Of a stretch of DNA of 64,000 nt, positions 1 to 64,000 are shown in pieces. The position numbers and the translations under genes were made by a program. The stretch spans positions 15,045 through 79,044 of the forward strand of contig JAXLUO010000018.1 of NCBI GenBank assembly GCA_046329495.1, in the 5' to 3' direction. Numbering within the stretch: the stretch's first letter is position 1; each line of letters opens with the position of its first letter. Under the pieces are notes generated by a model. That model searched no databases. It was not told the origin of the DNA and saw only the letters and a list, made by a program, of their open reading frames with translations. The stretch comes from Chitinophagales bacterium (GTDB lineage Bacteria; Bacteroidota; Bacteroidia; Chitinophagales; LD1).

Positions 1-104
1 GTCATTTTGCTCCATTTTAACACAAAAATCCATCATATTAATTTTTCTCTAACTTGTGCACAAGCTGAAAAGTGCACAAGCATGCACAAGTAGATGTGGA
101 TAAC
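1..104 (+). repeat. Copy A (3' module only, truncated by the window edge) of the multi-copy noncoding element. Contains palindrome CTTGTGCACAAG (53-64), two more GCACAAG repeats and TGTGGATAA (95-103).
   Basis: Positions 15-104 align to 40681-40770 with about 6 mismatches in 90 nt, counted by eye. Same orientation as copy B. Confidence 0.85.
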
Positions 105-156
105 TGCGATACCAGTCCTTGTCTCCCGTCCCTCGCTCTCGTCCCTGTTACTGAAA

Positions 157-174
157 GTGTAAAGCAGTGTAAAG
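157..174 (+). promoter_or_regulatory. GTGTAAAG-N3-GTGTAAAG direct-repeat site (11 bp period), same motif as the array in copy B
   Basis: The exact motif gtgtaaagcagtgtaaag, flanked by aaa and tt as in the other eight sites in the window. Confidence 0.5.
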
Positions 175-320
175 TTACAGGATGGCTCGGCACTGCCCTG
201 CTCTGATTTCCGCTTTCTGTTTTCTAATATCCTTTTCCGAAAAAAAAGCAATTCTTACTAAAACCGCTATAGCTGAAATAGCCAACATATTTTCGAGCCC
301 TTAAACCAAACAAAGCATAC

Positions 321-785
321 ATGAAGAAACTGTTTTTAATTACGCTTTCGGCTGCAGCTATTGCCACCTCTTGTTCAAAGGAGTTTATGAAAAAGCATAG
401 CGCCAACTTTAAACTCAACGGCACAGCTTACACCTGCAATGAAGATCAGGTAACGGCAGAATACTACAATTCTGCCACAAAGCTACAGGTACAAGGCTAT
501 ACCGGTCAGGCAAGCACCATGGGCTTTTCGCTTGTAATCGACCTCACCAAAATCAACCAAACCGTTAGCATCGATTCTTCATCCGATGGTACCTACGCCC
601 GCCTAAACAACAGTGCAGTGCAATACCACGCTATCTCAGGCGAATGGAAGATCACTTCCTACCAGGAAGGCAAACCCGAATCGCGCCATACCGAAGGCAC
701 CTTCAGCTTTGTTGGTGTAAACCAGTACGATAACGCCGATACACTACGAGTAACCGATGGCCATTTTTACGTAAACAACTACTAA
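321..785 (+). CDS. Hypothetical lipoprotein
   Basis: 154 aa ORF. The N-terminal signal peptide ends in a lipobox-like AIATSC. Confidence 0.6.
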   Translation: MKKLFLITLSAAAIATSCSKEFMKKHSANFKLNGTAYTCNEDQVTAEYYNSATKLQVQGYTGQASTMGFSLVIDLTKINQTVSIDSSSDGTYARLNNSAVQYHAISGEWKITSYQEGKPESRHTEGTFSFVGVNQYDNADTLRVTDGHFYVNNY

Positions 786-798
786 AACAAGCATTATC

Positions 799-834
799 GG
801 GGGTAGAGGATAAAGTTTTAAACCCTCTATCCCC
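799..834 (+). terminator. Possible hairpin terminator after the lipoprotein gene
   Basis: gggggtagagg / cctctatcccc gives an 11 bp stem with one G-U pair. The downstream T-tract is weak. Confidence 0.3.
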
Positions 835-846
835 ATTATAAAAAGC

Positions 847-3768
847 ATGGTTGCAGGGGTATTGCTAAATCAATATCCTTGCCGCCCCCTAAAAAGGGCA
901 GCAGCAACTATGAGTCAGAGCTTTTTATTGATAAACCCCGATGGCCTTGTATTTCAAACCTATTACGATGTATTCCGCGTAATACATAACCGTAAAATCA
1001 ATAACAAGCCCAGTTATCAGTTCGATTCGCTGATAACCCAGAACATACGCCTCATATATCCCGGTGGAACGGATAAGAACATTATCGAGTTGCTTAAAAG
1101 TCTGGACTCTGCCAATCTTAAAAACGAACTGACAAAGCTTACCAAAATACATGGCAAGCAAAAAAGTGGCATATCGCTTGATACGTATATGGCGCGTTCG
1201 GCGCCGCGTATTTTTTATGAATTATTGAGTCGTTTAGCAGCCGTTGCGCACGAACTCAAACTATATCACCGTTTAAAGAATAAGGAAACAGGAAACTATA
1301 AAGTAGCGCCCTGCACCCTATCTAACATAAAACCTGTGCTATCGTTTCGCTTGTTCAAAACAGCACAGAATGAATTAGCTATAGCCCCACAAATTACCAT
1401 AGCAGGACAAACCTCGCCAATGGAGGATTTTAACGGCACTACGTTTTTGTTGGAAAAGGACAGCGTGTATTATCTCCTGTCCATGAAGGATATGCAAACG
1501 CTGGATTGGTTGATTCGTGCAAGACCTGAACAGTATAAAAACAACGCCGAAGCCTTTACCAACGAGATTGTTTCGGTGCTGGAAAGGGATTACGAGGTTA
1601 CCAAGGACGAAGTATTTAAAATAAACCTGGTAGAAAGCGAACCGCAACATGCTGTTTACCTGAGCGAGATAAGCGACACCTTCCTGATGTTTACACCGCG
1701 TTGGAATTACGAAGGCTTTTTGATAGAAAGTCTTGACCAACCCGAAACAGAGGAAATGCGCCGTGGAGAAATTTATAAAGTGGTGCGCCGTAAGGAAGAA
1801 GAATTGGCCTTTGTTGAAAAACTGCGCGGCTTGCACCCGAACTTCGAGAAACAACGCAACGGCAACTTTTACCTCAGTTTTGATGAGGCTAAAAAGAAGC
1901 ACTGGTTTTTGAAAGTGTATCAGCAATTGTTGGCCGAGAATGTGCAGATAGTAGGCATGGACTTATTAAGCCACTTCCGCTATTCGCCGCACAACATCCA
2001 CACGCAGATGAACATCGGCAGAACAGTGGATAGCCTGATGCACTTAAACATCCGCATCAGCTTTGGCGATGAACAAGTGGAGCTGAGTGCTGTGCAACGC
2101 ACTTTGTACAACGGACAAAAGTTCATCCTGCTTAAGGATAATAGCATTGGTGTGATAACCGATGAGTGGTATGATCAGTACGGGGCCATCTTTAAACATG
2201 GCAAGTTGCAAAAGGGAGAGTTGATAGTGCCACAATGGATATTGCTGAGTATTGAAGAGAGGTATCAAACCAAGGAACTTAAACCTGTTATCAGCGAGCA
2301 ATGGTGGAAAGACTGGGAGCGCTGGCAAACAAGCACCGAACCTATGGTGCCTGTGCCTGCAGGTTTACAGGCTACGCTCCGCCCCTATCAGCAAAAAGGC
2401 TTTGAATGGCTGGTATTGTTAAGCAATATTGATGCAGGCGCTTGTTTGGCAGATGACATGGGTTTAGGTAAAACCCTGCAGACTATTGCCTTCCTGCAAC
2501 ACCAGACAAACCTAAAACCAAATGCACGCCATTTGATCGTTGCACCACTGTCGTTAGTATTTAACTGGAAACAGGAATTGGAAAAGTTTGCCCCCGGTTT
2601 GGGCCTATATGTTTTCCACCAAAACAACCGCGATGTGCAAGAGTTCACAGCCTCAGGCAAACAGGTAATGATCACCAGCTACGGAACCGCTCGTTCCGCT
2701 ATGGAAGAGTTGAGTTTGATTAGCTGGGATACTGTGGTTATTGATGAGAGCCATAACATCAAAAACCCAACCGCGCAAATAACCAAGGCTGTATATAAGC
2801 TAAGCGCAGTTAACCGCATTGCATTAAGCGGTACACCGGTAATGAACAACACGTTCGATATATACTCGCAATTAAACTTCCTGCTGCCCGGCTTATTGGG
2901 CGGACCGGAATTCTTTAAACGTGAATACGCCATACCTATCGATCGCGATATGAATATGGACAAAACGAATGCGCTGCAAAAAATCACAGCACCTTTCGTA
3001 TTGCGACGCACCAAAAAGCAGGTAGCAGCCGATCTGCCCGATAAAACAGAATCGGTTATATGGTGTCAGATGGATGAACCGCAGAAGGAAGCGTACGAAG
3101 CCATCAAAAAACAAATCAAGTCCAACGTATTCCTCGATATTGAACGCGATGGTTTTACTAAAGCCAAGTTCTCTATCCTCCAGGGTATACTTAAGCTACG
3201 GCAAATCTGTTGTGCGCCATCCTTATTGAAGGACGAGGAGATCACAACAAAAGACTCCATCAAAATGGAGATGGTAATGAACGAGCTGCGCGATAATGTA
3301 AGCGGAAGTAAATCCCTCGTATTCTCGCAATACCTGGGCATGCTTGAAATGATTGCACAACAATGCAAGAAGGAAAACATACCTTATTTGTACTTTGACG
3401 GCAGCACACCATTAAACGAACGCGCACAAATGGTTAACACCTTCCAGGACGAGAATTCTGATGTGCGCGTGTTTCTTATCAGCCTAAAAGCAGGTAATGC
3501 AGGTTTAAATCTTACAGCCGCCGAATATGTTTTCCTGATGGACCCATGGTGGAACAACGCCGTGGAGCAGCAAGCTATTGACCGCACCCACCGCATTGGC
3601 CAAACCAAAAATATTTTTGCTTACAAGCTTATCTGCCGCAATACCATCGAAGAAAAAATACTGGAACTACAGCAGAAAAAGCGGCAGCTATCTGAAGATC
3701 TGGTTAGCGAAGAAGAAGGTTTTGTAAAACACCTTACGCAGGAAGATATCACCTTCCTGTTCGATTAA
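847..3768 (+). CDS. SNF2-family DEAD/DEAH helicase with a long uncharacterised N-terminal region (about 500 aa)
   Basis: Motifs LADDMGLGKTLQTIA (Walker A), VIDESHNIKN (DExH) and QAIDRTHRIGQTK (motif VI). An alternative start is at 910 (MSQSF). Confidence 0.9.
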   Translation: MVAGVLLNQYPCRPLKRAAATMSQSFLLINPDGLVFQTYYDVFRVIHNRKINNKPSYQFDSLITQNIRLIYPGGTDKNIIELLKSLDSANLKNELTKLTKIHGKQKSGISLDTYMARSAPRIFYELLSRLAAVAHELKLYHRLKNKETGNYKVAPCTLSNIKPVLSFRLFKTAQNELAIAPQITIAGQTSPMEDFNGTTFLLEKDSVYYLLSMKDMQTLDWLIRARPEQYKNNAEAFTNEIVSVLERDYEVTKDEVFKINLVESEPQHAVYLSEISDTFLMFTPRWNYEGFLIESLDQPETEEMRRGEIYKVVRRKEEELAFVEKLRGLHPNFEKQRNGNFYLSFDEAKKKHWFLKVYQQLLAENVQIVGMDLLSHFRYSPHNIHTQMNIGRTVDSLMHLNIRISFGDEQVELSAVQRTLYNGQKFILLKDNSIGVITDEWYDQYGAIFKHGKLQKGELIVPQWILLSIEERYQTKELKPVISEQWWKDWERWQTSTEPMVPVPAGLQATLRPYQQKGFEWLVLLSNIDAGACLADDMGLGKTLQTIAFLQHQTNLKPNARHLIVAPLSLVFNWKQELEKFAPGLGLYVFHQNNRDVQEFTASGKQVMITSYGTARSAMEELSLISWDTVVIDESHNIKNPTAQITKAVYKLSAVNRIALSGTPVMNNTFDIYSQLNFLLPGLLGGPEFFKREYAIPIDRDMNMDKTNALQKITAPFVLRRTKKQVAADLPDKTESVIWCQMDEPQKEAYEAIKKQIKSNVFLDIERDGFTKAKFSILQGILKLRQICCAPSLLKDEEITTKDSIKMEMVMNELRDNVSGSKSLVFSQYLGMLEMIAQQCKKENIPYLYFDGSTPLNERAQMVNTFQDENSDVRVFLISLKAGNAGLNLTAAEYVFLMDPWWNNAVEQQAIDRTHRIGQTKNIFAYKLICRNTIEEKILELQQKKRQLSEDLVSEEEGFVKHLTQEDITFLFD

Positions 3769-4097
3769 GGTATGCCGAGGGTTGGGCTTTCTGAGCAGGC
3801 GTCTGCACAACTGTTGCAGGCATCTGCGCAGGCACGGCAATGTTCGTTGTTATGTTTGGCGCATTCTTCACCGCAAAGGCGGCAGAGTTCCGCACAAAAC
3901 TTCATATACTTATCACTGTTCTCCGAATCGCGCATAAGTGCCGAGGCTGTTAAAAGGCATATTTCTGCGCACTCTCTGTCAAGTTCAATACAACGGGTCA
4001 TCATATCTACATCCTCTTCATTCAGGCAAGCATTATAGCATCGGTTGCAGGCCGCTGCACAGGCATACAGGCTTTCCAGCAATTGGTTCCCTTCCAT
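3765..4097 (-). CDS. Cysteine-rich four-helix-bundle copper-binding protein (DUF326-like)
   Basis: 110 aa with repeated CxxxC/CxxC spacing (CAAACNRCYNAC, CAEIC, CRLCGEEC, CRACADACNSCADAC), typical of the DUF326 family. Confidence 0.7.
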   Translation of the reverse strand: MEGNQLLESLYACAAACNRCYNACLNEEDVDMMTRCIELDRECAEICLLTASALMRDSENSDKYMKFCAELCRLCGEECAKHNNEHCRACADACNSCADACSESPTLGIP

Positions 4098-4547
4098 AAT
4101 AGCAGGTTTAAAGTTTAATAAGAAAGGCCCTCCTGCTATAGGGCAGAAGGGCCCAAAACTTTTACATGCTTAAGTAGGCCTAAATTCCAAAAAAGGCATA
4201 CCTCATGCATAAGTTATAAAAGTCTTAAGCTAAAAGTATTCCAGATGTTGCTTAATCGATGCTACCATTATTTGAGGCAAATTTACCTCAGTAGTTATAC
4301 AGTAATTGCAAGAACATGCTCATTAGCGGGGTAAAACTGAACACCTCATCCCATATATAACGTGTAAATTACCGAAGGCATTGTTCCCATAAAGTAGATT
4401 GAAAAAAAATGGATATAAAAATCACCTTTCACCAAAATAAGCAGCAACATAAAGCGTATTGAATGCAGATGCCGGTTGTTCTTTACTTGTTAACGGCATG
4501 TTTTTTTACCCTGCTTTTTACAAGCAGAACAAATTAAACAGAGCAAT

Positions 4548-4832
4548 ATGGAAATAGATAGATTTCTGCTAAGCTCCGCGAATGGAGAAGAGGAAGGCCC
4601 TCAATATATTTTACACACCCAAACACCTAAGGCCTTAATTCAGGTTGTGCCTTGTGCCACGGTCAACGGCAAGTCAGGTCAAACTTATTCATACCAACTA
4701 CAAAATGAGGTTGAGCCAAGATACCTTACCTTTAGGGTAGTGCAGGTTTATGAACCGGTGAGCGATTACCGGCATATTTTGGATGAGGCATGGAATTGGT
4801 TATACAACAGCGGTGCACTGCTTGCAGCGTAA
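4548..4832 (+). CDS. Hypothetical protein
   Basis: 94 aa ORF ending 9 nt upstream of ligD. No recognisable motif. Confidence 0.4.
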   Translation: MEIDRFLLSSANGEEEGPQYILHTQTPKALIQVVPCATVNGKSGQTYSYQLQNEVEPRYLTFRVVQVYEPVSDYRHILDEAWNWLYNSGALLAA

Positions 4833-4841
4833 ATACTTGCT

Positions 4842-7400
4842 ATGGCCTTAACCCAATACAATAAAAAGAGGAATTTTGGCAAAACTTCGGAACCCGAAGG
4901 CAAACTGGCGCACAAAAAAGGTAAGCTCATTTTTGTTGTCCAAAATCATCATGCCTCACATTTGCATTACGACTTTAGGTTGGAAGCAAACGGTGTGCTT
5001 AAAAGCTGGGCAGTGCCTAAAGGTCCATCCATGAACCCTAACGATAAGCGCCTGGCCATGATGGTGGAAGACCACCCGTATAATTACAAGGACTTTGAAG
5101 GCAACATACCCGAAGGCAATTATGGTGCAGGCAATGTTATAGTTTGGGATAACGGCACTTACGTTCCCGAAGAGGAAACCGACAACCCCGATAAAACAGT
5201 GGAGGTAGGTATTCGCAAAGGCAGGTTAACCGTAATCCTTAAAGGCAAAAAATTAAAAGGTGCATTCAGTTTGGTAAAAATGCACGGCCGGCAGGAGAAT
5301 GCCTGGATGCTGATTAAGAAGAAAGACGACTTTGCAACTGATGAGGACATCACAGCTAATGAAAAATCAGTAATCAGTAAAAAGACACTACAACAATTGG
5401 CCGATAAATACCACAACGAAAAAGACGGTACGCCCAAGAGTGAAAAGAAAAAGAAGGTAGCCTCAAAACCGAAAGCCAAAACCAAAAAGCAAACGGTAAA
5501 AAAAAAGCCCGGTCGCATAAAACCAATGCTCGCCGAACTAACTGAAGCACCATTTGATAACCCCGATTGGATATTCGAACCAAAGTACGATGGCTACAGG
5601 GTGCTTGCTGATTGTAACGGTGATAATGAAGTTGACCTTTACAGTCGTAATCTTCTCTCCTTTAACGAGGACTTCGCTTCTATTGTCAACGAACTGAAAA
5701 AAATCAATCACGACTGTTTGCTGGATGGTGAAGTGGTAGCCGAAGACGAAAAAGGAGTATCCCGGTTTCAACTATTACAAAACTTTAGAAATAAGTTGCA
5801 GGGCGATTTGCAATATTACGTATTCGACCTCCTGCGTCTGGATGGAAACGATTTGACCAACTTACCGCTAATTGAACGAAAGGAATTGTTGCGCATGCTG
5901 TTGAAAGGTGCTAAGTTGAAACATATGCACTTCTCGGAACATATTGCTGAACATGGTATTAAGTTTTTTGAACAAGCCGGTAAGAAAGGGTGGGAAGGCA
6001 TAATTGCAAAGGATGCTCAAAGCACCTATAGTGCCGGAGCACGTAACGGCGATTGGCAAAAGATAAAGATCACCAAAGAACAGGAAACGGTAATTTGTGG
6101 TATAACAGAACCTAAAGGCGGCAGAAAATTCTTTGGCTCATTGCTTTTAGGCGTTTATCAGGATGCGGAATTACAGTATGTAGGCAACTGTGGCACCGGC
6201 TTTAACCATGCAGGATTAAAGGACCTTTATGAAAAGCTGAAGCCGCTGTTCGTAAACAAATCTCCCTTCAGTGAACGTATTACCGGCACGGCCGATGTAC
6301 AGTGGATAAAACCCAAACTGGTTTGCCAGGTTAAATTTACCGAGTGGACGGGCGATGGCAGCATGCGCCATCCGGTTTTTTTAGGACTACGTAAGGATAA
6401 AAAAGCAACTGAAGTTAAACGCGAAATACCGGTTGACATGAAAAAGAAAACAGCACAATCCGGTAATGAAGCACCGGTAGAAAAGGACTATGACAAGAAG
6501 GTGGGTAAGGTTACACTAAAGCTAACCAACCAAAACAAACTCTACTGGCCGGAGGATAAAATCACCAAAGGTGATTTGCTTATTTATTACGAAGAAGTGG
6601 CTGATGTAATGCTTCCTTATCTTAAGGATAGACCTGAATCCCTGCATCGTTTTCCAAATGGAATTAAGGATAGCGGTTTTTTCCAGAAAGATCAGGATGT
6701 TGACAAACTACCGGATTGGGTTCATACAGAGCAAGTGTATTCCGAATCCACGAAGGAAAATATCGACTATCTGATATGTAACGATAAAGCACATCTCCTG
6801 TTTATGGCCAACCTTGGCTGTATTGAGATCAATCCCTGGAATTCTAAAATTCAAACGTCTGAAAACCCCGATTGGATGGTAATCGATCTGGACCCGGAGG
6901 ATATTGATTTTAAAGAGGTGGTAAAGGCCGCCATAGAAACCAGAAAATTTCTGGATAAACTGGAAATAGAAAGCTATTGCAAAACAAGCGGAGCTACAGG
7001 CTTACACATCTTTGTGCCCTTAGCTGCTAAATACGAATACGAAATAGTAAAGAACTTTGCGCAACTGATCGCGCAAAATGTAAACGATAAACTTCCCGAC
7101 ACAACCAGCATTTTGCGCATGCCCAACAAAAGGAAGAAAAAAGTATATCTGGATTTCCTTCAAAACCGAAGAGGCCAAACCTTAGCAGCCCCCTATTCTG
7201 TACGGCCCCGGCCCGGTGCAACTGTTAGCACACCTTTGGACTGGAGTGAAGTAACTGCGAAACTTGACCCCTCCAAGTTCACTATCAAAACTACTCTGCA
7301 ACGGTTAAATAAGAAAGGTGACCTCTGGAAACCCGTTATTGGCAAGGGAGCGAATCTCGAAAAAGCAATAAAAGCAGTCTACGAATCGGGCAACGATTAA
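4842..7400 (+). CDS. ligD: ATP-dependent DNA ligase D (phosphoesterase-ligase-polymerase fusion)
   Basis: The N-terminal 3'-phosphoesterase signature is HHASHLHYDFRLE. The ligase adenylation motif is EPKYDGYR. The C-terminal primase-polymerase domain shows MVIDLDP and SGATGLHIFVP. 852 aa. Confidence 0.9.
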   Translation: MALTQYNKKRNFGKTSEPEGKLAHKKGKLIFVVQNHHASHLHYDFRLEANGVLKSWAVPKGPSMNPNDKRLAMMVEDHPYNYKDFEGNIPEGNYGAGNVIVWDNGTYVPEEETDNPDKTVEVGIRKGRLTVILKGKKLKGAFSLVKMHGRQENAWMLIKKKDDFATDEDITANEKSVISKKTLQQLADKYHNEKDGTPKSEKKKKVASKPKAKTKKQTVKKKPGRIKPMLAELTEAPFDNPDWIFEPKYDGYRVLADCNGDNEVDLYSRNLLSFNEDFASIVNELKKINHDCLLDGEVVAEDEKGVSRFQLLQNFRNKLQGDLQYYVFDLLRLDGNDLTNLPLIERKELLRMLLKGAKLKHMHFSEHIAEHGIKFFEQAGKKGWEGIIAKDAQSTYSAGARNGDWQKIKITKEQETVICGITEPKGGRKFFGSLLLGVYQDAELQYVGNCGTGFNHAGLKDLYEKLKPLFVNKSPFSERITGTADVQWIKPKLVCQVKFTEWTGDGSMRHPVFLGLRKDKKATEVKREIPVDMKKKTAQSGNEAPVEKDYDKKVGKVTLKLTNQNKLYWPEDKITKGDLLIYYEEVADVMLPYLKDRPESLHRFPNGIKDSGFFQKDQDVDKLPDWVHTEQVYSESTKENIDYLICNDKAHLLFMANLGCIEINPWNSKIQTSENPDWMVIDLDPEDIDFKEVVKAAIETRKFLDKLEIESYCKTSGATGLHIFVPLAAKYEYEIVKNFAQLIAQNVNDKLPDTTSILRMPNKRKKKVYLDFLQNRRGQTLAAPYSVRPRPGATVSTPLDWSEVTAKLDPSKFTIKTTLQRLNKKGDLWKPVIGKGANLEKAIKAVYESGND

Positions 7401-8695
7401 GGATGTCTGTCGCAGTCCTGCAAGTGTTCTGCTTTCCACTGCATAGCCATATGTACCCGGTTCCTTCCGCTGGGGTGGTCAAAGAAGAACACCTCCTCCC
7501 AGTAACCTGGATCAATCTTTCGGTATTCAGAAAGCATCATATCTACATGCGCTTCAGCATCAGGTTCCCGGGCAGCATTTAAGCCAAACATATCTGCTTC
7601 GGCTTCCATGGTGCGGGTCATCGTATTGGTTATTGGCGTAGCGAAAAACATTACCACCGTAAACAGCACCACCAATAGCGGCAATCCTGCAATGTCGCTT
7701 ATGCTTTCAATACCCATGCGTCCACTCCAACGTAACAGTAAAGCGTTAAAGGCCCAGGCCACCACAGCAAATACCAAAACCAGTAACACCGACATTTCAA
7801 CCAGCCCTTTATAAACGTGGTTCATCACGTAATGACCCATTTCGTGGCCCATTACTGATTTTATTTCAGCAGCCGAGCACCGTTTAAGCAAATTATCATT
7901 CAAAGAGATGCGCGTAGTACTGCCTATGCCGCTAACATTGGCACTCACTCTATCGCTTTGTTTACTCGCATCAAACTGGTAAACATTCTCGGCCGGTATA
8001 CTATTAGCGCGTGCCATCGAAAGTATCTCACGCTTTAAATTTCCATCAGCCAGGGGCTCGTATTTATTAAACAAAGGCATTAAAAACACCGGGGCTATAA
8101 ACAACACCAACACACTAAAACCGATGCAAATACCTGCCCCCCACATCCACCATTTTTTACCTGTACGGCGCATGGCTATATAAACAAGTATAAGCAACAC
8201 GCTGCCACCTATAGTTCCAACAGCAAGCCCAATCAAATCCTGTGTAAGCCATTCTGCAAAGCTCATGTTACTCAAATTGTATTGATGTTCCCGATAGTAG
8301 CTCTGGTATACATTAAACGGAAACATCAACAAATAGGCCGCAATAAAGTAAAGCAAGGCATAAAGGAAAGTTTGGAGATTAACGCTCTTAACGCCGCTAA
8401 CCAACCCCTTCATTCTTTTTGATAAGCCGCCAAACAGAAAAATAACGCCAACACCAATGGCATACAGGGTGCTCCAGAGTAGCAACCAGTAGCCGCCCTC
8501 GAAATAGGCATCCGAATGCGCCCGTTGTTCAGGAGTTAGGGTATTTATCCATTGTTCAGTAGCACTATCTACGTTAAAGCTTGTAACAGCTTTTACTACG
8601 GACGTATCAGTCTCAGCAAAGCCAAACGAAACACAGAACATAAACGCAAGCACGGTAAGCAGGAGTCCTTTTTTCATAGCCGTTATTTGTGGCAA
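7397..8695 (-). CDS. M48-family (Ste24/HtpX-like) membrane zinc metallopeptidase
   Basis: HEMGH zinc motif within VMGHEMGHYVMNH, multiple transmembrane segments, 432 aa. Confidence 0.85.
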   Translation of the reverse strand: MPQITAMKKGLLLTVLAFMFCVSFGFAETDTSVVKAVTSFNVDSATEQWINTLTPEQRAHSDAYFEGGYWLLLWSTLYAIGVGVIFLFGGLSKRMKGLVSGVKSVNLQTFLYALLYFIAAYLLMFPFNVYQSYYREHQYNLSNMSFAEWLTQDLIGLAVGTIGGSVLLILVYIAMRRTGKKWWMWGAGICIGFSVLVLFIAPVFLMPLFNKYEPLADGNLKREILSMARANSIPAENVYQFDASKQSDRVSANVSGIGSTTRISLNDNLLKRCSAAEIKSVMGHEMGHYVMNHVYKGLVEMSVLLVLVFAVVAWAFNALLLRWSGRMGIESISDIAGLPLLVVLFTVVMFFATPITNTMTRTMEAEADMFGLNAAREPDAEAHVDMMLSEYRKIDPGYWEEVFFFDHPSGRNRVHMAMQWKAEHLQDCDRHP

Positions 8696-8789
8696 AATAC
8701 CATTGTTTTCCGGTTATGCACATACCCCAGTTCCGCCTACCGGCATTCAATCAACAATTCTTACATTTCCCGCTTAAACCCTTACTGAC

Positions 8790-10589
8790 ATGAGCTTAAA
8801 AGGCGGTGCATTTATTACCGGTGAAACTGATTATAAGGACATCTTTTTACCCGAAGAATGGTCGGAAGAACAATTGATGGTGCGCGATATGGTGAAGGAT
8901 TTCTGTCTAAAAGAAATCCATGGCCTGGGCATTGATAAAGCTGCTGCGCTCGATGCCTCGAAAGACTTACCCTTTATTGTAGAATTATTAGAAAAATCAG
9001 CAGAGCTGGGTTTATGTGGTCTATCAATTGATAAAGATTACGGCGGTTTGGACCTCGACTTTAATACCGGCTTATTGTTTGGCGAAGCTATTGCTTTAGG
9101 GTTTTCATTTGCTACCACTATTGGCGCGCAAACGTCTATTGGTTCATTACCTATCGTTTTTTATGGCACACCCGAACAAAAGCAGAAATACCTGCCGGGT
9201 ATTGCAACAGCTAAACTAAAAGCTTCTTATTGTCTTACCGAACCAGGGGCAGGTTCCGATGCAAATAGCGGAAGAACCAAAGCCACTTTATTGCCCGATG
9301 GCAAAGGTTATTTGTTGAACGGGCAGAAGATGTGGATTACCAACGGGGGCTTTGCGGATGTATTTATTGTGTTCGCCAAAATTGAAGACGACAAGGACCT
9401 TTCAGCCTTCATCGTTGAAAAAGCTTTTGGTGGCATACAACTTGGTAAAGAAGAAAAGAAGTTGGGGATTAAAGGTTCATCTACTGTTCAGGTATTCTTT
9501 AATAACTGTCCCGTACCGGCTGAAAACCTCTTAGCCAAACGTGGTGAAGGTTTTAAAATAGCACTCAACATTTTAAATACCGGCCGTATAAAACTTTCTG
9601 CCGGTGCTATTGGCGGTAGTAAGTTTGCCATCAGCCGGGCGGTAGAATACGCCAACCAACGCGAACAATTCGGTCAGCCCATAAGTGCTTTTGGTGCTAT
9701 GCAATATAAGATCGGCGAAATGGTTATGCGCACTTTTGCTACTGAGTCTGCTATTTATCGTACCGGCAGTAATATCGATCGTAAACAGGAAGCTTTTGTA
9801 AAGCAGGGTATGGATAAAAGCCAGGCAAAGCTTTTGGCAGTACGCGAATTTGCTGTTGAGTGTGCCATATTAAAGGTAGTTGGCAGCGATGTGCTGGACT
9901 ACGTAGTTGACGAAGCCTTGCAAATGCACGGCGGCATGGGTTATGCAGTTGAAACCGGCATTGAAATGGGCTATCGCGATGCACGCATTACCCGTATCTA
10001 CGAAGGCACCAACGAGATCAACCGCTTGCTCTCTGTAGCTGAATTAACACGCAGGGCACTTAAAACGAAAGAGGTAGATTTAATAGGTGCCGGCAAAAAA
10101 CTACCCGCATTATTCTTTAAACAATTGCTTCCGTTTAAAGGCAAAAACGGCTTTGAGGAAGAACGCCGCATAGTGCGAAACATAAAGGCAGCCTTCCTGC
10201 TTATCTCCGGTGCTGCAGGCAACAAACTGCGCGAGAAAATGGTGGACGAACAGGAAATAGTAATGAACCTGGCTGATATCCTTGCCGAATCTTATATAGC
10301 TGAATCGGTGCTTTTACGCGTAATGAAACTTGCAGAGAAAAAGGATCACCCGGCAGAAGAATTAGCTGTGCAGCGCAAACTGCTGCAACTGTATTTATAT
10401 GAATCCCTTGATAAGATCCGTAAATCCGGTCGCGATGCCATTGCAGCCTATGCTAACGGAATAGAAAAAGGCACCATGAACTATTTACTAAGGTTGCTTA
10501 CGCCTGCTTACAATGTTAACTCAAAAGAATTACGTAGGGCAGTGGCAGCTTACGCCATTAAAAAGAATGCTTATCCCTTCGTAGCTTAG
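8790..10589 (+). CDS. Acyl-CoA dehydrogenase (long form, about 600 aa)
   Basis: ACAD hallmarks: CLTEPGAGSDA, QKMWITNGG, and RIYEGTNEI near the catalytic Glu. Confidence 0.9.
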   Translation: MSLKGGAFITGETDYKDIFLPEEWSEEQLMVRDMVKDFCLKEIHGLGIDKAAALDASKDLPFIVELLEKSAELGLCGLSIDKDYGGLDLDFNTGLLFGEAIALGFSFATTIGAQTSIGSLPIVFYGTPEQKQKYLPGIATAKLKASYCLTEPGAGSDANSGRTKATLLPDGKGYLLNGQKMWITNGGFADVFIVFAKIEDDKDLSAFIVEKAFGGIQLGKEEKKLGIKGSSTVQVFFNNCPVPAENLLAKRGEGFKIALNILNTGRIKLSAGAIGGSKFAISRAVEYANQREQFGQPISAFGAMQYKIGEMVMRTFATESAIYRTGSNIDRKQEAFVKQGMDKSQAKLLAVREFAVECAILKVVGSDVLDYVVDEALQMHGGMGYAVETGIEMGYRDARITRIYEGTNEINRLLSVAELTRRALKTKEVDLIGAGKKLPALFFKQLLPFKGKNGFEEERRIVRNIKAAFLLISGAAGNKLREKMVDEQEIVMNLADILAESYIAESVLLRVMKLAEKKDHPAEELAVQRKLLQLYLYESLDKIRKSGRDAIAAYANGIEKGTMNYLLRLLTPAYNVNSKELRRAVAAYAIKKNAYPFVA

Positions 10590-10598
10590 CCTATACCT

Positions 10599-11192
10599 AT
10601 GCGTCCTTCAGTGAAGTATTACCTTATCACCTACAACCTGGTGGCCGTCCTTGCCTGGTTAGCTTATCTGGTCGATTTCCTGGCTTCGGGCTTTAGCATT
10701 TCGCCCAGCGGATTGATCATGTTAAACATTGCCCAGGGCTTAGCCTTGTTGGAAATAGCACACACACTGTTACGTTGGGTAAGGTCGCCGGTATTAAGCA
10801 CTGCAGCGCAGGTGGCATCCCGTTTACTGGTATTGGTGCTAATTAATTTCTTCTTATCCGACCGGCCGTTTCGTGGCATTACAAGCCACGGCATACTTAT
10901 CGTTTCCTTTGCATGGAGCATAACGGAACTAGTCCGCTATTCTTTTTACTTCCTGCAGTTGTTAGGCGTTCAACCGCGGTGGTTAATGTGGATGCGTTAT
11001 TCCTTCTTTATTGTGCTTTACCCAACCGGAGTTACAGGGGAATGGCTTATCATCTTAACACCAATAGTAGCGCAGCATTTTAAGTTGAACATCTATGTTG
11101 CTTTTGCTGCTGTGCTTGCCATTTCCTACATCTATTATTTCCCGGTGCTATATGGATACATGTGGAAGCAGCGTAACACCAAACTGAAATAA
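10599..11192 (+). CDS. PTPLA/HACD-family membrane protein (3-hydroxyacyl-CoA dehydratase-like)
   Basis: The blocks LALLEIAHTLLRWVRSPVLSTAAQVASR, WSITELVRYSFY and RYSFFIVLYPTGVTGEW match my recollection of conserved blocks in eukaryotic HACD1-4/PHS1. Confidence 0.7.
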   Translation: MRPSVKYYLITYNLVAVLAWLAYLVDFLASGFSISPSGLIMLNIAQGLALLEIAHTLLRWVRSPVLSTAAQVASRLLVLVLINFFLSDRPFRGITSHGILIVSFAWSITELVRYSFYFLQLLGVQPRWLMWMRYSFFIVLYPTGVTGEWLIILTPIVAQHFKLNIYVAFAAVLAISYIYYFPVLYGYMWKQRNTKLK

Positions 11193-11224
11193 AAAGCGGC
11201 GCGCCCCCCGGGCAACGCCGCTTT
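11193..11224. terminator. Bidirectional hairpin terminator between convergent genes
   Basis: aaagcggcg ... cgccgcttt: a GC-rich stem flanked by an A-run and a T-run. Confidence 0.55.
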
Positions 11225-11293
11225 ACTCACCTAAAGCACAGAAAGTTAAAGTGAAGCGGTTTCGGCTTACCCAAGCCTACGCCGCCTCAACGG

Positions 11294-14284
11294 TTATTGC
11301 AACTTTTCAATATTCAACGAAATAGTAGTGCCTAAATTACCATCAAACACAAATATGGTTGCGCCCGATGAATTACGAATACCAACTACATCACCGGCAC
11401 TTAAATTCACTATAACCGTGTTTGTGCAAAGTGCAGCATTGCGTACTGCAATTTTGCTACCGGTGGCCGAAGTGCCGTTAACCGTAATTTCTACCGACCC
11501 GGCAGTATTACTGGCTACACCATAAGTTATTTTATAAAGCCCGCTGGCAGGAGCAATTACACCATTCGAAAGAGCAGTGAACCCTCCCTGATTTACCGTT
11601 ACATTGTTTAAAGGCATGTTTGCGTTTGCCAACATATTAATTGATATATCGCTGTAAGCACTGTAAACAGGTAGTGTTAAAGAACGCCATTCAGCCGTGC
11701 CACTTGCATCAATCGAAGTAAGCACATAATTAGCCTGGGCTGTGCCGTCGTCTATTCTAACATTGCCCTGCACATCTAAGGCAGCGCTTAAAAAAGTATT
11801 CGGCCCTATACCAACATGTCCACTGTTATCAACTACAAATCGTTGCTGGCCTAACGTTGTAACACTCAGGTAACCATCGTTCCCTGCTGTACCACGGTGG
11901 AAGCGCAGCATGGCATTCTCCTGTGTTCCGTAAGCACCTCCTAACTGACCAATCAAATCGCCAAAGTTGTTGCTGGATGAACCACTGGTTGCCACTACAT
12001 GGAAATTCGGATCGCCTAAGGCAGTAGCAAACGAAGCTGTAATTCCTTGTGGGGTTGCATTCCATGGACGCACCGTAAAAGGATAAGATGTATTACCTGT
12101 TCCTACACCTACATTATTCGTAGCGTTGTCAATCTTGAATGCCGAACCATTCGGAGTTTCCATGTCAAACATGTAACTATCGCTTATTAAGCGATTATGA
12201 TAATCCGATGTTCCATCATTAGTAAAGTCGATGTATTGCGCTGCAGCAGAATTTAAACTACGTAGCTCAATACCCGCAGCACCAATACCTGTATTGGTTA
12301 AAAATACACGTGTGTCATTCAAGGCCCCTTGAATATCCAAAGCCGCACCGGGAGCATTGGTGCCTATGCCTACGTTACCCCCGTTGTTATAAATATTTGC
12401 GCTGCTAACTACCCACTGGCTGCCATCCCAATAAGGCGTATTGCCTGCTGCACTGCCATCCGGCAACAAACCGGTTGCGCCGGTTACACCCTGCGGGCCT
12501 TGCGGACCTGTATCACCTGTGGCACCTTGCGGCCCCTGCGCACCTGTAGCGCCTGTGGCACCTGGAACAGCATCCTGCCAGCTCGCTAATCCATTCGCAT
12601 CGCTGGTTAACACTTTTCCTGATCCCTCTGTACCATCGGCAATTTTCACATTGCCTTGCACATCAAGGGTTGCACCCAGAAACGTATTAGCACCTATACC
12701 TACATGTCCGCTGTTATCTACAACAAAGCGTTGCTGGCCTAAAGTGGTAACACTTAAATAACCATCATTGCCGGCAGTGCCGCGATGGAAGCGCAGCATG
12801 GCATTCTCTTGCGTGCCATAAGCACCGCCTAACTGCCCTATCAAATCACCAAAGTTATTGCTGGATGAACCACTGGTTGCCACTACATGGAAATTCGCAT
12901 CGCCCAACGCAGTAGCAAACGAAGCTGTAATGCCTTGTGGGGTTGCATTCAGCGGACGCACAGTAAACGGATAAGATGTATTACCTGTTCCTACACCAAC
13001 GTTATTCGTAAAATTATCTATCTTGAATGCTGAACCATTCGGTGTTTCCATGTCAAACATGTAACTGTCACTAATCAAGCGATTGTGATAATCCGATGTC
13101 CCATCATTAGTAAAGTCGATGTATTGCGCGGCAGCCGAATTTAAACTGCGCAATTCCATACCGGCTGCACCAATACCGGTATTAGTTAAATTAATACTGG
13201 CACCGGTTGAAGCCTGCTCAATGTCCAAAGCGGCATCGGGTGTAGTAGTGCCTATACCTATATTACCGCCATTATTGTAAATATTTGCGCTACTAACTAC
13301 CCATTGTGTACCATCCCAGTAAGGTGTGTTGCCTGCAGCAGTACCATCGGGCAACAAACCTGTTGCTCCGGTTACCCCCTGCAATCCCTGCGGACCTTGT
13401 GCACCTGTATCACCAGTTGCTCCTTGTATACCTTGTGGCCCCTGTGCACCTGTGTCGCCGGTAGCACCCTGTATGCCTTGAGGCCCTTGAGGTCCGGTAT
13501 CACCTGTCGCACCCTGCAATCCTTGCGGGCCTTGTGCGCCAGTGTCGCCTGTTGCGCCTTGTATACCCTGTGGGCCTTGTGCGCCGGTATCGCCGGTAGG
13601 GCCTTGCAATCCTTGCGGGCCTGTATCACCTTGTGCGCCGGTTACACCCTGCACGCCTTGCGGACCTTGCGCTCCGGTAGCACCGGTTACGCCCTGTATA
13701 CCTTGCGGTCCTTGTGCGCCGGTATCGCCGGTAGGGCCTTGTAATCCTTGCGGGCCTGTATCACCTTGTGCACCGGTTACACCCTGCACGCCTTGCGGAC
13801 CTTGCGCGCCGGTATCACCGGTAGGGCCTTGCAAACCTTGCGGACCTTGTGCCCCCGTATTCCCTGTAGGACCTTGAGGACCCGCTGCGCTATTACCTGC
13901 ATACAGCGCATAGGGCACACTCAGCAGTTGCGATGTTCCCATGTTAGTGTAACTGCCGGTGTTATTAATATCCGTTTCAACCTGCAGATATTTTGATCCG
14001 CCACCCCAGTTTACTGTCGCCAGGTTGCCGGTTGAACCAATTTCAGCCGTAACCAGACCGAACGAATTAGCAGTAGTGCTTATCACTTCGCTATAAACGG
14101 TACTACCACCTGGCGAGCCATCATGAATGGTAAAACGTAATTTCACTGACGTGCCATTGGCAACGGTATTGCCTGTGGCATCGCGCACCACAGCCTGGTA
14201 ATTTACTTGTTGCGGCGATTGCGCCATGCCGGTTAGCAGTAGTAGCGCACACATTAAAATGGTTAGTTGTAGTTTCAATCTCAT
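11294..14284 (-). CDS. Secreted collagen-like triple-helix repeat protein with duplicated tail-fiber-like modules and a C1q/BclA-like C-terminal domain
   Basis: Signal peptide. 58 uninterrupted GXY triplets (aa 135-308) plus a second run of 10 triplets. Two 296 aa modules. The last 130 aa follow a jelly-roll-like pattern ([23 protein letters not shown]). Confidence 0.85.
11687..13378 (-). repeat. Intragenic tandem duplication, 2 x 888 nt (296 aa module)
   Basis: ccatccca at 13311 and at 12423 gives a period of 888 nt. The protein modules [12 protein letters not shown]...[26 protein letters not shown]...DVQGNV.I.DGT are near-identical. Confidence 0.85.
13361..13882 (-). repeat. Collagen-like GXY coding repeat (58 triplets, mostly GPQ/GAQ/GDT/GAT/GLQ/GIQ)
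   Basis: Counted directly from the translation. Confidence 0.9.
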
Positions 14285-14523
14285 ACAATTGGGTTTTTAA
14301 ATGAGTTGGGGCTTTGATACAGCCGGCGGCCGATCGCAGCATTTTTGTTTAGTCCGGCCACAAATGTCACGAACTCAAACACGCATTTGTGTCTAAATTT
14401 TAATCAAAAGTCGAATGGCCGATTTTGGCCTTCAGGTGGGTTTACCGCATTATCAAACAGTTAAGGTGTTGGCCTCTCATTGTCCTGCTTGCCGATGCGT
14501 GGTGTTTTTCTACATTTGCCGCT

Positions 14524-15186
14524 ATGGAGCAAATTTTTCACCTGGCCGTAGAATTAATTAAAAACATCAGCAATCCCGATTACGTGTATGCCCTTATCAA
14601 GCAATACAACGTAGTATTCTATACCGTTTTCTTCCTTATCATTTTTATTGAAACAGGTTTGGTTGTTTGGCCATTGTTACCCGGCGATTCTTTATTGTTC
14701 CTGATTGGTGCCGCCATTGCTGCTACCGGCGCTTTAAAGCTTGAAATAGTTATCCCGCTTTTAATTGCTGCAGCGCTTTTAGGCGATAACGTTAATTACA
14801 TGGTAGGCAAATTCTTCGGCACACAGATAAAAAAACGTGAGCGCATCCTATTCTTTAAACGCGAATACCTCACCCAAACCGAAGAATTTTATGCCAAACA
14901 CGGTGGCAAAACAGTTATCATGGCCCGCTTTATACCTATTGTTCGCACCATTGCTCCTTTTGTGGCCGGTGCAGGCAGTATGCCATATACCCGCTATATC
15001 GTGTTCTGTGTTATTGGTGCCGTGTTATGGGTAGCTGGTGTAACCTCCTTAGGCTATTGGTTTGGCGGTATCGAGATCATCAAAAACAACTTCGAAAAAG
15101 TTTTACTGGCCATCATCTTTATATCTGTAGCCCCGGTTATCTGGCAGTTTATCAAAGCACAGCGCAACAAAAAAGCGGCCGCTTAA
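14524..15186 (+). CDS. DedA/VTT-family membrane protein
   Basis: LPGDSLLF motif, ARFIPIVRTIAPFVAGAG, multiple transmembrane segments. The start is set at the internal ATG (MEQIF). Confidence 0.8.
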   Translation: MEQIFHLAVELIKNISNPDYVYALIKQYNVVFYTVFFLIIFIETGLVVWPLLPGDSLLFLIGAAIAATGALKLEIVIPLLIAAALLGDNVNYMVGKFFGTQIKKRERILFFKREYLTQTEEFYAKHGGKTVIMARFIPIVRTIAPFVAGAGSMPYTRYIVFCVIGAVLWVAGVTSLGYWFGGIEIIKNNFEKVLLAIIFISVAPVIWQFIKAQRNKKAAA

Positions 15187-15198
15187 ATTATTTGTAGT

Positions 15199-15927
15199 GT
15201 GAAACAGTATGGACTCATAGGTTTTCCGCTTTCGCACTCCTTCTCTAAAAAGTATTTCGGGGAAAAATTCCTGCGCGAAGGAATAACCGACTGCGGCTAT
15301 GAACTCTACCCGCTTCAAAACATAAACGAGCTGCCAGCACTGTTAAGCGCACAAAAGCAGCTATGCGGCTTAAATGTTACAGTTCCCTATAAGGAGGCTG
15401 TCCTCCCCTATCTAAACAAGTTATCAAACGAAGCCGCGCAAATAGGTGCCGTTAACTGTATTAAAATACATGATGGCCAACTAACAGGCTACAACACCGA
15501 TGCCTTCGGTTTCCGTCAATCGCTGGTGGGTTTCATAAAGCAACCGCCCCAACAAACGTTTGTATTAGGCACCGGCGGCTCCTCAAAAGCCGTGCAGTAT
15601 GTGCTTAATCAATTAGGCTGGCCTTATGTAATGGTATCGCGCACCCCGCAACCCGGCGCTATTATCTATGCCCAAATAGCCGCTGCCATGCAACAACACA
15701 ACCTATTTATCAATACTACGCCCTTAGGCATGTTTCCTCATACACAAGTCTGTCCGGATATCCCATACACCCTGCTAACCGCTAATGATTCCTTGTTCGA
15801 TTTAATTTATAACCCGGCAGAAACTTTATTCCTCCAAAAGGGTAAACAACAGGGTTGTCGAATAAAAAACGGTTTGGAAATGCTGGAGTTGCAGGCTGAA
15901 GAAAGCTGGCGTATCTGGACTACCTAA
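15199..15927 (+). CDS. aroE: Shikimate 5-dehydrogenase
   Basis: YGLIGFPLSHSFSKKYF, NVTVPYK, NTD, and the GTGGSSKAV Rossmann motif. GTG start. Confidence 0.85.
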   Translation: MKQYGLIGFPLSHSFSKKYFGEKFLREGITDCGYELYPLQNINELPALLSAQKQLCGLNVTVPYKEAVLPYLNKLSNEAAQIGAVNCIKIHDGQLTGYNTDAFGFRQSLVGFIKQPPQQTFVLGTGGSSKAVQYVLNQLGWPYVMVSRTPQPGAIIYAQIAAAMQQHNLFINTTPLGMFPHTQVCPDIPYTLLTANDSLFDLIYNPAETLFLQKGKQQGCRIKNGLEMLELQAEESWRIWTT

Positions 15928-17372
15928 GCCTTTTTAGCTTGTTGTGCCGACCAATAATAATAGATTGGTATACCCGCTGCAACAATTGCTAAGCCCATCG
16001 CTGCATTGGTCCACTTCATCACCAATAGGTTAATGCAAAAAGCCGATGCAAGAACAATGTATATGGCAGGTATAACCGGATAACCAAATGCCTTATAAGG
16101 GCGCTCAGCATCCGGCATCTTTTTGCGCAGAATAAAAATACCTGCTATGGTAAGTATGTAAAACAGCATTACGGCAAACATTACATAGTCCAGCAAATCG
16201 CCGTAACTGCCCGATAAACAGAGCAACGAAGCCCACAGACACTGAATCCATAAAGCAATACCGGGCACACCGTTGCTATTGTTATGCTTCATCCGCTCAA
16301 AGAACAATTTGTCTTTAGCCATAGTTTGATACACCCGTACGCTGGCCAGAATAATGCCATTGTTACAACCAAAGGTGCTAATCATAATCAGCACCGCCAT
16401 AACCACGGTTCCTGTTCCGCCAAAAATCATAGTAGCCGCTGCACTACCCACGCGGTCATACTCCGCAAATTGCAACCCCCTGCTAATCACATCTTGTCCG
16501 TTAGGGTCACCATAAAACGGCAGTAGTTTTAAATAGGCTACGTTCGCTAACATATAAATGGTTACCACAATACCGGTACCAATAAACAACGAGAGCGGAA
16601 TGTTTCGTTTGGGCTGATCAATTTCCCCGGCAATAAAGGTCACATTGTTCCAGGCATCGCTGCTGAATAACGAGCCTACCAGCGCCACGCCAATAGCTGC
16701 CATTATACCTATGCCCGATAAAGAGGAACTGCTCCATGTGCCTGCTGCATCCTTTTGCCAGGTAACTGTATCCCAAAAATGCGCCGTGTTATTTTGCCAT
16801 ATCTCAGGCTTAGCGAAAAAGAATAACCCTAATAGTATTAAGCCAAACAGCGCTAAAAGTTTTGTACTGGTAAAAATGCGGTTGATAAGCTTACCGTAGT
16901 TAATGCCAAGGCTATTAATAGCGGTAAGCGCAATAATCAGCATTATACCCAGCACCTGTGCCGCCGAAATTTTAAAGGTGCCCCATTGCATTAAAATATG
17001 CTTATCGCCAAACGACTCGTGCAACACCCCCACATATTTGGCAAAGGCAACCGCTACCGCAGCTATGGTGCCTGTTTGTACAATGGCAAACAAACTCCAG
17101 CCATATAGAAAAGCCACAAACGGATTATAAGCTTCTTTAAGGTAAACATATTGACCGCCGGCTGCGGGAAACATACCTGCCAATTCGCCATAACTAAGCG
17201 CGGCGAAAATGGTCATCAATCCCGAAATAGCCCAGGCTACTAACAGCCAGCCCGGCGCGCCTACTGTGCGGCCAATATCTGATGCCACTACAAATATGCC
17301 GCTGCCAATCATGCCACTGGCAACTATCAACGTGGCGTCTAATAATTTAAGAGGCTTCTTCGATTCGGCCAT
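15924..17372 (-). CDS. APC-family amino acid permease
   Basis: 482 aa, about 12 transmembrane segments, the GSGIF motif and APC-like organisation. Confidence 0.8.
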   Translation of the reverse strand: MAESKKPLKLLDATLIVASGMIGSGIFVVASDIGRTVGAPGWLLVAWAISGLMTIFAALSYGELAGMFPAAGGQYVYLKEAYNPFVAFLYGWSLFAIVQTGTIAAVAVAFAKYVGVLHESFGDKHILMQWGTFKISAAQVLGIMLIIALTAINSLGINYGKLINRIFTSTKLLALFGLILLGLFFFAKPEIWQNNTAHFWDTVTWQKDAAGTWSSSSLSGIGIMAAIGVALVGSLFSSDAWNNVTFIAGEIDQPKRNIPLSLFIGTGIVVTIYMLANVAYLKLLPFYGDPNGQDVISRGLQFAEYDRVGSAAATMIFGGTGTVVMAVLIMISTFGCNNGIILASVRVYQTMAKDKLFFERMKHNNSNGVPGIALWIQCLWASLLCLSGSYGDLLDYVMFAVMLFYILTIAGIFILRKKMPDAERPYKAFGYPVIPAIYIVLASAFCINLLVMKWTNAAMGLAIVAAGIPIYYYWSAQQAKKA

Positions 17373-17386
17373 GGAAGGATTTAAAA

Positions 17387-19015
17387 CTAATCAAGCTTAA
17401 AGCGACGCAACAACTGGTTCATCAATATCCAGATCATTACAATCAATTGCACCACTGCCATCATTATAACACCTATGCTGGCAAAAATTGCCGCCATAAT
17501 AAAGGTAAGAATGGTAATGATAACAATAGGCGCTGTTTCGCCGATAAAGGACAATTTACTGCCCTCCCGATCTGCCAAACGGCTTCTGCGCATGCCATAC
17601 AGGTAATATAAATCTAAACCAAGCGCCATCCATACTACCAGTCGCAACCAGGTGTCGGCCGGTAAAAACACCATCATAAATAAGCAAACAACAATACCCA
17701 ATATAGGCACCAATGGCACCAACGGGGTTTTAAAAGCGCGCGGAGCATCCGGGTCAGTTTTGCGCATCACCAATACACCGGCACAAACCAGCACAAAAGC
17801 CAGTAAGGTACCTATGCTGGTCATTTCGCCTACTATACGCGCAGGCACAAACGCTGCAAACAAACTAACGAACAGCATAAACAGCAGGTTCGATTTCCAC
17901 GGCGTTTGGAAGTTTGGATGCACATCAGAAAATACTTTAGGCAACAAACCATCCTTACTCATCGAGAAGAACACTCTTGATTGACCCATCAACATCACCA
18001 TAATAACCGATGAATAACCGGCAAGGATGGCCACAATCACTGCCTTCTGTAACCAAACGTAAGGTGTGTGCTGTATGGCAACAGCAACCGGTGCAATACC
18101 ATCCTGACCTTTAAACTCGCTGTAGTGCGCCAGGCCGGTCATTACATGCGCAAACAGGATATACAGCACCGTGCAAATAGCCAGCGAAACCAGGATACCG
18201 ATAGGCATACCTTTAGCCGGATTTTTAGCTTCCTGCGCAGCCGTACTCACCGCATCAAAACCAATGTAAGCAAAGAAGATAATGGCCGAGGCACGCACAA
18301 TGCCGCTCCAGCCGTATTCACCAAATACACCGGTGTTATCAGGTATATAAGGGGTGTAGTTAGCCGTGTTAATGTAGGCCCAACCCAGTGCAATAAAAAT
18401 TAGCACTACCGATACCTTCAGCGCAACGATAATATTATTCACCAGCGACGATTCGCGGGTACCCTTGATTAGCAGTAAAGACATGGCCACCACAATAAAA
18501 ACTGCAGGCAGGTTTATAAAGCCTGAGGCTATTGTTCCATCAGCTAAGGTTACGCTATCCCACGGCCCCATCGAAAGGCTTACCGGTAGGTGCAAATCGT
18601 AATACTGTAATAACTTAGTAAAGTAGCGCGACCAGCTAATAGATACGGTGGCCGCACCAACTGCATATTCCAACACTAAATCCCAACCAATAATCCAGGC
18701 CAAAAATTCGCCCAGCGTAGCATACGAATAGGTATATGCGCTGCCCGCTACCGGTATCATACTGGCAAACTCGGCGTAACAAAGGCCTGCAAATGCACAG
18801 CCTATAGCTGCAATTACAAACGAAATGGTAACGGCCGGACCCGCATTATTCGCCGCCGCTAAACCTGTAATCGAAAACAAGCCGGCACCTATAATGGCAC
18901 CAATGCCAAGTGTTACCAGGTTAAAGGATGATAACGTTTTCTTAAGCGTATGCGTTCCATCTTCCGACTCGCTGATTAATTGCGCGATGGTTTTCTTTTT
19001 AAACAGGTCAGCCAT
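17387..19015 (-). CDS. APC-family amino acid permease (cationic amino acid transporter-like)
   Basis: 542 aa. GAIIGAGLF, AEFASMIPVAGSAYTYSY and the FIGFDAVSTAAQEAKNP block are typical of CAT-type APC transporters. Confidence 0.85.
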   Translation of the reverse strand: MADLFKKKTIAQLISESEDGTHTLKKTLSSFNLVTLGIGAIIGAGLFSITGLAAANNAGPAVTISFVIAAIGCAFAGLCYAEFASMIPVAGSAYTYSYATLGEFLAWIIGWDLVLEYAVGAATVSISWSRYFTKLLQYYDLHLPVSLSMGPWDSVTLADGTIASGFINLPAVFIVVAMSLLLIKGTRESSLVNNIIVALKVSVVLIFIALGWAYINTANYTPYIPDNTGVFGEYGWSGIVRASAIIFFAYIGFDAVSTAAQEAKNPAKGMPIGILVSLAICTVLYILFAHVMTGLAHYSEFKGQDGIAPVAVAIQHTPYVWLQKAVIVAILAGYSSVIMVMLMGQSRVFFSMSKDGLLPKVFSDVHPNFQTPWKSNLLFMLFVSLFAAFVPARIVGEMTSIGTLLAFVLVCAGVLVMRKTDPDAPRAFKTPLVPLVPILGIVVCLFMMVFLPADTWLRLVVWMALGLDLYYLYGMRRSRLADREGSKLSFIGETAPIVIITILTFIMAAIFASIGVIMMAVVQLIVMIWILMNQLLRRFKLD

Positions 19016-19069
19016 GTATGTATCAATAGTTTAGCTTAGGGTAAATGTATTTATTTATTGCAGAAAAGG

Positions 19070-19831
19070 CTATATCTCCACTTTCAGCCCATCATAGGCA
19101 ATTTTAACACCTGCCGGCAAGCGGTGCTCCATTTCAGCATGCAGCCCGAATTGATGGCTCATATGCGTAAAGTAAGTTACTTCGGGCTTCAATTCTTCTA
19201 CCAACGCCAATGCCTGCGGAATGGATAGGTGCGAATAATGTTCCGTTTCGCGCAGTGCATTTAACACCAGCACCTTCGTACCGCGTATTTTATCCATTTC
19301 GTCGGGCGCAATTGTTTTTGCATCTGTAATGTAGGTAAAGCTACCTATTCTGAAAGCCTTTACGGGCATATGCGCATGCATTACTTCTATGGGTGTAACA
19401 TGTAAATGACCCACCGAAAAAACATCCTTATCAATCCGGTGAAAATTCATTTTTGGCAGATACGGATAATCGGTTTCGGTAAAGGCATAGCTATACTGCT
19501 CCTTAATCCCCATTTCGGTGGGCAGGTCGCAGTAAAACTCCATTGGTTTTTGGTTGATAAAATTAAAGGAGCGGATATCGTCAATACCACCAGTGTGGTC
19601 CTTATGCTGATGGGTAAACAGCACAGCATCTAAATGCCTTACCTGTTCACGTAACATCTGTTGCCTGAAATCAGGTCCGCAATCAACAGCAATAGTTAAG
19701 TTTTGGTCTTTAATCAGTATGGAAGTGCGCAGGCGCTTATCACGGCTATCGGAGCTTTTACAAACCGGACATTGGCAGGCAATTAAAGGAACCCCGCCCG
19801 ATGTACCTGTACCTAAGAATGTAACTTCCAT
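19070..19831 (-). CDS. MBL-fold metallo-hydrolase
   Basis: THQHKDHTGG (HxHxDH) motif, N-terminal CxxC pair, 253 aa. Confidence 0.8.
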   Translation of the reverse strand: MEVTFLGTGTSGGVPLIACQCPVCKSSDSRDKRLRTSILIKDQNLTIAVDCGPDFRQQMLREQVRHLDAVLFTHQHKDHTGGIDDIRSFNFINQKPMEFYCDLPTEMGIKEQYSYAFTETDYPYLPKMNFHRIDKDVFSVGHLHVTPIEVMHAHMPVKAFRIGSFTYITDAKTIAPDEMDKIRGTKVLVLNALRETEHYSHLSIPQALALVEELKPEVTYFTHMSHQFGLHAEMEHRLPAGVKIAYDGLKVEI

Positions 19832-19915
19832 TGCTTGCCGTATATTTACTGAACTACGCCTGTAATTGTAAAGCTAATAAAAGCTATTTACCGAAATGCG
19901 TAGTAATCAGCGGCT

Positions 19916-20209
19916 TTAGGCAGCCTTCTTGCCTTCAAACAGGCTCATCTTTTCAGCCTTCACCTGCTGGTAAAGCTGGGTACTTTCCGAAGAAAGGTTC
20001 TCCATCTCCAGATCGGTAATGGAAAGCAGTATCTCAATCAACGAATTGATTTTGGCTTCCACCTCATGGAATTTATTGATAACCACCACACGGCGCTTTT
20101 CTAAAATACAGTAGCCGTTCTGGAAGTTGCCCTTCTCAAAACGAACGGTATATCCTCCTTCGCGGAAAATATCTTCAATCTTCTTTAACAGGCCTGCATT
20201 ATATTTCAT
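19916..20209 (-). CDS. Hypothetical protein
   Basis: 97 aa ORF with coding-like composition. No motif recognised. Confidence 0.5.
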   Translation of the reverse strand: MKYNAGLLKKIEDIFREGGYTVRFEKGNFQNGYCILEKRRVVVINKFHEVEAKINSLIEILLSITDLEMENLSSESTQLYQQVKAEKMSLFEGKKAA

Positions 20210-20338
20210 TCGCTCTACCTTCTTATTTTTAACCCCGGTTAGTTAAAACGGGGCATTTCTGTCAAATTTGTGTCAAACCTATACGCAGTATTCCCTTCGT
20301 ATAACTATAACGAAAATATTTGTGTTCATATTTCCCGC

Positions 20339-21178
20339 ATGAAGAAGAAACTAACACTGTGGATTGTTTTTTTACCGTTTGTGGTTTTAGCCCAAACCGA
20401 GTTTAAGGACGGTGCCTTAACCATCGATTTCGGCAAAAAAAAGAAGCAAAATACCGATACTGTAGCCGCTCAACAGCCTGTAACCCAGGAAGAGGAGCAG
20501 GAAGAAAGCCCTAAGCCGAAGAAGGAAAAAAAGGTTAAAACCACCAACCCCGAAGACCAGGAGGATGAATTTAATCCCAAAAGAGACGGATTATTTAAGG
20601 CACTGTTTTCTGCCGGACTCAACGTTTCGCAGGTAGATGGCGACGACCAAGCAGGGTATAAACAACCCGGTGCACAGGGCGGTGTTGGGGTAATGATTAA
20701 GTTCCACAAGTACTTATCCGTTAGTGCACAGATACTTTACAACATGAAAGGGGCTTATCGCCGACGCAACCTCAATGAAAGCCCGCAGCAGATGTTCCGC
20801 ATTAATTGGGACTATATGTCTATCCCGCTTCTATTTAATATCCACGATAAAAAACTGATCATCGCCAGTGTTGGTCTCGGGTTAAACTATCAGGTGCGAA
20901 ATCAAATCATTTACAAGATCGAAAACCCTGTAGGCACCGGAAACATGGTCGATACTGTTTCCGTACTTCACTCACCCGAACCGCGTAAATTTGACTTAAC
21001 GGCCATCGTAGGCTTCCAGTTTTTAATCAAGAAAGTTTTCGGTATCGGCGCCAAATTCGAATATTCCTTGATTGGCTTACGGCCATCGGCAGGCTTAAAC
21101 ACCAAGGTAAGGATGATGTATAACAATACACTTACGCTTAACTTTACCTACATACTAAGCCCGAAAAAGAAAAAATAA
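20339..21178 (+). CDS. Outer-membrane beta-barrel (porin-family) protein with a K/E-rich linker
   Basis: Signal peptide MKKKLTLWIVFLPFVVLAQ, alternating beta-strand pattern, C-terminal aromatic-rich strand. The start is set at the internal ATG. Confidence 0.65.
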   Translation: MKKKLTLWIVFLPFVVLAQTEFKDGALTIDFGKKKKQNTDTVAAQQPVTQEEEQEESPKPKKEKKVKTTNPEDQEDEFNPKRDGLFKALFSAGLNVSQVDGDDQAGYKQPGAQGGVGVMIKFHKYLSVSAQILYNMKGAYRRRNLNESPQQMFRINWDYMSIPLLFNIHDKKLIIASVGLGLNYQVRNQIIYKIENPVGTGNMVDTVSVLHSPEPRKFDLTAIVGFQFLIKKVFGIGAKFEYSLIGLRPSAGLNTKVRMMYNNTLTLNFTYILSPKKKK

Positions 21179-21183
21179 ACCTG

Positions 21184-21504
21184 CTAAATAGTCGGCCAGC
21201 CATAATCGCGCTCTACTTTGCAGATGCGTACTTTAAACGATTGATACCATTCCTGCCGGCCTTTGGTTTGCGCTAACTGATGTTCGCTGTCGGCCTTCCA
21301 GCTTTTAATAGCCTCTAAGCTTTCCCAATACGAAACAGTTATGCCAACACCCTCACGTGCCGATTCATGACCTAAATAGCCGGGCTGTTGTTGTGCCAGT
21401 GCAACCATGTGTTCGCTCATGGCATGGTAGCCATTATCGCCTTCCGTGCGCAAACTTGTAAATATCACTGCATAGTATGGCGGCTTGGGTGTAGTGGCTA
21501 TCAT
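21184..21504 (-). CDS. Antibiotic biosynthesis monooxygenase (ABM) family protein
   Basis: 106 aa with a ferredoxin-like ABM pattern (YYAVIFTS, GYLGHES, VSYWESLEAIKSW). Confidence 0.7.
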   Translation of the reverse strand: MIATTPKPPYYAVIFTSLRTEGDNGYHAMSEHMVALAQQQPGYLGHESAREGVGITVSYWESLEAIKSWKADSEHQLAQTKGRQEWYQSFKVRICKVERDYGWPTI

Positions 21505-22388
21505 GGCCGCAAAACTACCAATTTAGATGTGGCCTTTAGCTTATCACCCGCTATTAGCTGCACAAAATAGACGCCGGCCGGCATATCCTTTACTGAGAAA
21601 TACATAACTGGTGAAACACCCTCTGCCACTTTAATAACTTCACCGTTCACATTTACAACCTGCAACTTCTCTCCTGCCACAGCCGCAGGCAATTGCATTG
21701 TAACGTAATCTATCGCCGGGTTTGGATAGATGCGCAATTCTTCACCCGATAGCTCATCTACCGAGGTTGACGAATTATAAATACAGGTATCATAATAGCT
21801 ATCGTGGTATTGCAATTGGCCTGCTTCAAAATAACATAGCAAGGCATAATCCGGCCCATCTACCATGCTCATATCCGAACCTCCCCAAATGGAGTGATTG
21901 TTCACCGAGCCAACACCGTCAATCCACATATCCTGATATTGCACCATGTTATTGGAGCAGCTTACATACATGCGTTTTTTTATACCATTCCAATTCACGG
22001 TGTCTACACTATCTACCCTGCATCCTATATCCGCCGTGCCGAAACCGTATTGTGATAAACCTGTAATAGAATCGCCTGCCATGGCACTGAAATCGTAGAT
22101 CTTGATATCCGCATTATTATACCACAACCAAATGCGGTTGGCAATATCACGTCGTAAATAATTGGGCGCGTAATAATGGTCGGTAATAGCCTGATAACTT
22201 ATACCGTTTATTAAAGTATCGCCTTTAATCTCAAAAACATGCGTATAGTAATATTCTCCTGCAGGGAACCAACCCCATTGGTGCTCCAGTATATTCCATT
22301 GCGCTGTCGTATCTGCAAAGTGGTACCATTGTGCTTTTACCAACAACATACTAACCGACAAGGTGAGCAGGAGTAACGTTTTCTTCAT
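21501..22388 (-). CDS. Secreted protein with a T9SS C-terminal sorting domain
   Basis: Signal peptide. The C-terminal region LRIYPNPAIDYVTMQL ... GVYFVQL ... KLVV is typical of the Por/T9SS CTD. Confidence 0.75.
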   Translation of the reverse strand: MKKTLLLLTLSVSMLLVKAQWYHFADTTAQWNILEHQWGWFPAGEYYYTHVFEIKGDTLINGISYQAITDHYYAPNYLRRDIANRIWLWYNNADIKIYDFSAMAGDSITGLSQYGFGTADIGCRVDSVDTVNWNGIKKRMYVSCSNNMVQYQDMWIDGVGSVNNHSIWGGSDMSMVDGPDYALLCYFEAGQLQYHDSYYDTCIYNSSTSVDELSGEELRIYPNPAIDYVTMQLPAAVAGEKLQVVNVNGEVIKVAEGVSPVMYFSVKDMPAGVYFVQLIAGDKLKATSKLVVLRP

Positions 22389-22451
22389 AGATTAAGTTTA
22401 CTTCAAATATACAGCATGCAAAGGCCCTTAATTGTCACAGAAATATCACAA

Positions 22452-23474
22452 CTAAAATAGCGTTCCGCCTATGGTAGGCGGCGTTTTACCTAAATGCTTA
22501 TAGGCCAGTTCAGTAGCCTCGCGTCCGCGCGGGGTGCGTTTTAAAAAACCTTCTTTTATCAAAAAAGGCTCATAAACTTCCTCCAGTGTGCCGGCTTCTT
22601 CACTTACGGCAGTAGCAATGGTAGTTATACCAACCGGGCCACCTTTAAACTTCTCGATAATAGCAGCCAATATGCGGTTATCCATTTCATCTAAACCATG
22701 CTGATCTACATTCAACTGATCAAGCGCATAATGGGCAATATCAAAAGTAATGGTGCCATTACCCTTTACCTGGGCAAAGTCGCGCACACGGCGCAGTAAT
22801 AAATTGGCAATACGCGGTGTGCCACGGCTGCGACGTGCAATTTCAAAAGCTGCATCTTCATTAATCTCAGCATTTAAAATTTTGCAACTGCGTTTAATAA
22901 TATTCTTCAGCACTTCGCTATCGTAGTACTCTAACCGGAACGTGATACCAAAACGCGAACGCAAAGGTGCCGTTAACAAACCCGAACGCGTAGTAGCCCC
23001 CACAAGCGTAAACGGATTAAGCCCTATTTGCACGGTGCGTGCATTGGGGCCGGTGTCAATCATTATATCAATCTTGTAATCTTCCATAGCGCTGTAGAGG
23101 TATTCTTCTACAACCGGAGAAATACGGTGTATCTCATCAATAAACAGCACGTCGTTAGGTTCCAGGTTTGTAAGCAACCCCGCCAGGTCGCCGGGCTTTT
23201 CCAATACCGGCCCGCTGGTAACCTTTACGTTCACGTTCATTTCGTTGGCCACTATGTAACTCAAGGTAGTTTTACCCAGGCCCGGAGGGCCGTGCAACAA
23301 CACATGGTCCAATGCCTCGCCGCGCTGTTTGGCAGCTTCTATAAACACAAACAGGTTGTCAATTATTCGCGGCTGGCCCATAAAATCATCCAGCGCACGC
23401 GGCCGCAGGGCCTTCTCAACTTCTGCTTCTTCTCCGGTAAGATTTCCCTTTTCAGGATCAAGATTCTTGTTCAT
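22452..23474 (-). CDS. ruvB: Holliday junction branch migration helicase RuvB
   Basis: [30 protein letters not shown], and the [16 protein letters not shown] sensor/arginine block. The start is set at MNKNL. Confidence 0.95.
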
Positions 23475-23544
23475 TTCGCGTGGTGAATTTAAGCAACTGG
23501 CAATAAAACATGCAATTGCTATTTTCACTCGTAATATTCTACTC

Positions 23545-24582
23545 GTGAAACTTTATTGGCTCCTCCCCTTGCTGGCTCTGGCCTCCTGCAAAACCGACCC
23601 TTTACGCACCTGCACCCGTAATTATAAAAACGACTCTATTCCACTGGTTACACGTATTGCTTTTGGCAGTTGTGCCGACCAGGAATTTGACCAGCCTATA
23701 TTAAACACCATCGTGGCACAGCAGCCCGACCTGTTTATTTACCTGGGCGATAACATCTATGGCGACACTTACAATATGCGCGAGCTGGAAAGTGAATACG
23801 GACAACTGGCATGTAAACCCGAATTCCAAAACCTGATTCATCATACCAAAGTACTGGCCACCTGGGACGACCACGATTACGGCCATAATGATGTTGGCAA
23901 AGAGTTCCCTTCGAAAGAAGAATCAAAACAGATCTTCCTTCGCTTTTGGGGAGAGGAAAACAACCTTGCCAGGCAAAGTCACCCCGGCATCTACACCTCT
24001 TATTACTATGGCGATTCGGCGCACCGCGTGCAGGTAATTCTGCTCGACCTCCGCACCTTCCGCGATAAACTGAAAACCGAGAATGATTATTATGTACCGA
24101 ATTTTGATTCAACGGCTGAGTTGCTGGGCGCTGAGCAATGGACTTGGTTAGCACACGAATTGGAACAACCTGCTAAAATTCGTTTTATCGGTTCCAGTTC
24201 CCGCTTTGCTACAGAGGCAGATGGCGGCGAATGCTGGGGCAACTTTCCTGTTGAGTTACAACGCTTTTTTAACCTGGTACAACTGAAACAAGCCAACGGC
24301 ATTGTATTCCTGAGTGGCGATATTCATTTTGGTGAGTTATGTAAACGGCAGGAACCGGGCTTGTATCCTCTATACGATTTTACAGCCAGCCCCCTGGCCC
24401 GCCATGCCAACGAACCCTGGTATAATATGTATCAGGTAGCTACCTCGCCGGTAGGCTATAACTTTGGTGTAATAGAAATTGATTGGCAAGCTACCGATCC
24501 GGTGCTACATTGTAAATCTTTCGGCGAAGCAGGTGATCTTCGTTTTAGCTACAACTTTCCGCTAAGCGAAATTCACTTCTGA
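23545..24582 (+). CDS. PhoD-like alkaline phosphatase/metallophosphoesterase lipoprotein
   Basis: [17 protein letters not shown] and SGDIHFGE metallophosphatase motifs. The GTG start gives the lipoprotein signal [14 protein letters not shown]. The longer ORF would overlap ruvB. Confidence 0.75.
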
Positions 24583-25754
24583 TTCTTACGTCGCTTGATC
24601 TCCTTCTGTAAAAGCGAAAGCTCACGTCCGGTTTGGCCGGCTACCGAAGTATTTTCCTGTGCTCGACGTATCAAATAAGGCACCACATCCTTTACCGGTC
24701 CATAAGGCAGATATTTGGTTGCGGTAAATCCCAAACGCGCCTGGTTAAAGGTTACATTATCGCCCATACCATACAGTTGCGAGAAAACAACATGCTCCGA
24801 GCCACGGTTTATTTTCATACTGTCCATTAATTGCATGGCCAGCAGGTTGCTCTTTTCACTTTGCGAGGCAATGCAAACATGTGTATGGTCTATATGTTCT
24901 AAACACAATTTCACAGCCGCATCAAAATCGGCATCAACCGCTTTCTTGTTTTTAGATATCGGTGAAGGATAGCCCATTTTTTCAGCGCGTTCCCGCTCCT
25001 TTTCCATGTAGGCACCGCGTACCAACTTAGCGCCTAATACGTACCCTCCCTTCTTTGCCGCCTCCATTTGTTGCTGCAGGTAAGCTAAACGGTCGTGCCG
25101 GTATAATTGGAACGTATTGGCCACCACACAGCGCTTTTTATTAAAGCGCGCCATCAGGTCCTCCGCTATTTTATCAAGCGCATCCTGTATCCAGCTTTCT
25201 TCTGCATCAATATAAATGGTGGTTCCGTGCTTATCAGCTTCCTCGCACAACGATTCAAAGCGTTCTAATACGCGTTCATATTCCTTCTTCTCATTGCCTT
25301 TTAAATGCTCGCCGCGTTGCACCTTTTCAAACAACTCTAAACGTCCATATCCGGTTGGTTTAACACACACGGCTTTCACGGCCTTATGCTTACCGGCAAA
25401 CTTCAGCGCTTCAATGTTTATGGCAACGGCATTATCGAAGTCCTCTTCTGTTTCTTTAAACTCAATTCCGTAATTCAATAACACTCCTACATGTTGTTCG
25501 GCCAAACCCTTAATGGTTTCTGTGCACTCGTCAAACGTTTCACCTCCGCAAAAGTGGTTGTATACCGTCCACTTAAACAAAGGCGAAACAGGCAAATGCA
25601 ACTTTAGCGAGAAGTTGGCCAGTGCTGTTCCAAGCTTTACAAACGAATTGTTCCCTACAATGGTAAACAGGGCTTTGGCCTTTTGTAAATCACCATCCGA
25701 TTTACCTGCAAAGGCTACCTGCGTATTTTCGAAAATTCCCGGCGAGATATCCAT
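24573..25754 (-). CDS. Proline dehydrogenase family protein
   Basis: 393 aa with a monofunctional ProDH-like pattern (VKPTGYG, LVRGAYMEKE, QLYGMGD, LPYGP..PYLIRRAQEN). Confidence 0.8.
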   Translation of the reverse strand: MDISPGIFENTQVAFAGKSDGDLQKAKALFTIVGNNSFVKLGTALANFSLKLHLPVSPLFKWTVYNHFCGGETFDECTETIKGLAEQHVGVLLNYGIEFKETEEDFDNAVAINIEALKFAGKHKAVKAVCVKPTGYGRLELFEKVQRGEHLKGNEKKEYERVLERFESLCEEADKHGTTIYIDAEESWIQDALDKIAEDLMARFNKKRCVVANTFQLYRHDRLAYLQQQMEAAKKGGYVLGAKLVRGAYMEKERERAEKMGYPSPISKNKKAVDADFDAAVKLCLEHIDHTHVCIASQSEKSNLLAMQLMDSMKINRGSEHVVFSQLYGMGDNVTFNQARLGFTATKYLPYGPVKDVVPYLIRRAQENTSVAGQTGRELSLLQKEIKRRKNQK

Positions 25755-25916
25755 AACAAAATGATGGCGAAGTTGGAAATATTTTCCGGTTGTGCTATAA
25801 CCACCTTAATCATAACCCATTTACCGCTAAAGGGTTTTAGTTACCGGCTGCTTTTTTAACTTTATTGCTTCGTTTGGCCCCATTTTGGGGCAACGATGGT
25901 TGATTAGCAAAGCACT

Positions 25917-27254
25917 ATGGAGATTTTGTATTTACTGATTGGTTTATTGGCAGGTGCCGCTGTAGCTTATTTCTTCCTCAAATCGAAATCGGAAGGAGAA
26001 TTGGGCGCAGCACGCGAGAAAGCACAATTGCTGGAACAAACCATTACCGAGGTTAAAAATGAACTGCGCCTGGCAAGTGAGCGCGCCGAGGCTTTATTAC
26101 GCGAAGAACGAAGCAAATCAGAAACACTGGGGCACGAGCTGGCCACCACCCGCGCCGAAGCCAATAACCTGCACCAGCGCTTATTGGAACAGAAAGCCGA
26201 ACTGGAAGACCTGAACCAACGCTTTACCAAGGAGTTTGAAAACCTGGCCAACCGCATTTTAGATGAGAAAGGCAAAAAGTTCAGTGAACAGAACGAGTCG
26301 CAGATCAAAAACATTCTCGATCCACTTCGCCACCGTTTAAACGAGTTCGAACAAAAAATTCAGCAGAACCATGTGGAGCAGGAAAAGGAACGCAGCGCTT
26401 TAAAAGAGCAGTTGCGTACCCTTACCGATATGAACAAACGCATGAGCGATGAGGCCATAAACCTTACCCGTGCATTAAAAGGCGAAGCTAAAACCCAGGG
26501 TAACTGGGGTGAATTGATCCTGGAAAAAATTCTGGAGAAAAGCGGTTTGCGCAAAGGCACCGAATATGATGTGCAGCCCACCTTCGTTAACGAGGATGGT
26601 TCGCGCCTGCAGCCCGACGTAGTAATTCACCTGCCCGAAGGCAAGAACCTGATCGTAGATAGTAAAGTATCGCTGGTGGCCTACGAGCGTTACAACAGCG
26701 CCGAACTGAAGGAAGAACAGGACCGCTATATGCGCGAGCACATTCTATCCTTACGCAACCACGTAAAAGGATTAAGCGGCAAAAATTATCAGAACTTATA
26801 CCAAATCGGCAGCCCCGATTTTGTGTTGCTATTTGTTCCTATCGAACCCGCCTTTTCGTTAGCGGTGGGCAACGATGACAACCTGTACCACGAAGCATTC
26901 GAAAAAAACATCATCATCGTTAGCACCTCAACGCTATTGGCAACGCTGCGCACCATCAACAACATCTGGAAACAGGAACGCCAAAACCGCCACGTGCTGG
27001 AGATCGCCCGCCAAAGCGGTGAACTATACGACAAGTTTGCTGCCGTAGTAGATGACTTCATAAAACTGGGCGTAAAAATGGAAGAAGGCAAAAAGACCTA
27101 CGAAGAAGCCATGGGGCGTTTGTATAAAGGCAAAGGCAATGTCATAGCGCGCTTCGAGAACCTGAAAACACTGGGGGCCAAAGCTTCTAAATCAATTAAC
27201 CCGAAGATTCTGGAACGCACAGATGATGTGGGCGACGAAAAAATAGAGCAATAG
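25917..27254 (+). CDS. rmuC: DNA recombination protein RmuC
   Basis: N-terminal transmembrane segment plus a long coiled coil, then the RmuC nuclease-like block (GNWGELILEKILE, PDVVIHLPEGKNLIVDSK, FVLLFVPIE). Confidence 0.9.
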   Translation: MEILYLLIGLLAGAAVAYFFLKSKSEGELGAAREKAQLLEQTITEVKNELRLASERAEALLREERSKSETLGHELATTRAEANNLHQRLLEQKAELEDLNQRFTKEFENLANRILDEKGKKFSEQNESQIKNILDPLRHRLNEFEQKIQQNHVEQEKERSALKEQLRTLTDMNKRMSDEAINLTRALKGEAKTQGNWGELILEKILEKSGLRKGTEYDVQPTFVNEDGSRLQPDVVIHLPEGKNLIVDSKVSLVAYERYNSAELKEEQDRYMREHILSLRNHVKGLSGKNYQNLYQIGSPDFVLLFVPIEPAFSLAVGNDDNLYHEAFEKNIIIVSTSTLLATLRTINNIWKQERQNRHVLEIARQSGELYDKFAAVVDDFIKLGVKMEEGKKTYEEAMGRLYKGKGNVIARFENLKTLGAKASKSINPKILERTDDVGDEKIEQ

Positions 27255-27800
27255 ATGTTTTCACTGATCATATACATACTTACAGCGGCCGTCGGTTTTA
27301 TGATGGGTTATTTGTACAAGCGTTCGTTTACCAACGCCCAGTTTTTTAACCCCGACCCCAAAAAGGCGCTTCGCCTGTTTATTACTATGTTCAGCCTGGC
27401 CACCGTGCTTACGTTTACTTTATCGTGGGTAACTACCCACCTGCTTAGCGAATCAACCATTGCTGAGGAAGGTAACATCAAATATCAGAACACGCACTCG
27501 GTAATGATCTTCGTGCTTAATTTCTTCTTCTTTGCTTTGGTGGTATTAGCCAACGTTTACAGTCAGGCATTAAAAAAAGTGGCATGGGTACCTTACTTGC
27601 TCACCATAGGTTTTTATGCCGTATTTATTTTAAAGGACACTTACTACGTTTCTAATTACTACGTAACCTGGCAGCAAGCCATGCACTTAACGGTAGGCGA
27701 CATCAGCGACCTAATTCAAAAAGCATGGACAAAAGTAGCCCTCGGTTTAGCCGTTACCGTGTTTAACCTGGGGATGATCTGGTGGGGCTTTAGAAAGTAA
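27255..27800 (+). CDS. Hypothetical membrane protein
   Basis: 181 aa with about 5 transmembrane segments. The start follows the rmuC stop directly. Confidence 0.55.
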   Translation: MFSLIIYILTAAVGFMMGYLYKRSFTNAQFFNPDPKKALRLFITMFSLATVLTFTLSWVTTHLLSESTIAEEGNIKYQNTHSVMIFVLNFFFFALVVLANVYSQALKKVAWVPYLLTIGFYAVFILKDTYYVSNYYVTWQQAMHLTVGDISDLIQKAWTKVALGLAVTVFNLGMIWWGFRK

Positions 27801-27805
27801 TAACC

Positions 27806-28618
27806 TTACTCTTTACCAAACGCCTGCATCACCGCTTCGCTTACACCAACAGCACTAAAGCCGCCATCGTGGTATAAGTTCTGCATAGTAACATAGCGCG
27901 TTAAATCGCTGAATAAACTAATGCAGTAATTAGCACAATCATCAGCAGGTGCATTACCCAACGGACTCATCTTATCAGCAAAGCCATAAAACGAATCAAA
28001 TCCTTTAATGCCGCTGCCGGCCGTAGTCATAGTTGGCGATTGCGAAATAGTATTTACCCGCACCTTTTTCTGCGAGCCATAGTAGTAACCGAACGAACGT
28101 GCCATACTTTCCAGCGTAGCCTTAGCATCCGCCATATCACCGTAACCGGGAAAGGCGCGCTGCGCCGCTATATAAGTTAAGGCCAAAATACTGCCCCATT
28201 CGTTCATGGCATCTTTCTTCATCAGCGTTTGCACCAGTTTATGAAAGCTAACCGCCGATATATCCAGGGTCTTCATCAACCACTCGTAATTCAAATCAGT
28301 ATAGGTTTTGCCTTTGCGCACGTTGGGGCTCATGCCTATGCTATGCAACACAAAGTCAAGCTTACCACCTAAGTGGTCCATCGCCTGTTGCACCAGTTTA
28401 TCCAGGTCTTCTACCAAGGTAGCATCTGCCGGTATCACAATAGTGCCACAGGCTTCCGCCAGTTTATTGATCTCGCCCATACGCAGTGCTACCGGTGCAT
28501 TGGTTAACACAAACGTTGCACCCTGCTTGTGCGCCTGTTCAGCCACTTTCCATGCCAGCGAATTCGCATCCAGCGCTCCAAAAATTATACCGCGTTTACC
28601 TTGTAGCAGATTGTTCAT
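27806..28618 (-). CDS. fabI: Enoyl-[acyl-carrier-protein] reductase (NADH) FabI
   Basis: 270 aa SDR-type protein. GKRGIIFGALDANSLAW and the Y..M..AK catalytic spacing (PGYGDMADAKATLE). Confidence 0.85.
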   Translation of the reverse strand: MNNLLQGKRGIIFGALDANSLAWKVAEQAHKQGATFVLTNAPVALRMGEINKLAEACGTIVIPADATLVEDLDKLVQQAMDHLGGKLDFVLHSIGMSPNVRKGKTYTDLNYEWLMKTLDISAVSFHKLVQTLMKKDAMNEWGSILALTYIAAQRAFPGYGDMADAKATLESMARSFGYYYGSQKKVRVNTISQSPTMTTAGSGIKGFDSFYGFADKMSPLGNAPADDCANYCISLFSDLTRYVTMQNLYHDGGFSAVGVSEAVMQAFGKE

Positions 28619-28696
28619 ACATCACTGTTTATGAATGCAAAATAGGAAATCAAAAATAAACGGGTTGTAGAGGCAGGGGTTCATGACCCAATGGTT

Positions 28697-28728
28697 AAAA
28701 AAATGGCCGGAACCTTTCGGTCCCGGCC
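28697..28728 (-). terminator. Rho-independent terminator of the RND efflux operon
   Basis: On the minus strand, ggccgggacc gaaa ggttccggcc followed by a T7 run, 28 nt downstream of the RND stop codon. Confidence 0.75.
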
Positions 28729-28755
28729 TCAACCCTGCTCATTTACTATTAATCC

Positions 28756-31700
28756 TTATGCTTCAACAATCGAAGGCGGTAAAAGTTTGTATAATACCGG
28801 TGTTACTAAACGGGATAGTAAAGTGGAAGAAATCAATCCACCTATCAGCACCCATGCCAGCGGCGAATACAGCGGGTTAGCCTCTAAGGCCAGCGGCAAC
28901 AAGCCACCTATCGCTGTTAACGATGTCAATACGATCGGCACAAAACGCACCTCCCCGGCTTCACGTATCGCTGTTTCAATATCCTTGCCTTGCTTACGCA
29001 ATTGGTTGGTAAAGTCTACTAACAGAATAGTATTCTTCACTTCTATACCAACCAGCGCTATTAAACCGATAACTGCTACAAACGAGAACGGATAACCCAG
29101 CAACAGCAACATTGATATAGCCCCTATTATACCCAATGGTATTACCGACAGCACAATCAATGTGCTCTTAAAACTGCGGAACTCTAATATTAATACACCA
29201 ATAAACCCAAATACGGTTATAAGTATAATAGAACCCAGGCCGCCAAAACTTTCCTGCTTGCTTTCCACCTCACCGGCAACTACATAACTGTAACCGGTGT
29301 TAAACTTAAACTGCTTCAGTTTCTTCACTATCTCATCATTCACATCACCCGTCAAATAGCCCGATTTTACAAAGGCGGTAATAACCACATACCTGTTCTT
29401 ATCGTAGTGCTTTATACTATTAGGCGATGATTCAAAACTTACCTCTGCCACCTGACTTAACGGTATAGCCGCACCAGTTACGCTGTTCACATACAAGCGC
29501 TTAAACACGTCAAAGCCCTGCACCCTATCAACCTTTGGTAAGGTTACGTGTATATCCTGGTCCTCATTATCTGCATCCTGAAAGGTGCCCACATTTAAAC
29601 CTGCCACGGCTAAACGCACAGCGCGGTTAATCTCTACCGTAGGCACACCCAGCATGCCTGCCTTTTCCTTATTAATGTGCACCCGTAAACTATTGCTTTG
29701 TGTAGCCAATGGATTATTTACATAAATAGTGCCCGGTGTTTTGCGGAACATATCTTCCACCTGATACGATAGCACACGCAGCGAATCCAAATTCTCGCCA
29801 AACAAACGGATGGCAATCGGCGCCTCAATCGGCGGACCTTGCTCAAAGTCCTTCACCTCAATCTTGGCATTCGGATAACTTTTAAAGGTTTCGCGCAACT
29901 CGTCAATAAACTTTTCCTTTTCAACCGGCTCGGTAGAAGGTTGCAACTGCACAAACACCTGCGCAAAATTTTCCGATTCGTTGCGCTGTATCACGTTGTA
30001 ATAAATACGCGGGTTACCCTTGCCTATGTTGGTAGAGAAATTGCGGATGATCTTATGCTTCTGCAATTCACCCTCCACATAATGCGCAATGCGGTCGGTT
30101 TCATAAATATTGGTGCCGTCCGGTGTTTCAATGTTCACCATAAACATCGGCTTCTCCGATTTAGGGAACAAACTAAAGCCCACCACCGGCACTAAACTTA
30201 CCGCACCGGCAAAAATGCCACCTGCCACCAGCAGGGTAATTACCGGGTGCTTTAAAGCACGGTCCAAAAACACGGCATAAGTAAGGTGAATGCCTTTCTT
30301 CAAGCCTCTTAAAAAGATATTGCCATCTGGATTTTCATGATCCGTTAGCATAATGCTGCTCAGAAATGGCACAATAGTAAGCGATACAAACAGCGAAGCC
30401 AGTATCGTTAATATCACTGCCATAGGCAAGCTGCGTATAAAGTCGCCGGAACCTTCCGGTAAAAACACCAGAGGCAAAAAGGCGAAGATCAAAATCGCCG
30501 TGCAGCCTAATACCGCTAAGCCTATCTGCTTGGTAGCTTCAATTGCGGCTGTGCGTTTGCTAACACCATTGCGTAAAAAGCGTTCTATATTTTCTACCAC
30601 CACAATGCTGTCATCCACCAGCAAGCCCAACGCGATAATGAAACCTACAATACTTAATTGGTTGATGTTGTAACCAAACAAGTGCAGCAGCAACAAACCA
30701 ATAGACAACGATAACGGTATCGAAACCATCACTACCGAGGAAGCCCTAAAACCCAGCGGCAGCAACGTGATTAATACCAGCAAAATGGCTATACCAAAAT
30801 CCCTCGCAAAGTGGTTCAAGCGTTTCGATACCCCTTCGTGCTGATCAAACATTTTAGCAAAGGCAATATTCTTAGGCAGTCCTGTTTTAAACTTTTCTAC
30901 CACCGGTTCCACCTGCCCGGCAATAGAAACAATATTCTGTCCATCCTTCTGCGAGGCCGTTACAAACACAGCCCGGTGTCCGTTGGCACGCGTCATATAC
31001 TTATCTTCATCATATGCCTCGGTCACATTCGCCACATCTTTCAGGTAAACAATCTTGGTGCCCGAGCTATTGATAATGGTATTCCGTATCTGTTCCGCAT
31101 CCTGATACTTACCACTGGTTTTTACGTTGAATTTTTTGGTATTGATGTCAATGGCCCCTGCAGGTATGTTCACGTTCTCGCTCTGTAAGGCACCAAGTAT
31201 CCTGCTCAGCGGAATTTTATACTGTGCCATTTTTTCAATGTTCAGTTCCACATCCACGCGTTGTTCGGGGTAGCCCCAGGCCTTTACATTCTTCAGCGAT
31301 TTATTTTTCTCTAACTCCTTCACCAGCACATCGGCCTGTTTACGCAACTGCACATAGCTGGCGTTTTCACTTATCAGCGCAAACTGGTAAATGTTCACAT
31401 CGCTACTGCTGCTCTTCATAATATCCAGGCTATACAGATCCTGCGGCAGATCCTTACGCAGCGAGTTCATCTCCCGCACCAGTTCCTGATACTTGGTATC
31501 TACATTGCTTTCGTATTTGTAGTATACGCCTATTACCGCCACACCATCATCAATGGTGGAAACCACTTTCTTAATATCGTCCAGTTCATTCACCCGCTTC
31601 TCTATTGGGTCAACCACCAGCTCTTCCATATCGCGCGGACTGGTGCCGGGGTATACCGCAATCATGTAATATTGCGGCGCGTTAAATACGGGGTCCTCGC

Positions 31701-31803
31701 TGCGGGGCATGGTAAACATGGTGCTTACACCAAGCGCCAGCAGGGCCACAAATACCACCAGGGTAAACTGGTAGTTCTTAACCGAAAATTCAGTTATACG
31801 CAT
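28756..31803 (-). CDS. RND efflux transporter permease (AcrB/HAE1-like)
   Basis: 1015 aa with 12 transmembrane segments and two large periplasmic loops. Typical blocks are SIVGFIIALGLLVDDSIVVVENI and GLIALVGIEVKNTILLVDF. Confidence 0.95.
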   Translation of the reverse strand: MRITEFSVKNYQFTLVVFVALLALGVSTMFTMPRSEDPVFNAPQYYMIAVYPGTSPRDMEELVVDPIEKRVNELDDIKKVVSTIDDGVAVIGVYYKYESNVDTKYQELVREMNSLRKDLPQDLYSLDIMKSSSSDVNIYQFALISENASYVQLRKQADVLVKELEKNKSLKNVKAWGYPEQRVDVELNIEKMAQYKIPLSRILGALQSENVNIPAGAIDINTKKFNVKTSGKYQDAEQIRNTIINSSGTKIVYLKDVANVTEAYDEDKYMTRANGHRAVFVTASQKDGQNIVSIAGQVEPVVEKFKTGLPKNIAFAKMFDQHEGVSKRLNHFARDFGIAILLVLITLLPLGFRASSVVMVSIPLSLSIGLLLLHLFGYNINQLSIVGFIIALGLLVDDSIVVVENIERFLRNGVSKRTAAIEATKQIGLAVLGCTAILIFAFLPLVFLPEGSGDFIRSLPMAVILTILASLFVSLTIVPFLSSIMLTDHENPDGNIFLRGLKKGIHLTYAVFLDRALKHPVITLLVAGGIFAGAVSLVPVVGFSLFPKSEKPMFMVNIETPDGTNIYETDRIAHYVEGELQKHKIIRNFSTNIGKGNPRIYYNVIQRNESENFAQVFVQLQPSTEPVEKEKFIDELRETFKSYPNAKIEVKDFEQGPPIEAPIAIRLFGENLDSLRVLSYQVEDMFRKTPGTIYVNNPLATQSNSLRVHINKEKAGMLGVPTVEINRAVRLAVAGLNVGTFQDADNEDQDIHVTLPKVDRVQGFDVFKRLYVNSVTGAAIPLSQVAEVSFESSPNSIKHYDKNRYVVITAFVKSGYLTGDVNDEIVKKLKQFKFNTGYSYVVAGEVESKQESFGGLGSIILITVFGFIGVLILEFRSFKSTLIVLSVIPLGIIGAISMLLLLGYPFSFVAVIGLIALVGIEVKNTILLVDFTNQLRKQGKDIETAIREAGEVRFVPIVLTSLTAIGGLLPLALEANPLYSPLAWVLIGGLISSTLLSRLVTPVLYKLLPPSIVEA

Positions 31804-31854
31804 ATACTATCTTTTAAATCCGTTGCGGACTATTCTTTACAATCAAATCCGGAA

Positions 31855-32934
31855 TTATTTACCGGCAGTTTCAGTGGTTGCAGCAGATACCTGCACGGCA
31901 ACACCATCGGTCAGGTAAGCCGAACCATCGGTTATCACCTGCGCCGTAGCATCTAATCCACCCGAAAGCATCACTTCCTTATCCTTTATAAAAGCAATCT
32001 TAACCGGTACCTTATGCGCCTTGCCGTTATCTACAGTAAATACAAAGGCATCCTTTCCATTGCCTTCTATAATGGCATCAATAGGCACAGCCACATATTG
32101 CCCGCTGGCCGATGGCGTAATCTCTGCCTTGGCAAACAAACCGGTCGCCATGTTCCTGCCTGTAGGCTTTAACTTAATCTCCGCCTGGTACAAACCACTC
32201 ATCGGGTCCGGCACCTGCGATAGTTTTGAAACCACACCGCTAAAATTTTCGTTGGCATAAGCATCAATGGCAATGCTGGCACTGTTACCAATTTGCAGGC
32301 GCGCCCAATCTTTATCCGATATACCTACCTTCACTACCCAGTCATTAGCACCGGCTGAGGTCATATAAAATATAGGCAAGCCGGGCGATACGATCTCGCC
32401 TTCATTCATCAGCTTCTTTACAATTTTGCCTGCTGCGGTAGCGCGTATCTCGCTGTAATTGCGATTGAATTTCGCCATCTCGTATTGCTGCTTAGCCACA
32501 TTTAAACCGGTAGTAGCATTCTGCAATTGCTCCAGCGATGCCACCGTGTCGCGGTATAAGTTGCTGGCACGGTCGTAATCGCGCTGTGCTTTTTCTAAAC
32601 CCTGCCTAGCCTGTTCCACCATGGCATTTATCTCGGTTAAATTCAGCGTAGCCAGCAGTTGGTCCTTTTGTACCGATTCACCTTCTTCTACATAAATGCG
32701 CTGAATAACACCACCGGTTTTAAACGAAAGTCTTGCTTCGGTTTCCGATTGTATAAAGCCCGACGCCACTACAGGGTCGGTGGTTACAATGGCATGAACC
32801 GTAGCCAGTTTCACCGGCGTTTGGGTAACATCAGCAGCCGTTTCGGTTTTACCGGCTTTGGCACTGCAGGCATAAATGAACACAGCAAGCGCAAGGGCCG
32901 CTGTTAGTGTTAAATAAATAGTCCTTTTATTCAT
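31855..32934 (-). CDS. RND efflux periplasmic adaptor (membrane fusion protein)
   Basis: Lipoprotein signal (FIYACS), coiled-coil hairpin and beta-barrel pattern. Adjacent to the RND pump. The start is set at MNKRT. Confidence 0.85.
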   Translation of the reverse strand: MNKRTIYLTLTAALALAVFIYACSAKAGKTETAADVTQTPVKLATVHAIVTTDPVVASGFIQSETEARLSFKTGGVIQRIYVEEGESVQKDQLLATLNLTEINAMVEQARQGLEKAQRDYDRASNLYRDTVASLEQLQNATTGLNVAKQQYEMAKFNRNYSEIRATAAGKIVKKLMNEGEIVSPGLPIFYMTSAGANDWVVKVGISDKDWARLQIGNSASIAIDAYANENFSGVVSKLSQVPDPMSGLYQAEIKLKPTGRNMATGLFAKAEITPSASGQYVAVPIDAIIEGNGKDAFVFTVDNGKAHKVPVKIAFIKDKEVMLSGGLDATAQVITDGSAYLTDGVAVQVSAATTETAGK

Positions 32935-32944
32935 AACAATCTTT

Positions 32945-34312
32945 TTATTGGTTGATAGATGCACCCGCTACAGCACGCTCCAGTTCAGCATACTTTATCC
33001 AGGCATCGAAATAGGAAATTGATTTTTGCAGACTCGCCAGCGTTGTTTCATTCCGGGCATCCAGATACTCGATATACAAGGCTTGTCCTTCCTTATACTT
33101 CTTGTTCATCAACCCAAAATACTCCCCGGCTGATTGTTCCTGCTGCCTTGCACTTTCGTACTGCACGCCGGCCGATGTATAGCTGTTATTGGCAGCAGTG
33201 GCAGCTAACTCCAATTGATTTTCTACATACTGCGTTTGTGCGTTCAGCGCCTGTAGTTCCACCTGCGCCTGCTTTATGCGGTGCACATCGCGCAGGCCGT
33301 TAAACAAATGCCAGTCAAACGAAATACCTAACAGGTAATAACGCGAACTGCTGTTGAATTTAAAATCCGATGCCTGCGAACCCAAATTCATCTGCGCACC
33401 AACTTTGGGTATCCAGGCGCTTTTTTGCAAACTCAGAATATGCTGGTCAACTTTCTTTGCTAAACCCAGTTTCACCAACTCCTCGCGCTTACCGGCGTTC
33501 ACCGAACTGCTTGCCGGCAAGGGTTGCAAATTGTTCAGCAGTGTTTCATCAATGGCAATCTCGCTATCCAGTGGTTTGTTCAACAAAAAGTTGAAATAGG
33601 CCGCCGCATTCTTTTTGGTATTCTGTGCATCGGTAAGTTTGGCTTCTATCTTATTTACCTCGCTCTTGGCGCGACTCAACACATAGGCCACTTCCTTGCC
33701 GTTATCAACCAGTTTCTGATTTACCCGCTCGCTTTCTTTTACCAGGCCCAAAGCTGCTTCATAAATCCGCACAGCCTGCACCGCCTTCAGGTAATTAAAG
33801 TAGGCCACCTTAATATCCTTTACCAGTTCGCGCTTGTAAATGGCTACTTCGTTTTGTTGCAGTGCTACCTGGTCTTTCTTAATGCTTCGGTTATACCATA
33901 CTTCGGCATTAATTAATGGCAAACTGGCCTGGAAATACGCATTATAAAAATTCTTAGGGTTTAATTGTTCCGATACATTGCTGATGGTAGGGTATTGCGG
34001 CGAACCCGGCGCAAACACCGCATTTATCGCATTCAGGTTTTGATATACCGGGTTCATTAAATCGCCTACCGGTATGTCAATGCTTCTGCCCCCGCGCGAA
34101 TCAAGGTAATTGGCCTGCAGACTGATATCCGGAAAAAACAGCCCCATGCTTTCTTTTAAAGCATACAAGCTTTTGGTTAGTTGAAAATTCTGCTGCTTGA
34201 TAGCCTGGTTGCTATCCAACCCCTGTTGCACATAGGCATTTAGTATATCACCTTGTGCTACAGCCAACTGAACCGTTAGCAGTAGTAAAAAAAGTAGTTT
34301 AATCGCTCGCAT
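32945..34312 (-). CDS. TolC-family outer membrane efflux protein
   Basis: 455 aa with a signal peptide and two repeated alpha-helical/beta halves. First gene of the efflux operon. Confidence 0.85.
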   Translation of the reverse strand: MRAIKLLFLLLLTVQLAVAQGDILNAYVQQGLDSNQAIKQQNFQLTKSLYALKESMGLFFPDISLQANYLDSRGGRSIDIPVGDLMNPVYQNLNAINAVFAPGSPQYPTISNVSEQLNPKNFYNAYFQASLPLINAEVWYNRSIKKDQVALQQNEVAIYKRELVKDIKVAYFNYLKAVQAVRIYEAALGLVKESERVNQKLVDNGKEVAYVLSRAKSEVNKIEAKLTDAQNTKKNAAAYFNFLLNKPLDSEIAIDETLLNNLQPLPASSSVNAGKREELVKLGLAKKVDQHILSLQKSAWIPKVGAQMNLGSQASDFKFNSSSRYYLLGISFDWHLFNGLRDVHRIKQAQVELQALNAQTQYVENQLELAATAANNSYTSAGVQYESARQQEQSAGEYFGLMNKKYKEGQALYIEYLDARNETTLASLQKSISYFDAWIKYAELERAVAGASINQ

Positions 34313-34328
34313 ACTTTTATGTATTAAC

Positions 34329-34349
34329 TTAATGAACAGTGTTTAGTAA
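34329..34349. promoter_or_regulatory. Putative TetR operator upstream of the tolC-mfp-rnd operon
   Basis: ttaatgaacagtgtttagtaa has the palindromic core AACAGTGTT. It matches the site at 35017-35036 in 17 of 19 positions in the opposite orientation. Confidence 0.55.
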
Positions 34350-34364
34350 TCAGCCAAAAAAATA

Positions 34365-34991
34365 TTACGCCTTCAGTAATCCCATCAACTCATCTAATGC
34401 ATGCAACATCATAACTCGCAATTGATCATCTTCCATATCCATCACCTTAAATCGCTCGCGGATCTTTAACGAAACAAGCCCATGCACCATACTCCAGGTA
34501 TACATGCTGGCCAAATTAGCATCGCTGGCGCGTATCAGCTTTTGCTCCATGCATTCCATCACTGTGGTCTGCAACAGTGCAAAGGTACTTTCACCGCACT
34601 TCCAGCAATTCTCCTCAGCATGCTTTTCTGCAATGGCCTTCATCGGCGCACGCATAATAAACATCAGGTCGTAGTATTCCGGATTCTCCAGCGCAAAATC
34701 AATATAGGTGGTTCCCAGGGCACGCAAACGCTGCAACGGATTTTCAATGCTCATGCATTGTTGCATCAAGCTTAACAACTTACCAAACCCTATCTCGTGG
34801 ATGGCAAAGAACAACTCGTCTTTATCTTTAAAATACAGGTAAATAGTGGCGGGGCTATACTCTATCTTCTCAGCAATATTCCGGATGCTGGTCTTCTCAT
34901 AACCATCTTCCAGAAACATTTCCGTAGCAGCTTCCAAAATGCGTTCCCGCATTTCCATCTTCTCACGTTCTTTTCTTTCAGCTATACCCAC
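34365..34991 (-). CDS. TetR/AcrR-family transcriptional regulator
   Basis: N-terminal HTH (YEKTSIRNIAEKIEYSPATIYLYFKDKDELF). Located directly upstream of the efflux operon. Confidence 0.9.
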   Translation of the reverse strand: MGIAERKEREKMEMRERILEAATEMFLEDGYEKTSIRNIAEKIEYSPATIYLYFKDKDELFFAIHEIGFGKLLSLMQQCMSIENPLQRLRALGTTYIDFALENPEYYDLMFIMRAPMKAIAEKHAEENCWKCGESTFALLQTTVMECMEQKLIRASDANLASMYTWSMVHGLVSLKIRERFKVMDMEDDQLRVMMLHALDELMGLLKA

Positions 34992-35016
34992 GGCTCATCC
35001 CTATTTACGGTGCAAA

Positions 35017-35036
35017 TTTACTGAACACTGTTTATT
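35017..35036. promoter_or_regulatory. Putative TetR autoregulatory operator
   Basis: tttactgaacactgtttatt lies 26-45 nt upstream of the TetR start. It has the same AACA-N-TGTT core and flanks as the 34329-34349 site. Confidence 0.55.
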
Positions 35037-35148
35037 TTCCAAATTTTACTCTACAAAATTTTCACCTTATTCCTCCTACCATCCTGCTCATCAACCTTTA
35101 ATCATACATTAGCCCATAGCCAAGCAAGGTGTCTAAAAGCAGTATTTT

Positions 35149-36999
35149 ATGCAGGATTGGGATTTAAAAACAGTGGAGGAACTGGAGCAATTAGTACCGC
35201 CAGAACCGGTTACCGAACAGGATATCGATTTGTATAACCGCCTGGCCGCTAAATTACTGCATGTTAATCGCGACCGGGCTTTTGAACTTGCCACCAGCGC
35301 CCGCAAGGCTGCTTTGGAACTTAACTATACGTATGGCGACATAAAGGCGCGGTCCTCACTCGGTTGGTTACAGTCCGACCCCCAGCAAGGCATCGCCCTT
35401 TTAATTGATTGCATACCCCAGCTTGCGGAATTGAACAAACCAGTCGACCAGCTTCCCGTGTTTAAAAACCTCTCGTTGCTCAGCCGCAAAGCAGGCGATT
35501 TAGATGCAGCCCTGGAGTATGCAAAGCAGGCCGTATTGTTATGCGAAACACTACAACTTACCGATAGGTTAGGCAATAGTCTTAGCTTATTGGCTACCAT
35601 CTATATTACGCGCTGCGATTACGCACAGGCTTTGCAACTGATGTTAAGGGCCCTGGAATTATTAGAGGAGTATGGGCAAAAAGCTGAAATAGCATCAGCC
35701 TGCAGCAATCTGACTGCCTTATATTTTAATCTCGAAAACCTGGACAAGGCACTGGAGTACGCCCAAAAAACTTCGCAAAATTATAAGGAGGCCAACCAGC
35801 ATATGTTATATGCCGAAGCGCTCTTAATTGAAGGACAATGCTGGGGCCGCATGGATAAACCCACCGAAGCGTTGCAATGCTTTGAGGCTGCCTTGCTCGA
35901 AGCACAACAGATACATCATACCGAACTGGAAGCTGAAATTCTTGTAAACATGGGCGGTTTACATTTGCTAAAAAAAGAATACGATCCGGCGCTTTTATAT
36001 CTATCGCAAGGCCTCAACCGGTGTACAACATTAAAATTACTGCAACCGCAAGTGTATGCATTAATGTGCCTGGGCAATTTATTTAAATCAGCCGAATACC
36101 CGAACCGCAACCTGCAACAAGCGGAAGAATATTTGCTGGAAGCCCTTGCTGTGGCCGAGCCTAATGGATTGAAATGGGATACGCGTGAAATTACCGGAAC
36201 ACTGGCCGATTTATATGCCACTACGGGTAACTGGCAGGCTGCCTATAACAATCAAAAGCGCTTTACCATTTTAGAAAAGGAAATAAACACCTCTGAATCT
36301 CGTAATCAACTTGCCAATTTTGAAATTGAAAAAGAATTGGCCCTTACCGTAAAAGAAAAAGAAGTAACCGACCGCATACTGCACAATATCCTTCCTAAAA
36401 AGATTGCTACCCGCCTGCGCACCGGCGACGAAGAAATTATTGAACGCTACGAAAGTGCAACGGTGCTGTTTGCTGATATCGTTGGTTTCACCACGTGGAG
36501 CAAGGATATGCCCATAGCCGAACTGGCCAAAACGTTGAACAAAATATTCAGTTTGTTTGATGAGCTGGCGCATCGTCACAAGGTCGAAAAAATCAAAACC
36601 ATCGGCGATTCGTATATGTGCGTGGCGGGTTTACCGGAACGCTGCGATGATCATGCCGAACGTATAGCAAACATGGCCTGCGCTATGATTTCCCATATCA
36701 GCGGTCTTTTCCCTGATGGTAAAATACAATTGCGCATAGGCATACAAACCGGCGAAGTAATTGCAGGTGTATTGGGTAAAAACAAATACGCTTACGATTT
36801 ATGGGGAGACACCGTAAATACAGCCAGCCGTATGGAAAGCCACAGCCTACCGGGCCGCATACAGGTTACTGAAGAAGTTAAAAATTTACTGGCCGGTAAG
36901 TTTATCTTCCATCAACGCGAAGAAATGGAGGTAAAGGGAAAGGGAACCATGCATGTATATTTTCTGGAGCCCCACGCCTCCGGTATTTCGATATTGTAA
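35149..36999 (+). CDS. TPR-repeat protein fused to a class III adenylate/guanylate cyclase domain
   Basis: About 380 aa of TPR-like helical repeats, then a coiled coil, then the cyclase domain (ATVLFADIVGFT, KTIGDSYMCVAG, GDTVNTASRMES). Confidence 0.9.
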   Translation: MQDWDLKTVEELEQLVPPEPVTEQDIDLYNRLAAKLLHVNRDRAFELATSARKAALELNYTYGDIKARSSLGWLQSDPQQGIALLIDCIPQLAELNKPVDQLPVFKNLSLLSRKAGDLDAALEYAKQAVLLCETLQLTDRLGNSLSLLATIYITRCDYAQALQLMLRALELLEEYGQKAEIASACSNLTALYFNLENLDKALEYAQKTSQNYKEANQHMLYAEALLIEGQCWGRMDKPTEALQCFEAALLEAQQIHHTELEAEILVNMGGLHLLKKEYDPALLYLSQGLNRCTTLKLLQPQVYALMCLGNLFKSAEYPNRNLQQAEEYLLEALAVAEPNGLKWDTREITGTLADLYATTGNWQAAYNNQKRFTILEKEINTSESRNQLANFEIEKELALTVKEKEVTDRILHNILPKKIATRLRTGDEEIIERYESATVLFADIVGFTTWSKDMPIAELAKTLNKIFSLFDELAHRHKVEKIKTIGDSYMCVAGLPERCDDHAERIANMACAMISHISGLFPDGKIQLRIGIQTGEVIAGVLGKNKYAYDLWGDTVNTASRMESHSLPGRIQVTEEVKNLLAGKFIFHQREEMEVKGKGTMHVYFLEPHASGISIL

Positions 37000-37158
37000 C
37001 AGACTTTTCTTTTGTAGACCACATTGCCCAATGTGCTCATGCTATCCACCTGCACGAGCGGTTTTTACTAAAAAGCAGAAGAATCTTCGCTTCAACCTCT
37101 TGTCGGTGCCCTTGCCCCGCGCGGTACAAACTTTGCCCTCCTAAACAAAAGCAAAACC

Positions 37159-37518
37159 ATGAAAAAGAAACCGCCCGTTCCCGAGAACAACCTAACCCCT
37201 AAAGAAGATTTCAGCTACCCTTCATCAGAGGATATCTATAATCAGGAACAAAAAGTAGCCAACCTAACGGCCGAAGACGGCACACCACTGGAAGAAATAA
37301 CCAAAGAAAAAATGACGGGTTGGAACGAAAAGGACAGTCGGCAGGAAAAAACCGGCGACGACCTTGATGTGCCCGGTGCTGAATTAGACGATGCACAGGA
37401 AGCCGTAGGCAGCGAAGATGAAGAAAACAACTACTACAGTTTAGGTGCCGATAAGGAAGATGGCAACCCAACGCAAAACGAAGATTACATCAACCAGGAT
37501 GTGGAACCCGAACCTTAG
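37159..37518 (+). CDS. Acidic hypothetical protein
   Basis: 119 aa, D/E-rich and low complexity, probably disordered. Confidence 0.45.
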   Translation: MKKKPPVPENNLTPKEDFSYPSSEDIYNQEQKVANLTAEDGTPLEEITKEKMTGWNEKDSRQEKTGDDLDVPGAELDDAQEAVGSEDEENNYYSLGADKEDGNPTQNEDYINQDVEPEP

Positions 37519-37521
37519 TGG

Positions 37522-38526
37522 TTACGGAATATCGGTATAGTTAATCTCTACCCAATCCGATCCGTTCCACAACAACATTAAACTGTCGCCGTCGCCCATA
37601 TCGCGGCTGCTGGTACTTAAGCGCATGTTGGTGGTGGCAGGGTTGCTTTCTACACGTATGTTATTACCGCCGGTAGCAGTTACATTCAGCAACAAAAGCT
37701 GCCCGCGTACCACACCATCACTCAGCGTTGTTTTAGCCGAGCCGCCGTTAACGGTCGTTACTATATTAAAGTAACTACGTCCGCTAACATCCAACGTAAA
37801 ATCGGTGGTTACGTTTACCGTGGTATCGCGTAGCGATATGGCGCCGTTAATATCCATAGCCGTGGCCGGTGTAACGGCTCCTCCGCCTACACACATTTTT
37901 TTCGAATTCATACTTACGCCATCCGCAGTAATCCGCATCGATTCGGTTCCGTTCCGCTTAAATACCACATCGCTGTTATCTATTGTACCCAGCACGGCCG
38001 GTGTGCCTAAGCCGGTATTACCACCGGTAGTCCAAACCGTATTCGTGCTCTTAATAGTATCGTTGCCCTGGCCCACCCATATAGTGCCGTGGTCGTTCAC
38101 ATCCATTACGGTTACCGAAACTGCCGGCGACTTTGCCGCATATAAAGCATAAGGCACACTCATAAGCTGACTGGTACCCATATCCGTATAATTAATGCCT
38201 GCTGCAGGGTCTAACTCTACCTGCATAAATCGTTTGCCGCTCCAGTCTACGGTATTAAAGTTGCCGCTCACGGTTGTGCCACCACCTACCACCACCGAAA
38301 ATATACCCAGCGGTGTAGTAATAATGCTATCCCGCTCACTGTATAAAATCGGACCCGTAGCGCTATCCGCGTGAATGCTGATTTGCACGGTTGCCAAATG
38401 GTTAGGCATTATACTCCCTTGGTTATCACGCAGCACTGCCTGATAATTAAAACCGGGCGCCTGGGCGTTCACAAATACAGAGAGAATAAGCAGAAGAACA
38501 AAAACGGGTAGTTTTTTGAAGATCAT
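37522..38526 (-). CDS. Secreted protein sharing the N-terminal domain of the collagen-like protein
   Basis: Signal peptide MIFKKLPVFVLLLILSVFVNAQA. FNYQAVLRD ... [15 protein letters not shown] aligns with aa 27-129 of the 996 aa protein. Confidence 0.7.
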   Translation of the reverse strand: MIFKKLPVFVLLLILSVFVNAQAPGFNYQAVLRDNQGSIMPNHLATVQISIHADSATGPILYSERDSIITTPLGIFSVVVGGGTTVSGNFNTVDWSGKRFMQVELDPAAGINYTDMGTSQLMSVPYALYAAKSPAVSVTVMDVNDHGTIWVGQGNDTIKSTNTVWTTGGNTGLGTPAVLGTIDNSDVVFKRNGTESMRITADGVSMNSKKMCVGGGAVTPATAMDINGAISLRDTTVNVTTDFTLDVSGRSYFNIVTTVNGGSAKTTLSDGVVRGQLLLLNVTATGGNNIRVESNPATTNMRLSTSSRDMGDGDSLMLLWNGSDWVEINYTDIP

Positions 38527-38801
38527 AGCAACTTGGTTATTCGGTAAAATGGTTCCAACCCTACAAACCACAGTTTGTAGGCATAGTGCATGAACGAATG
38601 CCGGTTAAGAAGGTTTCAAAATCAACCCAAATAAATTAACAAAAGCAATATATGTGGACTATTTGAAGCTTTTAACCGCGTTCGGATACATATACGCCAT
38701 ATTCCGCTAACCGGATCAATGCAATGGCAAAAAAAAGTTGATGTTATTTAAAAATAAGACGCCTCCGATCCTGAACTGATAGTTAATGTATTGTCCAACT
38801 A

Positions 38802-39191
38802 TCATTTATCATACTTCCAGAGCACTTTAAATGCCGGTTGATCGTATCCGCTATATATTTTCATTTCCACCTGCTCTCCCTGCTTTAGCAAGTCTAAAAT
38901 AGGCTTATCCTCTGTCAGGTATTTTAACTTCTTCTCCTCATAATAGCTAACCTCGCTCGTATAAGTAAGTAGCGGATCCGACAGGCATACATTCTTTTTA
39001 TCCAGTACTTTTAAATTATACTCAGTGCTACTCGTAGACAAAGTAATATAACGGATGTTATTGCGCGATTTTATACACTTGGTTTGTCCATTCCACACAA
39101 TACGGTTAGGTAGAGCGCAGGCACTGAATGCCATTATAAATAATGACAAACACCAAACCAGTTCTGTTCTAAAGGGTTTAGTTCGATTCAT
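38802..39191 (-). CDS. Hypothetical exported protein/lipoprotein
   Basis: 129 aa with an N-terminal hydrophobic segment ending in SAC. AT-rich surroundings. Confidence 0.45.
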   Translation of the reverse strand: MNRTKPFRTELVWCLSLFIMAFSACALPNRIVWNGQTKCIKSRNNIRYITLSTSSTEYNLKVLDKKNVCLSDPLLTYTSEVSYYEEKKLKYLTEDKPILDLLKQGEQVEMKIYSGYDQPAFKVLWKYDK

Positions 39192-39452
39192 CTACTATCT
39201 CCCCCCAATACCGTGTAAGCCCCCCGTTTTTAAGATAGGGTTGGATTAGACTATTGCTGTTTAATAATGATCGAAGTTAAATAATTTATATCAGAGCTAT
39301 TATTACTAGAACCGCTGTTGCATGTGGTAAACTCCTGCGAGCCTGAGCGGGGCGGAGTTTGGGTAACTAAGGAAATAAGGTAAGCACTGTTATGGAACTA
39401 AATCGGTAGCAGCTAAAATTTTAAAACGGGAAGACTGGAAGACACCTATTAT

Positions 39453-39731
39453 TTACCGGTAAATAAATAGCATTACTAAACCGATTAGGAAAATACCAAA
39501 GCAAATCACGTAACCCATATAGACTTTCTTCGCATACCTTATTTGTGCTACTTTAATAGTGTCACTTTCTGACGCCAATGCCTGATTAAATTTCGCCAAG
39601 GATGGCCTTCCTCCAACTTTAACCAATCCATTAAAATAAAGTTTACCGTACAGAAAACCAGCATAAACAGACAGACAGCCACACAGCACTGCAAGCAGAA
39701 CAAGCCCAAACTCAAAACTGTTAAATTTCAT
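39453..39731 (-). CDS. Hypothetical small membrane protein
   Basis: 92 aa with two predicted transmembrane segments. It lies between a 14-mer shared with locus C and the body of repeat copy B. Confidence 0.4.
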   Translation of the reverse strand: MKFNSFEFGLVLLAVLCGCLSVYAGFLYGKLYFNGLVKVGGRPSLAKFNQALASESDTIKVAQIRYAKKVYMGYVICFGIFLIGLVMLFIYR

Positions 39732-39897
39732 CTCTTCTTAAAATCAACTCAGTAAAGATATTTTAAATCTCATGAACAAGAATATTGCTGCCGTCTGCGT
39801 GGGTAGAAGAAAGAGTATACCAGCAAACCATTTTGTTAATTTTAAGTACTACTATTTGAAACTTTAAACCATTTAACCTATCTTTACAGAGCAATAA

Positions 39898-39910
39898 GTT
39901 CTTTGACAAC
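39898..39910 (+). promoter_or_regulatory. boxA-like motif GTTCTTTGACAAC in the conserved 5' module
   Basis: Identical 13-mer in copy C (58716-58728, minus strand) within otherwise diverged flanks. It resembles the rrn boxA motifs GCTCTTTAACAA and GTTCTTTGAAAAC as I recall them. Confidence 0.4.
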
Positions 39911-40178
39911 CTCAGTAAAACCTAAACCACCGGCAACCCACAACTGTCGCAAGGGTAAACTATACCTGCACACCGGGCACGAAATGTTATCTTAAGTCAA
40001 GCCAATGCCGGACAAAAGATGACATCTCTGTAGACCTGCCTGCCACAAACACACAGGATAACTATGCCCTGCCGCCAAACACTTTAAAATTCCGGCAATT
40101 TGTGCACGCAAAATCAACTGCACAAATGTGCACAAATGAAAACTTCTCTAATGCGTTCCATGTTGGAACTTGCCGAAA

Positions 40179-40629
40179 GTGTAAAGAAGTGTAAAGTTTA
40201 ACCTGCATTTATCTTGAAATTCCTCTACATCCAGAACATCCTGGTTCTAAAAGTGTAAAGGAGTGTAAAGTTGCAATTGCCGTGAACAGTGAACCGAGAA
40301 CTCTTTTAATTGTAAAGAAGTGTAAAGTTTGACCTGCATTTATCCTGAAAATCCTCTAGATCCTGAACATCCTGGTCCAAAAAGTGTAAAGAAGTGTAAA
40401 GTTCTATAAACTGTATTCTTTTTCTGTCTCTGTGTTAAATCATCGATTTCGATCATTTAACACAACCTTTTTCAGGACGCTACACGGGCTGTTAATCCTG
40501 AAATCCTCTAATCCTACGAATCCTAGTTCAGACAAAATTGTAACGAAGTGTAAAGTTTAACCTGCATTTATCCTGAAAATCCTCTAGATCCTGAACATCC
40601 TGGTCCAAAAAGTGTAAAGGAGTGTAAAG
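40179..40629 (+). promoter_or_regulatory. Iteron-like array: six (G/T)TGTAA(A/C)G-N3-GTGTAAAG sites (40179, 40253, 40310, 40384, 40538, 40612). Three pairs enclose about 50 bp tracts of ATCCT phased every 9-10 bp.
   Basis: Read directly. The tract cctgcatttatcctgaaaatcctctagatcctgaacatcctggtcc recurs at about 40202, 40333 and 40561. Confidence 0.7.
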
Positions 40630-40847
40630 TTTAAACCAAAAAAATTCTTTGCGTCTTTGTGTAAACCGCTTTTTTAATCGATTTAACACAAAAATCGCTC
40701 ATATGAATTTTTCTGTAACTTGTGCACAAGCTGAAAAGTGCACAAGCATGCACAAGTAGCTGTGGATAACCCCGGACTCTTCTGGCCTCCCATCAACGTT
40801 AAAAATACACTGCAAAACAGCCAATTAAGCGCAACGCTGCATTTTCA

Positions 40848-40874
40848 CCCCCTCTTTGCGAAGCAGAGAGGGGG
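40848..40874. other. Strong GC-rich hairpin (12 bp stem, 3 nt loop) with no T-tract
   Basis: ccccctctttgc gaa gcagagaggggg, one mismatch. Confidence 0.6.
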
Positions 40875-41080
40875 CCGGGGGGTGAGTCGAGGGCAAACTG
40901 GCTATCGAGAACACACCTACGGGGAACGAGGAACAATCCTGATTCAGCATTCTAAAATCAAAAATCCGTAATGATAGGCTTGATAGGCCTTTACGTGCAA
41001 CCAATCAATCCCTATCATTCCCAATCAAAAACTATCAAACCCTATCATAACTGTAAAACAGCAAGCCATCCATCTAAAGG

Positions 41081-41400
41081 TGTAACCTTTTTCAAAAAAT
41101 AAAACAACTCCGGCATCCTTGTATTTATCTGTGTATTATGTGCAATCGGTGGTTAACTGTATTTCAACCTTTAACTACCGCGCCAATCATAAAAATCTGT
41201 GTTTCTCTGCGTTCCATTAAAAGCGTGCCCCCTAATTCAATGTAACCTTTTCAAAAAAATAAAACAACTCCGGCATCCTTGTATTTATCTGTTTTAATCC
41301 GTGCAATCTGTGGTCAATTGTATTTCAAGCATTAAATACCGCGCCAATCATAAAAACCTGCGTTCATCTGCGTTCCATTGTATTACCCACCCATTCTCTA
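41081..41400 (+). repeat. Tandem repeat, 2 x about 160 bp, in the leader of the lipid operon
   Basis: gtaacctttt at 41082 and at 41242. The units share aaaataaaacaactccggcatccttgtatttatctgt and ccgcgccaatcataaaaa.ctg.gtt..tctgcgttccatt. Confidence 0.8.
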
Positions 41401-41475
41401 TATTGACTTTTATCACCCCAAAAACCTGCCTCCATTCCCCCGCACTTTCCTATTTTAACCCCTGCAAACTATACC

Positions 41476-43128
41476 ATGCAAGTAATAGACATACACCCCG
41501 ATTGGTGGAAGTGGGGCACTGCCGAAAAACGCAAGGCCCTAACCGATTATCCGAATCTGAAAACACATCTGGAACAACGTTGGAACATCGGCTTAAACAC
41601 CCGTCGCGATGAGCCCGCCAATTTTCCGGTACTAGCCAATGCCGATAACGCAAACAAACTGGAGATACTCTTTGGTCAGTTCAACTTTACAACAAAGGCC
41701 GATACCCGCTTAATTAAAAGCCTGGGCAAAAGCTATAAGGACCTTTTGTTTTCTGTTACCCGCACGGCTGTGCGTGTGGTGGATGGTGTGGTCTATCCGC
41801 AGAATCACGAGGAAATACAGCGTATTTTAGAGATTGCTTCGCGCGAAGGCGTGCTGGTAATGCCGTTCGGCGGTGGCAGCAACGTATGCGGCGATTTCGA
41901 TTTACCGGGTGCCGATGCCCGCCCCCGACTGGCTATGGACATGGCGAAGATGAATACCCTGCTACACCTCGATAAGGTAAACCACAAGGCCACCTTTCAG
42001 GCAGGTATTTATGGTCCGGCGCTGGAGCAAATGTTGAATGCACAGGGCTTTACCCTGGGTCATTTCCCGCAATCGTTTGAATATTCAACTCTCGGCGGTT
42101 GGGTGGTAACCCGCAGTGCAGGACAGGAAAGTTCCGGTTATGGTCGTATAGAAGATATTGCCATTGCAATAAAGGTGGCCACACCCACAGGCACCCTGCA
42201 AACCAGTAGTTACGAAGGCGACGCCGCCGGGGTGAACCTGAAAGGATTATACTTTGGCAGCGAAGGCATGTTTGGCGTAGTAACGGAAGTTACGGTGCGT
42301 ATCCATCCCCTGCCTAAAACAAAACAATGGGCTATTGCCTTATTCCCTAACTACCAAAGCGGGTTGAATGCGCTGCAAAGTTTAGTGCAGCAAAACATCT
42401 TCCCTACCGTTGTGCGCTATAGCGATGAGCACGAAACATTCTTTCTATCGCTGCTTTCGCACGAAACACCGGGCTTTGTTACCAACATAAAAGCAGCAGT
42501 AAAAAGCGCGGTGCTTAAATGGAAGAAGCTGGAGCAAGGCTGCATTATGATGATACGTTTTGAAGATGATTGTGGTGAAGATTGTCCGAAGTTGGAAAAA
42601 GCAAAACGCGCCTTTAGCGATAACGGTGCTATGCTGTTAGGCGATGCACTGGGCAAACGTTGGGAAACCAGCCGCTTTGGTTTGCCCTATTTGCGCGATG
42701 ACATGATGTTGCGCAATGTAGTGGTTGATACCATGGAAACCGTAGTACCCTGGAACAAAATTGACGAGTTGCGCAAAAAACTGCGCCTGGCTTTGGATAC
42801 CTGCACAGCCTTTCAAAATCAGCAGGGCATCCTGTTGGCGCATGTATCGCACGTATATACCAGTTGCGCCAGCATTTACTTTACCGTACTTACACCTATG
42901 CAAACAGGTAACGAAATGAACCAATGGCGCGAGATAAAGAAAACCGTAACCGATACGATTGTGAACAATGGTGGAGCAGTATCGCATCACCATGGCGTTG
43001 GTAAGGACCACCAGCCCTGGTATCTGCAAACTACCGATGAAGTAACCAAGCGCATTTTGCAAAGTGTAAAACAGGCTGTTGACCCGGCCAATATTCTTAA
43101 CCCCGGCAAGTTGTTCGATGAAGCGTGA
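41476..43128 (+). CDS. FAD-linked oxidase, alkyl-DHAP synthase (AGPS)-like
   Basis: 550 aa. PCMH-type FAD-binding domain (VVYPQNHEEIQRILEIASREGVLVMPFGGGSNVCG) and a C-terminal FAD-oxidase domain (HHHGVGKDH). Confidence 0.8.
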   Translation: MQVIDIHPDWWKWGTAEKRKALTDYPNLKTHLEQRWNIGLNTRRDEPANFPVLANADNANKLEILFGQFNFTTKADTRLIKSLGKSYKDLLFSVTRTAVRVVDGVVYPQNHEEIQRILEIASREGVLVMPFGGGSNVCGDFDLPGADARPRLAMDMAKMNTLLHLDKVNHKATFQAGIYGPALEQMLNAQGFTLGHFPQSFEYSTLGGWVVTRSAGQESSGYGRIEDIAIAIKVATPTGTLQTSSYEGDAAGVNLKGLYFGSEGMFGVVTEVTVRIHPLPKTKQWAIALFPNYQSGLNALQSLVQQNIFPTVVRYSDEHETFFLSLLSHETPGFVTNIKAAVKSAVLKWKKLEQGCIMMIRFEDDCGEDCPKLEKAKRAFSDNGAMLLGDALGKRWETSRFGLPYLRDDMMLRNVVVDTMETVVPWNKIDELRKKLRLALDTCTAFQNQQGILLAHVSHVYTSCASIYFTVLTPMQTGNEMNQWREIKKTVTDTIVNNGGAVSHHHGVGKDHQPWYLQTTDEVTKRILQSVKQAVDPANILNPGKLFDEA

Positions 43129-44677
43129 AGCACAAATACAGCGTGCACAAACCAAGCACTTTGATGTTGCCATCATCGGCGGCGGCATAACCGGCGCCGG
43201 CATTTTAATGAATGCCGTGCAGCAGGGTTTAAAAGCTGTGTTGATCGAAAAGAATGACTTTGCCTCGGGCACCAGCAGCCGCTCTTCTAAAATGATACAC
43301 GGCGGGTTGCGTTATATGCAGTACATGCAGTTTGGCTTAATTAAAGAAGCCCTGCAGGAGCGCGGCCATCTGCTCAAAAAGTTTCCGCACCTGGTTAAGC
43401 CGGTTGGTTATGTGTTCCCGCATCATGGTTCTAAACTGGGTTTGTGGGTAAAGAACATAGGCTTGACTTTGTATGACACCATGGCTGCTGATGCGGAGTT
43501 CCCGAAACATGTGTTACTCAACAAAGCGCAAACGCTTAGCGAAATAAACGGCTACACTACCGATAAACTGGCCGGCTCTATTTTGTATTACGATTGCGGC
43601 ACCAACGATGCCCGCTTAACGGTAGATACCATTTCGGAATGCATACACTACGGTGCGGTAGCTATTAATTATGTAAAGGCGATAAAAGCAGAAGGCGATG
43701 ATGCAATCACCACGCTACAATGCAACGATGTGTTAAGCGGAAGCAGCTTTAGTATTCAAGCTAAAGTATACATCAACGCCACCGGTATATGGACCGATGA
43801 AACCCTGCAACAGGTTGCCGGTATACCAAGCCGGCGCATGATGCCAACTAAGGGCATACATGTAGTGGTGAGCACCGATAAGTTACCCGCTAACCGCGTG
43901 GCCATTGTAAAAGTGCCCGGCGAAAAACGGTATATCTACAACCTGCCCTGGGAAAACAACCTGAGCATATTAGGTACTACCGATACTACCTACAACGGTC
44001 GCAACGATGAGGTACTCACAACCGAAGCAGATGTGCAATACATTCTGGATGCCTTCAACCACTGCTTCCCGAATTTGAAACTTACCTATGCCGATGTAAT
44101 AAGCGTTTATGCCGGTTTGCGTCCTCTATTAAACGACGAAGGAAAGGACAACAGCAGCCGCTCGCGCGAATACGAAACCTGGTGGAGCAAAACCAACTGG
44201 CTGAATATTGCCGGTGGTAAACTCACGTCGTTTTTAAATATGGGTAAGCGTTGCCTGCAGGTGGTACATCAAAGGTTCCCCGGCATGCAGGCCGGTATTC
44301 CTGAAAAAGAAACGTGGCACGGCACAGGCAAATGGGCCAAAGAGTATGGCGAGTTTGGTTTATTGATTGAAGCCATTGAACACGAAAAACCTGAACATAC
44401 ACAACGCATTAGTGCTGTGTATAACTACACCATAGCCGAACTGTTGTTTTTTATTCGCTACCAGTTTGCACAGCAGGTAGCAGATTTACTAACCCGCCGC
44501 ACCAGTGTTACTTATGCTATGCGCAATTATGATGCTTTACTTGTAAAGCAAGTGGCGGAATTGATGGCCCGCGAATTGCAAAAAGACGCTGCCTGGATAG
44601 AGGCAGCCTGCAATAGCTACTATCAGCATTGGCAGGAGTATCATCCCGCTTTCCTTACATCAACCCCTAAATCATAA
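43121..44677 (+). CDS. glpD: FAD-dependent glycerol-3-phosphate dehydrogenase/oxidase
   Basis: FDVAIIGGGITGAG dinucleotide motif, SSRSSKMIHGGLRY, GGKLTSF. The ATG overlaps the upstream stop (ATGAAGCGTGA). Confidence 0.85.
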   Translation, partial: KREAQIQRAQTKHFDVAIIGGGITGAGILMNAVQQGLKAVLIEKNDFASGTSSRSSKMIHGGLRYMQYMQFGLIKEALQERGHLLKKFPHLVKPVGYVFPHHGSKLGLWVKNIGLTLYDTMAADAEFPKHVLLNKAQTLSEINGYTTDKLAGSILYYDCGTNDARLTVDTISECIHYGAVAINYVKAIKAEGDDAITTLQCNDVLSGSSFSIQAKVYINATGIWTDETLQQVAGIPSRRMMPTKGIHVVVSTDKLPANRVAIVKVPGEKRYIYNLPWENNLSILGTTDTTYNGRNDEVLTTEADVQYILDAFNHCFPNLKLTYADVISVYAGLRPLLNDEGKDNSSRSREYETWWSKTNWLNIAGGKLTSFLNMGKRCLQVVHQRFPGMQAGIPEKETWHGTGKWAKEYGEFGLLIEAIEHEKPEHTQRISAVYNYTIAELLFFIRYQFAQQVADLLTRRTSVTYAMRNYDALLVKQVAELMARELQKDAAWIEAACNSYYQHWQEYHPAFLTSTPKS

Positions 44678-44684
44678 TTGCCGC

Positions 44685-45596
44685 ATGAAAAAGATCGCCT
44701 TTATTATCCATGGTCGCTTAAAAACACAAGGCCGTTTACAGCAGGAAGCATTAAGCACCTTTCAACCCGATTACCAGGTTTCGTTTTTATTAACGGAGCG
44801 TAGTGGTCATGCCACGGAACTTACCATGCGTGCGGTAGAACAGGGTTGCACGCACATTATCTGTTGTGGTGGCGATGGTAGTTTAAATGAATGCGCCAAC
44901 GGCCTTATGCAATGCGGCGATAAAGCAGCCGATGTGCAGTTAGGTGTGTTACCTTACGGCACCGGTAACGACTTTATCAAAACGGTTCAATCACCAAAAA
45001 CAATGGCTGCCTTAAAACAGGCTATCGAGAAGGGTGGTAAAAAGCTGATCGACTTAGGCCATGCCTGGTATACGGGAACAGATGGTCAACCGGTTAACCG
45101 CTACTTTATTAATATAACCGACATCGGTATGGGCGGTGTGGTAGCTGAAAAGTTGAGCCGTAGCAGTAAGATGTTCGGCTCTACCGTTACTTACCAATAC
45201 TCTATTATCTCCACCTTCTTTACTTACCAAAAGCAACCCATTAAGGTGCAGGCAGATAGTTTTAAGTACGAAGGCCGTGTGATGAACTTTGTAATTGCCA
45301 ACGGTATCTGGTTCGGTAGTGGCTTAGGTGTTTCGCCCGATTCGGATGTGTGCGATGGCTTGCTGAACGTAATTGCCCTGGGCGATGTGGGCACAGCCGA
45401 CTACTTTAAAAACCTGAGCAAAGTAAAGAAGGCCGAAAAAGTAATGCACCCCGAAGTGAAATATATGACAGCCCGCGAAGTAAATGTTGAATCATCATTA
45501 GGTCCCATTAGCATTGATATGGATGGGGAGTTTGTGGGCTACTCGCCCTTAAAGGTTAAAGCAGTACACAAAGCGCTTTGGTTTATTACGGGTTAA
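44685..45596 (+). CDS. Diacylglycerol kinase-family lipid kinase (YegS/BmrU/sphingosine kinase-like)
   Basis: GGDGSLNE and LPYGTGNDF motifs of the DAGK catalytic domain. 303 aa. Confidence 0.85.
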   Translation: MKKIAFIIHGRLKTQGRLQQEALSTFQPDYQVSFLLTERSGHATELTMRAVEQGCTHIICCGGDGSLNECANGLMQCGDKAADVQLGVLPYGTGNDFIKTVQSPKTMAALKQAIEKGGKKLIDLGHAWYTGTDGQPVNRYFINITDIGMGGVVAEKLSRSSKMFGSTVTYQYSIISTFFTYQKQPIKVQADSFKYEGRVMNFVIANGIWFGSGLGVSPDSDVCDGLLNVIALGDVGTADYFKNLSKVKKAEKVMHPEVKYMTAREVNVESSLGPISIDMDGEFVGYSPLKVKAVHKALWFITG

Positions 45597-45927
45597 AAGC
45601 GCATTTTACACATAAGTATTATTTGCTATTCAACTTGCAATTGGGCATATTTTACCACATAGCGAAAGTTCGCAGTTGTTAAATATGCTATGTTTTAAAG
45701 GCCGGTGTGGAGAAAAAAGAAGGCATAACATTTGTTGCATTTTCAGCAAAAAACACGCAAAAACAAATGCTTTTGACGTCATTTTATGCTCAATTCCATT
45801 TGTGCTCATTCATATATGCAAAGTGTTTTCCACGCATATTAAAGCGCCTAAAAACGAATTTTTCGCAAAAAGGCACATCTTTGTATTCATCCATAAAACG
45901 AAGCGATTATTCACGAAAAGGTTTTGA

Positions 45928-47151
45928 ATGAGTCTATTCGATAAATGCTACAACTATAACGATGCCGACCTTACTAAGGACAAAGGCGTGTATCCTTACT
46001 TCCGCCCTATTCAGGAAAGCGAAGGCCCCACTGTAATGATGGAAGGTAGAAGGGTGGTAATGGCAGGTTCTAACAATTACCTGGGCTTAACGGCACACCC
46101 TAAAGTAAAGGAAGCAGCATTTGCGGCGCTTAAGAAATACGGCACCAGTTGTTCCGGCTCACGCTTCCTAACCGGCACTATCGATCTGCACATTAAGTTG
46201 GAAGAAAAGATAGCACGCTTTATGGGCAAGGAAGCCGCACTGTTGTTCAGTACAGGATTCCAGGCCGGCCAGGGTGTTATCTTCCCTTTAATCAGCAAAG
46301 GCGATTACATCTTAAGCGACCGCGATAATCATAGCAGCATTGTAGCAGGCAACTTATTGAGTGCTTCTATGCACGCACATGTAGTACGCTACAAGCACAA
46401 CGATATGGAGGATTTGGAGAATCGCTTATCCAAAATCCCTGCCGAAGCAAACAAACTGATTGTTACCGATGGCGTGTTCAGCGCACATGGCTTGGTAGTT
46501 AACTTAACCGATCTTACCGCACTTGCTAAAAAGTATGGCGCACAGGTATTGGTAGATGATGCACACGGCTTTGGTGTACTTGGTCCTGATGGAAAAGGTA
46601 CCGTGCATCATTTCGGCGCTGAAAATGATGTAGACCTTATTGTATGTACCTTCAGCAAAACCTTAGCTTCTTTAGGTGGTTTTGTAGTTGGCGAAGAGCG
46701 CGTTATCAATTACCTGAAACATAAATCACCGGCCTTAATATTCTCTGCATCACCTACACCTGCATCTGTTGCAGCTGCTGATGCAGCACTGGATATATTA
46801 ATAGAACAACCGGAATTAGCAACACGTGTTCGCCGCAATGCTGAACGTGTTCGTCAGGGCTTGCGCGATGTAGGCTTTTCAGTTATTGAAGGCGAAGCAG
46901 CTATCGTTCCGGTTATCATCGGCGACGATCAAAAGACTTTTGCTATCTGGAAGATGTTATATGAAGAAGGCGTGTTTGTGAATGCGTTCATTTCGCCTGC
47001 AACGCCTCCGGGCATGCAAATGCTGCGTACCAGCTATATGGCTACACACGAAGACCACCACCTCGATTTTATAGTAGATAAATTTCTAAAGGTGGGCCGG
47101 CAACTCGATTTACTGAACCGCGACATAGAAGAAGAGCGCAAAAGAGCCTGA
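45928..47151 (+). CDS. spt: Alpha-oxoamine synthase, most similar to Bacteroidota/Sphingobacterium serine palmitoyltransferase
   Basis: YPYFRPI, GSNNYLGL, GSRFLTGT, LFSTGFQ, VDDAHG, the PLP lysine in TFSKTLASLGGF, and GVFVN. This matches my recollection of Sphingobacterium SPT better than BioF or Kbl. Confidence 0.7.
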   Translation: MSLFDKCYNYNDADLTKDKGVYPYFRPIQESEGPTVMMEGRRVVMAGSNNYLGLTAHPKVKEAAFAALKKYGTSCSGSRFLTGTIDLHIKLEEKIARFMGKEAALLFSTGFQAGQGVIFPLISKGDYILSDRDNHSSIVAGNLLSASMHAHVVRYKHNDMEDLENRLSKIPAEANKLIVTDGVFSAHGLVVNLTDLTALAKKYGAQVLVDDAHGFGVLGPDGKGTVHHFGAENDVDLIVCTFSKTLASLGGFVVGEERVINYLKHKSPALIFSASPTPASVAAADAALDILIEQPELATRVRRNAERVRQGLRDVGFSVIEGEAAIVPVIIGDDQKTFAIWKMLYEEGVFVNAFISPATPPGMQMLRTSYMATHEDHHLDFIVDKFLKVGRQLDLLNRDIEEERKRA

Positions 47152-47210
47152 TAAATTAAACTAATTATATTTCGGGATGCTATGCGCAGGCAGGCACCAA
47201 ACAAACAGTC

Positions 47211-48509
47211 ATGAAACAACGCCATTACTACTACATTGAAGGAAAAGATCCTCAAAACCCATCGCAATTAAAATACCTGCGCCGACAAATAGAATGTGAT
47301 GATGCATTTGATGGAGAGTTGATCCTTTTGGCTTTCCCGATTAAGTTGCTGGATGAAATATCAGGAGTCCTATCGCATTTTCAATTGCGCGATGATGCCG
47401 ACTATTTTTACAGCGAATGCCGTGAAGTAGTAAGCGTTCCTGAAAAGCACGTAAACGAAAAGGGCGAAGGTAAACTGACCTTTCAGAGTTACTTCCATAA
47501 GTTCCCTGAGTCGGTAAATTCATTCTTTGACGATGCTAAGGTGGTAGTCATCTTGCATCCACTGGATAGTGCCGATAACAACCGTCGTAACTACAATATG
47601 ATCGGTTACATCCATGCCAACCATATCGACTTCACTTCACCGGACGGACAACTGCATAAAGGCTATTACTACAATGTATTGCGATTAAGCGAACAAACGG
47701 TAAACGGTGAAGCTATTTATCGCCGCAAGCGACTATTCACAACTATGTTCAGTGTGTTATTGGATATCGTTACACTGGAAGACATTCACTTTGTATATGC
47801 CAGCATGGGCCGCGAAAACCAGGCCATTAACGATGCGCTGAAAATGAACAGCGAACGCCACGGCAAGTTTTTCGAAACCTTCCCGATGCGTAACAACACG
47901 CACATCAACATCATTTATGGCAGTGGCAGTGCCGCCAATAAGCTGGTAGACATCTCAAAAAATCACGAAGCCTTGCGCGAATACTACAGCAAGTTAAAGC
48001 AGCAGAAACACAACTTCGTATTCAACCAGATGCACAACGAGAGCAACTTTATGAATATGGTTAACCGTATTCTTAGCTCTTCGCCAACAAGTCGCATTTA
48101 TATGATGCCCGACAAAGCAGGTAACTTTGATGCAGCCGGCTTTACCATCAACTGGGGCGACTACATGCACCTGAAACTGCAAAACCCTAAAGGACTCTTT
48201 AAGGTTATTGATAGCATGAAAATTACCGATAAGATTCTGTATCCAACCTTATTGGTCGGCTCGCCTGAGAATGTGCGTCAACTGGCCAAAGGTGCTGCAT
48301 ATAAGTATCGTAAGGAACACGGCGTTCAGGTAACTGTATTAAACGGTCACGAAGGAGATCCATATTTTGATGTAAAGAAGAGTATCGTATATGATCCGTT
48401 TGTATACTTTGTAATCTATGACCGTCCGGAGACTTACGAAGCCATGAAGGCCCACAGTAGGGATGCCGCCGGTAACACCCGCATCTTTATTGAAACGCCC
48501 ATGTTATAA
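47211..48509 (+). CDS. Hypothetical protein, 432 aa, function unknown
   Basis: Long ORF with coding-like composition, 59 nt downstream of the spt-like gene on the same strand. No motif recognised. Confidence 0.6.
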   Translation: MKQRHYYYIEGKDPQNPSQLKYLRRQIECDDAFDGELILLAFPIKLLDEISGVLSHFQLRDDADYFYSECREVVSVPEKHVNEKGEGKLTFQSYFHKFPESVNSFFDDAKVVVILHPLDSADNNRRNYNMIGYIHANHIDFTSPDGQLHKGYYYNVLRLSEQTVNGEAIYRRKRLFTTMFSVLLDIVTLEDIHFVYASMGRENQAINDALKMNSERHGKFFETFPMRNNTHINIIYGSGSAANKLVDISKNHEALREYYSKLKQQKHNFVFNQMHNESNFMNMVNRILSSSPTSRIYMMPDKAGNFDAAGFTINWGDYMHLKLQNPKGLFKVIDSMKITDKILYPTLLVGSPENVRQLAKGAAYKYRKEHGVQVTVLNGHEGDPYFDVKKSIVYDPFVYFVIYDRPETYEAMKAHSRDAAGNTRIFIETPML

Positions 48510-48685
48510 CAGGTAACGTAATTACGCTTAAAGTCGCGAAGTATAATCAAGTTGATTTCATCCAATTCGTTGAACCTTGGGTCCTAATGGCAAGAGTATT
48601 GTGCGTGTAATGAGTGTTCTCATGGCGGGTTTTAAAATTGGCCCTAATTTTGCACCTTCACTCCTAATCCCACAAATTAACAGAT

Positions 48686-49504
48686 ATGAAAAAGCACCTC
48701 CTTCCCTTCGCTATAGCCCTTATTGCGGCTATAATTGTTGCAGGTTGTAAAAAGAAAACCGATGGCTTCGACAGCGATACGGCTACTTCGTATTCGACCA
48801 TTGATAACCTCTTTAAGGATGTAAATAAGGTAATTAACGACGCAGCAGCAGAAAACAACCTGAGTGGCAAAATGGAATCAACCGAAAGCCTTTGTGCGGA
48901 AGTTACAATTACCCCGGCCGACCTTGTTACCTTCCCTAAAACCGTAGTGGTTGACTTTGGCAGCGTAGGCTGTATCGATATGAATGGCGTTACCCGCAAG
49001 GGTAAATTCACCGCTGTGTTCACAAACTACCTTAACCAACCCGGTGCACACGTTGAAGTTACCTTTCAGGACTATTATGTAAACGGAGTTAAACTGGAAG
49101 GCATTTACGATCTGGCCAACACCAGCCCCAACACTAACTCCCGCTCCTTTGCAGATACCGTTACAAATGGTAAAGCAACAACACCTGACAACAAATTCTG
49201 CACCTGGACATCTTACCGCAGCTCCGTACAAAGCGCTGGCTTTAACACCCCCACTTTAACTGACGACGAGTACACCGGCCAGGCGCAAAGCTTTGGTGTA
49301 GGTTTTGGAGGTAAAAACTTCAATGCAACTTCTACCAACATTGTTTGGCGTTTGGCTTGCCGCTACCTGGTAAGTGGTAATGTATCCATCCTCAGCGGCA
49401 CCGACCCTACACCAATCTTAGTTGATTTCGGTAGCGGCACCTGCGATAACAAGTATGATGTATCCTATAGCATCTACCATACTGCGCTCGTGTTCTGGTA
49501 TTAG
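48686..49504 (+). CDS. Hypothetical lipoprotein
   Basis: Signal plus lipobox (IIVAGC). 272 aa. Confidence 0.6.
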   Translation: MKKHLLPFAIALIAAIIVAGCKKKTDGFDSDTATSYSTIDNLFKDVNKVINDAAAENNLSGKMESTESLCAEVTITPADLVTFPKTVVVDFGSVGCIDMNGVTRKGKFTAVFTNYLNQPGAHVEVTFQDYYVNGVKLEGIYDLANTSPNTNSRSFADTVTNGKATTPDNKFCTWTSYRSSVQSAGFNTPTLTDDEYTGQAQSFGVGFGGKNFNATSTNIVWRLACRYLVSGNVSILSGTDPTPILVDFGSGTCDNKYDVSYSIYHTALVFWY

Positions 49505-49507
49505 AAA

Positions 49508-49921
49508 TTAATTACGGGGCTCAATCAATAACTCATTGTAACCGGTCTGGGCATCTTGTCTTCGGGCAAAGTTCAGACTGGTTATTTCTCCTATAACAAT
49601 CTCGGCTGTTGTATAAATGAGGTTGCCATTCAATAAGTGGCCTCCGGTAACCTGCCCATCACTATCTGCAATTGACATATGTAGATGCGCGGCTCCATTA
49701 CCAATAGTGCCCACCAGCGAAACAATCTCGAACTTATTATCCAGCAGCATGCCTTCCTGACAATCGGCAAAGCGAAGGCTGGCCTGTTGTAAACTGCCAT
49801 TGCAGGTTGCTACAAAGGCAGCCTTTAGCTGATGCGTTTCCGCAAATGCCAGTAATTCAATCTTTAAATCCTGCCCAGGCTTCAAGCGCAGGGCATAGTA
49901 GGTTGCAGGGCTACCCGTCAT
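49508..49921 (-). CDS. PPC (DUF296) domain protein
   Basis: RLKPGQDL ... FEIVSLVGTI ... HLHMSIADSDGQVTGGHL is the typical DUF296/PPC pattern. Confidence 0.7.
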   Translation of the reverse strand: MTGSPATYYALRLKPGQDLKIELLAFAETHQLKAAFVATCNGSLQQASLRFADCQEGMLLDNKFEIVSLVGTIGNGAAHLHMSIADSDGQVTGGHLLNGNLIYTTAEIVIGEITSLNFARRQDAQTGYNELLIEPRN

Positions 49922-49926
49922 AGGGT

Positions 49927-50883
49927 TTATTTCATTTCCTTTATAGTAATAGGTGCTACCCCAATCTTCTTACATACCGCAGCAGCACCACGGTTGGCCC
50001 ATTGGGCTATTTCTTTCAAGCCGTACTTCTGAGCAAACAACAGTGCAGAGATACTTATTACGGTATCCCCCGCTCCCGATACATCCGCTGCCTTTATACT
50101 GCGAGCCGGCACAATAAAGGATTGTCCGTCCTTAGTAAAGCAGAAGATGCCGTTAGCACCCAGTGTAACCATCAGGTTTTTAAACCGTGTTTTGCGGCGC
50201 AATTCTTCGGCACCACTACGCAGGCTATCTAAACTCTTAGGGTTAATGCGGTAGCCAATGGCTTCACTTAACTCGCGCAGGTTTGGTTTAAACAGGTCTA
50301 TTGCCTGATATTCCATAAAGTTGCGCTCCTTAGGATCAACTGATACAGGGATACCATTCTTAGTAGCCAGCAACAATATCTGTTTGATAAAGTACTTGGT
50401 TAGCACACCTTTATTATAATCCTGCAGAATGATGATATCGATCTTTTGATTGGCCAGCGTTTTCTTAAACTCCTTAATCAGCAGGTTCTCTTGCGCTTCT
50501 TCCACGTCGTCAACTTCCTCTTCATCAAAGCGCACTACTTGCTTATCCTCATCAAAAATGCGGGTCTTAAGCGTGGTTACACGGCCTTTATGCTGCAGCA
50601 CATGGTTGGTCTTCACACCTTTTGCATTCAGCATGTTTAATAACATAGCGCCAGTTGCATCACGACCAATCATGGTAAGCAACAATGGATTAGCGCCAAG
50701 TGCTAACAAGTTCAAGGCTACGTTAGCTGCACCACCGGGGCGGGCTTCTTTCTTCAATACCTCCACCACAGGCACCGGCGCTTCGGGCGATATGCGGTTT
50801 ACCTCGCCAAACAGGTAAAAGTCAACCATTACATCCCCTATCACCAGCACATTCAGGTCGTTGAAATTTAATTTAGTAGCCAT
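49927..50883 (-). CDS. PfkB-family sugar kinase, D-glycero-beta-D-manno-heptose-7-phosphate kinase (RfaE domain I)-like
   Basis: VLVIGDVMVDFY, GGAANVA, and the C-terminal DVSGAGDT anion-hole motif. Confidence 0.75.
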   Translation of the reverse strand: MATKLNFNDLNVLVIGDVMVDFYLFGEVNRISPEAPVPVVEVLKKEARPGGAANVALNLLALGANPLLLTMIGRDATGAMLLNMLNAKGVKTNHVLQHKGRVTTLKTRIFDEDKQVVRFDEEEVDDVEEAQENLLIKEFKKTLANQKIDIIILQDYNKGVLTKYFIKQILLLATKNGIPVSVDPKERNFMEYQAIDLFKPNLRELSEAIGYRINPKSLDSLRSGAEELRRKTRFKNLMVTLGANGIFCFTKDGQSFIVPARSIKAADVSGAGDTVISISALLFAQKYGLKEIAQWANRGAAAVCKKIGVAPITIKEMK

Positions 50884-50971
50884 ATCTTATAACCAATTAA
50901 GCACAACAACCCTGCACATTTCTACATGTTGCAGGGCTGTTGTATAAAGAAGAATTGCAGTTTCGTTCAAA

Positions 50972-52183
50972 TTAAGCAAGGTTGGCAAACGCCGCTTTCA
51001 TGCGCTTGCAGGCTTCAGTAAGTTTTTGTTCGCTGGTAGCATAGCTAATGCGCAGGCAGTTCTTATCGCCAAACGCCTCGCCGCTTACTACACCTATCTT
51101 GGCTTCGCTCAGTAAATACAGCGATATGTCTTCCGGTGTGTTCATCACCTTATCGTTAAACTTTTTACCAAAGTAAGCGCTTACATCAAAGAAGAAGTAA
51201 AACGCACCATCAGGCAAGTTCACTTTCAAGCCTGGGATTTCCTTCAATAAACCATAAACCAAATCGCGGCGTTTGCGGAACTCTTCTACCATCTTCATCG
51301 AAGGTTCTACACTACCCAATAAGGCTGCTTCACCGGCCTTTTGTGCAATAGAACAAGTGCCGGAAGTAAACTGACCCTGCATTTTATCGCATGCCTTGGC
51401 AATAGCCAATGGTGCGCCAATGTATCCTAAACGCCAACCGGTCATAGCAAATCCCTTGCTAAAACCGTTCACGGTTATTACCTGTTCTTTAATATCTGCA
51501 AACGATGCCAGGCTGGTATGCTTTTTACCGGTAAAGTTGATGTACTCGTAAATTTCATCACATAACACAAATACATTCGGGTGGCGCTTTAACATAGCCG
51601 CCAAGGCTGCCAGTTCTTCATACTCATATACTGAACCTGTAGGATTGCAGGGTGAAGAGAAGATGATAAGCTTGGTTTTAGGTGTAATATGTTTCTCTAA
51701 TTCTGTAGCACTAACTTTAAAGTTAGTTTCAATTCCTGCAGCAACCTCTATGCATTTAGCCTCTGCCAATTCAGCGATAGCTGCATAGCTAACCCAATAA
51801 GGGGCAGGCAGTAACACTTCATCACCTGGGTTTATTAAACTCAACACCACATTAGCGATACTTTGCTTAGCACCTGTGCTTACTACTATTTGATCAACGG
51901 TATAATCCAGTCCGTTATCGCGCTTAAACTTTTCAGCAATTGCCTTGCGCAGTTCAGGGTAACCCGGTACCGGGGTGTATTTAGTGTAACCTTTATCGAT
52001 GGCATCTTTGGCAGCATCTTTAATATGCTGTGGGGTATCAAAATCAGGTTCGCCTAAGCTAAGGTCGATAACATCGTGGCCTTGTGCCTTTAATTCGCGG
52101 CTAAGTTTCGCCATTTTAATAGTGGCGCTTTCCTGCATGTTGTTAATACGTTCCGAAAGATAGTTTGCCATTGCCTGGGTCAT
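50972..52183 (-). CDS. Class I/II PLP-dependent (aspartate) aminotransferase
   Basis: LSLGEPDF, SSPCNPTG, and the PLP lysine in NGFSKGFAMTGWRLGY. The start is set at MTQAM. Confidence 0.85.
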   Translation of the reverse strand: MTQAMANYLSERINNMQESATIKMAKLSRELKAQGHDVIDLSLGEPDFDTPQHIKDAAKDAIDKGYTKYTPVPGYPELRKAIAEKFKRDNGLDYTVDQIVVSTGAKQSIANVVLSLINPGDEVLLPAPYWVSYAAIAELAEAKCIEVAAGIETNFKVSATELEKHITPKTKLIIFSSPCNPTGSVYEYEELAALAAMLKRHPNVFVLCDEIYEYINFTGKKHTSLASFADIKEQVITVNGFSKGFAMTGWRLGYIGAPLAIAKACDKMQGQFTSGTCSIAQKAGEAALLGSVEPSMKMVEEFRKRRDLVYGLLKEIPGLKVNLPDGAFYFFFDVSAYFGKKFNDKVMNTPEDISLYLLSEAKIGVVSGEAFGDKNCLRISYATSEQKLTEACKRMKAAFANLA

Positions 52184-52384
52184 GCTTGTTTTTTGTGCGT
52201 TTACGGCAATTTTGCCGCCGCCGCGAAAATACAACACAGCGAACATTTTACCCCTGTTTTTGCAAAAAGTAATGCACTATATGTGGATGCTTCTTCCTGC
52301 TACTGCCAGCGGGCTACTAAGGGATGCCTGCTAAAGCAAAACGCCCCTTTGCAGGAGCGTTTGCTAATATGCTCCATCTTAAGT

Positions 52385-54175
52385 TTAGTCGTTCAGTTTA
52401 AGTACGGCGATAAAGGCCTGTTGGGGCACCTCAACCTTACCAAACTGGCGCATCTTCTTTTTACCCTTCTTCTGCTTCTCCAACAGCTTACGTTTACGGC
52501 TGATATCACCACCATAACACTTGGCTGTAACGTCCTTACGGATAGCAGATATGTTTTCGCGGGCGATGATCTTGGCGCCGATGGCTGCCTGAATAGGAAT
52601 CATAAACTGCTGGCGCGGAATCAATTCCTTCAGCTTTTCGCACATCTTACGGCCAAAATCTTCGGCCTTGGTACGGTGAATCATCGAACTGAAGGCATCC
52701 ACTACTTCGCTGTTTAACATAATGTCCAGCTTCACTAAGTCGCCGGCACGGTAATCAACCGGGTGGTAATCGAAAGAGGCGTAACCGCGGCTGATAGACT
52801 TTAAGCGGTCGTAGAAGTCGAATACAATCTCGGCCAGCGGCATCTCGAACATTAACTCTACACGGTCTTCGGTGAGGTAGTTCTGATTTAACAGGATACC
52901 GCGCTTTTCCATACACAAGGTCATAATAGAACCGATGTACTCCGGCTTGGTAATCACCTGGGCACGGATATATGGTTCTTCCAAGTGGTCGATACGCGAT
53001 ACATCCGGCATATCGGCCGGGTTGTGGATGGTAATTTCATCACCATTGGTAAGGTAAGCCTGGTAGCTAACCTGTGGAACGGTGGTAATAATGGTCATAT
53101 CGTATTCGCGTTCCAAACGTTCCTGCACAATTTCCAGGTGCAATAAACCAAGGAAGCCGCAACGGAAACCAAAGCCCAGCGCTATCGAAGTTTCGGGTTC
53201 ATATACCAAGGAGGCATCATTCAACTGCAACTTCTCCAAAGAGTCGCGCAGATCCTCGTAATCATCGTTATCCATTGGGTAGATACCGGCAAATACCATT
53301 GGCTTCACATCTTCGAAACCATGGATGGCTTCTTTACAAGGATTGGCCTGAGTAGTAATGGTATCACCCACTTTAATCTCTTTGGCATTCTTAATGCCGG
53401 TAATGATATAACCTACGTCGCCGGTTTTTACCTCACTACGTGGTTCCAGATCCAGGCGCAGGATACCCACTTCATCGGCCAGGTAGTTTGCGCCTGTGTT
53501 AACGAACTTAACTTTGTCGTTCTTTTTCAGGCTACCATCCAGAATACGGAAGTAGGCGATTACACCGCGGAAAGGGTTAAAAACCGAGTCGAAAATCAAA
53601 GCACGTAAAGGCGCATTCGGATCGCCTTTAGGGGCCGGTAACTTATCGATGATAGCATCAAATATCTTATCTACACCCAAGCCGGTGCGGCCAGAGGCAA
53701 AGATGATCTCCTCGCGCTTACAACCTACCAACTGCACCATCTGGTCTGCTACCAACTCGGGGTTGGCGCCGTCCATATCAATTTTGTTCACCACCGGTAT
53801 AATGGTAAGGCCCTGGTCCAGCGCCAGGTACAGGTTACTGATGGTTTGTGCCTGAATACCCTGGGCAGCATCTACCAGCAACAAGGCGCCTTCGCAGGCG
53901 GCCAGTGAACGCGATACTTCGTAACTGAAGTCAACGTGGCCGGGGGTATCAATCAGGTTCAATACATATTTCTTGCCATCGCGGATAAAGTCCATCTGTA
54001 TGGCGTGACTTTTAATAGTAATGCCGCGTTCGCGTTCCAGGTCCATGTTATCCAACACGGTATCCATCATAGCGCGCTCGCTGATGGTTTTGGTGGTTTC
54101 GATAAGGCGGTCGGCCAGGGTGCTTTTACCGTGGTCGATGTGAGCGATAATGCAGAAGTTGCGGATATTTTCCAT
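52385..54175 (-). CDS. lepA: Translation elongation factor 4 (LepA)
   Basis: [32 protein letters not shown], and a LepA-specific C-terminal domain. 596 aa. Confidence 0.97.
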
Positions 54176-54393
54176 TGGGCGGCGAAGATAAGAAGTATGG
54201 TGGAATGCGATAATAACGGCGCTTTAACATTTTACGGCCTTTTACAAGCTATTTTAATGGACCCAAAACCAGGAAGCCACTCTGATTTTGAGCACTTTAC
54301 AAACCTTACGGCGATCTACCTGCCATCTGAGCCTCCTCACTTTAAAATATAGCCGAAAACGGCATATTTACACCGCAGGGCCACGCCGCCCTG

Positions 54394-54954
54394 GTGAAAG
54401 CGCCCATGGAGCAAGCAACTAACCAACCTACACGCAACAACTGGTATGTAATAACCGGCGGACCCGGCTCGGGTAAAACCACCTGTATTGATATGCTGCG
54501 TACCATGGGTTACAGGACTACCGAAGAGCCTGCCCGGCATTATATGGACATCCAGCGCCACAACGGTAACTCGCTTGAAGTGCTGCGCGCCCACCAGCGC
54601 GATTTTCAACTGGCCATTTTAAAGATGCAGTTGGAGCAGGAACAAAGCCTGAACCCTGCTGAACTCACCTTCCTGGACCGTGGCATACCCGATTCGCATG
54701 CTTACTACCATTTTCTTCAAATACCTGAGGACCCTCAATTGGTTGAAGCACTAAAACATATCTCCTACAAAAAGGTGTTCATTATGGACTGTTTACCGCT
54801 GGTTAACGATTATGCCCGTATTGAAGACGAAGCAGCTCAATTAAAAATCCACCAGTTACTTATTGAAATCTACGAAGCCCTTCCTTTTCCTATTGTTCGC
54901 GTTCCGGTTATGAGTGTGGAGGAAAGGGTTGGATTTATATTAAGAAACCTTTGA
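54394..54954 (+). CDS. P-loop ATPase (AAA_28/NadR-C-like)
   Basis: Walker A ITGGPGSGKTT, 186 aa. GTG start, with an alternative ATG at 54406. Confidence 0.65.
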   Translation: MKAPMEQATNQPTRNNWYVITGGPGSGKTTCIDMLRTMGYRTTEEPARHYMDIQRHNGNSLEVLRAHQRDFQLAILKMQLEQEQSLNPAELTFLDRGIPDSHAYYHFLQIPEDPQLVEALKHISYKKVFIMDCLPLVNDYARIEDEAAQLKIHQLLIEIYEALPFPIVRVPVMSVEERVGFILRNL

Positions 54955-55029
54955 TAGTTAGGAGTTGTGAGTGATGAGTTTTGCGTGATGCTTTCATTCA
55001 ACTATTTTATTGCTATCTATTATTACATT

Positions 55030-55458
55030 CTACCTTCTTAACTGCTCATAAGCGTTCCTCATAGATTCTTTTATCCTCTTTGTCAGCTCCAACTCATCCA
55101 ACGCAGGCTGATTTGCTTCAAACAAAGCTATTAACGCAGCTTTATGTTCAGGATGACTTAACCAATATCCTGACTCAATTTGCAGCAGGGTATTAAGCAA
55201 GTCGCCTTCATAAAAATCTCCTGACACAAAAGGGTTGGCTTTTAAAAATTCCAGTACGCGCGGCACAAGAATTTCCAAGGCTATATTTTGACCGAGCAGT
55301 AGCCGGTAATCTTCTGCTGTAAATGCTGATAACTCCTTCTTTCTAAGCAGATGACATTGCTGTACCAGGTACGATGCTCTTCTATCGGGTTCGCCCCATA
55401 TCGCCTGCTCTAACAATTCAATTGTGTCGTTCATAAGATCGCATCTCAATACAACCAA
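55030..55458 (-). CDS. Possible CdiI-type (contact-dependent inhibition) immunity-like protein
   Basis: All-helical, 142 aa. The pattern ED.RLLLGQNI.LE.L.P..L..L..NP...G.FYEGDLL..LL resembles the CdiI_2 immunity family as I recall it. An alternative start is at 55434. Confidence 0.45.
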   Translation of the reverse strand: MVVLRCDLMNDTIELLEQAIWGEPDRRASYLVQQCHLLRKKELSAFTAEDYRLLLGQNIALEILVPRVLEFLKANPFVSGDFYEGDLLNTLLQIESGYWLSHPEHKAALIALFEANQPALDELELTKRIKESMRNAYEQLRR

Positions 55459-56192
55459 ATACTATCCCCAGTTTCATTAGCCAATACAATAGTATCTCCA
55501 AGCCAATACCGCCATAATTCAGGTTCCACCTTATTCTTCCTATACATTGCTAGTAAATCTACCGTATCCTCTGCCATTAAAAAATCCGTTACTACGTCAT
55601 AAGCATCATAAACTGGTAACCCGATTAGTTTGCCATCCGGAGAAAATCTAACCATTCTATCCTGTTTTTGACTTTTATTGGTGTGAAAATGGTAGTTCCC
55701 ACCAAACAAAAATCCGTTTGTGAAGCGATGTGTTGCCACGCCAACCGAAGAACGAGTAAGGGTATCCCACCTTAAATAGGAACAGAAAACTTTCTTTTTG
55801 TTCCGTAAGAATAAGGTATCCTTTTCTATGCTTACCAAAACTGAGGTGTCTCCGTCAAACAAATCTGAATAGCCAGAAACCTTCAACACAAACGGATACG
55901 AACTCGCATCGATTGATAACCAATCTCCTTCGTGGTTGCCCAAGGAAATGTATACCGCTACAGTATCATTTTCCAGGTTAAATTGTAATTCCGAAAATCC
56001 TCTTAGCTGTTTATGACTTAAAAGAGGAGATTTCGTGCTTCGAAGAGTGTCTATATAGCTAAGCTTAAGCCAGGCACCATTCAGGTCTTTCGCTTTGATA
56101 GTTGATGGCGCAGTTCCTGTCTTGTGATTACAGCCCATAATCAACACAGCTAGAAAACAAAAACTTATCCTTGTTATATTACTACTTCTCAT
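55446..56192 (-). CDS. Hypothetical lipoprotein
   Basis: Signal plus lipobox (LIMGC). 248 aa. Overlaps both neighbouring genes by 11-13 nt. Confidence 0.55.
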   Translation of the reverse strand: MRSSNITRISFCFLAVLIMGCNHKTGTAPSTIKAKDLNGAWLKLSYIDTLRSTKSPLLSHKQLRGFSELQFNLENDTVAVYISLGNHEGDWLSIDASSYPFVLKVSGYSDLFDGDTSVLVSIEKDTLFLRNKKKVFCSYLRWDTLTRSSVGVATHRFTNGFLFGGNYHFHTNKSQKQDRMVRFSPDGKLIGLPVYDAYDVVTDFLMAEDTVDLLAMYRKNKVEPELWRYWLGDTIVLANETGDSIWLY

Positions 56193-56550
56193 ATTTCAAG
56201 CCCAAATATCCTTCTATAAAACCCGAATACTCATAAACCTGAATGGTGTATAGAAATTTAACATAAAGCACGAACAAAACTGAACCACCCAACAACCATA
56301 ATTCAGGATGTTGCACCTCCATAAACCTGGTTGACACTCCATTTAAATTAAGCATTATAGCCAATATCAAATAAAAGAGCGGTAAACCGTACAACACCAA
56401 TTTTAGCTTATCGCTAATCGTATAAGTTATATGCACCTTTGATTGCGAGGCATTTTCAACCGTGCCTTTCAATACTATTTTAAGCTGTCCCCTAGGACTT
56501 GGTTTTGGAGCTATTTCAAATGAATCGGACCTAACCTTTCCAACAAACAT
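56182..56550 (-). CDS. Hypothetical membrane protein
   Basis: 122 aa with two transmembrane segments in the C-terminal half. Confidence 0.45.
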   Translation of the reverse strand: MFVGKVRSDSFEIAPKPSPRGQLKIVLKGTVENASQSKVHITYTISDKLKLVLYGLPLFYLILAIMLNLNGVSTRFMEVQHPELWLLGGSVLFVLYVKFLYTIQVYEYSGFIEGYLGLKYEK

Positions 56551-56677
56551 TGTCTCCTTCTGTTATGTTCAATAAATGGCGCAGCGCCTCTTCGATTTCA
56601 CTCGGACTAATTACACTGGAATAGCTTATTGATTTTTCGAAAAGAGAGACCCTCATACAAATTCCTACCACGATTTT

Positions 56678-57118
56678 TTATATAAATAGTGTGTCGTTAT
56701 TTTTAATTGCATCCTGCAAATCCACGCCCTGTAAATTACAGCTTTCAAAAACTGCATGTTGCAAAAGTGCGCCCCTTAGCACAGCATCTGATAGCTCACA
56801 TTTTGAAAACCGGCTATACGCTAAAAACGCATTTGCAAAATAGGTACTACTCAGATTACAATTAATAAATTGTGTCTCTTTAAGAAACGCACAAGCGAAC
56901 GAGGTATTCACTAAAATACAGTTTTGAAACACTGCGCCATTTAGCTTACTGTAAGCAAAAGTTGCCCCGGTTATACTGCAATCTTTAAAAATAATTCCTT
57001 CCAGATTATCCCCTTCGAACAGGATACGATGTAGATTACGATTACTTATAACAGCCCCTTTAAAGCTGGTTAGCTTGAAGGCATATTCATCTTCTGCATT
57101 TGATGGCACCCTTATCAT
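56678..57118 (-). CDS. Pentapeptide-repeat protein
   Basis: Continuous A(D/N)LxF-type pentads (GATFAYSKLNGAVFQNCILVNTSFACAFLKETQFINCNLSSTYFANAFL). Confidence 0.8.
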   Translation of the reverse strand: MIRVPSNAEDEYAFKLTSFKGAVISNRNLHRILFEGDNLEGIIFKDCSITGATFAYSKLNGAVFQNCILVNTSFACAFLKETQFINCNLSSTYFANAFLAYSRFSKCELSDAVLRGALLQHAVFESCNLQGVDLQDAIKNNDTLFI

Positions 57119-57495
57119 CGCGCATATTTTGTTTTCTTCGTTCCGATACTTTTATGCTGCCGTATCCATAGGCTGTTATCTCGAAAATTCACCAGTTTAG
57201 TACCAAAAAGGCCAAATTTTGCATTCTCTATATAAGCAAAAGTATAAGCATCTACGGTAGTATCCTGCAGATTTGTGTAGATCGTATCCCGCTTTTGTCT
57301 CCACTGTATTTTCGCTTCTCCCTTTCCCAAAAGGTGTATACTAAATTTAAACTCGCCTTCGCCATTTGGTTTGAACACCAGCTTTCTCGAAAATCCTTCT
57401 ATGCCATAGTTATAAATGCCAGGCCGTAACTGCTTACATGCCGAAAGAAATAGCATCATTAGAAGTAGAATATATATACCCCGATAATCCATCAC
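57115..57495 (-). CDS. Hypothetical lipoprotein
   Basis: Signal plus lipobox (FLSAC). 126 aa. ATGA start/stop overlap with the pentapeptide gene. Confidence 0.5.
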   Translation of the reverse strand: MMDYRGIYILLLMMLFLSACKQLRPGIYNYGIEGFSRKLVFKPNGEGEFKFSIHLLGKGEAKIQWRQKRDTIYTNLQDTTVDAYTFAYIENAKFGLFGTKLVNFRDNSLWIRQHKSIGTKKTKYAR

Positions 57496-57593
57496 CGAAA
57501 TGTAAGGAATTCATGAATGCCAATATCTCAGTTGTTATTCGACGCCCAGATTATAGCTGCAGTAAGCATTTGAACAAAACAAACACCGTACTA

Positions 57594-58082
57594 CTAACAA
57601 TTAATTCTCAGTGAAATGTGTTTATTAATCTCTTCAATCAAATAGTTTATTAGTTTAGGATACGTCCCTGCACCTACATAACTCTGCGGTGCTTTAAAAT
57701 CAAAGTCGCTGCGCAAGCGTTCTAAACTGACGGGTTCAATTTCGGTGTATTGCTTTATAGGAATGGCATAACCCTGTTTTTGATCTTTTAGGTATTCATA
57801 TACTGTTTCGCCATTGCCCGGTATCAGGCTTTCAGCTAAGTCCCCTATTCGTTTAGGTGTATCAATAATTGGTTCGCCCATCAGCATAAAGCCCCGTATT
57901 TGCTTAACCGGGCTTGACACATAAATTACCCCTACTGTTGGCCTTTTGCGAAACCGGCGACGGTACTCCATCTTTTTGGTTCCGGATCGGATGAGATCGT
58001 ATGCATAGGGTTGCAGACTTAGGATAATTATATCCGCTGCGGTATAGTCCGATTCTGTTTGGCCAAAGAGGTTGGGCTGCAT
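57594..58082 (-). CDS. ASCH (PUA-like) domain protein
   Basis: ILSLQPYAYDLIRSGTKKMEYRRRF ... VGVIYVSSPVKQIRGF ... GYAIPI is the typical ASCH pattern. Confidence 0.6.
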   Translation of the reverse strand: MQPNLFGQTESDYTAADIIILSLQPYAYDLIRSGTKKMEYRRRFRKRPTVGVIYVSSPVKQIRGFMLMGEPIIDTPKRIGDLAESLIPGNGETVYEYLKDQKQGYAIPIKQYTEIEPVSLERLRSDFDFKAPQSYVGAGTYPKLINYLIEEINKHISLRINC

Positions 58083-58192
58083 ACAATAAATATAGAAGCA
58101 GTTTCAGCATTTTGGAAACGGACCGTAGAAAGCAAGGATTAAAGACGTTTGTTGTTAGAGGCCTGTTGTTTGTCGTTTTGATTTGTGAGGGG

Positions 58193-58805
58193 TTATCAAC
58201 ACTGCTTGTGCATGCTTGTGCAAGTTTTTGCTTGTGCACAAGTTACAGAATTTTTCATGTGATGATTTTTTGTGTTAAAATGGCCGAAAATCAGTGATTT
58301 CACACAAAGGCGCGAAGAATACAGTTTATCGAACTTTACACTCCTTTACACTTTTCTGAAAACAGAGATTAGAAATCAGAGATCAGAAATCAGACAACGT
58401 GGCGCTTTGCGCTGATGCAACTTTACACTCCTTTACACTTTTTGGACCAGGATGTTTAGGATGGATCAAAGGAGAGGGCGGAAAATTGGCCGTAAAGGAA
58501 CGCATTATTAAAATTTTCATTTGTGCACATTTGTACAGTTGATTTTGCGTGCACAAATTGCCGGAATTTTAAAGTGTTTGGCGGCGGGGCATAGTTATCC
58601 TCTGTGCTTTGCGGCAATTTGGTCTACAGAGATGTCATCTTTGCCCGGCAGAGGCTTGACTAAAGATAACATCTCGTGCCACTGTTAGGTTGCCGGTGGT
58701 TTAGTGTTTCCCAGGGTTGTCAAAGAACTTATTACGTTGTAAAGATAGCGTATAGGGTTTAAAGTTTCAAATATAGATACTATAAATTAACAAAATAGTT
58801 TGATG
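58193..58805 (-). repeat. Copy C (about 610 bp, inverted) of the multi-copy noncoding element
   Basis: Its reverse complement aligns block by block with 39822-40770. It includes an approximately 85 nt block with 2 mismatches (ggataactatgccc..aatgtgcacaaatgaaaa). It has two GTGTAAAG-N3-GTGTAAAG sites (58335-58352, 58421-58438), the palindrome at 58231-58242, and TTATCAACA at 58193-58201. Confidence 0.9.
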
Positions 58806-59030
58806 AAGAGTTTGGGGCGAAGTTTTCAGACCTATCGTAAGAATAGGGGCAGGCGGTGTTCCTTAGTTACCCATGCCTGTCTGTGCGGACACAGACAGGG
58901 GCGCAGCCTACAAATTACAAGGAAAGAACTCTCTTAAAACAGAAGCACAAAGCGGAAGATTGCTTCCGGACGATGGCTCTGATTGATTTTATTGGAATAT
59001 CCATCGCAATGACACGCTGTTTTAGAAAAT

Positions 59031-59056
59031 AAAAAAGGCCACCCGAAGGCAGCCTT
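59031..59056 (-). terminator. Rho-independent terminator of sdhCAB
   Basis: The minus-strand RNA reads GGCUGCC UUCG GGUGGCC followed by U6, 22 nt after the sdhB stop. Confidence 0.8.
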
Positions 59057-59078
59057 TTATATTGTAAACCGGCACACC

Positions 59079-59825
<747 letters not shown>

Positions 59826-59832
59826 AATTTAA

Positions 59833-60088
59833 ATTTTAATGGAACACAGATTTTTTATGATCGTTATGATTGATCAAGATCTATGTTTTTAAATACAGTT
59901 GAATATACTTTTCGTTTTATAGCCGGCTTTTTGCCGAAGTTCAATAATAACCCTACTTCAATTTTAATGGAACACAGATTTTTTATGATCGTTATGATTG
60001 ATCAAGATCTATGTTTTTAAATACAGTTGAATATACTTTTCGTTTTATAGCCGGCTTTTTGCCGAAGTTCAATAATAACCCTACTTCA
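59833..60088. repeat. Perfect tandem duplication, 2 x 128 bp
   Basis: 59833-59960 is identical to 59961-60088, read base by base. Each unit holds the left TIR and the last 32 codons of the GxxExxY gene. Confidence 0.9.
59864..59960 (-). pseudogene. Duplicated 3'-terminal fragment (32 codons) of the GxxExxY gene
   Basis: Lies in the first copy of the 128 bp duplication. No start codon or upstream coding sequence. Confidence 0.7.
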
Positions 60089-60402
60089 ATTTTAGTAGCC
60101 CTAAGGTAATTCAGAAGCTGTGCTTCGTGGTCTTCACCTATTGCTTCTGCTGCTTTCAACTCAACTATAACGCAATCATTTACCAGCAAGTCAGCAAAAT
60201 AAACACCTACTTCCTCCCCCTTATAACTCACATTCACCGGTTGCTGGGCCTGCACCTTCCATCCCATTTGCTTCAACTCAACAACCAGCGCATTTTCATA
60301 TACTTTCTCAAGAAAACCGTAACCCAATGTATTGTATACCTTATAATAGGCCTGAATGATAGCTTCTGTAACATCAGCATGTTTGTAGTTATCAGCAGCC
60401 AT
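59992..60402 (-). CDS. GxxExxY protein (PD-(D/E)XK-like, PDDEXK_3 family)
   Basis: GFLEKVY is the GxxExxY signature. DLLVNDCVIVELK carries D..ExK. 136 aa. Confidence 0.8.
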   Translation of the reverse strand: MAADNYKHADVTEAIIQAYYKVYNTLGYGFLEKVYENALVVELKQMGWKVQAQQPVNVSYKGEEVGVYFADLLVNDCVIVELKAAEAIGEDHEAQLLNYLRATKIEVGLLLNFGKKPAIKRKVYSTVFKNIDLDQS

Positions 60403-60464
60403 TTCCTACAGTTTACATCGGACCAGCGTTTTTCATAATCATCTTAACAAATCAGCGTTCCATT

Positions 60465-62402
60465 TTATTTATAAGAACGTACCTGCAATTGAACGTTTTC
60501 AAATTCCAGTGGTTCTTTATGCAGCACAGGTTCTTCGCCTACGCCTTTAAATTCCCAGGCAGCAGCATAGCGGAAGTTTTCGTCATCGCGCTTTGCTTCG
60601 CCCGCGTCCTGATATTCCACACGGAAGTGACCACCGCAACTTTCGTTACGGTGTAAGGCATCGGTAACCATCAGCTCGCCCAGTTCAATAAAGTCGGCTA
60701 CACGGCCCGCTTTATCTAACTCAGGGTTAAAGCTGTTGAACTCACCCAATACTTTTACATCCTTCCAGAAGTCTTCGCGCAGTTGTTTCAGCAAGCCTTT
60801 TGCTTTGGTTAAGCCTTCGGCGGTGCGGGCCATACCGCAGTATTCCCACATAATCTTTCCTAACTGCTTATGGAAACTTTCTACTGAGGTTTTGCCTTTA
60901 ATATTCAGCAGTTGGTTCATGCGGTCGCGGGCATTTTTTTCTGCCTCCACAAACGCAGGATGGTCGGTAGGTATAGCTTTGGTAAAGATTTCGCTGGCCA
61001 GGTAGTTACCAATGGTGTAAGGGATAACGAAGTAACCATCGGCTAAACCCTGCATCAGTGCCGAAGCACCTAAGCGGTTAGCGCCGTGGTCGCTAAAGTT
61101 AGCTTCGCCCAGTGCATAGCAGCCGGGGATGCTGGTCATTAATTCGTAATCAACCCAAAGGCCACCCATGGTGTAGTGCACGGCAGGGTAAATCTTCATT
61201 GGGGTTTGCAGCGGATCGTCGTTTGTGATGTTTTGATACATCGGGAACAACTCGCCGTAGCGGGCTTTCACAACATCGATACCCAAACGCTTGATGGCAT
61301 CGCTAAAGTCAAGGAATACCCCGAAACCGCTTGGTACAATACCACGGCCTTCGTCGCAAACTTCCTTAGCGGCACGCGAAGCGATATCGCGCGGGCAAAG
61401 GTTACCGAATGAAGGGTATTTACGCTCCAGATAGTAGTCGCGGTCATCTTCGGCAATGTCAGCAGCTTTCTTCAAGCCTTTGCGGATTGCTTCGGAATCT
61501 TCTTTCTTTTTAGGCACCCATACACGGCCGTCGTTACGCAGCGATTCCGACATCAGCGTCAGTTTCGATTGATAGTCGCCGGTTACCGGAATACAGGTAG
61601 GGTGAATTTGGGTATAGCAAGGGTTACCGAAGTAAGCGCCTTGTTTGTGGGCCTTCCAGGCGGCTGTTACGTTGCTGCCCATGGCGTTGGTAGAAAGGTA
61701 GAATACGTTGCCGTAACCACCGGTGCCTAACAACACAGCGTGGCCAAAGTGTTTTTCCAGCTCACCTGTTACCAGGTTGCGGGCAATAATACCACGGGCC
61801 TTGCCATCGATGATTACCAGTTCCACCATTTCGTGGCGGTTATACATCTTAACATTACCCAGGCCGATTTGACGCTCTAATGCCTGGTAAGCACCCAGCA
61901 ATAATTGCTGACCGGTTTGACCACGGGCATAGAACGTACGCGATACCTGGGCACCACCGAATGAACGGTTATCTAACAGGCCGCCGTATTCGCGGGCAAA
62001 AGGTACGCCCTGTGCAACGCACTGGTCGATAATATTAACCGATACCTCGGCCAAGCGATATACGTTGCCTTCGCGGGCACGGAAGTCGCCGCCTTTGATA
62101 GTATCGTAGAACAAACGGAAAACAGAGTCGCCGTCGTTTTTATAGTTTTTAGCGGAGTTAATACCACCCTGGGCCGCAATTGAGTGCGCCCGGCGTGGCG
62201 AATCCTGAAAGCAAAACGCTTTTACCTTGTAACCCAACTCGGCCAGGGTTGCTGCAGCCGAAGCCCCGGCCAAACCGGTGCCCACCACAATAACTTCCAG
62301 TTTACGCTTGTTGGCCGGGTTAACCAGTTTTGCGTGTTCCTTATAATGGGTCCACTTGTCGCTAAGAGGGCCCGAAGGGATTTTAGAATTCAGTTCAGCC
62401 AT
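60465..62402 (-). CDS. sdhA: Succinate dehydrogenase/fumarate reductase flavoprotein subunit
   Basis: [15 protein letters not shown] motif, the covalent-FAD region [10 protein letters not shown], and the HYTMGG and GANRLG blocks. 645 aa. Confidence 0.95.
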
Positions 62403-62447
62403 ATCACTTTTATTATTAGCGCCTGCAGCGCAGGCATTTCGAAACGC

Positions 62448-63116
62448 TTATTTTACTAAACCAAAAAACATGCTGATGGGCATAAGAGCAAACACCACCG
62501 AGATAAGCACCGCAAAGCCGGCACCGATAAGCTCGATAGCGCGGTTATATTTCAGGTGATTGAAGCCCAGTGTTTGGAAAGCACTTTTAAAGCCGTGCAA
62601 CAGGTGCCAGAATAAGGAGAAGCAACCTGCCACATACAGCAACACCATTGGTAGGGATTGGAAATGCTCCTGCATGCGCTGGAACAGGTTCAATTCCTCG
62701 CCGGTAGCAAACTGGCTGTAACGGTTAGGGATCCAGAAGTTAGAGGCGTGGATAATAAGGAACAACAGGATTAAGGTACCCAACAAGCCCATGCTACGCG
62801 AATACCAGCTACTGTTGGCAGCAGGATTGTTGTAGCTATACTTAACCGGACGGGCAGCGCGGTTTTGCGCCCACAGCATCAGGCCATCTACAATGTGCAC
62901 CAGAAAGCCTGCTACCAGCACCAATTCCATAGTGCGGATAATGAGGTTGGTACCCATAAAGTGCGCCCAGTGCGAAAAGGTTACGCCCCCGTCGTTAAAC
63001 CAAATCATGCCGTTGATGGTGGCATGCACAATAAGGAAGGTTATTAGGAAAAGACCGGTTAAGCTCATGAAGAACTTTTTACCGATGGAACTCTTGAAAA
63101 TCACCGAATTGGCCAT
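62448..63116 (-). CDS. sdhC: Succinate dehydrogenase cytochrome b subunit (b558 family)
   Basis: 222 aa with 5 transmembrane helices and conserved His residues. First gene of the C-A-B order typical of type B enzymes. Confidence 0.85.
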   Translation of the reverse strand: MANSVIFKSSIGKKFFMSLTGLFLITFLIVHATINGMIWFNDGGVTFSHWAHFMGTNLIIRTMELVLVAGFLVHIVDGLMLWAQNRAARPVKYSYNNPAANSSWYSRSMGLLGTLILLFLIIHASNFWIPNRYSQFATGEELNLFQRMQEHFQSLPMVLLYVAGCFSLFWHLLHGFKSAFQTLGFNHLKYNRAIELIGAGFAVLISVVFALMPISMFFGLVK

Positions 63117-63290
63117 AGATACTCCTTTTTAAGGCGGGGCTAAATTATACCACGAAAGGGAAAATGAAAGCTTTTACCCTGCGTTTTTTAGCACACCTGT
63201 GTGAATTAAAACAAGTTGCGCCTGTAAACCCGCCTTATTTAAAACCATTCTAAATACCTGATGGTTCGAAAAAAGGTTGAGGAAGTGCAA

Positions 63291-64000
63291 TTATTGGCCG
63301 TATGCGTAATCGTGCAGGTAGTTGTATGGATCGGTTAGCTGGCCATGATTAACGATGGTAGCCTGTGTTATAATAGCAGAAGCATCGCCCTTTAAAAGTT
63401 CGGGGATGATGCGGTTGATGATCATGTTACCGAAGTCTTCCGAGGCATCCCGCGGCAGTTCGTTTGGCAGGTTGTCGATTGCCATTACATCTATTGAACC
63501 ATCCTGGAACGTTTGCATCAGCTCGCCGGTTTGCGGGTTGTAACCGTAATACGGGTCGGCAATAGAAGAGGCATAAAGCGTGGACGGAATAGAGGCATCA
63601 GGTGCAATATCGCAAGTGATGTCGGAGATGGTTTTGATGCGGAAATCGGGTTCCTTCATTTGTTCGCGGGTAAAGAATACGGGGATGCGCTTATCCCAAT
63701 AAATACCGTTGATCATTACATCAGCCGCACGGGTGAAGGGGAAGAAAGAGCTTTTATACTCCTGTGGGTGCCGGTGATAATCGGCGCTGTCAAACTTTTC
63801 CTGGTCTTCGCGGTAGAACATATCGGCACTGGCAAGTTGGGTGTAAACAGGTTCTTCGAACTCGTTGTAACAGAAGTTGAAGGGCGATACCTTGCGGATC
63901 TTCATTACATCCAGCATAAAGGCAGCGCCTTCGCTTACACGGCCATCGCCGGTGAGCACAATCTTCCAGTTAGGGAGGTCCAGCTTTTCCAATTCCTTCT
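63291..64000 (-). CDS. AlaDH/PNT-family NAD(P)-dependent dehydrogenase, saccharopine/lysine-ketoglutarate reductase-like (C-terminal part, runs off the window)
   Basis: The frame stays open to the window edge. GDGRVSEGA, ISDITCDI and MAIDNLPNELPRDASE resemble the LOR/SDH conserved region. Confidence 0.5.
   Translation of the reverse strand, partial: KELEKLDLPNWKIVLTGDGRVSEGAAFMLDVMKIRKVSPFNFCYNEFEEPVYTQLASADMFYREDQEKFDSADYHRHPQEYKSSFFPFTRAADVMINGIYWDKRIPVFFTREQMKEPDFRIKTISDITCDIAPDASIPSTLYASSIADPYYGYNPQTGELMQTFQDGSIDVMAIDNLPNELPRDASEDFGNMIINRIIPELLKGDASAIITQATIVNHGQLTDPYNYLHDYAYGQ

Follow-up and report, generated by a model that had tools for sequence, protein, structure and literature searches.

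Dispersed modular noncoding loci form a lineage-restricted repeat family in an uncultured Chitinophagales bacterium

Background

The 64,000-nucleotide stretch of DNA analysed here (the window) comes from an uncultured Chitinophagales bacterium and contains three copies of a noncoding sequence, two of which lie in opposite orientation around a gene-bearing segment. The locus raises the questions of what kind of element the repeated sequence is, and whether the opposed pair is connected with rearrangement of the DNA around it.

Results

Members of the family

Copies A (1 to about 250, plus strand, cut by the window edge), B (39822–40770, plus strand) and C (58137–58805, minus strand) are true members of one modular noncoding repeat family. 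No other part of the 64 kb contains the modules common to them. As the first-pass annotation had proposed, B and C can be aligned block by block, and A matches the 3' module of B at 91% over 100 nt (about 93 percent in the earlier estimate). The near-identical block of about 85 nt was recovered as an 86-nt block (40058–40143) with 2 mismatches to C. Conservation is indeed concentrated in short blocks, and overall B and C differ by about 31% across 649 nt, the differences being spread throughout. GTTCTTTGAnAAC occurs in B and C only, and all five occurrences of TGCACAAnnnTGCACAA in the window, against 0.11 expected, are inside copies. Both edges are sharp (5', ...ATTTTGTTAA; 3', ...GATAAC).

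The description as a noncoding, multi-copy element of no known family also holds: neither B nor C fully contains an ORF of 60 aa or more, and no match was found in Rfam or among IS, plasmid and phage records and viral contigs. Neither inverted ends nor target-site duplications were seen at B or C, and the scanned ORFs adjoining the copies include no transposase or integrase, as previously stated. Several details were revised. The B/C indel in the 5' module measures about 30 nt rather than 22 nt. Copy A does not end at 104, since a further repeat unit (a doublet at 157–176, then a T-rich tract) reaches about 250, and copy C does not stop at 58193 but extends about 55 nt more, to about 58137, by a CA-rich tail (58137–58192, minus strand) that is common to copy L005 of a sister Chitinophagales MAG.

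Among other genomes, that MAG alone was found to carry the family, with five copies (pattern matches). The family, previously undescribed, is restricted to this lineage: it is present in two sister species and, in addition, in one further strain, and absent from more distant relatives at the loci compared. Genes shared between the window genome and the MAG are about 80% identical at the DNA level. Some copies occupy non-orthologous loci in the two genomes, and copy B is missing from the corresponding MAG site. Several further families of small repeats are present in the genome.

The copies are not assembly artefacts, because independent assemblies hold the same joins of flank and element for all three: assembly L135 has the 5' part of B beside the same flank, L141 starts inside A with 100% identity, and the ortholog of C in the MAG adjoins sdhB. 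In strain L135 the variable genes beside B are replaced by a different ORF.

Modular structure

The family consists of dispersed, lineage-specific modular noncoding loci of 0.38–1 kb each. A full copy has five parts, M1 to M5, whose orientation is fixed across the family. The first reading had overlooked the hairpin, the promoter- and BoxA-like sites at the start, the DnaA-box-like end and the fact that the two TGCAC modules are paralogous.

M1 holds a match to the Bacteroidota-type (-33/-7) promoter, TTTG-N20-TATCTTTA, followed 12 nt on by GTTCTTTGACAAC (39855–39886 and 39898–39910 on the plus strand in B; 58740–58771 and 58716–58728 on the minus strand in C). The pattern TTTG-N19-21-TAnnTTT[GA] has three matches in the 64 kb against 1.66 expected; two are M1 of B and C, and the third is directly upstream of a TetR/RND operon. 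MAG copy L002 has the full promoter consensus, TATCTTTG, while the -7 box of most copies ends in A and not G, which counts against the transcription proposed below, and MAG copy L006 has no M1 match. Where the gene upstream has a visible intrinsic terminator, the full copy begins just past it; before M1 of L002, L004 and L130 the terminator is canonical. Within the second motif, GTTCTTTGACA agrees with the BoxA consensus GYTCTTTAANA (PMC5725501) at 10 of 11 positions. This sequence is confined to M1, always 12 nt from the -7 box; it is a single 11-nt match with an estimated chance of about 1–2% per 300-nt leader, in a module that is conserved anyway. At one position it carries G in place of the A of the gammaproteobacterial consensus, and G is usual at this position in the rrn BoxA of Gram-positive bacteria.

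M2 is a variable leader with a conserved hairpin of 14–17 bp (39981–40028 on the plus strand in B, with a 14-bp outer stem and an apical stem; 58629–58675 on the minus strand in C). In an alignment of only four sequences, 92% of the cells are paired, against 37–52% with the partner slid. Two pairs are altered on both sides, and the opposite strand would have A.C in place of the conserved U.G and G.U pairs; the long hairpin is thus kept through compensatory changes and G.U pairs specific to the sense strand. C exceeds G on the sense strand in eight of nine copies, on either chromosome strand. The folding z-scores, however, are alike on both strands (-2.1 to -3.3), which counts against the transcription proposed below.

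Both M3 and M5, which are paralogous, have TGCAC(AA) sites at three positions (0, +16/17 and +26/27), and their profiles detect each other with E values of 1e-5 to 1e-7. M3 of B (40097–40138, plus strand) reads AATTTGTGCAC-N-CTGCACAAAT-GTGCACAAAT, with sites at 40103, 40119 and 40129; that of C (58518–58560, minus strand) has TGTACAAAT as its middle site, and M3 is absent from L003/L130. M5 ends in the DnaA-box-like TGTGGATAAC. In A the module is cut by the window edge (1–104, plus strand; nhmmer E value 2e-29), with TGCACAA sites at 57, 73 and 83 and TGTGGATAA at 95–103. In B (40632–40770, plus strand) it comprises the TTTAACAC hairpin region, TAACTTGTGCACAAGC-N7-TGCACAAGCATGCACAAG at 40720–40756 and TGTGGATAA at 40761–40769, and in C (58193–58331, minus strand) it has TGCACAA sites at 58238, 58222 and 58212 and ends in TGTTGATAA, one mismatch from the DnaA box. 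The core ACTTGTGCACAAGC...TGCACAAGCATGCACAAG is invariant in eight copies from two genomes, which, at about 80% DNA identity of shared genes, points to selection or strong concerted evolution. Within each module the unpaired middle site has the same variant as the paired sites, a pattern better explained by protein recognition or local homogenisation than by RNA pairing.

M4 consists of zero to six units of a pyrimidine tract, an A-run and GTGTAAAGnAGTGTAAAGTT, which sit between or after the two TGCAC modules. The order first proposed (5' module, array, 3' module) is therefore not general, as other copies have arrays after the 3' module or no arrays. The window has nine occurrences of GTGTAAAGnAGTGTAAAGTT (0.00 expected), each of them within or next to one of the three copies and in the orientation of that copy. 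GTGTAAAGnAGTGTAAAGTT is a doublet, an 8-bp direct repeat with an 11-bp period (GTGTAAAG); doublets and TGCAC sites are all co-oriented with M1. The array of B (40177–40631, plus strand) has six doublets (40179, 40253, 40310, 40384, 40538 and 40612) and three 96-nt units that are 91–100% alike and carry ATCCTGnnn tracts; within the array is also a partial M5 start, with a hairpin (40431–40464) that is perfect. That of C (58332–58462, minus strand) has doublets at 58419–58438 and 58332–58351, with one pyrimidine tract of the ATCCT type and one of the TCTGATT type. The trailing unit of A (105–250, plus strand) holds a C/T-rich tract, the doublet GTGTAAAGCAGTGTAAAGTT, a short GC hairpin, a T-rich TCTGATT-type tract and an A-run.

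Inversion between copies B and C

Relative to the sister MAG, in which the order is sdhB, element, FAD-oxidase operon, the segment 41346–54950 (13.6 kb, from the FAD-oxidase/ether-lipid operon through lepA and the AAA_28 gene) is inverted. The first-pass annotation was thus right in seeing a noncoding multi-copy element associated with an inversion, but its account of the extent, the exchange site and the gene content needs revision. The inversion does not take in all of the 17.4 kb between B and C, and the remaining 3.8 kb is made up of about 0.6 kb of noncoding DNA by B and 3.2 kb of low-GC genes by C, both window-specific. Both copies lie in window-specific DNA at the two junctions, whereas the MAG has one element only, at one junction. 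The left junction DNA (38656–41345) holds copy B, two ORFs (129 aa and 92 aa) and some 570 nt of other noncoding sequence, with a GC content of 38.9% against about 46% elsewhere. At the right junction is a window-specific small-gene island (54951–58188, GC 39.2%), co-directional with C, which encodes a PDC-M11B-like protein, a pentapeptide protein and a CdiI_3 immunity protein. The enclosed genes, taken earlier for housekeeping genes, hence include a CdiI-type immunity gene, and also a candidate defence gene.

The 3' module of C is 89% identical to the MAG element and that of B 77%, which identifies the former as the ortholog. The breakpoint by C accordingly lies 3' of the last module, at or beyond the element edge and outside the shared blocks, rather than within the 85-nt block where exchange had been supposed. 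Both the breakpoint and the foreign island adjoin the 3' edge of M5 of C.

Discussion

Comparison with known systems

In being dispersed, intergenic and built of conserved outer and variable tandem inner modules, the family resembles pneumococcal BOX elements (boxA, n boxB, boxC), enterobacterial BIMEs and NIMEs, which likewise differ in length between loci or strains, are predicted to fold if transcribed, and can influence neighbouring genes (PMC3049150). There is, however, no sequence similarity, and the present loci are of 0.38–1 kb against 67–637 bp, of low copy number, and without visible terminal inverted repeats or target duplications; they have their own promoter match and BoxA-like site, two paralogous triple-site modules, and arrays that can sit outside both outer modules.

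The arrangement of a promoter and, behind it, a GYTCTTTAANA-like sequence where a long untranslated transcript begins, here a predicted one, is shared with BoxA/Nus antitermination leaders (rRNA operon leaders, the suhB 5' UTR), in which BoxA protects a transcript on which Rho would otherwise act (PMC5725501). NusB/NusE binding is in the present case a prediction, and unlike in those systems no rRNA, tRNA, CRISPR repeat or cas gene is near the copies. The leaders of CRISPR arrays are further examples of such antitermination. Another multi-copy noncoding family of Bacteroidota is the paralogous sRNA family FopS, with 14 copies in B. thetaiotaomicron, canonical sigma-A-type promoters and a link to an RNA-binding protein (PMC11697453). 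The present family shares the promoter type, as a match, but has no sequence or Rfam relation to such sRNAs, is several times longer, modular and array-bearing, has no defined 3' end or terminator that could be found, and its transcription is predicted.

Alternative explanations

The inverted pair and the inversion might be unreal, the product of collapsed or mis-joined repeats. Short-read contigs of other samples do stop inside elements (L135 in M3, L141 in M5 of A), and the joins of B to the FAD-oxidase operon and of C to the island are seen only in the window's own assembly. This is nevertheless highly improbable, as, besides the confirmed flank joins and the divergence of B from C throughout, a B/C swap at the shared block predicts that the 3' module on the FAD-oxidase side is closest to the MAG ortholog, and it is C, on the sdhB side, that is closest. 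Also improbable, if less so, is a site of DNA transactions, that is, an iteron-type origin or partition site, a DnaA titration site, or a landing pad cut at its 3' edge by a recombinase encoded elsewhere. Such a site would account for the breakpoint and island at the edge of C, for the variable genes beside B, and for the three iteron-like repeats beside a perfect DnaA box (TTATCCACA) in five of eight copies, a likeness to iteron origins and parC-type centromeres with their direct repeats phased at 10–11 bp. But each copy has only one box, degenerate in C, L130 and L004, and a chromosome has several copies; the scanned neighbouring ORFs include no rep, par or recombinase gene, the window has no GC-skew switch, plasmid and phage homology is lacking, and the TGCAC sites are direct and not inverted like transposon ends.

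Two further explanations carry more weight, though each is unlikely. The less probable is a regulatory platform at the DNA level, with a strong promoter and clustered operators, including direct repeats phased at 10–11 bp (OmpR/PhoB-type) and the palindromic TTGTGCACAA, controlling neighbouring genes. The doublet period, the last two TGCACAAG sites 10 bp apart, the palindromic TTGTGCACAAG and the shared variant in all three sites of a module agree with it, as do the co-directional genes that follow A, B, C, L002 and L130. Yet up to six doublets and 0.4–1 kb of conserved sequence exceed by far what an operator region normally has, the genes after three of the five MAG copies are convergent (GNAT, carB, ABC ATPase), the neighbouring genes have no common function, and neither the C>G skew nor the occurrence of G.U pairs on the sense strand alone is explained. 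Somewhat more probable is a selfish or neutral mosaic repeat, spread by recombination or a trans-acting transposase, whose promoter- and BoxA-like parts are incidental or locally exploited. Its variable inner and conserved outer modules are those of BOX elements (PMC3049150), and it would fit the sharp ends, the narrow lineage, the variable presence, the non-orthologous positions in the two genomes and the company of other small repeat families; the invariant core motifs, the low copy number, the lack of terminal inverted repeats and target duplications at B and C, and the lack of transposase or integrase genes among the scanned adjoining ORFs argue against it.

Proposed function

The explanation that we tentatively prefer to these is that the loci are dispersed, self-promoted, Rho-protected noncoding transcription units with protein-binding repeats. 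Transcription, with its start and its end, is here predicted from the sequence. RNA polymerase would start at M1, and NusB/NusE, binding to the nascent RNA at the BoxA-like sequence, would render the transcription complex resistant to Rho, which without such protection would terminate the untranslated, C-rich and G-poor transcript. The transcript would cross the repeats and enter the next gene where this is co-directional. The predicted targets are the lipoprotein/SNF2 genes downstream of A, the FAD-oxidase operon downstream of both B and the MAG ortholog, and the small-gene island that follows C. Points against this explanation are the lack of M1 in L006 and of M3 in L003/L130, and the convergent genes after three of the five MAG copies; no terminator is visible before carB, so that read-through there would be antisense. 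The invariant TGCACAAG and GTGTAAAG repeats may be recognition sites, on DNA or RNA, for a trans-acting protein, for which no candidate was identified. Array length would change by slippage or unequal exchange, and the copies, as dispersed repeats, would mark sites of rearrangement and gene gain.

Copies of the repeat in the window

Reading and alignment of the three regions bear out the block-wise similarity that the first-pass annotation reported for copy A (1 to ~250, plus strand, cut by the window edge), copy B (39822–40770, plus strand), and copy C (58137–58805, minus strand). In a BLASTN search of B against the window, A was 91% identical over 100 nt (5–104), and C was matched in two stretches, at 68.7% over 649 nt (58805–58270) and at 68.9% over 280 nt (58462–58189). 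The counts of motifs shared by the copies are far beyond chance: GTGTAAAGnAGTGTAAAGTT (≤ 2 mismatches) has nine matches in the window against 0.00 expected, TGCACAAnnnTGCACAA five against 0.11, and GTTCTTTGAnAAC two against 0.30. Each of these matches falls within one of the three copies or immediately next to it, in the orientation of that copy.

The copies are noncoding, as had been stated, with no ORF of at least 60 aa within B or C. Their boundaries are wider than had been described: A does not end at 104 but runs on with another repeat unit, and C does not end at 58193 but has a further 55-nt tail. The indel between the 5' parts of B and C is present, its size being ~30 nt and not 22 nt. 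The observation of a three-copy element is thus confirmed, while the interpretation attached to it is partly supported.

Modular organization

A modular plan was derived from the motif maps of nine copies, all of them intergenic, and from alignments. Loci L002, L004, L005, L006, and L130 are copies in a Chitinophagales MAG, and L135 is a contig of a further strain with the ortholog of B. M1 is TTTG-N20-TATCTTTA(C), followed 12 nt later by GTTCTTTGACAAC. The consensus of Bacteroidota housekeeping promoters is TTTG at -33 and TAnnTTTG at -7, and the first part of M1 fits this pattern. When relaxed at the last base, the pattern has three sites in the window (1.66 in shuffles), namely M1 of B, M1 of C, and a site immediately upstream of a TetR/RND operon. 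Within M1, GTTCTTTGACA agrees at 10 of 11 positions with the BoxA consensus GYTCTTTAANA derived in PMC5725501. It stands 12 nt after the -7 box in six of the seven M1-bearing copies, and the seventh (L002) has GTTCTTTGAAAGC. On the BoxA sequence of Bacteroidota and on the element motifs, nothing usable was found in the literature.

M2, ~200 nt long, is a leader that varies. Its B, C, L135, and L005 versions contain a 14-bp stem topped by an apical one; 92% of the cells of this hairpin are paired, as against 37–52% with the 3' partner slid. In two pairs both bases have changed, and the conserved U.G and G.U pairs would be A.C mismatches on the opposite strand.

M3 has the layout AATTTGTGCAC - 11 nt - CTGCACAAAT-GTGCACAAAT, and M5 consists of the TTTAACAC hairpin region, then TAACTTGTGCACAAGC-N7-TGCACAAGCATGCACAAG, then (T/C)AGnTGTGGATAAC. 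The two modules are paralogs: their nhmmer profiles detect each other (E 1e-5 to 1e-7) and their TGCAC sites lie at the same positions, 0, +16/17, and +26/27. Across eight copies, whose two source genomes differ by ~20% in genes, the core of M5 does not vary. Five of the eight have a perfect DnaA box in the 3' part of M5 (reading TTATCCACA on the opposite strand), and in C, L130, and L004 the box is degenerate.

M4 is an array of 0 to 6 units between or after the conserved M1–M3 and M5. Each unit is a 35–55-nt pyrimidine-rich tract with a periodicity of 7 or 9 nt (TCTGATT or ATCCTGnnn), an A-run, and a doublet, i.e. a direct repeat with an 11-bp period. B has six doublets, including three 96-nt units that are 91–100% alike, and C has two. 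In L002 and L004 of the MAG, M3 and M5 are almost adjacent, the minimal element being ~385 nt, and arrays, where present, come after M5; the order of modules is therefore not fixed. The sense strand has C in excess of G in eight of the nine copies, irrespective of the chromosome strand.

Three further readings of the modules were rejected. A small conserved peptide in M5 (MK(I/N)SVTCAQ...) has no ATG in A, and an extra 10-nt repeat in L005 shifts its frame. A second Bacteroidota-type promoter inside M5 would have, on reading by eye, no TTTG at the right distance and a poor -7 match. Folding energy does not serve as a strand indicator, because both strands fold better than shuffles.

Distribution of the family

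The Rfam scan that had been proposed gave 0 matches at gathering thresholds over the whole window; hits in 39600–41500 (E up to 10) are at chance level, with 16–23 bits against cut-offs of 44–60. No tRNAs were found in the window, and neither 72,556 plasmids nor 50,697 phage records gave a match in BLASTN run in distant mode.

The M5 triple-site pattern, searched in GTDB with each species represented by one genome, was found in five places, all in a single MAG, JBGAIB01, a Chitinophagales genome from a membrane bioreactor. Genes shared with the window are ~80% identical in DNA, the FAD-oxidase being 92% and LepA 95% identical; the MAG is a sister species of the window's organism. The ortholog of B is found in a third strain (Logan SRR13823730), with 94–96% DNA identity to the window. 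In distant Chitinophagales with a 55–60% identical FAD-oxidase, the region upstream of that gene is short and ordinary; others, with LepA 94–95% identical, have a different synteny. The module profiles gave no match in ~120 kb of distant Chitinophagales DNA. Within the data reached, the family is confined to one narrow lineage. This limit is provisional, because the metagenome pattern with variable gaps, TGCACAAGN{1,12}TGCACAAGN{1,12}TGCACAAG, was too loose: unrelated tandem repeats are among the matches listed, and none of the loci among them has the real element layout.

In viral sequences, neither the strict M5 pattern nor the strict M3 pattern had a hit. Two-site seeds gave hits at about the chance level by a rough estimate, and these have no extended homology to the profiles. 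The doublet matches three phage contigs that are AT-rich, have another repeat period, and are otherwise dissimilar; it is treated as a coincidence or a weak lead. In two AT-rich IMG/VR phage contigs (L127, 10660–10920; L129, 6240–5990), clusters of GTGTAAAG direct repeats with inverted CTTTACAC copies precede a -7 box of Bacteroidota type (TATCTTTG) and a AGTTCTTTAAATAAC that resembles BoxA; a helicase-like gene lies downstream. Their layout of promoter then BoxA is that of M1, and the repeat match may be a coincidence.

Look-ups with window proteins for the rest of copy A returned nothing, or 1.3 kb contigs starting inside A. Position 1 of L135 lies in M3 of the B ortholog, and position 1 of L141, a contig from a public run, lies in M5 of A (window 75). 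Contigs assembled from the short reads of independent public runs thus break off inside the elements, which indicates that the family fragments the assemblies of this lineage.

Inversion between copies B and C

The order in the MAG is sdhCAB, an element, and the FAD-oxidase/G3P-dehydrogenase/DAG-kinase operon, on to lepA and an AAA_28 gene, which abuts a 334-aa gene found in the window at 37522–38571. When the MAG loci are aligned to the window by BLASTN, 29609–38655 is collinear with the MAG, 41346–54950 is reversed, and 58189–64000 is collinear again. Two stretches are absent from the MAG: 38656–41345 (GC 38.9%), with two small ORFs, copy B, and ~570 nt, and 54951–58188 (GC 39.2%, vs ~46% elsewhere), with six small co-directional genes. 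The MAG has a single element at these junctions, the other junction being a 326-nt intergenic region without any module.

The M5 of this MAG element (L130) is 89% identical to that of C vs 77% to that of B, and the TGTTGATAAC variant is common to C and the MAG element; C is its ortholog. The inversion is real; a mis-join at the shared block would predict the opposite pattern of similarity. Homology between the MAG and the window picks up again only in the 130–240 nt directly upstream of the FAD-oxidase gene. From this and the orthology of C, the breakpoint next to C is placed at or beyond the 3' edge of M5, and not within the 86-nt near-identical block of B and C. Of the earlier interpretation, the inversion, with B and C at its ends, holds, and a breakpoint within the shared block does not hold next to C. 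Two scenarios would account for the arrangement: a block with B and the island was inserted and an exchange near the element edges followed, or the inversion came first and insertions at both junctions later.

Other repeats and genes near the copies

Several smaller repeats were observed. At 41081–41379, just upstream of the FAD-oxidase gene, a ~160-nt unit containing AATCATAAAAA(T/C)CTG..CTGCGTTCCATT is tandemly duplicated (copies 87–96% alike); the MAG has a single copy at the same place, and a related stretch lies ~70 nt upstream of the B ortholog in L135. Another small repeat, made up of a GC-rich hairpin and then TGGGTAACTAAGGAA, has just two copies in the window (39330–39374, plus strand; 58859–58935, minus strand), upstream of and co-oriented with the elements, ~480 nt before the M1 promoter site of B and ~55 nt before C. 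It looks like a separate small insertion, because it is absent from the MAG ortholog of C. In L130 (9290–9410), a palindrome-rich insert of ~110 nt at the 5' edge of the element, between repeated CTATTTTGTT, looks like a small MITE-type insertion with target duplication. A GC-rich palindrome, CCCCCTCT...AGAGGGGG, followed by GG(G/T)GTGAG, is next to or inside three element copies (window 40846–40885; L004 ~5770–5840; L005 ~960–1005) and may be a further small repeat family.

The low-GC island at 54951–58188 encodes a CdiI_3 immunity protein (55030–55458), a pentapeptide-repeat protein (56678–57118), and a PDC-M11B-like candidate defence protein (57594–58082); its other three ORFs have no family. 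A further strain (L001) has the left part of the island, with 96.8% identity. A gene for a 136-aa protein of the PD-(D/E)XK nuclease family (PDDEXK_3, E 6e-43; 59992–60402, minus strand) lies between sdhA and sdhB. It is an insertion in the succinate dehydrogenase operon, since sdhA and sdhB are 45 nt apart in the sister MAG. The gene for a 616-aa TPR and adenylate/guanylate cyclase protein (35049–37158), also in the MAG, is missing in L135 despite an otherwise 94–96% identity, so that it has been deleted there. Downstream of A (847–7400) are genes for a DUF6252-like lipoprotein, a 973-aa SNF2-family helicase, and a full-length LigD with phosphoesterase, ligase, and primase-polymerase domains. 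The helicase has strong hits to the models for DpdE and ZorD; these may reflect no more than a general resemblance among SNF2 proteins.

Nature and possible function of the elements

The elements are, on firm grounds, a family of dispersed noncoding repeats that is modular and lineage-specific and whose short motifs are under strong constraint. They do not have the ends or flanks of an IS or MITE: the two termini (5' ...ATTTTGTTAAT, 3' ...TGTGGATAAC) are not complementary, a repeat search in B gave internal hairpins only, and no direct repeat is common to both flanks of B or C. Among the neighbouring ORFs scanned there is no transposase or integrase. As to target duplication, B sits inside a larger window-specific block, so that there is no clean pair of filled and empty sites. 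A CRISPR array was rejected, the 'spacers' being themselves repeated (the three 96-nt units) and low-complexity pyrimidine tracts, with no cas in the scanned ORFs. An integron was rejected as well, with no integrase in the scanned ORFs and with the island genes after C overlapping or abutting without repeats between them. Multicopy sRNA families with canonical promoters occur in Bacteroidota, such as FopS (PMC11697453), which is short and unrelated. The element is best classed as a modular interspersed repeat, unusual in its built-in promoter, its BoxA-like start, and its duplicated triple-site modules.

An autonomous transcription unit, with the phased repeats as protein recognition sites on DNA or RNA, is tentatively preferred. 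Upstream genes end in canonical terminators before M1 (L002, L004, L130), a near-match to the BoxA consensus is found in the 5' part of the predicted transcript, as in BoxA/Nus leaders, and all repeats are co-oriented with M1. The predicted RNA would start from the M1 promoter and carry a BoxA-like site for NusB/NusE right at its beginning. Being untranslated, C-rich, and G-poor, it would be an ideal Rho substrate, which would explain the need for BoxA. The hairpin is retained with its sense-strand-specific wobble pairs. The phased repeats (three TGCACAAG, and GTGTAAAGnAGTGTAAAG) look like protein recognition sites, which would act either on DNA, with an OmpR/PhoB-like geometry, or on RNA, as a sponge. 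Among known systems, the predicted working is closest to that of a leader with BoxA at its head, coupled to a modular repeat of BOX type. Against a transcription unit, the -7 box is imperfect, BoxA is called from one match of 11 nt, convergent genes face three of the MAG copies, some copies are without M1 or M3, and folding energy does not separate the strands.

That the elements are selfish mosaic repeats like BOX or BIME is somewhat unlikely. Like BOX-type repeats, they have conserved outer modules, a variable number of tandem inner units, and an intergenic location. The pneumococcal BOX is modular, with outer modules that pair in a TIR-like manner and with target-site duplications (PMC3049150); the elements share this architecture only, and not its sequence or terminal pairing, their M1 and M5 being non-complementary, without target duplications or any relationship to boxA/B/C. 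An operator platform acting on DNA only is unlikely. A site of replication, partition, or recombination is very unlikely: five of eight copies have three iteron-like TGCACAAG repeats and one TTATCCACA box, but there are several copies, the scanned neighbours include no rep gene, and the window has no GC-skew switch. The mosaic repeat, the operator platform, and the replication, partition, or recombination site overlap with the preferred transcription unit and are not exclusive of it. For want of a GC-skew switch, the idea that the inward-pointing pair brackets a replication terminus or a fork trap was rejected. An assembly artefact is highly improbable given the pattern of similarity at the inversion.

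A more elaborate proposal, which is quite unlikely, is that the copies are a novel class of multi-copy, Nus-protected long noncoding RNA genes that sponge an RNA-binding protein via the pyrimidine tracts and the GUGUAAAG/UGCACAAG repeats, or that the 3' edge is a recombination landing pad placing acquired genes behind a promoter and antiterminator, or both. CsrA is, to our knowledge, lacking in the phylum Bacteroidota. With a landing pad, newly acquired foreign genes would be shielded from Rho silencing.

Whatever its function, the family is of practical use as a marker. Assemblies from short reads break at its copies, which are found at both ends of a 13.6 kb inversion and beside strain-specific gene islands, and it therefore bears on the quality of MAGs and on the plasticity of the genomes of activated-sludge Chitinophagales. 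Noncoding RNA and the control of transcription elongation are poorly known in Bacteroidota. If the proposed function is true, the family would represent a portable cassette of promoter, antiterminator, and binding-site array in this phylum, and would offer a system for asking how untranslated transcripts evade Rho, what recognises repeats phased at 10–11 bp, and whether such cassettes activate newly acquired genes.

Follow-up and report, generated by a model that had tools for sequence, protein, structure and literature searches.

A conserved promoter-like head with an rRNA-type boxA on dispersed mosaic repeats of an uncultured Chitinophagales bacterium

An uncultured Chitinophagales genome and one sister species carry a family of dispersed, non-coding mosaic repeats that begin with a common head, in which a Bacteroidota-type promoter sequence is followed by a boxA motif of the kind found in the genome's own rRNA (rrn) operon. 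We found 45 such heads in this genome, and a similar number in the sister species. The promoter geometry and the polarity of the head are fixed, its promoter and boxA positions are under selective constraint, and it is not linked to any class of downstream gene. From this arrangement we infer that the head is transcribed, loads Nus factors and confers resistance to Rho, and that either the RNA or the transcription of the arrays would have a role. On sequence grounds, a portable head from which polymerase, modified by Nus factors and resistant to Rho, transcribes non-coding repeat arrays is the reading that we favour, with a confidence evenly poised between acceptance and doubt.

Results

Three copies of the element in the window

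The window, i.e. the whole 64,000-nt stretch of DNA that was analysed, contains three copies. Copy B spans 39821-40775 on the plus strand and copy C 58805-58202 on the minus strand. Copy A is present through its 3' module M3 (4-104, plus strand), the rest lying beyond the window start, and its head, bearing GCTCTTTGAAAT, is found just outside, at G000:C10:14728-14821 (G000 is this genome). The 5' modules of copies B and C were paired by the repeat finder as two sets of arms, 39821-39953 / 58673-58805 (79% complementary) and 40047-40159 / 58497-58609 (93%). The conserved islands that the first-pass annotation had quoted were all recovered at their places in both copies, on the plus strand in B and the minus strand in C. 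The same holds for the boxA-like 13-mer GTTCTTTGACAAC, located at 39898-39910 (+) and 58716-58728 (-), with no third site in the window. With at most one mismatch allowed, 0.04 matches to this 13-mer are expected by chance in the window, and two matches were reached in 0 of 100 shuffles.

In copy B (all coordinates on the plus strand), the 5' edge of the head is an A/T-rich conserved block (ATTTTGTTAA..., 39830-39855), and similarity between paralogs starts at ATTTTGTTAA. It is followed by the -33 TTG (39856-39858), within a conserved TTGAAAC of which the GAAAC columns are near-invariant, by the -7 box TATCTTTA (39879-39886), which is the TAnnTTTG consensus with a final A and is kept in every head, and by boxA GTTCTTTGACAAC (39898-39910), which resembles the rrn leader and spacer boxA. 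The leader body (39911-40046) has two subfamily islands, ctaaaccaccggcaacc (39922-39938) and gatgacatctctgtagacc (40018-40036). Across the genome, ACCTG.AAACACTAAA 3' of boxA is common to most heads, the remaining leader body being confined to one subfamily. Next come module M85 (40047-40159, TTTGTGCAC-N12-TGCACAAA-N2-GTGCACAAA), 93% identical to that of copy C, a variable array (40177-40631) of GTGTAAAG-pair units and ATCCT tracts (Rep96 five times, plus 'mid'), and finally M3 (40660-40770), which has three TGCACAAG half-sites and terminates in TGTGGATAAC. On the minus strand, the head of copy C occupies 58673-58805 (-33 TTG at 58770-58768, -7 box TATCTTTA at 58747-58740, boxA at 58728-58716), its M85 58497-58609 and its M3 58202-58291, the last two as delimited by repeat-finder arms. 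Downstream of copy B (41081-41379 and 40940-41060), we also observed two 160-nt tandem units and runs of a CCTATCA-type motif. Both are dispersed modules, 'post1' and 'post2', with 17 and 33 BLAST hits genome-wide, and they often occur after M3.

A mosaic family with a fixed module order

BLAST of the copy-B modules against the genome revealed a fixed order: head, M85, zero to five GTGTAAAG/ATCCT units (Rep96), then M3. The family occupies about 68 loci, at 45 of which a profile search recognises a head. The head is always 5' of M85, repeats and M3 and on the same strand, and no exception to this polarity was found. M85 has about 31 copies in the genome, with three GTGCACAA-type half-sites, and M3 has 45-47 copies, nearly invariant and sharply bounded on their 3' side after GATAAC. 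The number of GTGTAAAG-array units differs from locus to locus, and element length ranges from 0.35 to 1.6 kb. All body modules are composed of short motifs phased some 10 bp apart, which suggests protein docking at the DNA level rather than a function of the RNA.

Five 'solo' heads precede a non-coding body of a second type, unrelated to the first, in which CCTCAGC and TCAGCAT motifs abound (G000, C9:5404-5800, C1:558176-557700, C6:22673-23000, C33:157004-156700 and C1:4884-4600). The same head is thus found before unrelated bodies, as would be the case for a cassette joined to different partners. The second body reads CCTCAGCCAAACCTCAGCA ... ATCAGCATTCATGCTGAT ... AGGCTGA, and a sixth copy, at C33:108770, is headless.

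Two further observations concern the bodies. Among the 50 perfect DnaA boxes (TTATCCACA) of the genome, 31 sit at M3 3' ends (40761-40770 in copy B), and the 19 located elsewhere compare with about 41 expected from composition; M3 could be a DnaA-binding or titration site. In addition, an IS110-family transposase gene (352 aa) lies within one element, between array and M3 (G000:C31:71625-72683). Two more copies, 100% identical, are found outside elements (C34:164848 and C9:51409), and this looks like a recently active IS. An autonomous parent element was considered and rejected, since the only protein gene enclosed in the elements is this IS110-family insertion, which is also found elsewhere without the repeats.

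The boxA of the heads matches that of the genome's rrn operon

The first-pass annotation had called the 13-mer boxA-like by likeness to the rrn boxA of E. coli and of the Bacillus type, and comparison with the genome's real rrn leader bears this out. The single assembled 16S gene (C7:82568-84092) is preceded by a leader boxA, GTTCTTTGAAAT, at C7:82457, about 110 nt 5' of the 16S, and the 16S-23S spacer has a boxA, GTTCTTTGACAT, at C7:84429. The motif is the same: the boxA of the elements, GTTCTTTGACA(A/T), is identical to the spacer boxA or differs from it by one base. Reciprocally, a profile built on the heads and run over the rrn region had three hits and no others: promoter P2, the spacer boxA and the leader boxA, the last with added likeness in ATAC.GGTAA. 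The 13-mer is also conserved beyond the window, the profile having 45 matches in the genome, with GTTC(T/C)TTGACA as the top conserved block. A boxA variant, GTTCCTTGACAT, is present in 11 of 43 heads and absent from the rrn sites. In a different family of the order, the spacer 12-mer is likewise found ahead of the 23S gene. Given that the genome's own rrn leader and spacer carry the matching motif and that the head profile recovers them, the boxA identification is sound at the sequence level. More than 90% of promoter-proximal boxA sites in this genome are non-rrn. One detail has to be corrected: the Bacillus-type boxA quoted in the first-pass annotation, GTTCTTTGAAAAC, is off, the consensus of B. 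subtilis rrn operons given in a 2026 paper being AUGAUCUUUGAAA (PMC13753749).

Upstream of the rrn operon, three tandem promoters, P1 to P3, of the form TTG-N19-21-TA(T/C)CTTTG can be read from the sequence. Besides the canonical leader boxA, CGTTCTTTAAA is found about 20 nt 3' of the -7 box at both P1 and P2 (C7:81790-82470). A diverged IS110-like ORF lies immediately 5' of these promoters (C7:80414-81352).

A promoter-like sequence at a fixed spacing

The first-pass annotation had placed a Bacteroidota-type promoter ahead of boxA, and both the head profile and the rrn sequence agree with such a promoter, arranged like those of the genome's rrn operon. It had taken as the -7 box of copy C the octamer TATATTTG, which is indeed present at 58775-58768 on the minus strand, 39 nt ahead of boxA, with TACTATTTG as its counterpart in copy B, also as described. 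This octamer, however, appears to contain the -33 TTG instead. The nearest TTG upstream of it is only 15 nt away, as read from copy C, it decays to ATAAGAAAC in one third of the copies, and the TTG stands 20 nt from TATCTTTA in 37 of the 42 heads. TATATTTG is thus better read as the carrier of the -33 element, and TATCTTTA as the -7 box.

The most conserved columns of the head are GAAAC, TATCTTT and GTTC(T/C)TTGACA. TATCTTT is kept in all copies; of 42 heads, 29 have the TTG and the 13 others AAG or TAG in its place. In 40 of 43 heads, a promoter-like TTG-N20-TATCTTTA sequence is found 5-13 nt 5' of boxA. After an invariant TA..TTT start, the last base of the -7 box varies (TTTA in 30 of 43 heads, TTTG in 8, TTCG in 5), and a weakness of the promoter reading is that the box mostly ends with an A, as compared to the G of the consensus. 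The distance between -7 box and boxA varies from 5 to 13 nt across heads. A fixed spacer within the promoter combined with a variable distance to boxA fits a promoter followed by an element acting in the RNA. In Flavobacterium psychrophilum, maps of transcription start sites place the -7 box, of consensus TAnnTTTG, at -12 to -5 (PMC9723704). Transposed to copy B, this would set the start near 39891 and boxA at about +7.

An old family, with promoter and boxA motifs under selection

The flanks of 34 elements were searched against the sister genome, G024, and loci were considered comparable when both flanks were adjacent in G024. At 7 of 10 comparable loci the element is held in both species, and 2 of 10 are empty in G024, with insertion edges that are not exactly defined. 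The two empty loci correspond to C36:105274 and C1:134888; at the latter, the flanking genes are separated by about 12 nt in G024 and by about 830 nt here. Head identity is around 85-90% between orthologs and around 70-79% between paralogs. Together with the shared loci, these identities indicate an old family, for the most part passed on stably and now and then gained or lost at a locus.

We then compared the seven pairs of orthologous heads column by column. Changes affected 6 of 172 positions (3.5%) in the -33, -7 and boxA columns, versus 126 of 502 (25%) in the other columns (Fisher p = 6e-12), a contrast somewhat favoured by construction, as conservation among paralogs had guided the choice of columns and the heads were aligned by fitting to the profile. 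For the -7 box alone, 1 of 49 positions changed. This difference in rates points to purifying selection on the promoter and boxA motifs. The contrast is large, and it is our main reason to think that promoter and boxA are in use.

The ortholog of the copy C head in G024 is located at C5:560657-560778. The 17.4-kb block between the inverted copies B and C (window 39821-58805) is inverted relative to G024 (C5:543910-563922). G024 has a single element there (C5:560426-560778, the copy C ortholog, which reads toward an AGPS-like gene), and its other junction is devoid of element. An inversion bracketed by two copies is what intramolecular replicative transposition would leave, or else recombination of a new copy with an old inverted one. 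The element shares with MITEs its presence/absence polymorphism relative to G024 (2 of 10 comparable loci). A MITE or other non-autonomous transposon was nevertheless rejected, the two ends, ATTTTGTTAA... and ...TGTGGATAAC, being unrelated, with neither terminal inverted repeats nor target-site duplication.

Distribution of the family

A pattern combining -7 box and boxA gave 20 matches in this genome and 18 in G024, 0-1 in each of 38 other genomes of the genus, and 0-2 in each of 120 other genomes of the order. Among GTDB species representatives, the M3 core was found only in G024 (MAG Chitinophagales bacterium MAG_MBR_H125.33, from a membrane bioreactor); it was not found in JGI metagenome contigs. 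As to a plasmid or phage origin, blastn returned no match. One match of the pattern in other Chitinophagales is a spacer boxA close to the 23S gene. The remaining ones have no known RNA family within about 3 kb (1.1 kb, up to the contig end, for locus L108). In G024, TATATTTATACATAGTTCTTTGAAAA, which joins a -7-like box to a boxA-like word downstream of it (locus L109), was seen at C2:261248, 262773 and 264701 and at C3:51201 and 54033. The copy at C2:261248 is some 180 nt 5' of an IS3-type orfA, at the left end of an IS3-type element.

Non-coding bodies in a context that would call for antitermination

The elements do not appear to encode a protein or a structured RNA. The frame following an ATG at the M85 end was read in four copies and has early stops in some, giving no conserved small ORF. 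Rfam 15 gave no match at gathering score in the window, with chance-level matches only at E≤1, and nothing 3' of the solo heads. In the first 100 nt after boxA, no general RNA-structure signal was detected (mean z of -0.7, versus -0.5 for the antisense), and of five copies of the second body type a single one folds well. In view of the near-equal sense and antisense z values and of this single copy, structured RNA was rejected as a general feature; M3 is too close to invariant for covariation to be assessed. A k-mer scan found no CRISPR array in the assembly. A CRISPR reading of the GTGTAAAG arrays was therefore rejected, all the more as their inter-repeat segments recur between loci. The same scan picked out, at G000:C32:70650-71120, five or more near-identical units of some 100 nt in tandem, which look like tRNA 3'-half fragments beside what may be one or two full tRNA genes.

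Long untranslated RNA richer in C than in G is the classic substrate of Rho. On the sense strand of 35 elements, C amounts to 22.8% and G to 18.8%, versus 22.7% each in the genome. No intrinsic terminator was found in the body of 24 of the 35 elements, and for 28 of 35 none was present on the sense strand within 300 nt downstream. Untranslated bodies with more C than G, and mostly without intrinsic terminators, make a context that would call for antitermination. The genes for NusB (G000:C23:265426) and Rho are present in the genome. Against Rho, boxA is described as the safeguard of rRNA and, in other bacteria, of CRISPR arrays (PMC13753749 and PMC7862264, both after Stringer 2020).

Discussion

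Proposed mode of action

We propose that the head is a Bacteroidota sigma-A promoter (-33 TTG, 20-nt spacer, -7 TATCTTTA) directly followed by an rrn-type boxA. RNA polymerase would start about 5 nt past the -7 box, and boxA would emerge before the RNA is 20 nt long. The boxA RNA GUUCUUUGACAU and its variant GUUCCUUGACAU, as putative NusB-S10 targets, would recruit NusB-S10 and the rest of the Nus factors, as in rRNA transcription. The polymerase so modified would resist Rho and cross 0.3-1.6 kb of untranslated repeats with more C than G (M85, GTGTAAAG arrays and M3). In the two sister Chitinophagales species, some 45 heads per genome would start orphan non-coding units in this manner, mainly at operon boundaries.

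Alternative readings

The first-pass annotation had suggested that a Nus-antiterminated 5' leader carries transcription across structured DNA into the downstream protein-coding genes. All three copies in the window are indeed aimed at a co-directional gene, which explains how the idea arose; it fails genome-wide. When neighbours were defined as ORFs of at least 140 aa, the first gene downstream had the direction of the head in 19 of 43 cases and the opposite one in 24, in line with an even split (binomial p = 0.54), so that read-through into genes is not the general rule. Heads were counted 15 times in convergent, 14 times in divergent and 14 times in tandem intergenic regions, where the genome predicts 7.9, 7.9 and 27.3 (p = 1.4e-4), and the 15 convergent ones face the 3' end of the next gene. 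The co-directional genes share no function: by eye they are unrelated housekeeping-type genes (SerC-, Ffh-, aconitase-, QueE- and NrnA-like), plus an IS transposase. Few terminators stand on the sense strand between the elements and what follows, and at C1:134888, where the element splits two co-directional genes almost abutting in G024, it would have to supply or pass on transcription. As a general function, a leader for genes is nonetheless unlikely. The opposite orientation of the gene faced by 24 of 43 heads would suit Rho-resistant antisense or spacer transcripts regulating the neighbours, and the contrast between 45 promoter-proximal boxA sites and one assembled rrn operon would suit decoys titrating NusB-S10 away from that operon. 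This proposal is purely inferential, the rrn copy number may be under-assembled, and we regard it as less probable still, to the point of being very unlikely.

A serious rival to the promoter-boxA reading acts at the DNA level: the head would belong, as one module among others, to a semi-mobile mosaic repeat of intergenic regions (BOX, NIME or BIME kind), and its conserved blocks would dock DNA-binding proteins or a recombinase. The head's likeness to a promoter and boxA would then derive from captured rrn promoter DNA, with no role in antitermination. All other modules of the family are arrays of short motifs in a phase of about 10 bp, and only two sister genomes have the family, which is what such a repeat would show. 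The excess in convergent and divergent regions, the presence/absence differences at 2 of 10 comparable loci, and the inverted copies flanking a segment that is inverted relative to G024, where the copy is single, are also expected for it. Against it, the gap between -7 box and boxA varies by several nucleotides while the promoter spacer is fixed, which is unexpected for cooperative DNA sites, and the constrained positions are exactly those of promoter and boxA. Furthermore, the head joins unrelated bodies yet retains its polarity, and terminal inverted repeats or target duplications were not found. We consider this DNA-module reading, taken jointly with the capture of rrn promoter DNA, as possible, though we would not bet on it.

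Comparison with known systems

Antitermination by boxA is known from rRNA operons, lambdoid phages, a few mRNAs and CRISPR arrays, and almost all knowledge of it comes from Proteobacteria. With the boxA of rrn leaders and spacers, where the NusB-S10/NusA/NusG/SuhB complex assembles, the heads share an 11-12-nt motif, the -33/-7 geometry and, by our inference, an untranslated RNA that follows. Unlike in the rrn case, no rRNA follows, the copies are dispersed (about 45), boxA would be at the very 5' end of the RNA (about +1 to +9), and it has no recognisable partner resembling boxB or boxC.

CRISPR leaders carry a boxA ahead of long untranslated arrays (Stringer 2020, eLife 9:e58182, as reported through PMC7862264 and PMC13753749), and in engineered boxA-CRISPRi arrays of Legionella transcription of distal units was raised around 10-fold (PMC7862264). 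The position of boxA between a promoter and a long untranslated repeat array is the same here, but the 'spacers' recur between loci, and units are found at about 45 loci rather than as one or two arrays. Outside rrn operons, boxA also acts upstream of suhB and other gamma-proteobacterial genes, in a study where non-coding RNAs were left unsurveyed (Baniulyte et al. 2017, PMC5725501). The suhB-type boxA lies at most 50 nt from a start codon and represses the gene (PMC5725501), whereas our heads belong to Bacteroidota and no ORF follows them.

As to repeats, the family resembles pneumococcal BOX elements, the neisserial NIMEs and the E. coli BIMEs by its set order of modules, its variable internal units, its intergenic location, its tens of copies and its lack of protein. 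BOX elements have the structure boxA-boxB(n)-boxC and, like the present heads, are over-represented between convergent genes (PMC3049150); their 'boxA' is a namesake only. No conserved promoter with a Nus-type boxA at one end is reported for BOX, NIME or BIME, and the present elements, of 0.35-1.6 kb, occur in two species. Putative mobile promoters, or promoter reuse (PMC3575422), and the promoter-bearing Correia elements (as cited in PMC3049150) likewise place near-identical promoter segments before unrelated sequences in one genome. Unlike these, the head reused here includes a putative transcript-borne antitermination signal, and precedes non-coding bodies rather than genes. The parts are therefore of known kinds; we could not find a description of dispersed, selected, orphan rrn-style heads on mosaic repeats of Bacteroidota.

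Significance

In its boldest form, our proposal is that some 45 selected, orphan rRNA-style units, each made of a housekeeping promoter and a Nus boxA, transcribe only protein-docking repeat arrays. We put this forward tentatively, and rather doubt that it holds in full. If true, it would define an undescribed class of dispersed antiterminated non-coding units, the job of which might be to drive a Rho-proof polymerase through protein-binding arrays or to make RNA from them. Possible purposes would then be resetting the arrays, sponging their binding proteins or buffering Nus factors.

Should transcription from the heads be confirmed, the Nus system would have more natural uses than those known, and Bacteroidota would offer a compact natural part, promoter plus anti-Rho signal, for the expression of long non-coding RNA. 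It would also give a handle on the purpose of dispersed mosaic repeats, a long-standing puzzle for BOX, BIME and NIME elements.

Follow-up and report, generated by a model that had tools for sequence, protein, structure and literature searches.

The 8-mer GTGTAAAG occurs in three places of the window (the whole 64-kb stretch of DNA that was analysed), and these are three copies, A, B and C, of one non-coding element. About 25 copies of the element are dispersed through the window organism and one close relative, and the family is almost confined to this lineage. We lean, with a confidence a little above even, to the reading that it is a delimiter-punctuated, lineage-specific mosaic interspersed repeat whose phased direct repeats are putative protein-binding sites, and that it acts as a dispersed nucleoprotein platform.

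A total of 16 copies of GTGTAAAG were counted in the window against 2.24 expected, a number reached in none of 100 shuffles, and all of them fall within the three places named by the original prediction. The search with the doublet pattern returned 10 matches where 0.59 were expected; apart from one spurious overlap, these are the nine doublet sites described before, which are real. The sites from this search, and the modules of copy B found by internal repeat comparison, are as follows.

157, forward strand: doublet site in copy A
40179, 40253, 40310 (one mismatch), 40384, 40538 (two mismatches) and 40612, forward strand: doublet sites in copy B
58334 and 58421, reverse strand: doublet sites in copy C
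40177-40272, 40308-40403 and 40536-40631, forward strand: 96-nt modules of copy B

The spacer within a doublet is 2 nt. The 3-nt spacer that had been claimed matches nothing, even with two mismatches, and the half-sites therefore lie 10 bp apart from start to start, not 11. The A-rich 5' flank and the TT 3' flank had been described correctly, and they belong to a 24-bp unit seen in the logo of 99 units. The three repeated modules of copy B were confirmed as well, each being bounded by doublets and 91-97% identical to the others. ATCCT does recur between the sites, with a period of exactly 9 bp (starts at 40342, 40351, 40360 and 40369) instead of 9-10 bp, and the short-repeat tract of copy C is 7-nt periodic at 58358-58394. 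Since these periods are 9 bp and 7 bp, the tracts between sites are not helically phased, contrary to what had been supposed. Of the proposed winged-helix-type geometry, the two identical direct half-sites with conserved flanks hold, at a spacing of 10 bp rather than 11, an arrangement characteristic of proteins that bind head to tail. The parts of the three copies are given below.

1-250, forward strand: copy A, cut by the window start
4-104, forward strand: R block of copy A, with TTGTGCACAA and two further TGCACAA sites (54-89)
95-103, forward strand: perfect DnaA box TGTGGATAA of copy A
153-176, forward strand: single delimiter (KK) unit of copy A, 8-mers at 157-164 and 167-174
177-250, forward strand: T1-like heptad remnant of copy A
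39826-40050, forward strand: distal leader (Lfar) of copy B, from alignment among copies
40051-40160, forward strand: leader core (Lcore) of copy B, from motif geometry and alignment
40100-40106, 40119-40125 and 40129-40135, forward strand: Lcore motifs of copy B, TTGTGCA, 12 nt, TGCACAA, 3 nt, TGCACAA
40175-40631, forward strand: array of copy B, six delimiter units
40175-40198, 40249-40272, 40306-40329, 40380-40403, 40534-40557 and 40608-40631, forward strand: delimiter units of copy B
40342-40373 (best), 40570-40601 and 40211-40242 (degenerate), forward strand: ATCCT tracts in the 56-nt inserts of the copy B modules
40437-40468: dyad GTGTTAAAT..ATTTAACAC of copy B, 15-bp stem
40640-40780, forward strand: R block of copy B, an inverted GTGTAAAC..TTTAACAC pair and then an AT-rich stretch
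40720-40729 (TTGTGCACAA), 40739 and 40749 (TGCACAA) and 40761-40769 (perfect DnaA box TGTGGATAA), forward strand: sites in the R block of copy B
58137-58805, reverse strand: copy C, inverted relative to B
58608-58803 and 58497-58605, reverse strand: Lfar and Lcore of copy C
58421-58438 and 58334-58351, reverse strand: 8-mers of the copy C delimiter units, with a 69-nt T1 insert between them
58358-58394, reverse strand: heptad tract inside the T1 insert
58189-58320, reverse strand: R block of copy C, ending in TGTTGATAA

Homology among the copies begins sharply at ATTTTGTTAA...ATTTGAAACTTTAAACC...CTATCTTTACA...AAGTTCTTTGACAACC in Lfar of copy B. The R block of copy B folds with z = -2.3 and -3.6. 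Copy C is the ortholog of an element in the sdhB/FAD-oxidase spacer of the related MAG.

A 23-mer of the unit was found at 22 loci among 185,579 GTDB species representatives, and 20 of these loci lie in one Chitinophagales MAG, GCA_044225825.1. At least 20 arrays are distributed on 9 contigs of this MAG, besides the three in the window. Single matches also turned up in one metagenome contig and in two MAGs, of Sphingobacteriales and of Bacilli; none of the other modules of the element accompanies them, and they were set aside as unrelated or chance. Annotated plasmids and phages gave no match in distant-mode blastn, and the only occurrences of the motif met in the literature were primers and unrelated sequences. 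Because the motif is non-random in the window and conserved in a related genome, neither random occurrence nor absence from relatives, the two grounds on which the original prediction was to be given up, was found. The locus belongs to a dispersed set of 24 or more arrays, and the picture of local iterons, a centromere or a single-promoter operator gives way to that of an interspersed family.

The architecture was derived from two genomes, the window and the MAG, with 24 arrays and 99 units; its statistics are biased, because the MAG loci were found via the delimiter and elements without a perfect unit are missed. The delimiter is a 24-bp unit, AAAA-GTGTAAAG-nA-GTGTAAAG-TT, which consists of two 10-bp direct repeats with fixed flanks and contains GTAAA-N5-GTAAA in every case. 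At most one mismatch was found in 91 of the 99 units, and the logo is close to 2 bits at 23 of the 24 delimiter positions and about 0 bits in the adjacent 17-20 nt of insert. The doublet is direct, with no dyad symmetry in the delimiter, and inverted delimiter pairs were absent from all loci examined. Polarity and module order are constant across the 24 arrays. The leader of about 330 bp comes first in the element and ends in TTGTGCA-N12-TGCACAA-N3-TGCACAA, a geometry located upstream of most arrays, and the number of units per array ranges from 1 to 13. The commonest layout is L followed by K-S-K-T-K, where L denotes the leader, K the delimiter, S a short insert and T a heptad insert. An optional R block carries a dyad, three TGCACAA sites and, in some R blocks only, a DnaA box; its position varies, with L-R-K in some copies and L-K-R in others.

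At least six insert classes, from 22 to 193 nt, are flanked by the 24-bp unit, and insert lengths are multimodal (23-26, 59-69, 96-99 and 114 nt). The recurring families include inserts of 22-26 nt, inserts of about 60-69 nt ending in TCTGATY heptads, inserts with ATCCT every 9 nt, and two of hairpin type. Inserts recur both within and between arrays, as homologous families and not as unique sequences, and the short ones keep their length with no conserved sequence. Unit-to-unit spacing is helically phased with peaks at 41-42, 83-84 and 116-117 bp, and is multimodal overall (41-44, 74-87, 114-117, 132 and others); homology among the inserts inflates these spacing statistics. The spacers that hold arrays have also accumulated microsatellites and further families of small repeats.

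The MAG is closely related to the window, with amino-acid identities of 92% for the FAD oxidase and 95% for LepA and a nucleotide identity of about 80%. Between the genomes, identity is 85-96% for paralogous modules and about 80% for orthologous genes, and this excess of similarity in the modules points to constraint or recent spread. The element beside sdhB, the one orthologous pair available, has a single unit in the MAG and two in the window, copy B has six, and tandem duplications are present within copies and inside array L022. Modules of an array are duplicated in tandem or deleted, in line with the predicted expansion and contraction. Copies are also gained or lost between the relatives, as the site of copy B is empty in the MAG. 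Synteny with the MAG, with the second inversion junction traced through LepA, gave the following segments.

29609-38655 and 58905-64000: blocks collinear with the MAG, flanking the inversion
41346-54950: 13.6-kb segment inverted relative to the MAG
38656-41345 and 54951-58136: window-specific DNA at the inversion junctions, beside copies B and C

Copies B and C, which are mutually inverted, sit at the two junctions of the 13.6-kb inversion, and the 162-aa gene adjoining C has no ortholog in the MAG. In the sole empty-site comparison, that of copy B with L031 8902-9226, the inversion and ORFs inserted alongside are confounding factors, and no target duplication was seen. Terminal inverted repeats of the element were not found, nor were clean insertion junctions or a clean insertion into a unit.

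Several of these features would also be expected of a selfish or neutral repeat that has no specific binder, whose delimiters are uniform owing to youth or gene conversion and whose arrays change by slippage and unequal crossing-over. The family is limited to one lineage, copies differ in presence and absence and lie at rearrangement ends, and the same spacers gather other small repeats and microsatellites. The R blocks of A and B (16-104 and 40682-40770) are 94% identical, which suggests a recent duplication or conversion, and no gene or gene function was found associated with the arrays. We regard this explanation as unlikely, however. The delimiter is near-invariant within single arrays, right next to 17-20 nt with about 0 bits, and conversion tracts restricted to 24 nt are hardly to be expected. 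The length of the short insert is fixed despite sequence divergence, and the element in the sdhB spacer is older than the split of genomes that have diverged by about 20%, with its units intact.

Recombination itself might be what the delimiter is for. Taken in strict analogy to the arrays of Neisseria described below, the delimiter would be a recognition or attachment site of a recombinase or transposase, with inserts accumulating between duplicated sites and accessory DNA entering beside the arrays. The architecture fits the published description of the Neisseria arrays (PMC1797815), and copies B and C both adjoin DNA missing from the relative. Tyrosine integrases have arm-type sites that look similar to tandem 10-bp repeats. 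In one metagenome contig, an IS481-type transposase gene has at its end an exact unit, accompanied by TGTAAAG in inverted orientation; the match is a single one and comes from an organism of 34% GC. The IS481-like element of the MAG itself has unrelated termini, no recombinase recurs near the arrays, and inverted delimiter pairs, clean insertion junctions and target duplications were not seen, which together make a recombinase target improbable. An autonomous parent element was rejected on similar grounds, namely that no gene recurs beside the arrays and that the termini of the IS481-like element are unrelated.

No recurrent gene was found beside the arrays in the 8-kb locus blocks of 24 arrays, and specifically no rep, par, regulator, primase-helicase or recombinase gene, so that the Rep, Par or regulator suggested for this locus has no counterpart there. 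The neighbouring genes are unrelated in function (T9SS cargo, aconitase, MbnP, glycosyltransferase, P-type ATPase and FAD oxidase), and gene starts lie anywhere between 28 bp and over 900 bp from the array. In the window, each of the three copies is directed at the gene downstream of it, and among the 20 scorable arrays 10 are co-directional with and 10 convergent to the downstream gene. These observations bear on the possibility that the units are operators of an OmpR/PhoB-type (CpxR-like) response regulator with the neighbouring genes as its regulon. GTAAA-N5-GTAAA agrees with the CpxR box consensus, GTAAA-N4-8-GTAAA (PMC5063474), and the three window copies all face a gene. The 10:10 orientation, the unrelated neighbours at widely different distances, and the atypical combination of up to 13 sites per array with hundreds of bp of conserved flank leave such a regulon quite improbable. 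The idea of a promoter cassette was dropped on the orientation count and the lack of a conserved TAnnTTTG or an excess of sigma-70-type sites, and that of replication polarity on the agreement of array orientation with local GC skew in only 9 of 20 arrays.

The constant polarity behind a conserved leader would also suit a transcribed array and counts against the main reading. Here the leader would serve as promoter for an unstructured protein-sponge RNA or for small RNAs processed in a CRISPR-like manner. The layout of repeat and variable insert, with the short-insert length fixed, conforms to it, and the units have unusually little structure, a property that sponge sites can share: folds of unit plus insert gave z = +2.0, +1.0, +1.6 and +0.3 on both strands, less structured than shuffled sequence and with no hairpins. 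Nevertheless, we give little credence to transcription. Rfam searches at gathering and permissive thresholds and a tRNA/tmRNA search gave nothing relevant, and neither a positionally conserved Bacteroidota -7 box nor an excess of promoters or terminators was found at the arrays. The inserts belong to a few recurring families of multimodal length and are not unique, no cas-like or other gene recurs nearby, and half of the arrays would run into the 3' ends of convergent genes. Translation is not indicated either, since small ORFs in 39100-41500 have no credible coding potential and the indels that distinguish the copies have lengths not divisible by three.

Site clusters of matching geometry were found in mobile elements. 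A phage ERF/helicase-methylase module from IMG/VR possesses 11 GTGTAAA/TTTACAC sites in 185 bp. A Toprim+AAA_25 primase-helicase gene is immediately followed by 13 TTGTGCA/TGCACAA sites, among which the exact N12/N3 geometry recurs. Scrambled-pattern controls gave 0, 1, 0 and 0 matches, the single match being a lone duplication. As each pattern specifies 21 bases and one scrambled control in four was matched, the link is suggestive only, and the chromosomal arrays may share their site architecture with putative mobile-element origins. The proteins of the mobile-element contigs have no homolog in about 260 kb of host DNA. We see a small chance that the origin or operator sites of a mobile element have been copied into the chromosome as these arrays. 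A phage or satellite initiator or regulator specific for GTGTAAAG doublets and for the TTGTGCA-N12-TGCACAA-N3-TGCACAA module would in that case bind the ~25 platforms as well. If so, the arrays would be decoy sinks that titrate the initiator, a non-coding form of defence, or alternatively gene-less hitchhikers that are replicated or recombined by a helper element.

The same geometries in origin-like clusters, together with the direct repeats, the AT-rich stretch and the perfect DnaA box of the R block, and with TGTGCACAA being identical to a DnaA box at 7 of 9 positions, could denote replication-origin iterons or a partition centromere at this locus, or DnaA-titrating clusters of the datA/DARS type. 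This we hold to be very improbable. At least 24 arrays are dispersed in ordinary chromosomal contexts, no rep, par or primase-helicase gene stands beside any of them, their orientation ignores GC skew, and the DnaA box is found in some R blocks only.

Under the preferred reading of a mosaic repeat bound by protein, the delimiter and the TGCACAA motifs may be sites for sequence-specific DNA-binding proteins, occupied by head-to-tail dimers. With a distance between units of about 4, 8 or 11 helical turns, the dimers would all face the same side of the helix, where they could form oligomers. In this way the element would serve as a dispersed platform for nucleoprotein assembly, and it is probably either a derivative of a mobile element's replication or recombination machinery or a target of it. 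Array size may change, and rearrangements arise, through unequal and ectopic recombination between units and between copies. Close relatives differ in gene content and by an inversion at places where arrays lie. Such repeats also break short-read assemblies of this lineage, and a Logan contig ends within a repeat-rich spacer.

The element was compared with several known systems. It differs from CRISPR arrays in its multimodal spacing, its recurring inserts and the absence of cas genes among the annotated neighbours in the window. CpxR and other OmpR/PhoB boxes share with the delimiter the half-site sequence and the 10-bp direct-repeat spacing. However, the sites here are embedded in a duplicated element of 0.4-1 kb, form arrays of up to 13 and take no consistent position or orientation relative to promoters, and CpxR is a proteobacterial protein. 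In phage P4, the octamer iterons of ori and crr are bound by the alpha protein. Phage and plasmid origin iterons resemble the element in their 7-8-bp sites, direct and inverted, in a register of about 10 bp, and the R block adds an AT-rich stretch and a DnaA box; unlike them, no chromosomal copy has an adjoining initiator gene or a sign of replication initiation, and ~25 copies are present instead of one cluster per replicon. Pneumococcal BOX elements have the modular composition boxA-boxB(n)-boxC with variable internal modules (PMC3049150). Both are interspersed, intergenic, lineage-specific and expandable; their end modules are fixed, and the internal ones vary in number. BOX possesses terminal inverted repeats and a stem-loop, whereas the present units show less structure than shuffled sequence does, and the R block shifts its position between copies. 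Palindromic hairpin units (z +0.3 to +2.0) and inverted delimiter pairs, as in BOX, MITE and REP-BIME elements, are both lacking.

The closest parallel is provided by the NIMEs of Neisseria, in which dRS3 repeats flank RS units, with repeat-unit families of 19-214 bp and a short delimiter of about 20-24 bp (PMC1797815). The dRS3 delimiter is a 20-bp inverted repeat, ATTCCC-N8-GGGAAT (PMC1797815). The delimiter here is instead a tandem direct 10-bp doublet, and the arrays are strictly polar behind a conserved leader with a second motif type. Insert families and arrays are far fewer (~25 arrays against hundreds), sequence similarity is absent, and the phylum is different. The dRS3 repeat is a target of the recombinase of Neisseria filamentous prophages. 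Both systems use a short conserved repeat to delimit diverse repeat families in intergenic arrays, which are syntenic between relatives and vary in unit number, here in one orthologous pair. In both, moreover, the arrays go together with recombination and with variable DNA alongside, can contain further small repeats and are restricted to one lineage. A comparative study of 2007 stated that mosaic delimiter arrays had not been seen outside Neisseria (PMC1797815). The arrays described here are an architecturally parallel but unrelated system in Bacteroidota, and offer a second independent case for asking why delimiter arrays arise and what binds them.

With 16 copies in the 64-kb window, the 8-mer GTGTAAAG exceeds both its expected number of 2.24 and its count in each of 100 shuffles, and all of its copies fall at three places, which correspond to copies A, B and C of one repeat element. 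The motif is non-random, as the original prediction had it, and its nine paired sites were recovered at the three predicted locations, whereas their spacing had to be corrected. A doublet pattern with the claimed 3-nt spacer gave no match in the window even with 2 mismatches allowed; with a 2-nt spacer, 10 matches were returned where 0.59 would be expected, of which one is a spurious overlap. This spacer places the half-sites of a doublet 10 bp apart. The doublet feature is real, non-random and conserved, and with its half-sites head-to-tail at this distance it has the predicted look of putative protein-binding direct repeats. The nine true doublets and the parts of copy B are located as follows.

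157: doublet of copy A
39826-40050: distal leader (Lfar) of copy B
40100-40135: core leader (Lcore) of copy B, TTGTGCA-N12-TGCACAA-N3-TGCACAA
40175-40631: array of copy B, six doublet units
40179, 40253, 40310, 40384, 40538 and 40612: doublets of copy B
40640-40780: R block of copy B
58334 and 58421, minus strand: doublets of copy C

Copies A, B and C belong to a single non-coding element of about 0.4-1 kb. No credible ORF was found within the element and a permissive Rfam scan across it returned nothing meaningful; in the window as a whole, neither a tRNA nor, at the gathering threshold, an Rfam family was detected. Copy B is ordered from left to right as Lfar, Lcore, six units and R block. 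The same parts are present in copy C in inverted orientation with two units, and copy A, truncated by the window edge, consists of an R block with a single unit after it. A 96-nt module is present three times in copy B with doublets at the borders of each, and ATCCT starts at 40342, 40351, 40360 and 40369 in these modules, a 9-bp period; copy C has a 7-nt periodic tract at 58358-58394. The R block of copy B contains the inverted pair GTGTAAAC/TTTAACAC, an AT-rich stretch, TTGTGCACAA, two further TGCACAA sites and a perfect DnaA box, TGTGGATAA. This box is kept at R-block 3' ends in the window (95-103 and 40761-40769) and in three other loci (L002 445, L016 1296 and L018 4551), in the same orientation as the three TGCACAA sites. 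At its position copy C and the ortholog of copy C in a related metagenome-derived genome (JBGAIB01, hereafter the MAG) carry TGTTGATAA, and TGTGCACAA matches the DnaA box at 7/9. The box and the TGCACAA sites could form a DnaA-binding cluster.

The architecture was analyzed over 24 arrays with 99 units, of which 63 match the logo AAAA-(G/c)TGTAAAG-n-A-(G/c)TGTAAAG-TT exactly and 28 differ from it by one mismatch; only one internal position of the logo is free. All units within any array share one direction, and arrays are found downstream of the Lcore motif in every non-truncated locus, with the R block either at the boundary of leader and array or 3' of the array. The element is a polar mosaic with a near-invariant 24-bp delimiter of two 10-bp direct repeats. 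Six kinds of sequence are found between the units.

22-26 nt, 26 cases: tt, 17-20 variable nt and aaaa, some with a degenerate TTGTGCA
59-69 nt, 24 cases: about 20 semi-variable nt, then four or five TCTGATY heptads
ATCCT repeated every 9 bp: in copy B of the window and in L002
two hairpin-type repeat families, also found elsewhere
a 137-nt unit
a small number of unique sequences

The most frequent layout is a leader followed by unit, short insert, unit, heptad insert and unit, and tandem block duplication generates the long arrays, as seen in L022 and in the three 96-nt modules of copy B. One hairpin family, cccctct...agagggg and then ggggtgag, lies 3' of copy B at 40838-40885 and at L015 2989-3056, and forms 114-nt inserts in several MAG arrays (L005, L007, L014 and L021); the second (gtcatcctgaacgaagcgatagcgaagtgaaggatc) makes up inserts of about 98 nt. 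Short tandem repeats, with tracts of 7, 9 and 10 nt, are unusually abundant in the array spacers, and a CCCTATCAAA-like 10-nt microsatellite adjoins arrays in both genomes (window 41001-41050; after the array in L020). The element is not a hairpin element of the REP, BOX or MITE type, since unit plus insert folds poorer than most shuffles (z = +2.0, +1.0, +1.6 and +0.3) and significant dyads are confined to the R block (z = -2.3 and -3.6). A CRISPR array was rejected because of the multimodal spacing, the recurring inserts and the lack of any gene recurring nearby.

Information content nears 2 bits in units and heptad tracts and drops to about 0 in the variable part. From one unit start to the next, distances cluster at 41-42, 83-84 and 116-117 bp, which at 10.5 bp per turn makes about 4, 8 and 11 turns; the phasing statistic is inflated because the inserts are homologous to each other, and the short inserts, whose sequences diverge but whose length is fixed, are more telling. 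The delimiter, GTAAA-N5-GTAAA, has the geometry of a CpxR-type box, in which a spacer separates two GTAAA (PMC5063474), and both it and the TGCACAA module may be sites for sequence-specific proteins bound head-to-tail. Near-integral turns between units would place successive dimers on one face of the DNA and allow cooperative assembly, and the repeats would also provide homology for unequal and ectopic recombination. We favour, with slightly more confidence than doubt, this combined reading of the element as a protein-docking mosaic repeat. That the same arrays are a selfish repeat without any binder seems unlikely.

Orientation and neighborhood of the arrays bear on a regulatory role. Relative to the downstream gene, 10 arrays are co-directional and 10 convergent, which rules out a promoter cassette or regulon operator, and their neighbors are unrelated (T9SS cargo, MbnP, aconitase, RibD_C, glycosyltransferase, Mrr, P-type ATPase, FAD oxidase and SNF2). 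A response-regulator regulon is thus quite improbable. At the arrays the Bacteroidota -7 box shows no positional conservation and sigma-70-type signals are at background level, which also speaks against a promoter cassette; an array that is itself transcribed is given an equally small chance. Array orientation has no replication-strand bias either, agreeing with GC skew in 9 of 20 cases.

Twenty-two loci matched AAAGTGTAAAGNNGTGTAAAGTT in a search of one representative genome per species (185,579 species), and the MAG, a Chitinophagales genome, accounts for 20. Two matches in other genomes and one in a metagenome are lone doublets without any other module. With protein identities to the window of 92% for FAD oxidase and 95% for LepA, and about 80% DNA identity over its genes, the MAG is by sequence closely related to the window organism; in more distant relatives, the roughly 20 kb surrounding lepA is free of units. 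The MAG arrays are spread over nine contigs at about one per 200 kb. The local iteron or centromere array originally proposed does not hold, and a role as origin or centromere for a resident replicon was rejected, as two dozen copies lie in ordinary chromosomal contexts without a rep or par gene; true origins, centromeres or DnaA-titration sites are accordingly very improbable. Nothing similar to the element was found in annotated plasmids and phages.

Similar site clusters do occur in viral contigs. The unit pattern matches two related IMG/VR phage contigs, in one of which (L024) 11 of 13 GTGTAAA/TTTACAC sites of the locus fall within a single 185-bp intergenic cluster (10660-10850) of doublets at 10-bp register, tandem 7-mers and inverted copies of GTGTAAAG sites. 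The other (L025, 6030-6225) has the same cluster. In both, it lies downstream of an ERF-recombinase module, with a 57-aa ORF on one side and a helicase-methylase gene on the other, and probably serves the phage as operator or origin. The Lcore pattern matches three near-identical contigs of 6-7.6 kb (L027, L028 and L029). In the 7.6-kb viral contig L027, 13 of 14 TTGTGCA/TGCACAA sites form a 350-bp cluster (6634-6982) that starts immediately 3' of the stop codon of a Toprim+AAA_25 primase-helicase, an origin-like position, and precedes a VRR-NUC gene; one site group has exactly the N12/N3 geometry of Lcore, and the cluster is likely an iteron origin in the style of P4. As a control, four scrambled patterns of matched composition yielded 0, 1, 0 and 0 matches, the lone one an isolated duplication. 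Both site architectures thus appear to serve mobile replicons as multi-copy cis-elements, a likeness that implies neither descent of the chromosomal elements from these particular replicons nor interaction with them. No homologs of the mobile-contig proteins were found in the roughly 260 kb of host DNA covered. A 996-aa ORF of the window (11294-14284, minus strand), with long 45/135-bp periodic repeats and a collagen-like triplet pattern, has 35% identity over 223 aa to an ORF of L024.

Gene order in the MAG is RND-HlyD-OEP-TetR-cyclase-116aa-334aa(-)-AAA_28(-)-LepA(+)...FAD oxidase(-)-[element]-sdhB(-)-sdhA-sdhC. Window blocks 29609-38655 and 58905-64000 are collinear with it, and the 13.6-kb block 41346-54950, from FAD oxidase to AAA_28 and including lepA, is inverted. 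Inverted copies B and C, together with window-specific DNA, occupy the junctions (38656-41345 and 54951-58136). Copy C, on the sdhB side, is the ortholog of the MAG element, with identities (R block 89%, Lfar 82%) comparable to neighboring genes; the MAG ortholog is without Lcore and has one unit against two in copy C, which bears out the predicted variation in site number. Copy B lies at the opposite junction, and the MAG spacer matching its site (L031 8902-9226) has no trace of the element. Spacing falls into fixed classes, arrays expand and contract, copies are gained or lost, and the element is located at inversion junctions. The topology fits homologous recombination between inverted copies and intramolecular replicative insertion equally well, and no clean target duplication was readable at the B and C junctions. 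The R blocks of A and B are 94% identical, and that of A shares 96% identity across 76 nt with a non-orthologous MAG copy (L016), whereas orthologous genes reach only about 80%, so that the modules are either constrained or recently spread in both lineages.

The window-specific DNA adjoining B has two small ORFs, and that adjoining C about 3.2 kb of accessory genes. The products of this accessory block (55030-58082, minus strand), which the MAG lacks, are a pentapeptide-repeat protein, two proteins with no Pfam hit and a 162-aa protein whose relatives are called predicted transcriptional regulators, one of them fused to a nucleotidyltransferase domain (toxin-antitoxin-like). A 161-bp tandem repeat (41081-41379; 1.9 copies, 87% identical) lies just 5' of the FAD-oxidase gene and is apparently single copy in the MAG (L030, ~9826-9900). 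Both copies begin with TGTAACC...CGGCATCC, speculatively a tandemly duplicated ECF-sigma-type promoter. A short-read contig (L023, Logan SRR26348422) equivalent to window 41263-43653 at 99.7% identity stops inside this repeat, indicating that the repeat-rich spacer breaks assemblies. The sdhA-sdhB spacer, only 45 bp in the MAG (L030 8288-8333), has a 612-bp insertion in the window (59853-60464) with a perfect 128-bp tandem duplication (59829-60084); an insertion within this core respiratory operon is unusual.

The doublets belong to a lineage-specific mosaic interspersed repeat family. It shares modularity with BOX (PMC3049150), whose terminal inverted repeats and stem-loop were not found here, and site geometry, but not genomic context, with iteron origins and OmpR-type boxes. 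The closest known architecture is the Neisseria intergenic mosaic element (NIME), in which RS units of 19-214 bp, belonging to more than 100 families, have 20-bp dRS3 repeats on their flanks; its arrays are syntenic across species, vary in number and are tied to recombination, and none were observed outside Neisseria (PMC1797815). dRS3 is a prophage integration site (PMC1797815), and an array of recombinase targets in this strict NIME sense is an improbable reading of the element. Delimiter and insert families, dynamics and association with variable DNA are common to both. However, dRS3 is an inverted repeat, its defining sequence feature, whereas the delimiter described here is a direct doublet, and strict polarity and a leader are added; the element is therefore an analogue of NIME rather than a member.

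Follow-up and report, generated by a model that had tools for sequence, protein, structure and literature searches.

A Locus From a Chitinophagales-Like Lineage That May Hold Two Separate Lipid Modules, One of Which Pairs a Serine Palmitoyltransferase-Like Enzyme With a Predicted Fatty-Acyl Transferase

Five contiguous genes in the window (the whole 64,000-nucleotide stretch of DNA analyzed here) are, on balance, best read as two autonomous lipid modules lying side by side in a Chitinophagales-like lineage, with genes 4 and 5 forming a ceramide-type module that is separate from the trio preceding it. A single pathway running through all five genes is the weakly supported reading. This reading rests on direct observations, described below, of how the genes are arranged, which families and folds their products belong to, which residues are conserved, and how often the genes lie near one another in other loci.

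Organization of the Locus

All five open reading frames were found on the + strand, as originally predicted, and the tight coupling proposed for the first three also holds. Gene 1 (41476..43128, 550 aa) encodes an AGPS-like FAD enzyme of the alkyl-DHAP-synthase type and ends in a TGA at 43126-43128. The ATG of gene 2 (43118..44677, 519 aa from this ATG), which encodes a GlpD-like FAD-dependent glycerol-3-phosphate dehydrogenase, lies inside gene 1, so that the two share 8 nt when only sense codons are counted and 11 nt when the stop is included; we used this ATG as the start, while the mechanical ORF list begins at a TTG at 43079. Seven nucleotides further on, gene 3 (44685..45596, 303 aa) encodes a soluble lipid kinase of the YegS/Rv2252/BmrU family and closes module A, a translationally coupled unit that is the Bacteroidota version of a wider trio. 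Beyond a spacer, module B comprises gene 4 (45928..47151, 407 aa), encoding a serine palmitoyltransferase (SPT)-like alpha-oxoamine synthase (AOS), and gene 5 (47211..48509, 432 aa), whose product, P5, has an N-myristoyltransferase (NMT)-like tandem-GNAT fold. These are genuine genes and not ORFs that arose by chance, because four of them have strong family matches and a relative (locus L009) retains all five in the same order at 79-95% amino-acid identity.

A Trio Conserved Across Phyla

Gene 1 carries FAD_binding_4 and FAD-oxidase_C domains, and its PDB matches include AGPS from Dictyostelium (2uuu, 320 bits) and from guinea pig (236 bits), with D-lactate dehydrogenase far behind (93 bits). 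In the alignment its R314, S458, Y468, and H504-H506 correspond to R419, T568, Y578, and H615-617 of the guinea-pig enzyme, and all of these residues are invariant among 20 bacterial homologues. Gene 1 is thus AGPS-like with the AGPS catalytic residues kept, in agreement with the original call; a GlcD or D-lactate dehydrogenase identity was rejected, and the D-lactate/glycolate oxidase alternative named originally does not hold, given the score difference and the retained HHH loop, Tyr, and Arg. The domain pair and the catalytic Arg, Ser/Thr, Tyr, and HHH loop are shared with eukaryotic and Myxococcus AGPS. However, the M. xanthus enzyme (MXAN_1676 operon) is co-operonic with FAR and acyltransferase-type genes (PMC13012113), whereas gene 1 and its trio homologues are partnered by a GlpD-like protein and a lipid kinase. 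Canonical AGPS chemistry requires a fatty-acyl reductase (FAR) and a DHAP acyltransferase (GNPAT); neither was found in the window.

The partners are assigned by domain content and profile scores. Gene 2 (DAO and DAO_C domains) has as its top NCBIfam match the G3P dehydrogenase family PRK12266, at 299 bits against a cut-off of 360, and is best termed GlpD-like. Gene 3 (DAGK_cat and YegS_C domains) scores 128 bits against TIGR00147, above the cut-off of 118.65, and 79 bits against DgkB; it groups with Bacteroidota trio kinases in an NJ tree, which places it in the YegS/Rv2252 family of lipid kinases.

To describe the setting of these genes we surveyed 80 AGPS-like loci from many phyla. GlpD-like and kinase-like genes both lie within 4.5 kb of the AGPS-like gene in 52 of them, and a GlpD-like homologue adjoins it in 61. 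The commonest order, with a divergent GlpD-like gene followed by the AGPS-like gene and the kinase, is that of Mycobacterium, Nocardia, and Streptomyces and accounts for 36 loci, followed by AGPS-GlpD-kinase (9) and GlpD-kinase-AGPS (7). The trio is therefore a widespread cross-phylum module of the glpD1-Rv2251-Rv2252 type, as originally suggested by comparison with Mycobacterium tuberculosis, where the same three protein families stand side by side as glpD1 (Rv2249c), the Rv2250A/Rv2251 flavoprotein, and the Rv2252 DAG kinase. The Bacteroidota version differs in its AGPS-GlpD-kinase order on one strand, with genes overlapping or nearly abutting, and its proteins share 34-38% (AGPS), ~28% (GlpD), and ~24% (kinase) identity with their actinobacterial counterparts. 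For the M. tuberculosis orthologue of the kinase, Rv2252, ordinary DAG kinase activity in PIM synthesis has been reported (PMC3229680), and Rv2251 has been described as an uncharacterised flavoprotein (PMC6689984).

Module A most likely acts on DHAP-based glycerolipid intermediates. The GlpD-like enzyme would form the keto substrate (DHAP or acyl-DHAP), the AGPS-like enzyme would swap an ester for an ether, and the kinase would return (alkyl/acyl)glycerol to the phosphorylated pool. Against this reading stand the lack of FAR and GNPAT genes in the window and the ordinary DAG kinase activity reported for Rv2252.

One Pathway or Two Modules

Genes 3 and 4 are separated by a 331-nt spacer (45597..45927) with 34% G+C, compared with ~45% for the window, matching the AT-rich gap of about 330 nt noted originally. 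Within it lies a conserved block on the + strand (45826..45883), TTTTCCAC ... ACGAATTTTTCGCA ... CATCTTTG, which ends 44 nt before the ATG of gene 4 and is kept in 10 of 11 lineages, whichever gene precedes. At one junction between kinase and AOS, which is only ~100 nt long (L090), just the gene-4-proximal part is retained. A sigma-70 scan of the region is uninformative for Bacteroidota. The block is probably a promoter or operator belonging to genes 4 and 5, its function being judged from conservation, and because the motif recurs in 10 of 11 lineages, the earlier suggestion that gene 4 has its own promoter is very probable.

The main alternative, which we consider unlikely, is the combined sphingolipid/ether pathway of the original prediction, in which all five genes cooperate: the kinase, for example, would phosphorylate a long-chain base or ceramide from genes 4 and 5, as do CpgB and the Porphyromonas gingivalis dhSphK, while the AGPS-like and GlpD-like enzymes would contribute or alter either a second lipid or a head group of glycerol or ether type. 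The five genes are contiguous on one strand, and ceramide and dihydrosphingosine are known substrates of DAGK-fold kinases in bacteria (PMC10331486); in Caulobacter, CpgB is encoded within the sphingolipid gene region of spt (PMC10331486, PMC11324152). Moreover, the kinase is the gene retained beside AOS and P5 in three layouts, AGPS-GlpD-kinase-AOS-P5 (window and L009), AGPS-kinase-AOS-P5 (L090), and kinase-AOS-P5 (L100), and the kinases of these layouts form one subclade. Such retention, in L090 without GlpD and in L100 without AGPS and GlpD, speaks against the two modules being wholly independent, and a link between the kinase and sphingolipids is possible. The three layouts may nevertheless stem from one juxtaposition followed by deletions at the far end. 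As a conserved unit the combined pathway is contradicted by the survey, since homologues of genes 4 and 5 are absent within 10 kb in all 80 trio-type loci and most AOS-P5 pairs have no trio genes beside them; of the neighborhood conservation anticipated, the trio is conserved across phyla but the five genes are not conserved together, the complete layout occurring only in the window and in L009, its close relative. In one genome a single contig carries both AGPS-GlpD and AOS-P5, with ~44 kb between them. The spacer and the private upstream motif of AOS likewise speak against a single pathway, as does the kinase itself: gene 3 shares the DAGK catalytic fold with the ceramide kinase CpgB and with dhSphK, but it falls in the YegS/Rv2252/BmrU family and groups with the trio kinases as their orthologue rather than forming a distinct sphingolipid-kinase clade.

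Gene 4 and the Serine Palmitoyltransferases

Returning to the favored reading of two modules, gene 4 is closest to Bacteroidota serine palmitoyltransferase, although it falls below the curated cut-off. Against NF047600 (CFB SPT) it scores 496.7 bits, with the next NCBIfam families at ~370 bits; the Kbl and BioF models thus lie ~125 bits under the SPT model, and both identities were rejected. The best PDB match is Sphingobacterium multivorum SPT (3a2b, 401 bits). The resemblance to SPT claimed originally is borne out as to nearest family and stops short of family membership, for which the cut-off is 640 bits.

Compared with the S. multivorum and Bacteroides enzymes (NF047600), gene 4 keeps the PLP lysine K244, His135, Asp210, His213, and most substrate-pocket residues, and 18 of 23 SPT active-site positions are identical with S. 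multivorum SPT. It belongs, however, to a separate and tightly conserved subfamily in which P5 always follows; of the five differences, S53N, A79S, and M271I occur in each of the 120 family members, position M186 always carries A or T, and position E187 varies. The A79S position corresponds to C133 of human SPTLC1. In the SPT active site, whose residue roles have been described, positions A79 and S53 make water-mediated contacts with the substrate side chain (PMC10196870). The score below the cut-off and these family-specific changes near the side chain mean that the amino-acid substrate of gene 4 could differ.

It is accordingly conceivable, though improbable, that the product of genes 4 and 5 is an N-acyl aminolipid other than a sphingolipid, with gene 4 accepting a different amino acid, such as glycine, alanine, or a cysteate- or homoserine-type substrate, and P5 acylating what it forms. 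The whole gene-4 family scores 480-503 bits against NF047600 where the true S. multivorum SPT reaches 731, A79S and S53N are invariant, and NCBI's pipeline gives the orthologues no more than generic names. Against this stand the shared active-site residues, the gap to the Kbl and BioF models, and the much greater distance to known cysteate acyltransferases (219 and 185 bits).

P5, a Predicted Fatty-Acyl Transferase Paired With Gene 4

P5 was treated as an appendage to the cluster in the original prediction, yet of all partners of the SPT-like gene it is the most tightly linked. It lies immediately 3' of that gene in ~19 loci, mostly without the trio (window, L001, L009, L090, L092, L097-L101, L124-L127, L141, L146, L148, L149, L150), and the adjacency spans P5 identities from 95% to 43%. 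No SPT-like neighbor was found beside P5 homologues at 42-52% identity or beside a copy in a Desulfomonile MAG, so P5 is not strictly dependent on a neighboring gene 4.

P5 has no sequence match in Pfam, NCBIfam, or PDB, and a profile search recovered 38 matching clusters among 1.84 billion representatives, all of them P5-like or fragments. Its AF2 model (pLDDT 85.5, pTM 0.84; C-terminal segment of low confidence, pLDDT ~54) has an NMT-like tandem-GNAT fold: the best 33 Foldseek matches in PDB are all NMTs (E 1e-11, TM ~0.5), and giant-virus NMTs rank first in a viral structure library. The predicted likeness to eukaryotic and giant-virus NMT comprises the tandem-GNAT pseudo-dimer and a strictly fixed C-terminus, all P5 family members sharing one end position and the closing motif [FY]x[DE]xPx[LFIM]. 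In NMT the catalytic base is the C-terminal carboxylate, and a fixed end would be expected if the terminal carboxylate of P5 were catalytic. P5 differs from NMT in lacking profile matches to it, the similarity being at the level of fold alone (10-12% identity), and in being bacterial and partnered in the genome by an enzyme that forms lipids, not by the translation machinery. P5 probably represents a novel type of fatty-acyl transferase, a predicted fatty-acyl N-acyltransferase. That it instead acylates proteins or peptides as a bacterial NMT analogue, or has another acceptor, with its place beside gene 4 being inherited synteny, would agree with the NMT fold matches, with loci where P5 stands alone (L002, L004, L103-L123), and with the DinB and ClpB neighbors common to paired and unpaired P5 clades, which suggest old synteny, yet this is very unlikely, as the pair is held at ~40-280 nt over 43-95% P5 identity while all other neighbors change, and bacterial ceramide clusters are known to follow this logic, with an N-acyltransferase coming after an enzyme that produces an amine (PMC11087976).

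Proposed Chemistry of Genes 4 and 5

For both modules, we infer all substrates and products. In module B, the SPT-like PLP enzyme would join acyl-CoA or acyl-ACP to a small amino acid (L-serine being the likeliest) in a condensation that yields a 3-keto long-chain base, P5 would N-acylate the free amine from fatty acyl-CoA to give a 3-keto-dihydroceramide-type lipid, and a reductase encoded elsewhere would reduce it, an order of "acylate first, reduce later." Acylation before reduction has been proposed for bacterial ceramide synthesis (PMC11087976; bioRxiv 10.1101/2023.05.23.541633). Because P5 would N-acylate the SPT-like product, it would fill the role of ceramide synthase, and if this is true it would be a ceramide synthase by role without detectable sequence relationship to described families. 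The proposed role, cytoplasmic N-acylation of the SPT product before reduction, is that of bCerS (Caulobacter CCNA_01212; Bacteroides fragilis BF9343_4218) (PMC11087976; bioRxiv 10.1101/2023.05.23.541633); the likeness is one of described role, while the P5 profile finds only P5-like sequences. In known Bacteroidota producers bCerS does not adjoin spt (PMC11334938), whereas P5 always adjoins the SPT-like gene in the window's lineage.

No reductase, ACP, or acyl-ACP synthetase gene was found near genes 4 and 5 in the window. In marine relatives, a divergent gene of the NAD-dependent epimerase/dehydratase family adjoins AOS-P5, and in one locus (L127) an SDR gene lies 3' of P5. CerR is presumably a member of the NAD-dependent epimerase/dehydratase class. 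It has been called a dehydrogenase (PMC11324152).

A five-gene lipid cluster built from two modules

The lipid cluster consists of five same-strand open reading frames that encode an AGPS-like flavoenzyme (gene 1; 41476-43128, 550 aa), a GlpD-like protein (gene 2; 43118-44677, 519 aa), a lipid kinase (gene 3; 44685-45596, 303 aa), a serine palmitoyltransferase (SPT)-like alpha-oxoamine synthase (AOS; gene 4; 45928-47151, 407 aa) and a protein referred to here as P5 (gene 5; 47211-48509, 432 aa), and both positions and annotations agree with the original prediction. As that prediction held, genes 1-3 are tightly coupled: the gene 2 ATG lies inside gene 1 at ...GATGAAGCGTGA, giving an overlap of 8 nt of sense codons (11 nt with the stop), and 7 nt separate gene 2 from gene 3. 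The AT-rich gap described ahead of gene 4 is likewise present, as a 331-nt spacer with 34% G+C compared with ~45% for the window. Where relatives of genes 1, 4 and 5 are named, they are Chitinophagales or Bacteroidota metagenome-assembled genomes (MAGs), and a locus in a close relative (L009; GCA_044225825.1) carries all five genes in identical order at 79-95% amino-acid identity.

Only the window and L009 have the complete five-gene layout. Genes 1-3 (the trio) and genes 4-5 (the AOS-P5 pair) are separate modules, since the pair is kept amid changing neighbors and the trio loci listed in our survey do not include genes 4 and 5: by tblastn, a relative of either gene was found within 10 kb at none of the 80 AGPS-like loci listed. 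The combined sphingolipid/glycerol-ether pathway proposed for the cluster is thus mostly unsupported; conservation of the neighborhood holds for the trio and for the pair, each taken on its own, and not for the five genes as a unit.

A gene for a predicted lipoprotein of 272 aa with no family match (48686-49504, + strand; N-terminal MKKHLLPFAIALIAAIIVAGC) is found after P5 only in the window, L009 and the related locus L090. Rfam searches of two long non-coding stretches gave no credible match, the sole match being to a miRNA model from plants (E 0.36), and scans for sigma-70 promoters and terminators, a method ill-suited to Bacteroidota, returned counts at or below shuffle expectation.

Distribution and possible chemistry of the trio

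Loci with an AGPS-like gene were collected with a pattern scan limited to a single genome for each species, which yielded at least 80 loci at 33-40% identity, and the surroundings of the 80 loci listed, which are a sample and not the closest relatives, were surveyed by tblastn with genes 2-5. The listed bacterial loci come from Actinomycetota (Nocardia, Mycobacterium, Streptomyces), Bacteroidota, Alphaproteobacteria, Chloroflexota, Leptospira, Planctomycetes and Myxococcota, and others come from archaeal MAGs. At 52 of the 80 listed loci the AGPS-like gene has GlpD-like and kinase-like genes both lying no more than 4.5 kb away, one of the two is present at 13 more, and only 8 show AGPS alone with full flanks. 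The actinobacterial order, with a divergent GlpD followed by AGPS and then the kinase, is seen at 36 of the listed loci, which bears out the predicted cross-phylum trio with its glpD1-Rv2251-Rv2252 layout; AGPS, GlpD, kinase is the order at nine (Bacteroidota, Chloroflexia and archaeal MAGs) and GlpD, kinase, AGPS at seven (Alphaproteobacteria).

In the literature consulted, Rv2252 is treated as a DAG kinase (PMC3229680) and Rv2251 appears only as a flavoprotein (PMC6689984), and we found no discussion of the trio as one unit. Discussion of bacterial AGPS centers on Myxococcus, in whose operon it is accompanied by FAR and acyltransferase-type genes (PMC13012113), whereas in the trio a GlpD-like protein and a kinase take their place. 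The survey puts numbers on the breadth of the trio in Actinomycetota, including Mycobacterium, as well as Bacteroidota, Alphaproteobacteria, Chloroflexota and archaeal MAGs.

The domains of gene 1 are FAD_binding_4 and FAD-oxidase_C, and its highest PDB scores are with AGPS from Dictyostelium (2uuu, 320 bits) and guinea pig (236 bits). The grouping with D-lactate or glycolate oxidases that would have counted against the AGPS annotation is not seen, with D-lactate dehydrogenase at 93 bits and glycolate oxidase at 78 bits, and the match to the GlcD NCBIfam equivalog (164 bits) falls short of its cut-off of 568. Residues R314, S458, Y468 and H504-H506 align with guinea-pig R419, T568, Y578 and H615-H617, the second of these being a Thr to Ser change, and none of them varies across 20 aligned bacterial homologues. 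Structural work by Razeto in 2007 and Nenci in 2012 reportedly assigns catalytic roles to guinea-pig Arg419, Thr568, Tyr578 and the His615-His617 loop. These scores and the residue alignment rule out gene 1 as a glycolate or D-lactate oxidase.

Gene 2 carries DAO and DAO_C domains and is GlpD-like, its best equivalog (PRK12266, 299 bits) falling below the cut-off of 360. The kinase, gene 3, combines DAGK_cat and YegS_C domains, has structure matches to DgkB and YegS, and exceeds the cut-off for the YegS/Rv2252/BmrU family TIGR00147 (128 against 118.65 bits). A coherent though speculative scheme for the trio would have the kinase form a phosphorylated glycerolipid, the GlpD-like enzyme generate a 2-keto species (DHAP or acyl-DHAP), and AGPS install the ether. 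Conservation of the AGPS residues favors true acyl/alkyl exchange on a ketone of DHAP type. The absence of GNPAT and FAR, for the supply of acyl-DHAP and fatty alcohol, from the cluster and the scanned neighboring open reading frames of the window counts against the ether scheme. With intact AGPS catalytic residues, yet no FAR or GNPAT partner nearby, the trio is a well-defined candidate for a bacterial ether-type or DHAP-based lipid route, and for the function of Rv2251.

A distinct SPT-like subfamily paired with P5

The closest NCBIfam model to gene 4 is that of SPT from the CFB group (NF047600; 496.7 bits, under the cut-off of 640), ahead of bioF (370 bits) and Kbl (367 bits), and its best structure match is SPT from S. 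multivorum (401 bits), followed by Kbl (251), cysteate acyltransferase (219) and BioF (191). By both measures gene 4 is nearer to SPT than to BioF or Kbl, as had been predicted, and the scores rule it out as BioF, Kbl or cysteate acyltransferase. For calibration, residues 9-394 of S. multivorum SPT reach 730.9 bits with NF047600, and three members of the gene 4 family score about 481-503 bits (the window gene 496.7, two relatives 480.8 and 502.7). The active site of the S. multivorum enzyme includes Asn52, Tyr54, Gly80, Ser81, His138, Ser185, Asp210, Ala212, His213, Thr241, Ser243 and Lys244, among others (PMC10196870), and gene 4 is identical at 18 of 23 active-site positions. Relative to SPT, the substitutions S53N, A79S and M271I are fixed in 120/120 family members, A or T stands in place of M186 in every case, and the position of E187 is variable. 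Scores below the cut-off, together with this active-site match and the fixed substitutions, place gene 4 in a distinct, tightly conserved sister subfamily of the Bacteroidota SPT, and gene 4 itself is probably an SPT.

Among P5 homologues of 63-95% identity, an SPT-like gene 80-93% identical to gene 4 lies immediately upstream in L001, L009, L090, L092, L097-L101, L141, L146/L147, L148 and L149, and the pair is also kept in a marine group (L124-L127) and in L150, where P5 is just 43-44% identical. The surrounding genes vary, with DinB-DUF885-AOS-P5-ClpB as the common layout, and in one genome AGPS-GlpD and AOS-P5 are ~44 kb apart on the same contig. The SPT-like neighbor is absent from a P5 subgroup at 42-52% identity and from a copy in a MAG labelled Desulfomonile.

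About 100 nt 5' of the gene 4 start is kept in 10 of 11 lineages regardless of the preceding gene, comprising a block with TTaTCCACA, GCGAAATTTTCnCA and CATCTTTG that ends 44-55 nt before the ATG; in L090 the spacer between kinase and AOS is reduced to this block alone. Its retention whatever gene precedes it supports the separate promoter that had been proposed for gene 4.

Several other loci with P5 show unusual surroundings. L102 (10927-13030) has a P5 of 69% identity without an SPT-like gene upstream, and ~1.6 kb 3' of P5 lie a divergently oriented alpha-oxoamine synthase gene, scoring best with the bioF model (295 bits), and then an SDR, which may be a different long-chain amino-lipid pair. 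In L097 (12829-13650) and L098 (9364-10188) a fatty-acid-hydroxylase-family gene (PF04116) directly follows ClpB, two genes downstream of AOS-P5, and could be a lipid hydroxylase of the AOS-P5 pathway or a coincidence. A divergent cluster of aryl-polyene/flexirubin type, with ACP, ketoacyl-synthase, acyltransferase, LolA and ApeI-like genes, stands beside AOS-P5 in L149 (1-5591), and a similar cluster lies ~6-10 kb from an unpaired P5 in L004 (1-3835). The MAG labelled Desulfomonile tiedjei (L002/L003) has a lone P5, 65% identical to that of the window, among Desulfobacterota-type genes (nitrogenase-cofactor-like, sigma-54 activator), which suggests horizontal transfer or a mis-binned contig.

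P5 resembles N-myristoyltransferase in predicted fold

P5 had no match in Pfam, NCBIfam or the PDB by single sequence or profile, permissive thresholds included; Pfam, with its N-myristoyltransferase (NMT) domains, gave nothing up to E 1 and the profile search of the PDB nothing up to E 10. Placement in a described family was rejected on these sequence and profile searches, all of which were empty. A profile search of 1.84 billion representatives returned 38 clusters, all of them the family itself or its fragments (~8 of the 38 full length, the rest fragments), so that the P5 family is small and sharply bounded.

A confident AlphaFold2 model built from a 45-sequence alignment (pLDDT 85.5, pTM 0.84) was compared with the PDB by Foldseek, and NMTs fill ranks 1-33 (E 1e-11 to 3e-9, TM 0.45-0.58) at 10-12% sequence identity, followed by the tandem-GNAT protein Eis; against viral models, giant-virus NMTs are the top named matches. 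On the strength of these matches to the PDB and the viral library, P5 is assigned as an NMT-type tandem-GNAT pseudo-dimer, with a fold suited to binding fatty acyl-CoA and acylating amines. NMT uses its terminal carboxylate as the catalytic base. The P5 C-terminus ends at the same column in 45/45 aligned members and in seven distant representatives, with the motif [FY]x[DE]xPx[LFIM] in a tail of low pLDDT in the model, and this fixed end would match the expectation for a catalytic terminal carboxylate if P5 works as NMT does.

P5 as a candidate ceramide synthase

In the bacterial ceramide pathway, Spt forms 3-ketosphinganine, which is N-acylated in the cytoplasm and later reduced by CerR (PMC11087976), and knockouts in B. 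fragilis gave the same order, with acylation before reduction (bioRxiv 10.1101/2023.05.23.541633). The AOS-P5 pair matches the first two steps, an amine-forming SPT-type enzyme and then a fatty-acyl N-acyltransferase. No reductase accompanies the SPT-type and acyltransferase genes in the window cluster in the manner of spt-cerS-cerR. The marine loci L124, L125 and L127 have, divergent beside AOS-P5, a gene of the NAD-dependent epimerase/dehydratase family, which we take to be the enzyme class of CerR, and in L127 an SDR also follows P5. Based on this match in order and on the reductase-type marine neighbors, we propose that gene 4 would form a 3-keto long-chain base and that P5 would N-acylate it, with the substrate inferred in both steps.

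Homologues of the known bacterial ceramide synthase (bCerS; CCNA_01212, BF9343_4218) occur broadly across Bacteroides and Proteobacteria (PMC11334938; bioRxiv 10.1101/2023.05.23.541633), whereas the P5 profile reaches only its 38 clusters and P5 has no Pfam or NCBIfam family, which is indirect evidence that P5 is not detectably related to bCerS. As the partner of a distinct SPT subfamily with an NMT-like acyltransferase fold, P5 is a candidate non-homologous ceramide synthase. More tentatively, and with more doubt than confidence, P5 might be the first of a third class of ceramide synthase, or of long-chain-base N-acyltransferase, with an evolutionary origin of its own, a soluble bacterial NMT-like tandem-GNAT protein using its C-terminal carboxylate as base, unrelated in sequence to eukaryotic Lag1/CerS and to bCerS, and tied to a distinct SPT subfamily of uncultured Chitinophagales-like Bacteroidota. 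Relative to the original prediction, the protein it had left as unknown is now a partner of an SPT subfamily with an NMT-like predicted fold.

[quoted passage not shown] If P5 acylates as proposed, a whole group of environmental Bacteroidota would make ceramide-type lipids by a route invisible to current searches, and the NMT-like fold would gain a lipid-biosynthetic role in bacteria.

The trio kinase, where retained beside P5, may in addition phosphorylate the P5 product. The only evidence for an integrated reading of the cluster is the adjacency of kinase and pair in L090 (AGPS-kinase-AOS-P5, without GlpD) and L100 (DinB-kinase-AOS-P5). The kinases adjacent to AOS-P5 form one subclade within the Bacteroidota trio kinases, and L100 branches outside several kinase-less lineages in an NJ tree of AOS and P5; a single ancient juxtaposition, later eroded from its far end, would fit these layouts, and selection keeping the kinase beside the pair would fit them equally well.

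Repeats and an inversion around the cluster

Two genes near the cluster are unrelated to the lipid genes, one for an adenylate/guanylate cyclase with TPR repeats (35149-36999) and one for a secreted protein of 349 aa (37522-38571, - strand) with a phage-depolymerase C-terminal beta-sandwich domain. Upstream of gene 1, a non-coding stretch of 1.74 kb (39732-41475) contains three 96-nt direct repeats (40177-40272, 40308-40403 and 40536-40631), and a 160-nt tandem duplication occupies 41081-41240 and 41241-41379. Related copies of the stretch lie at 58189-58462 and 4-176; of the 96-nt unit, incomplete copies occur in inverted orientation near 58.3-58.5 kb and in direct orientation at 154-176. The window is collinear with L009 from 41346 to 53143, and the sdhA/sdhB block, which in L009 comes just ahead of the AGPS gene, is inverted in the window at 58189-64000. 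Relative to L009, the window thus carries a ~17-kb inversion (41346-58189) that encloses the entire lipid cluster and has the repeat copies at its end points.
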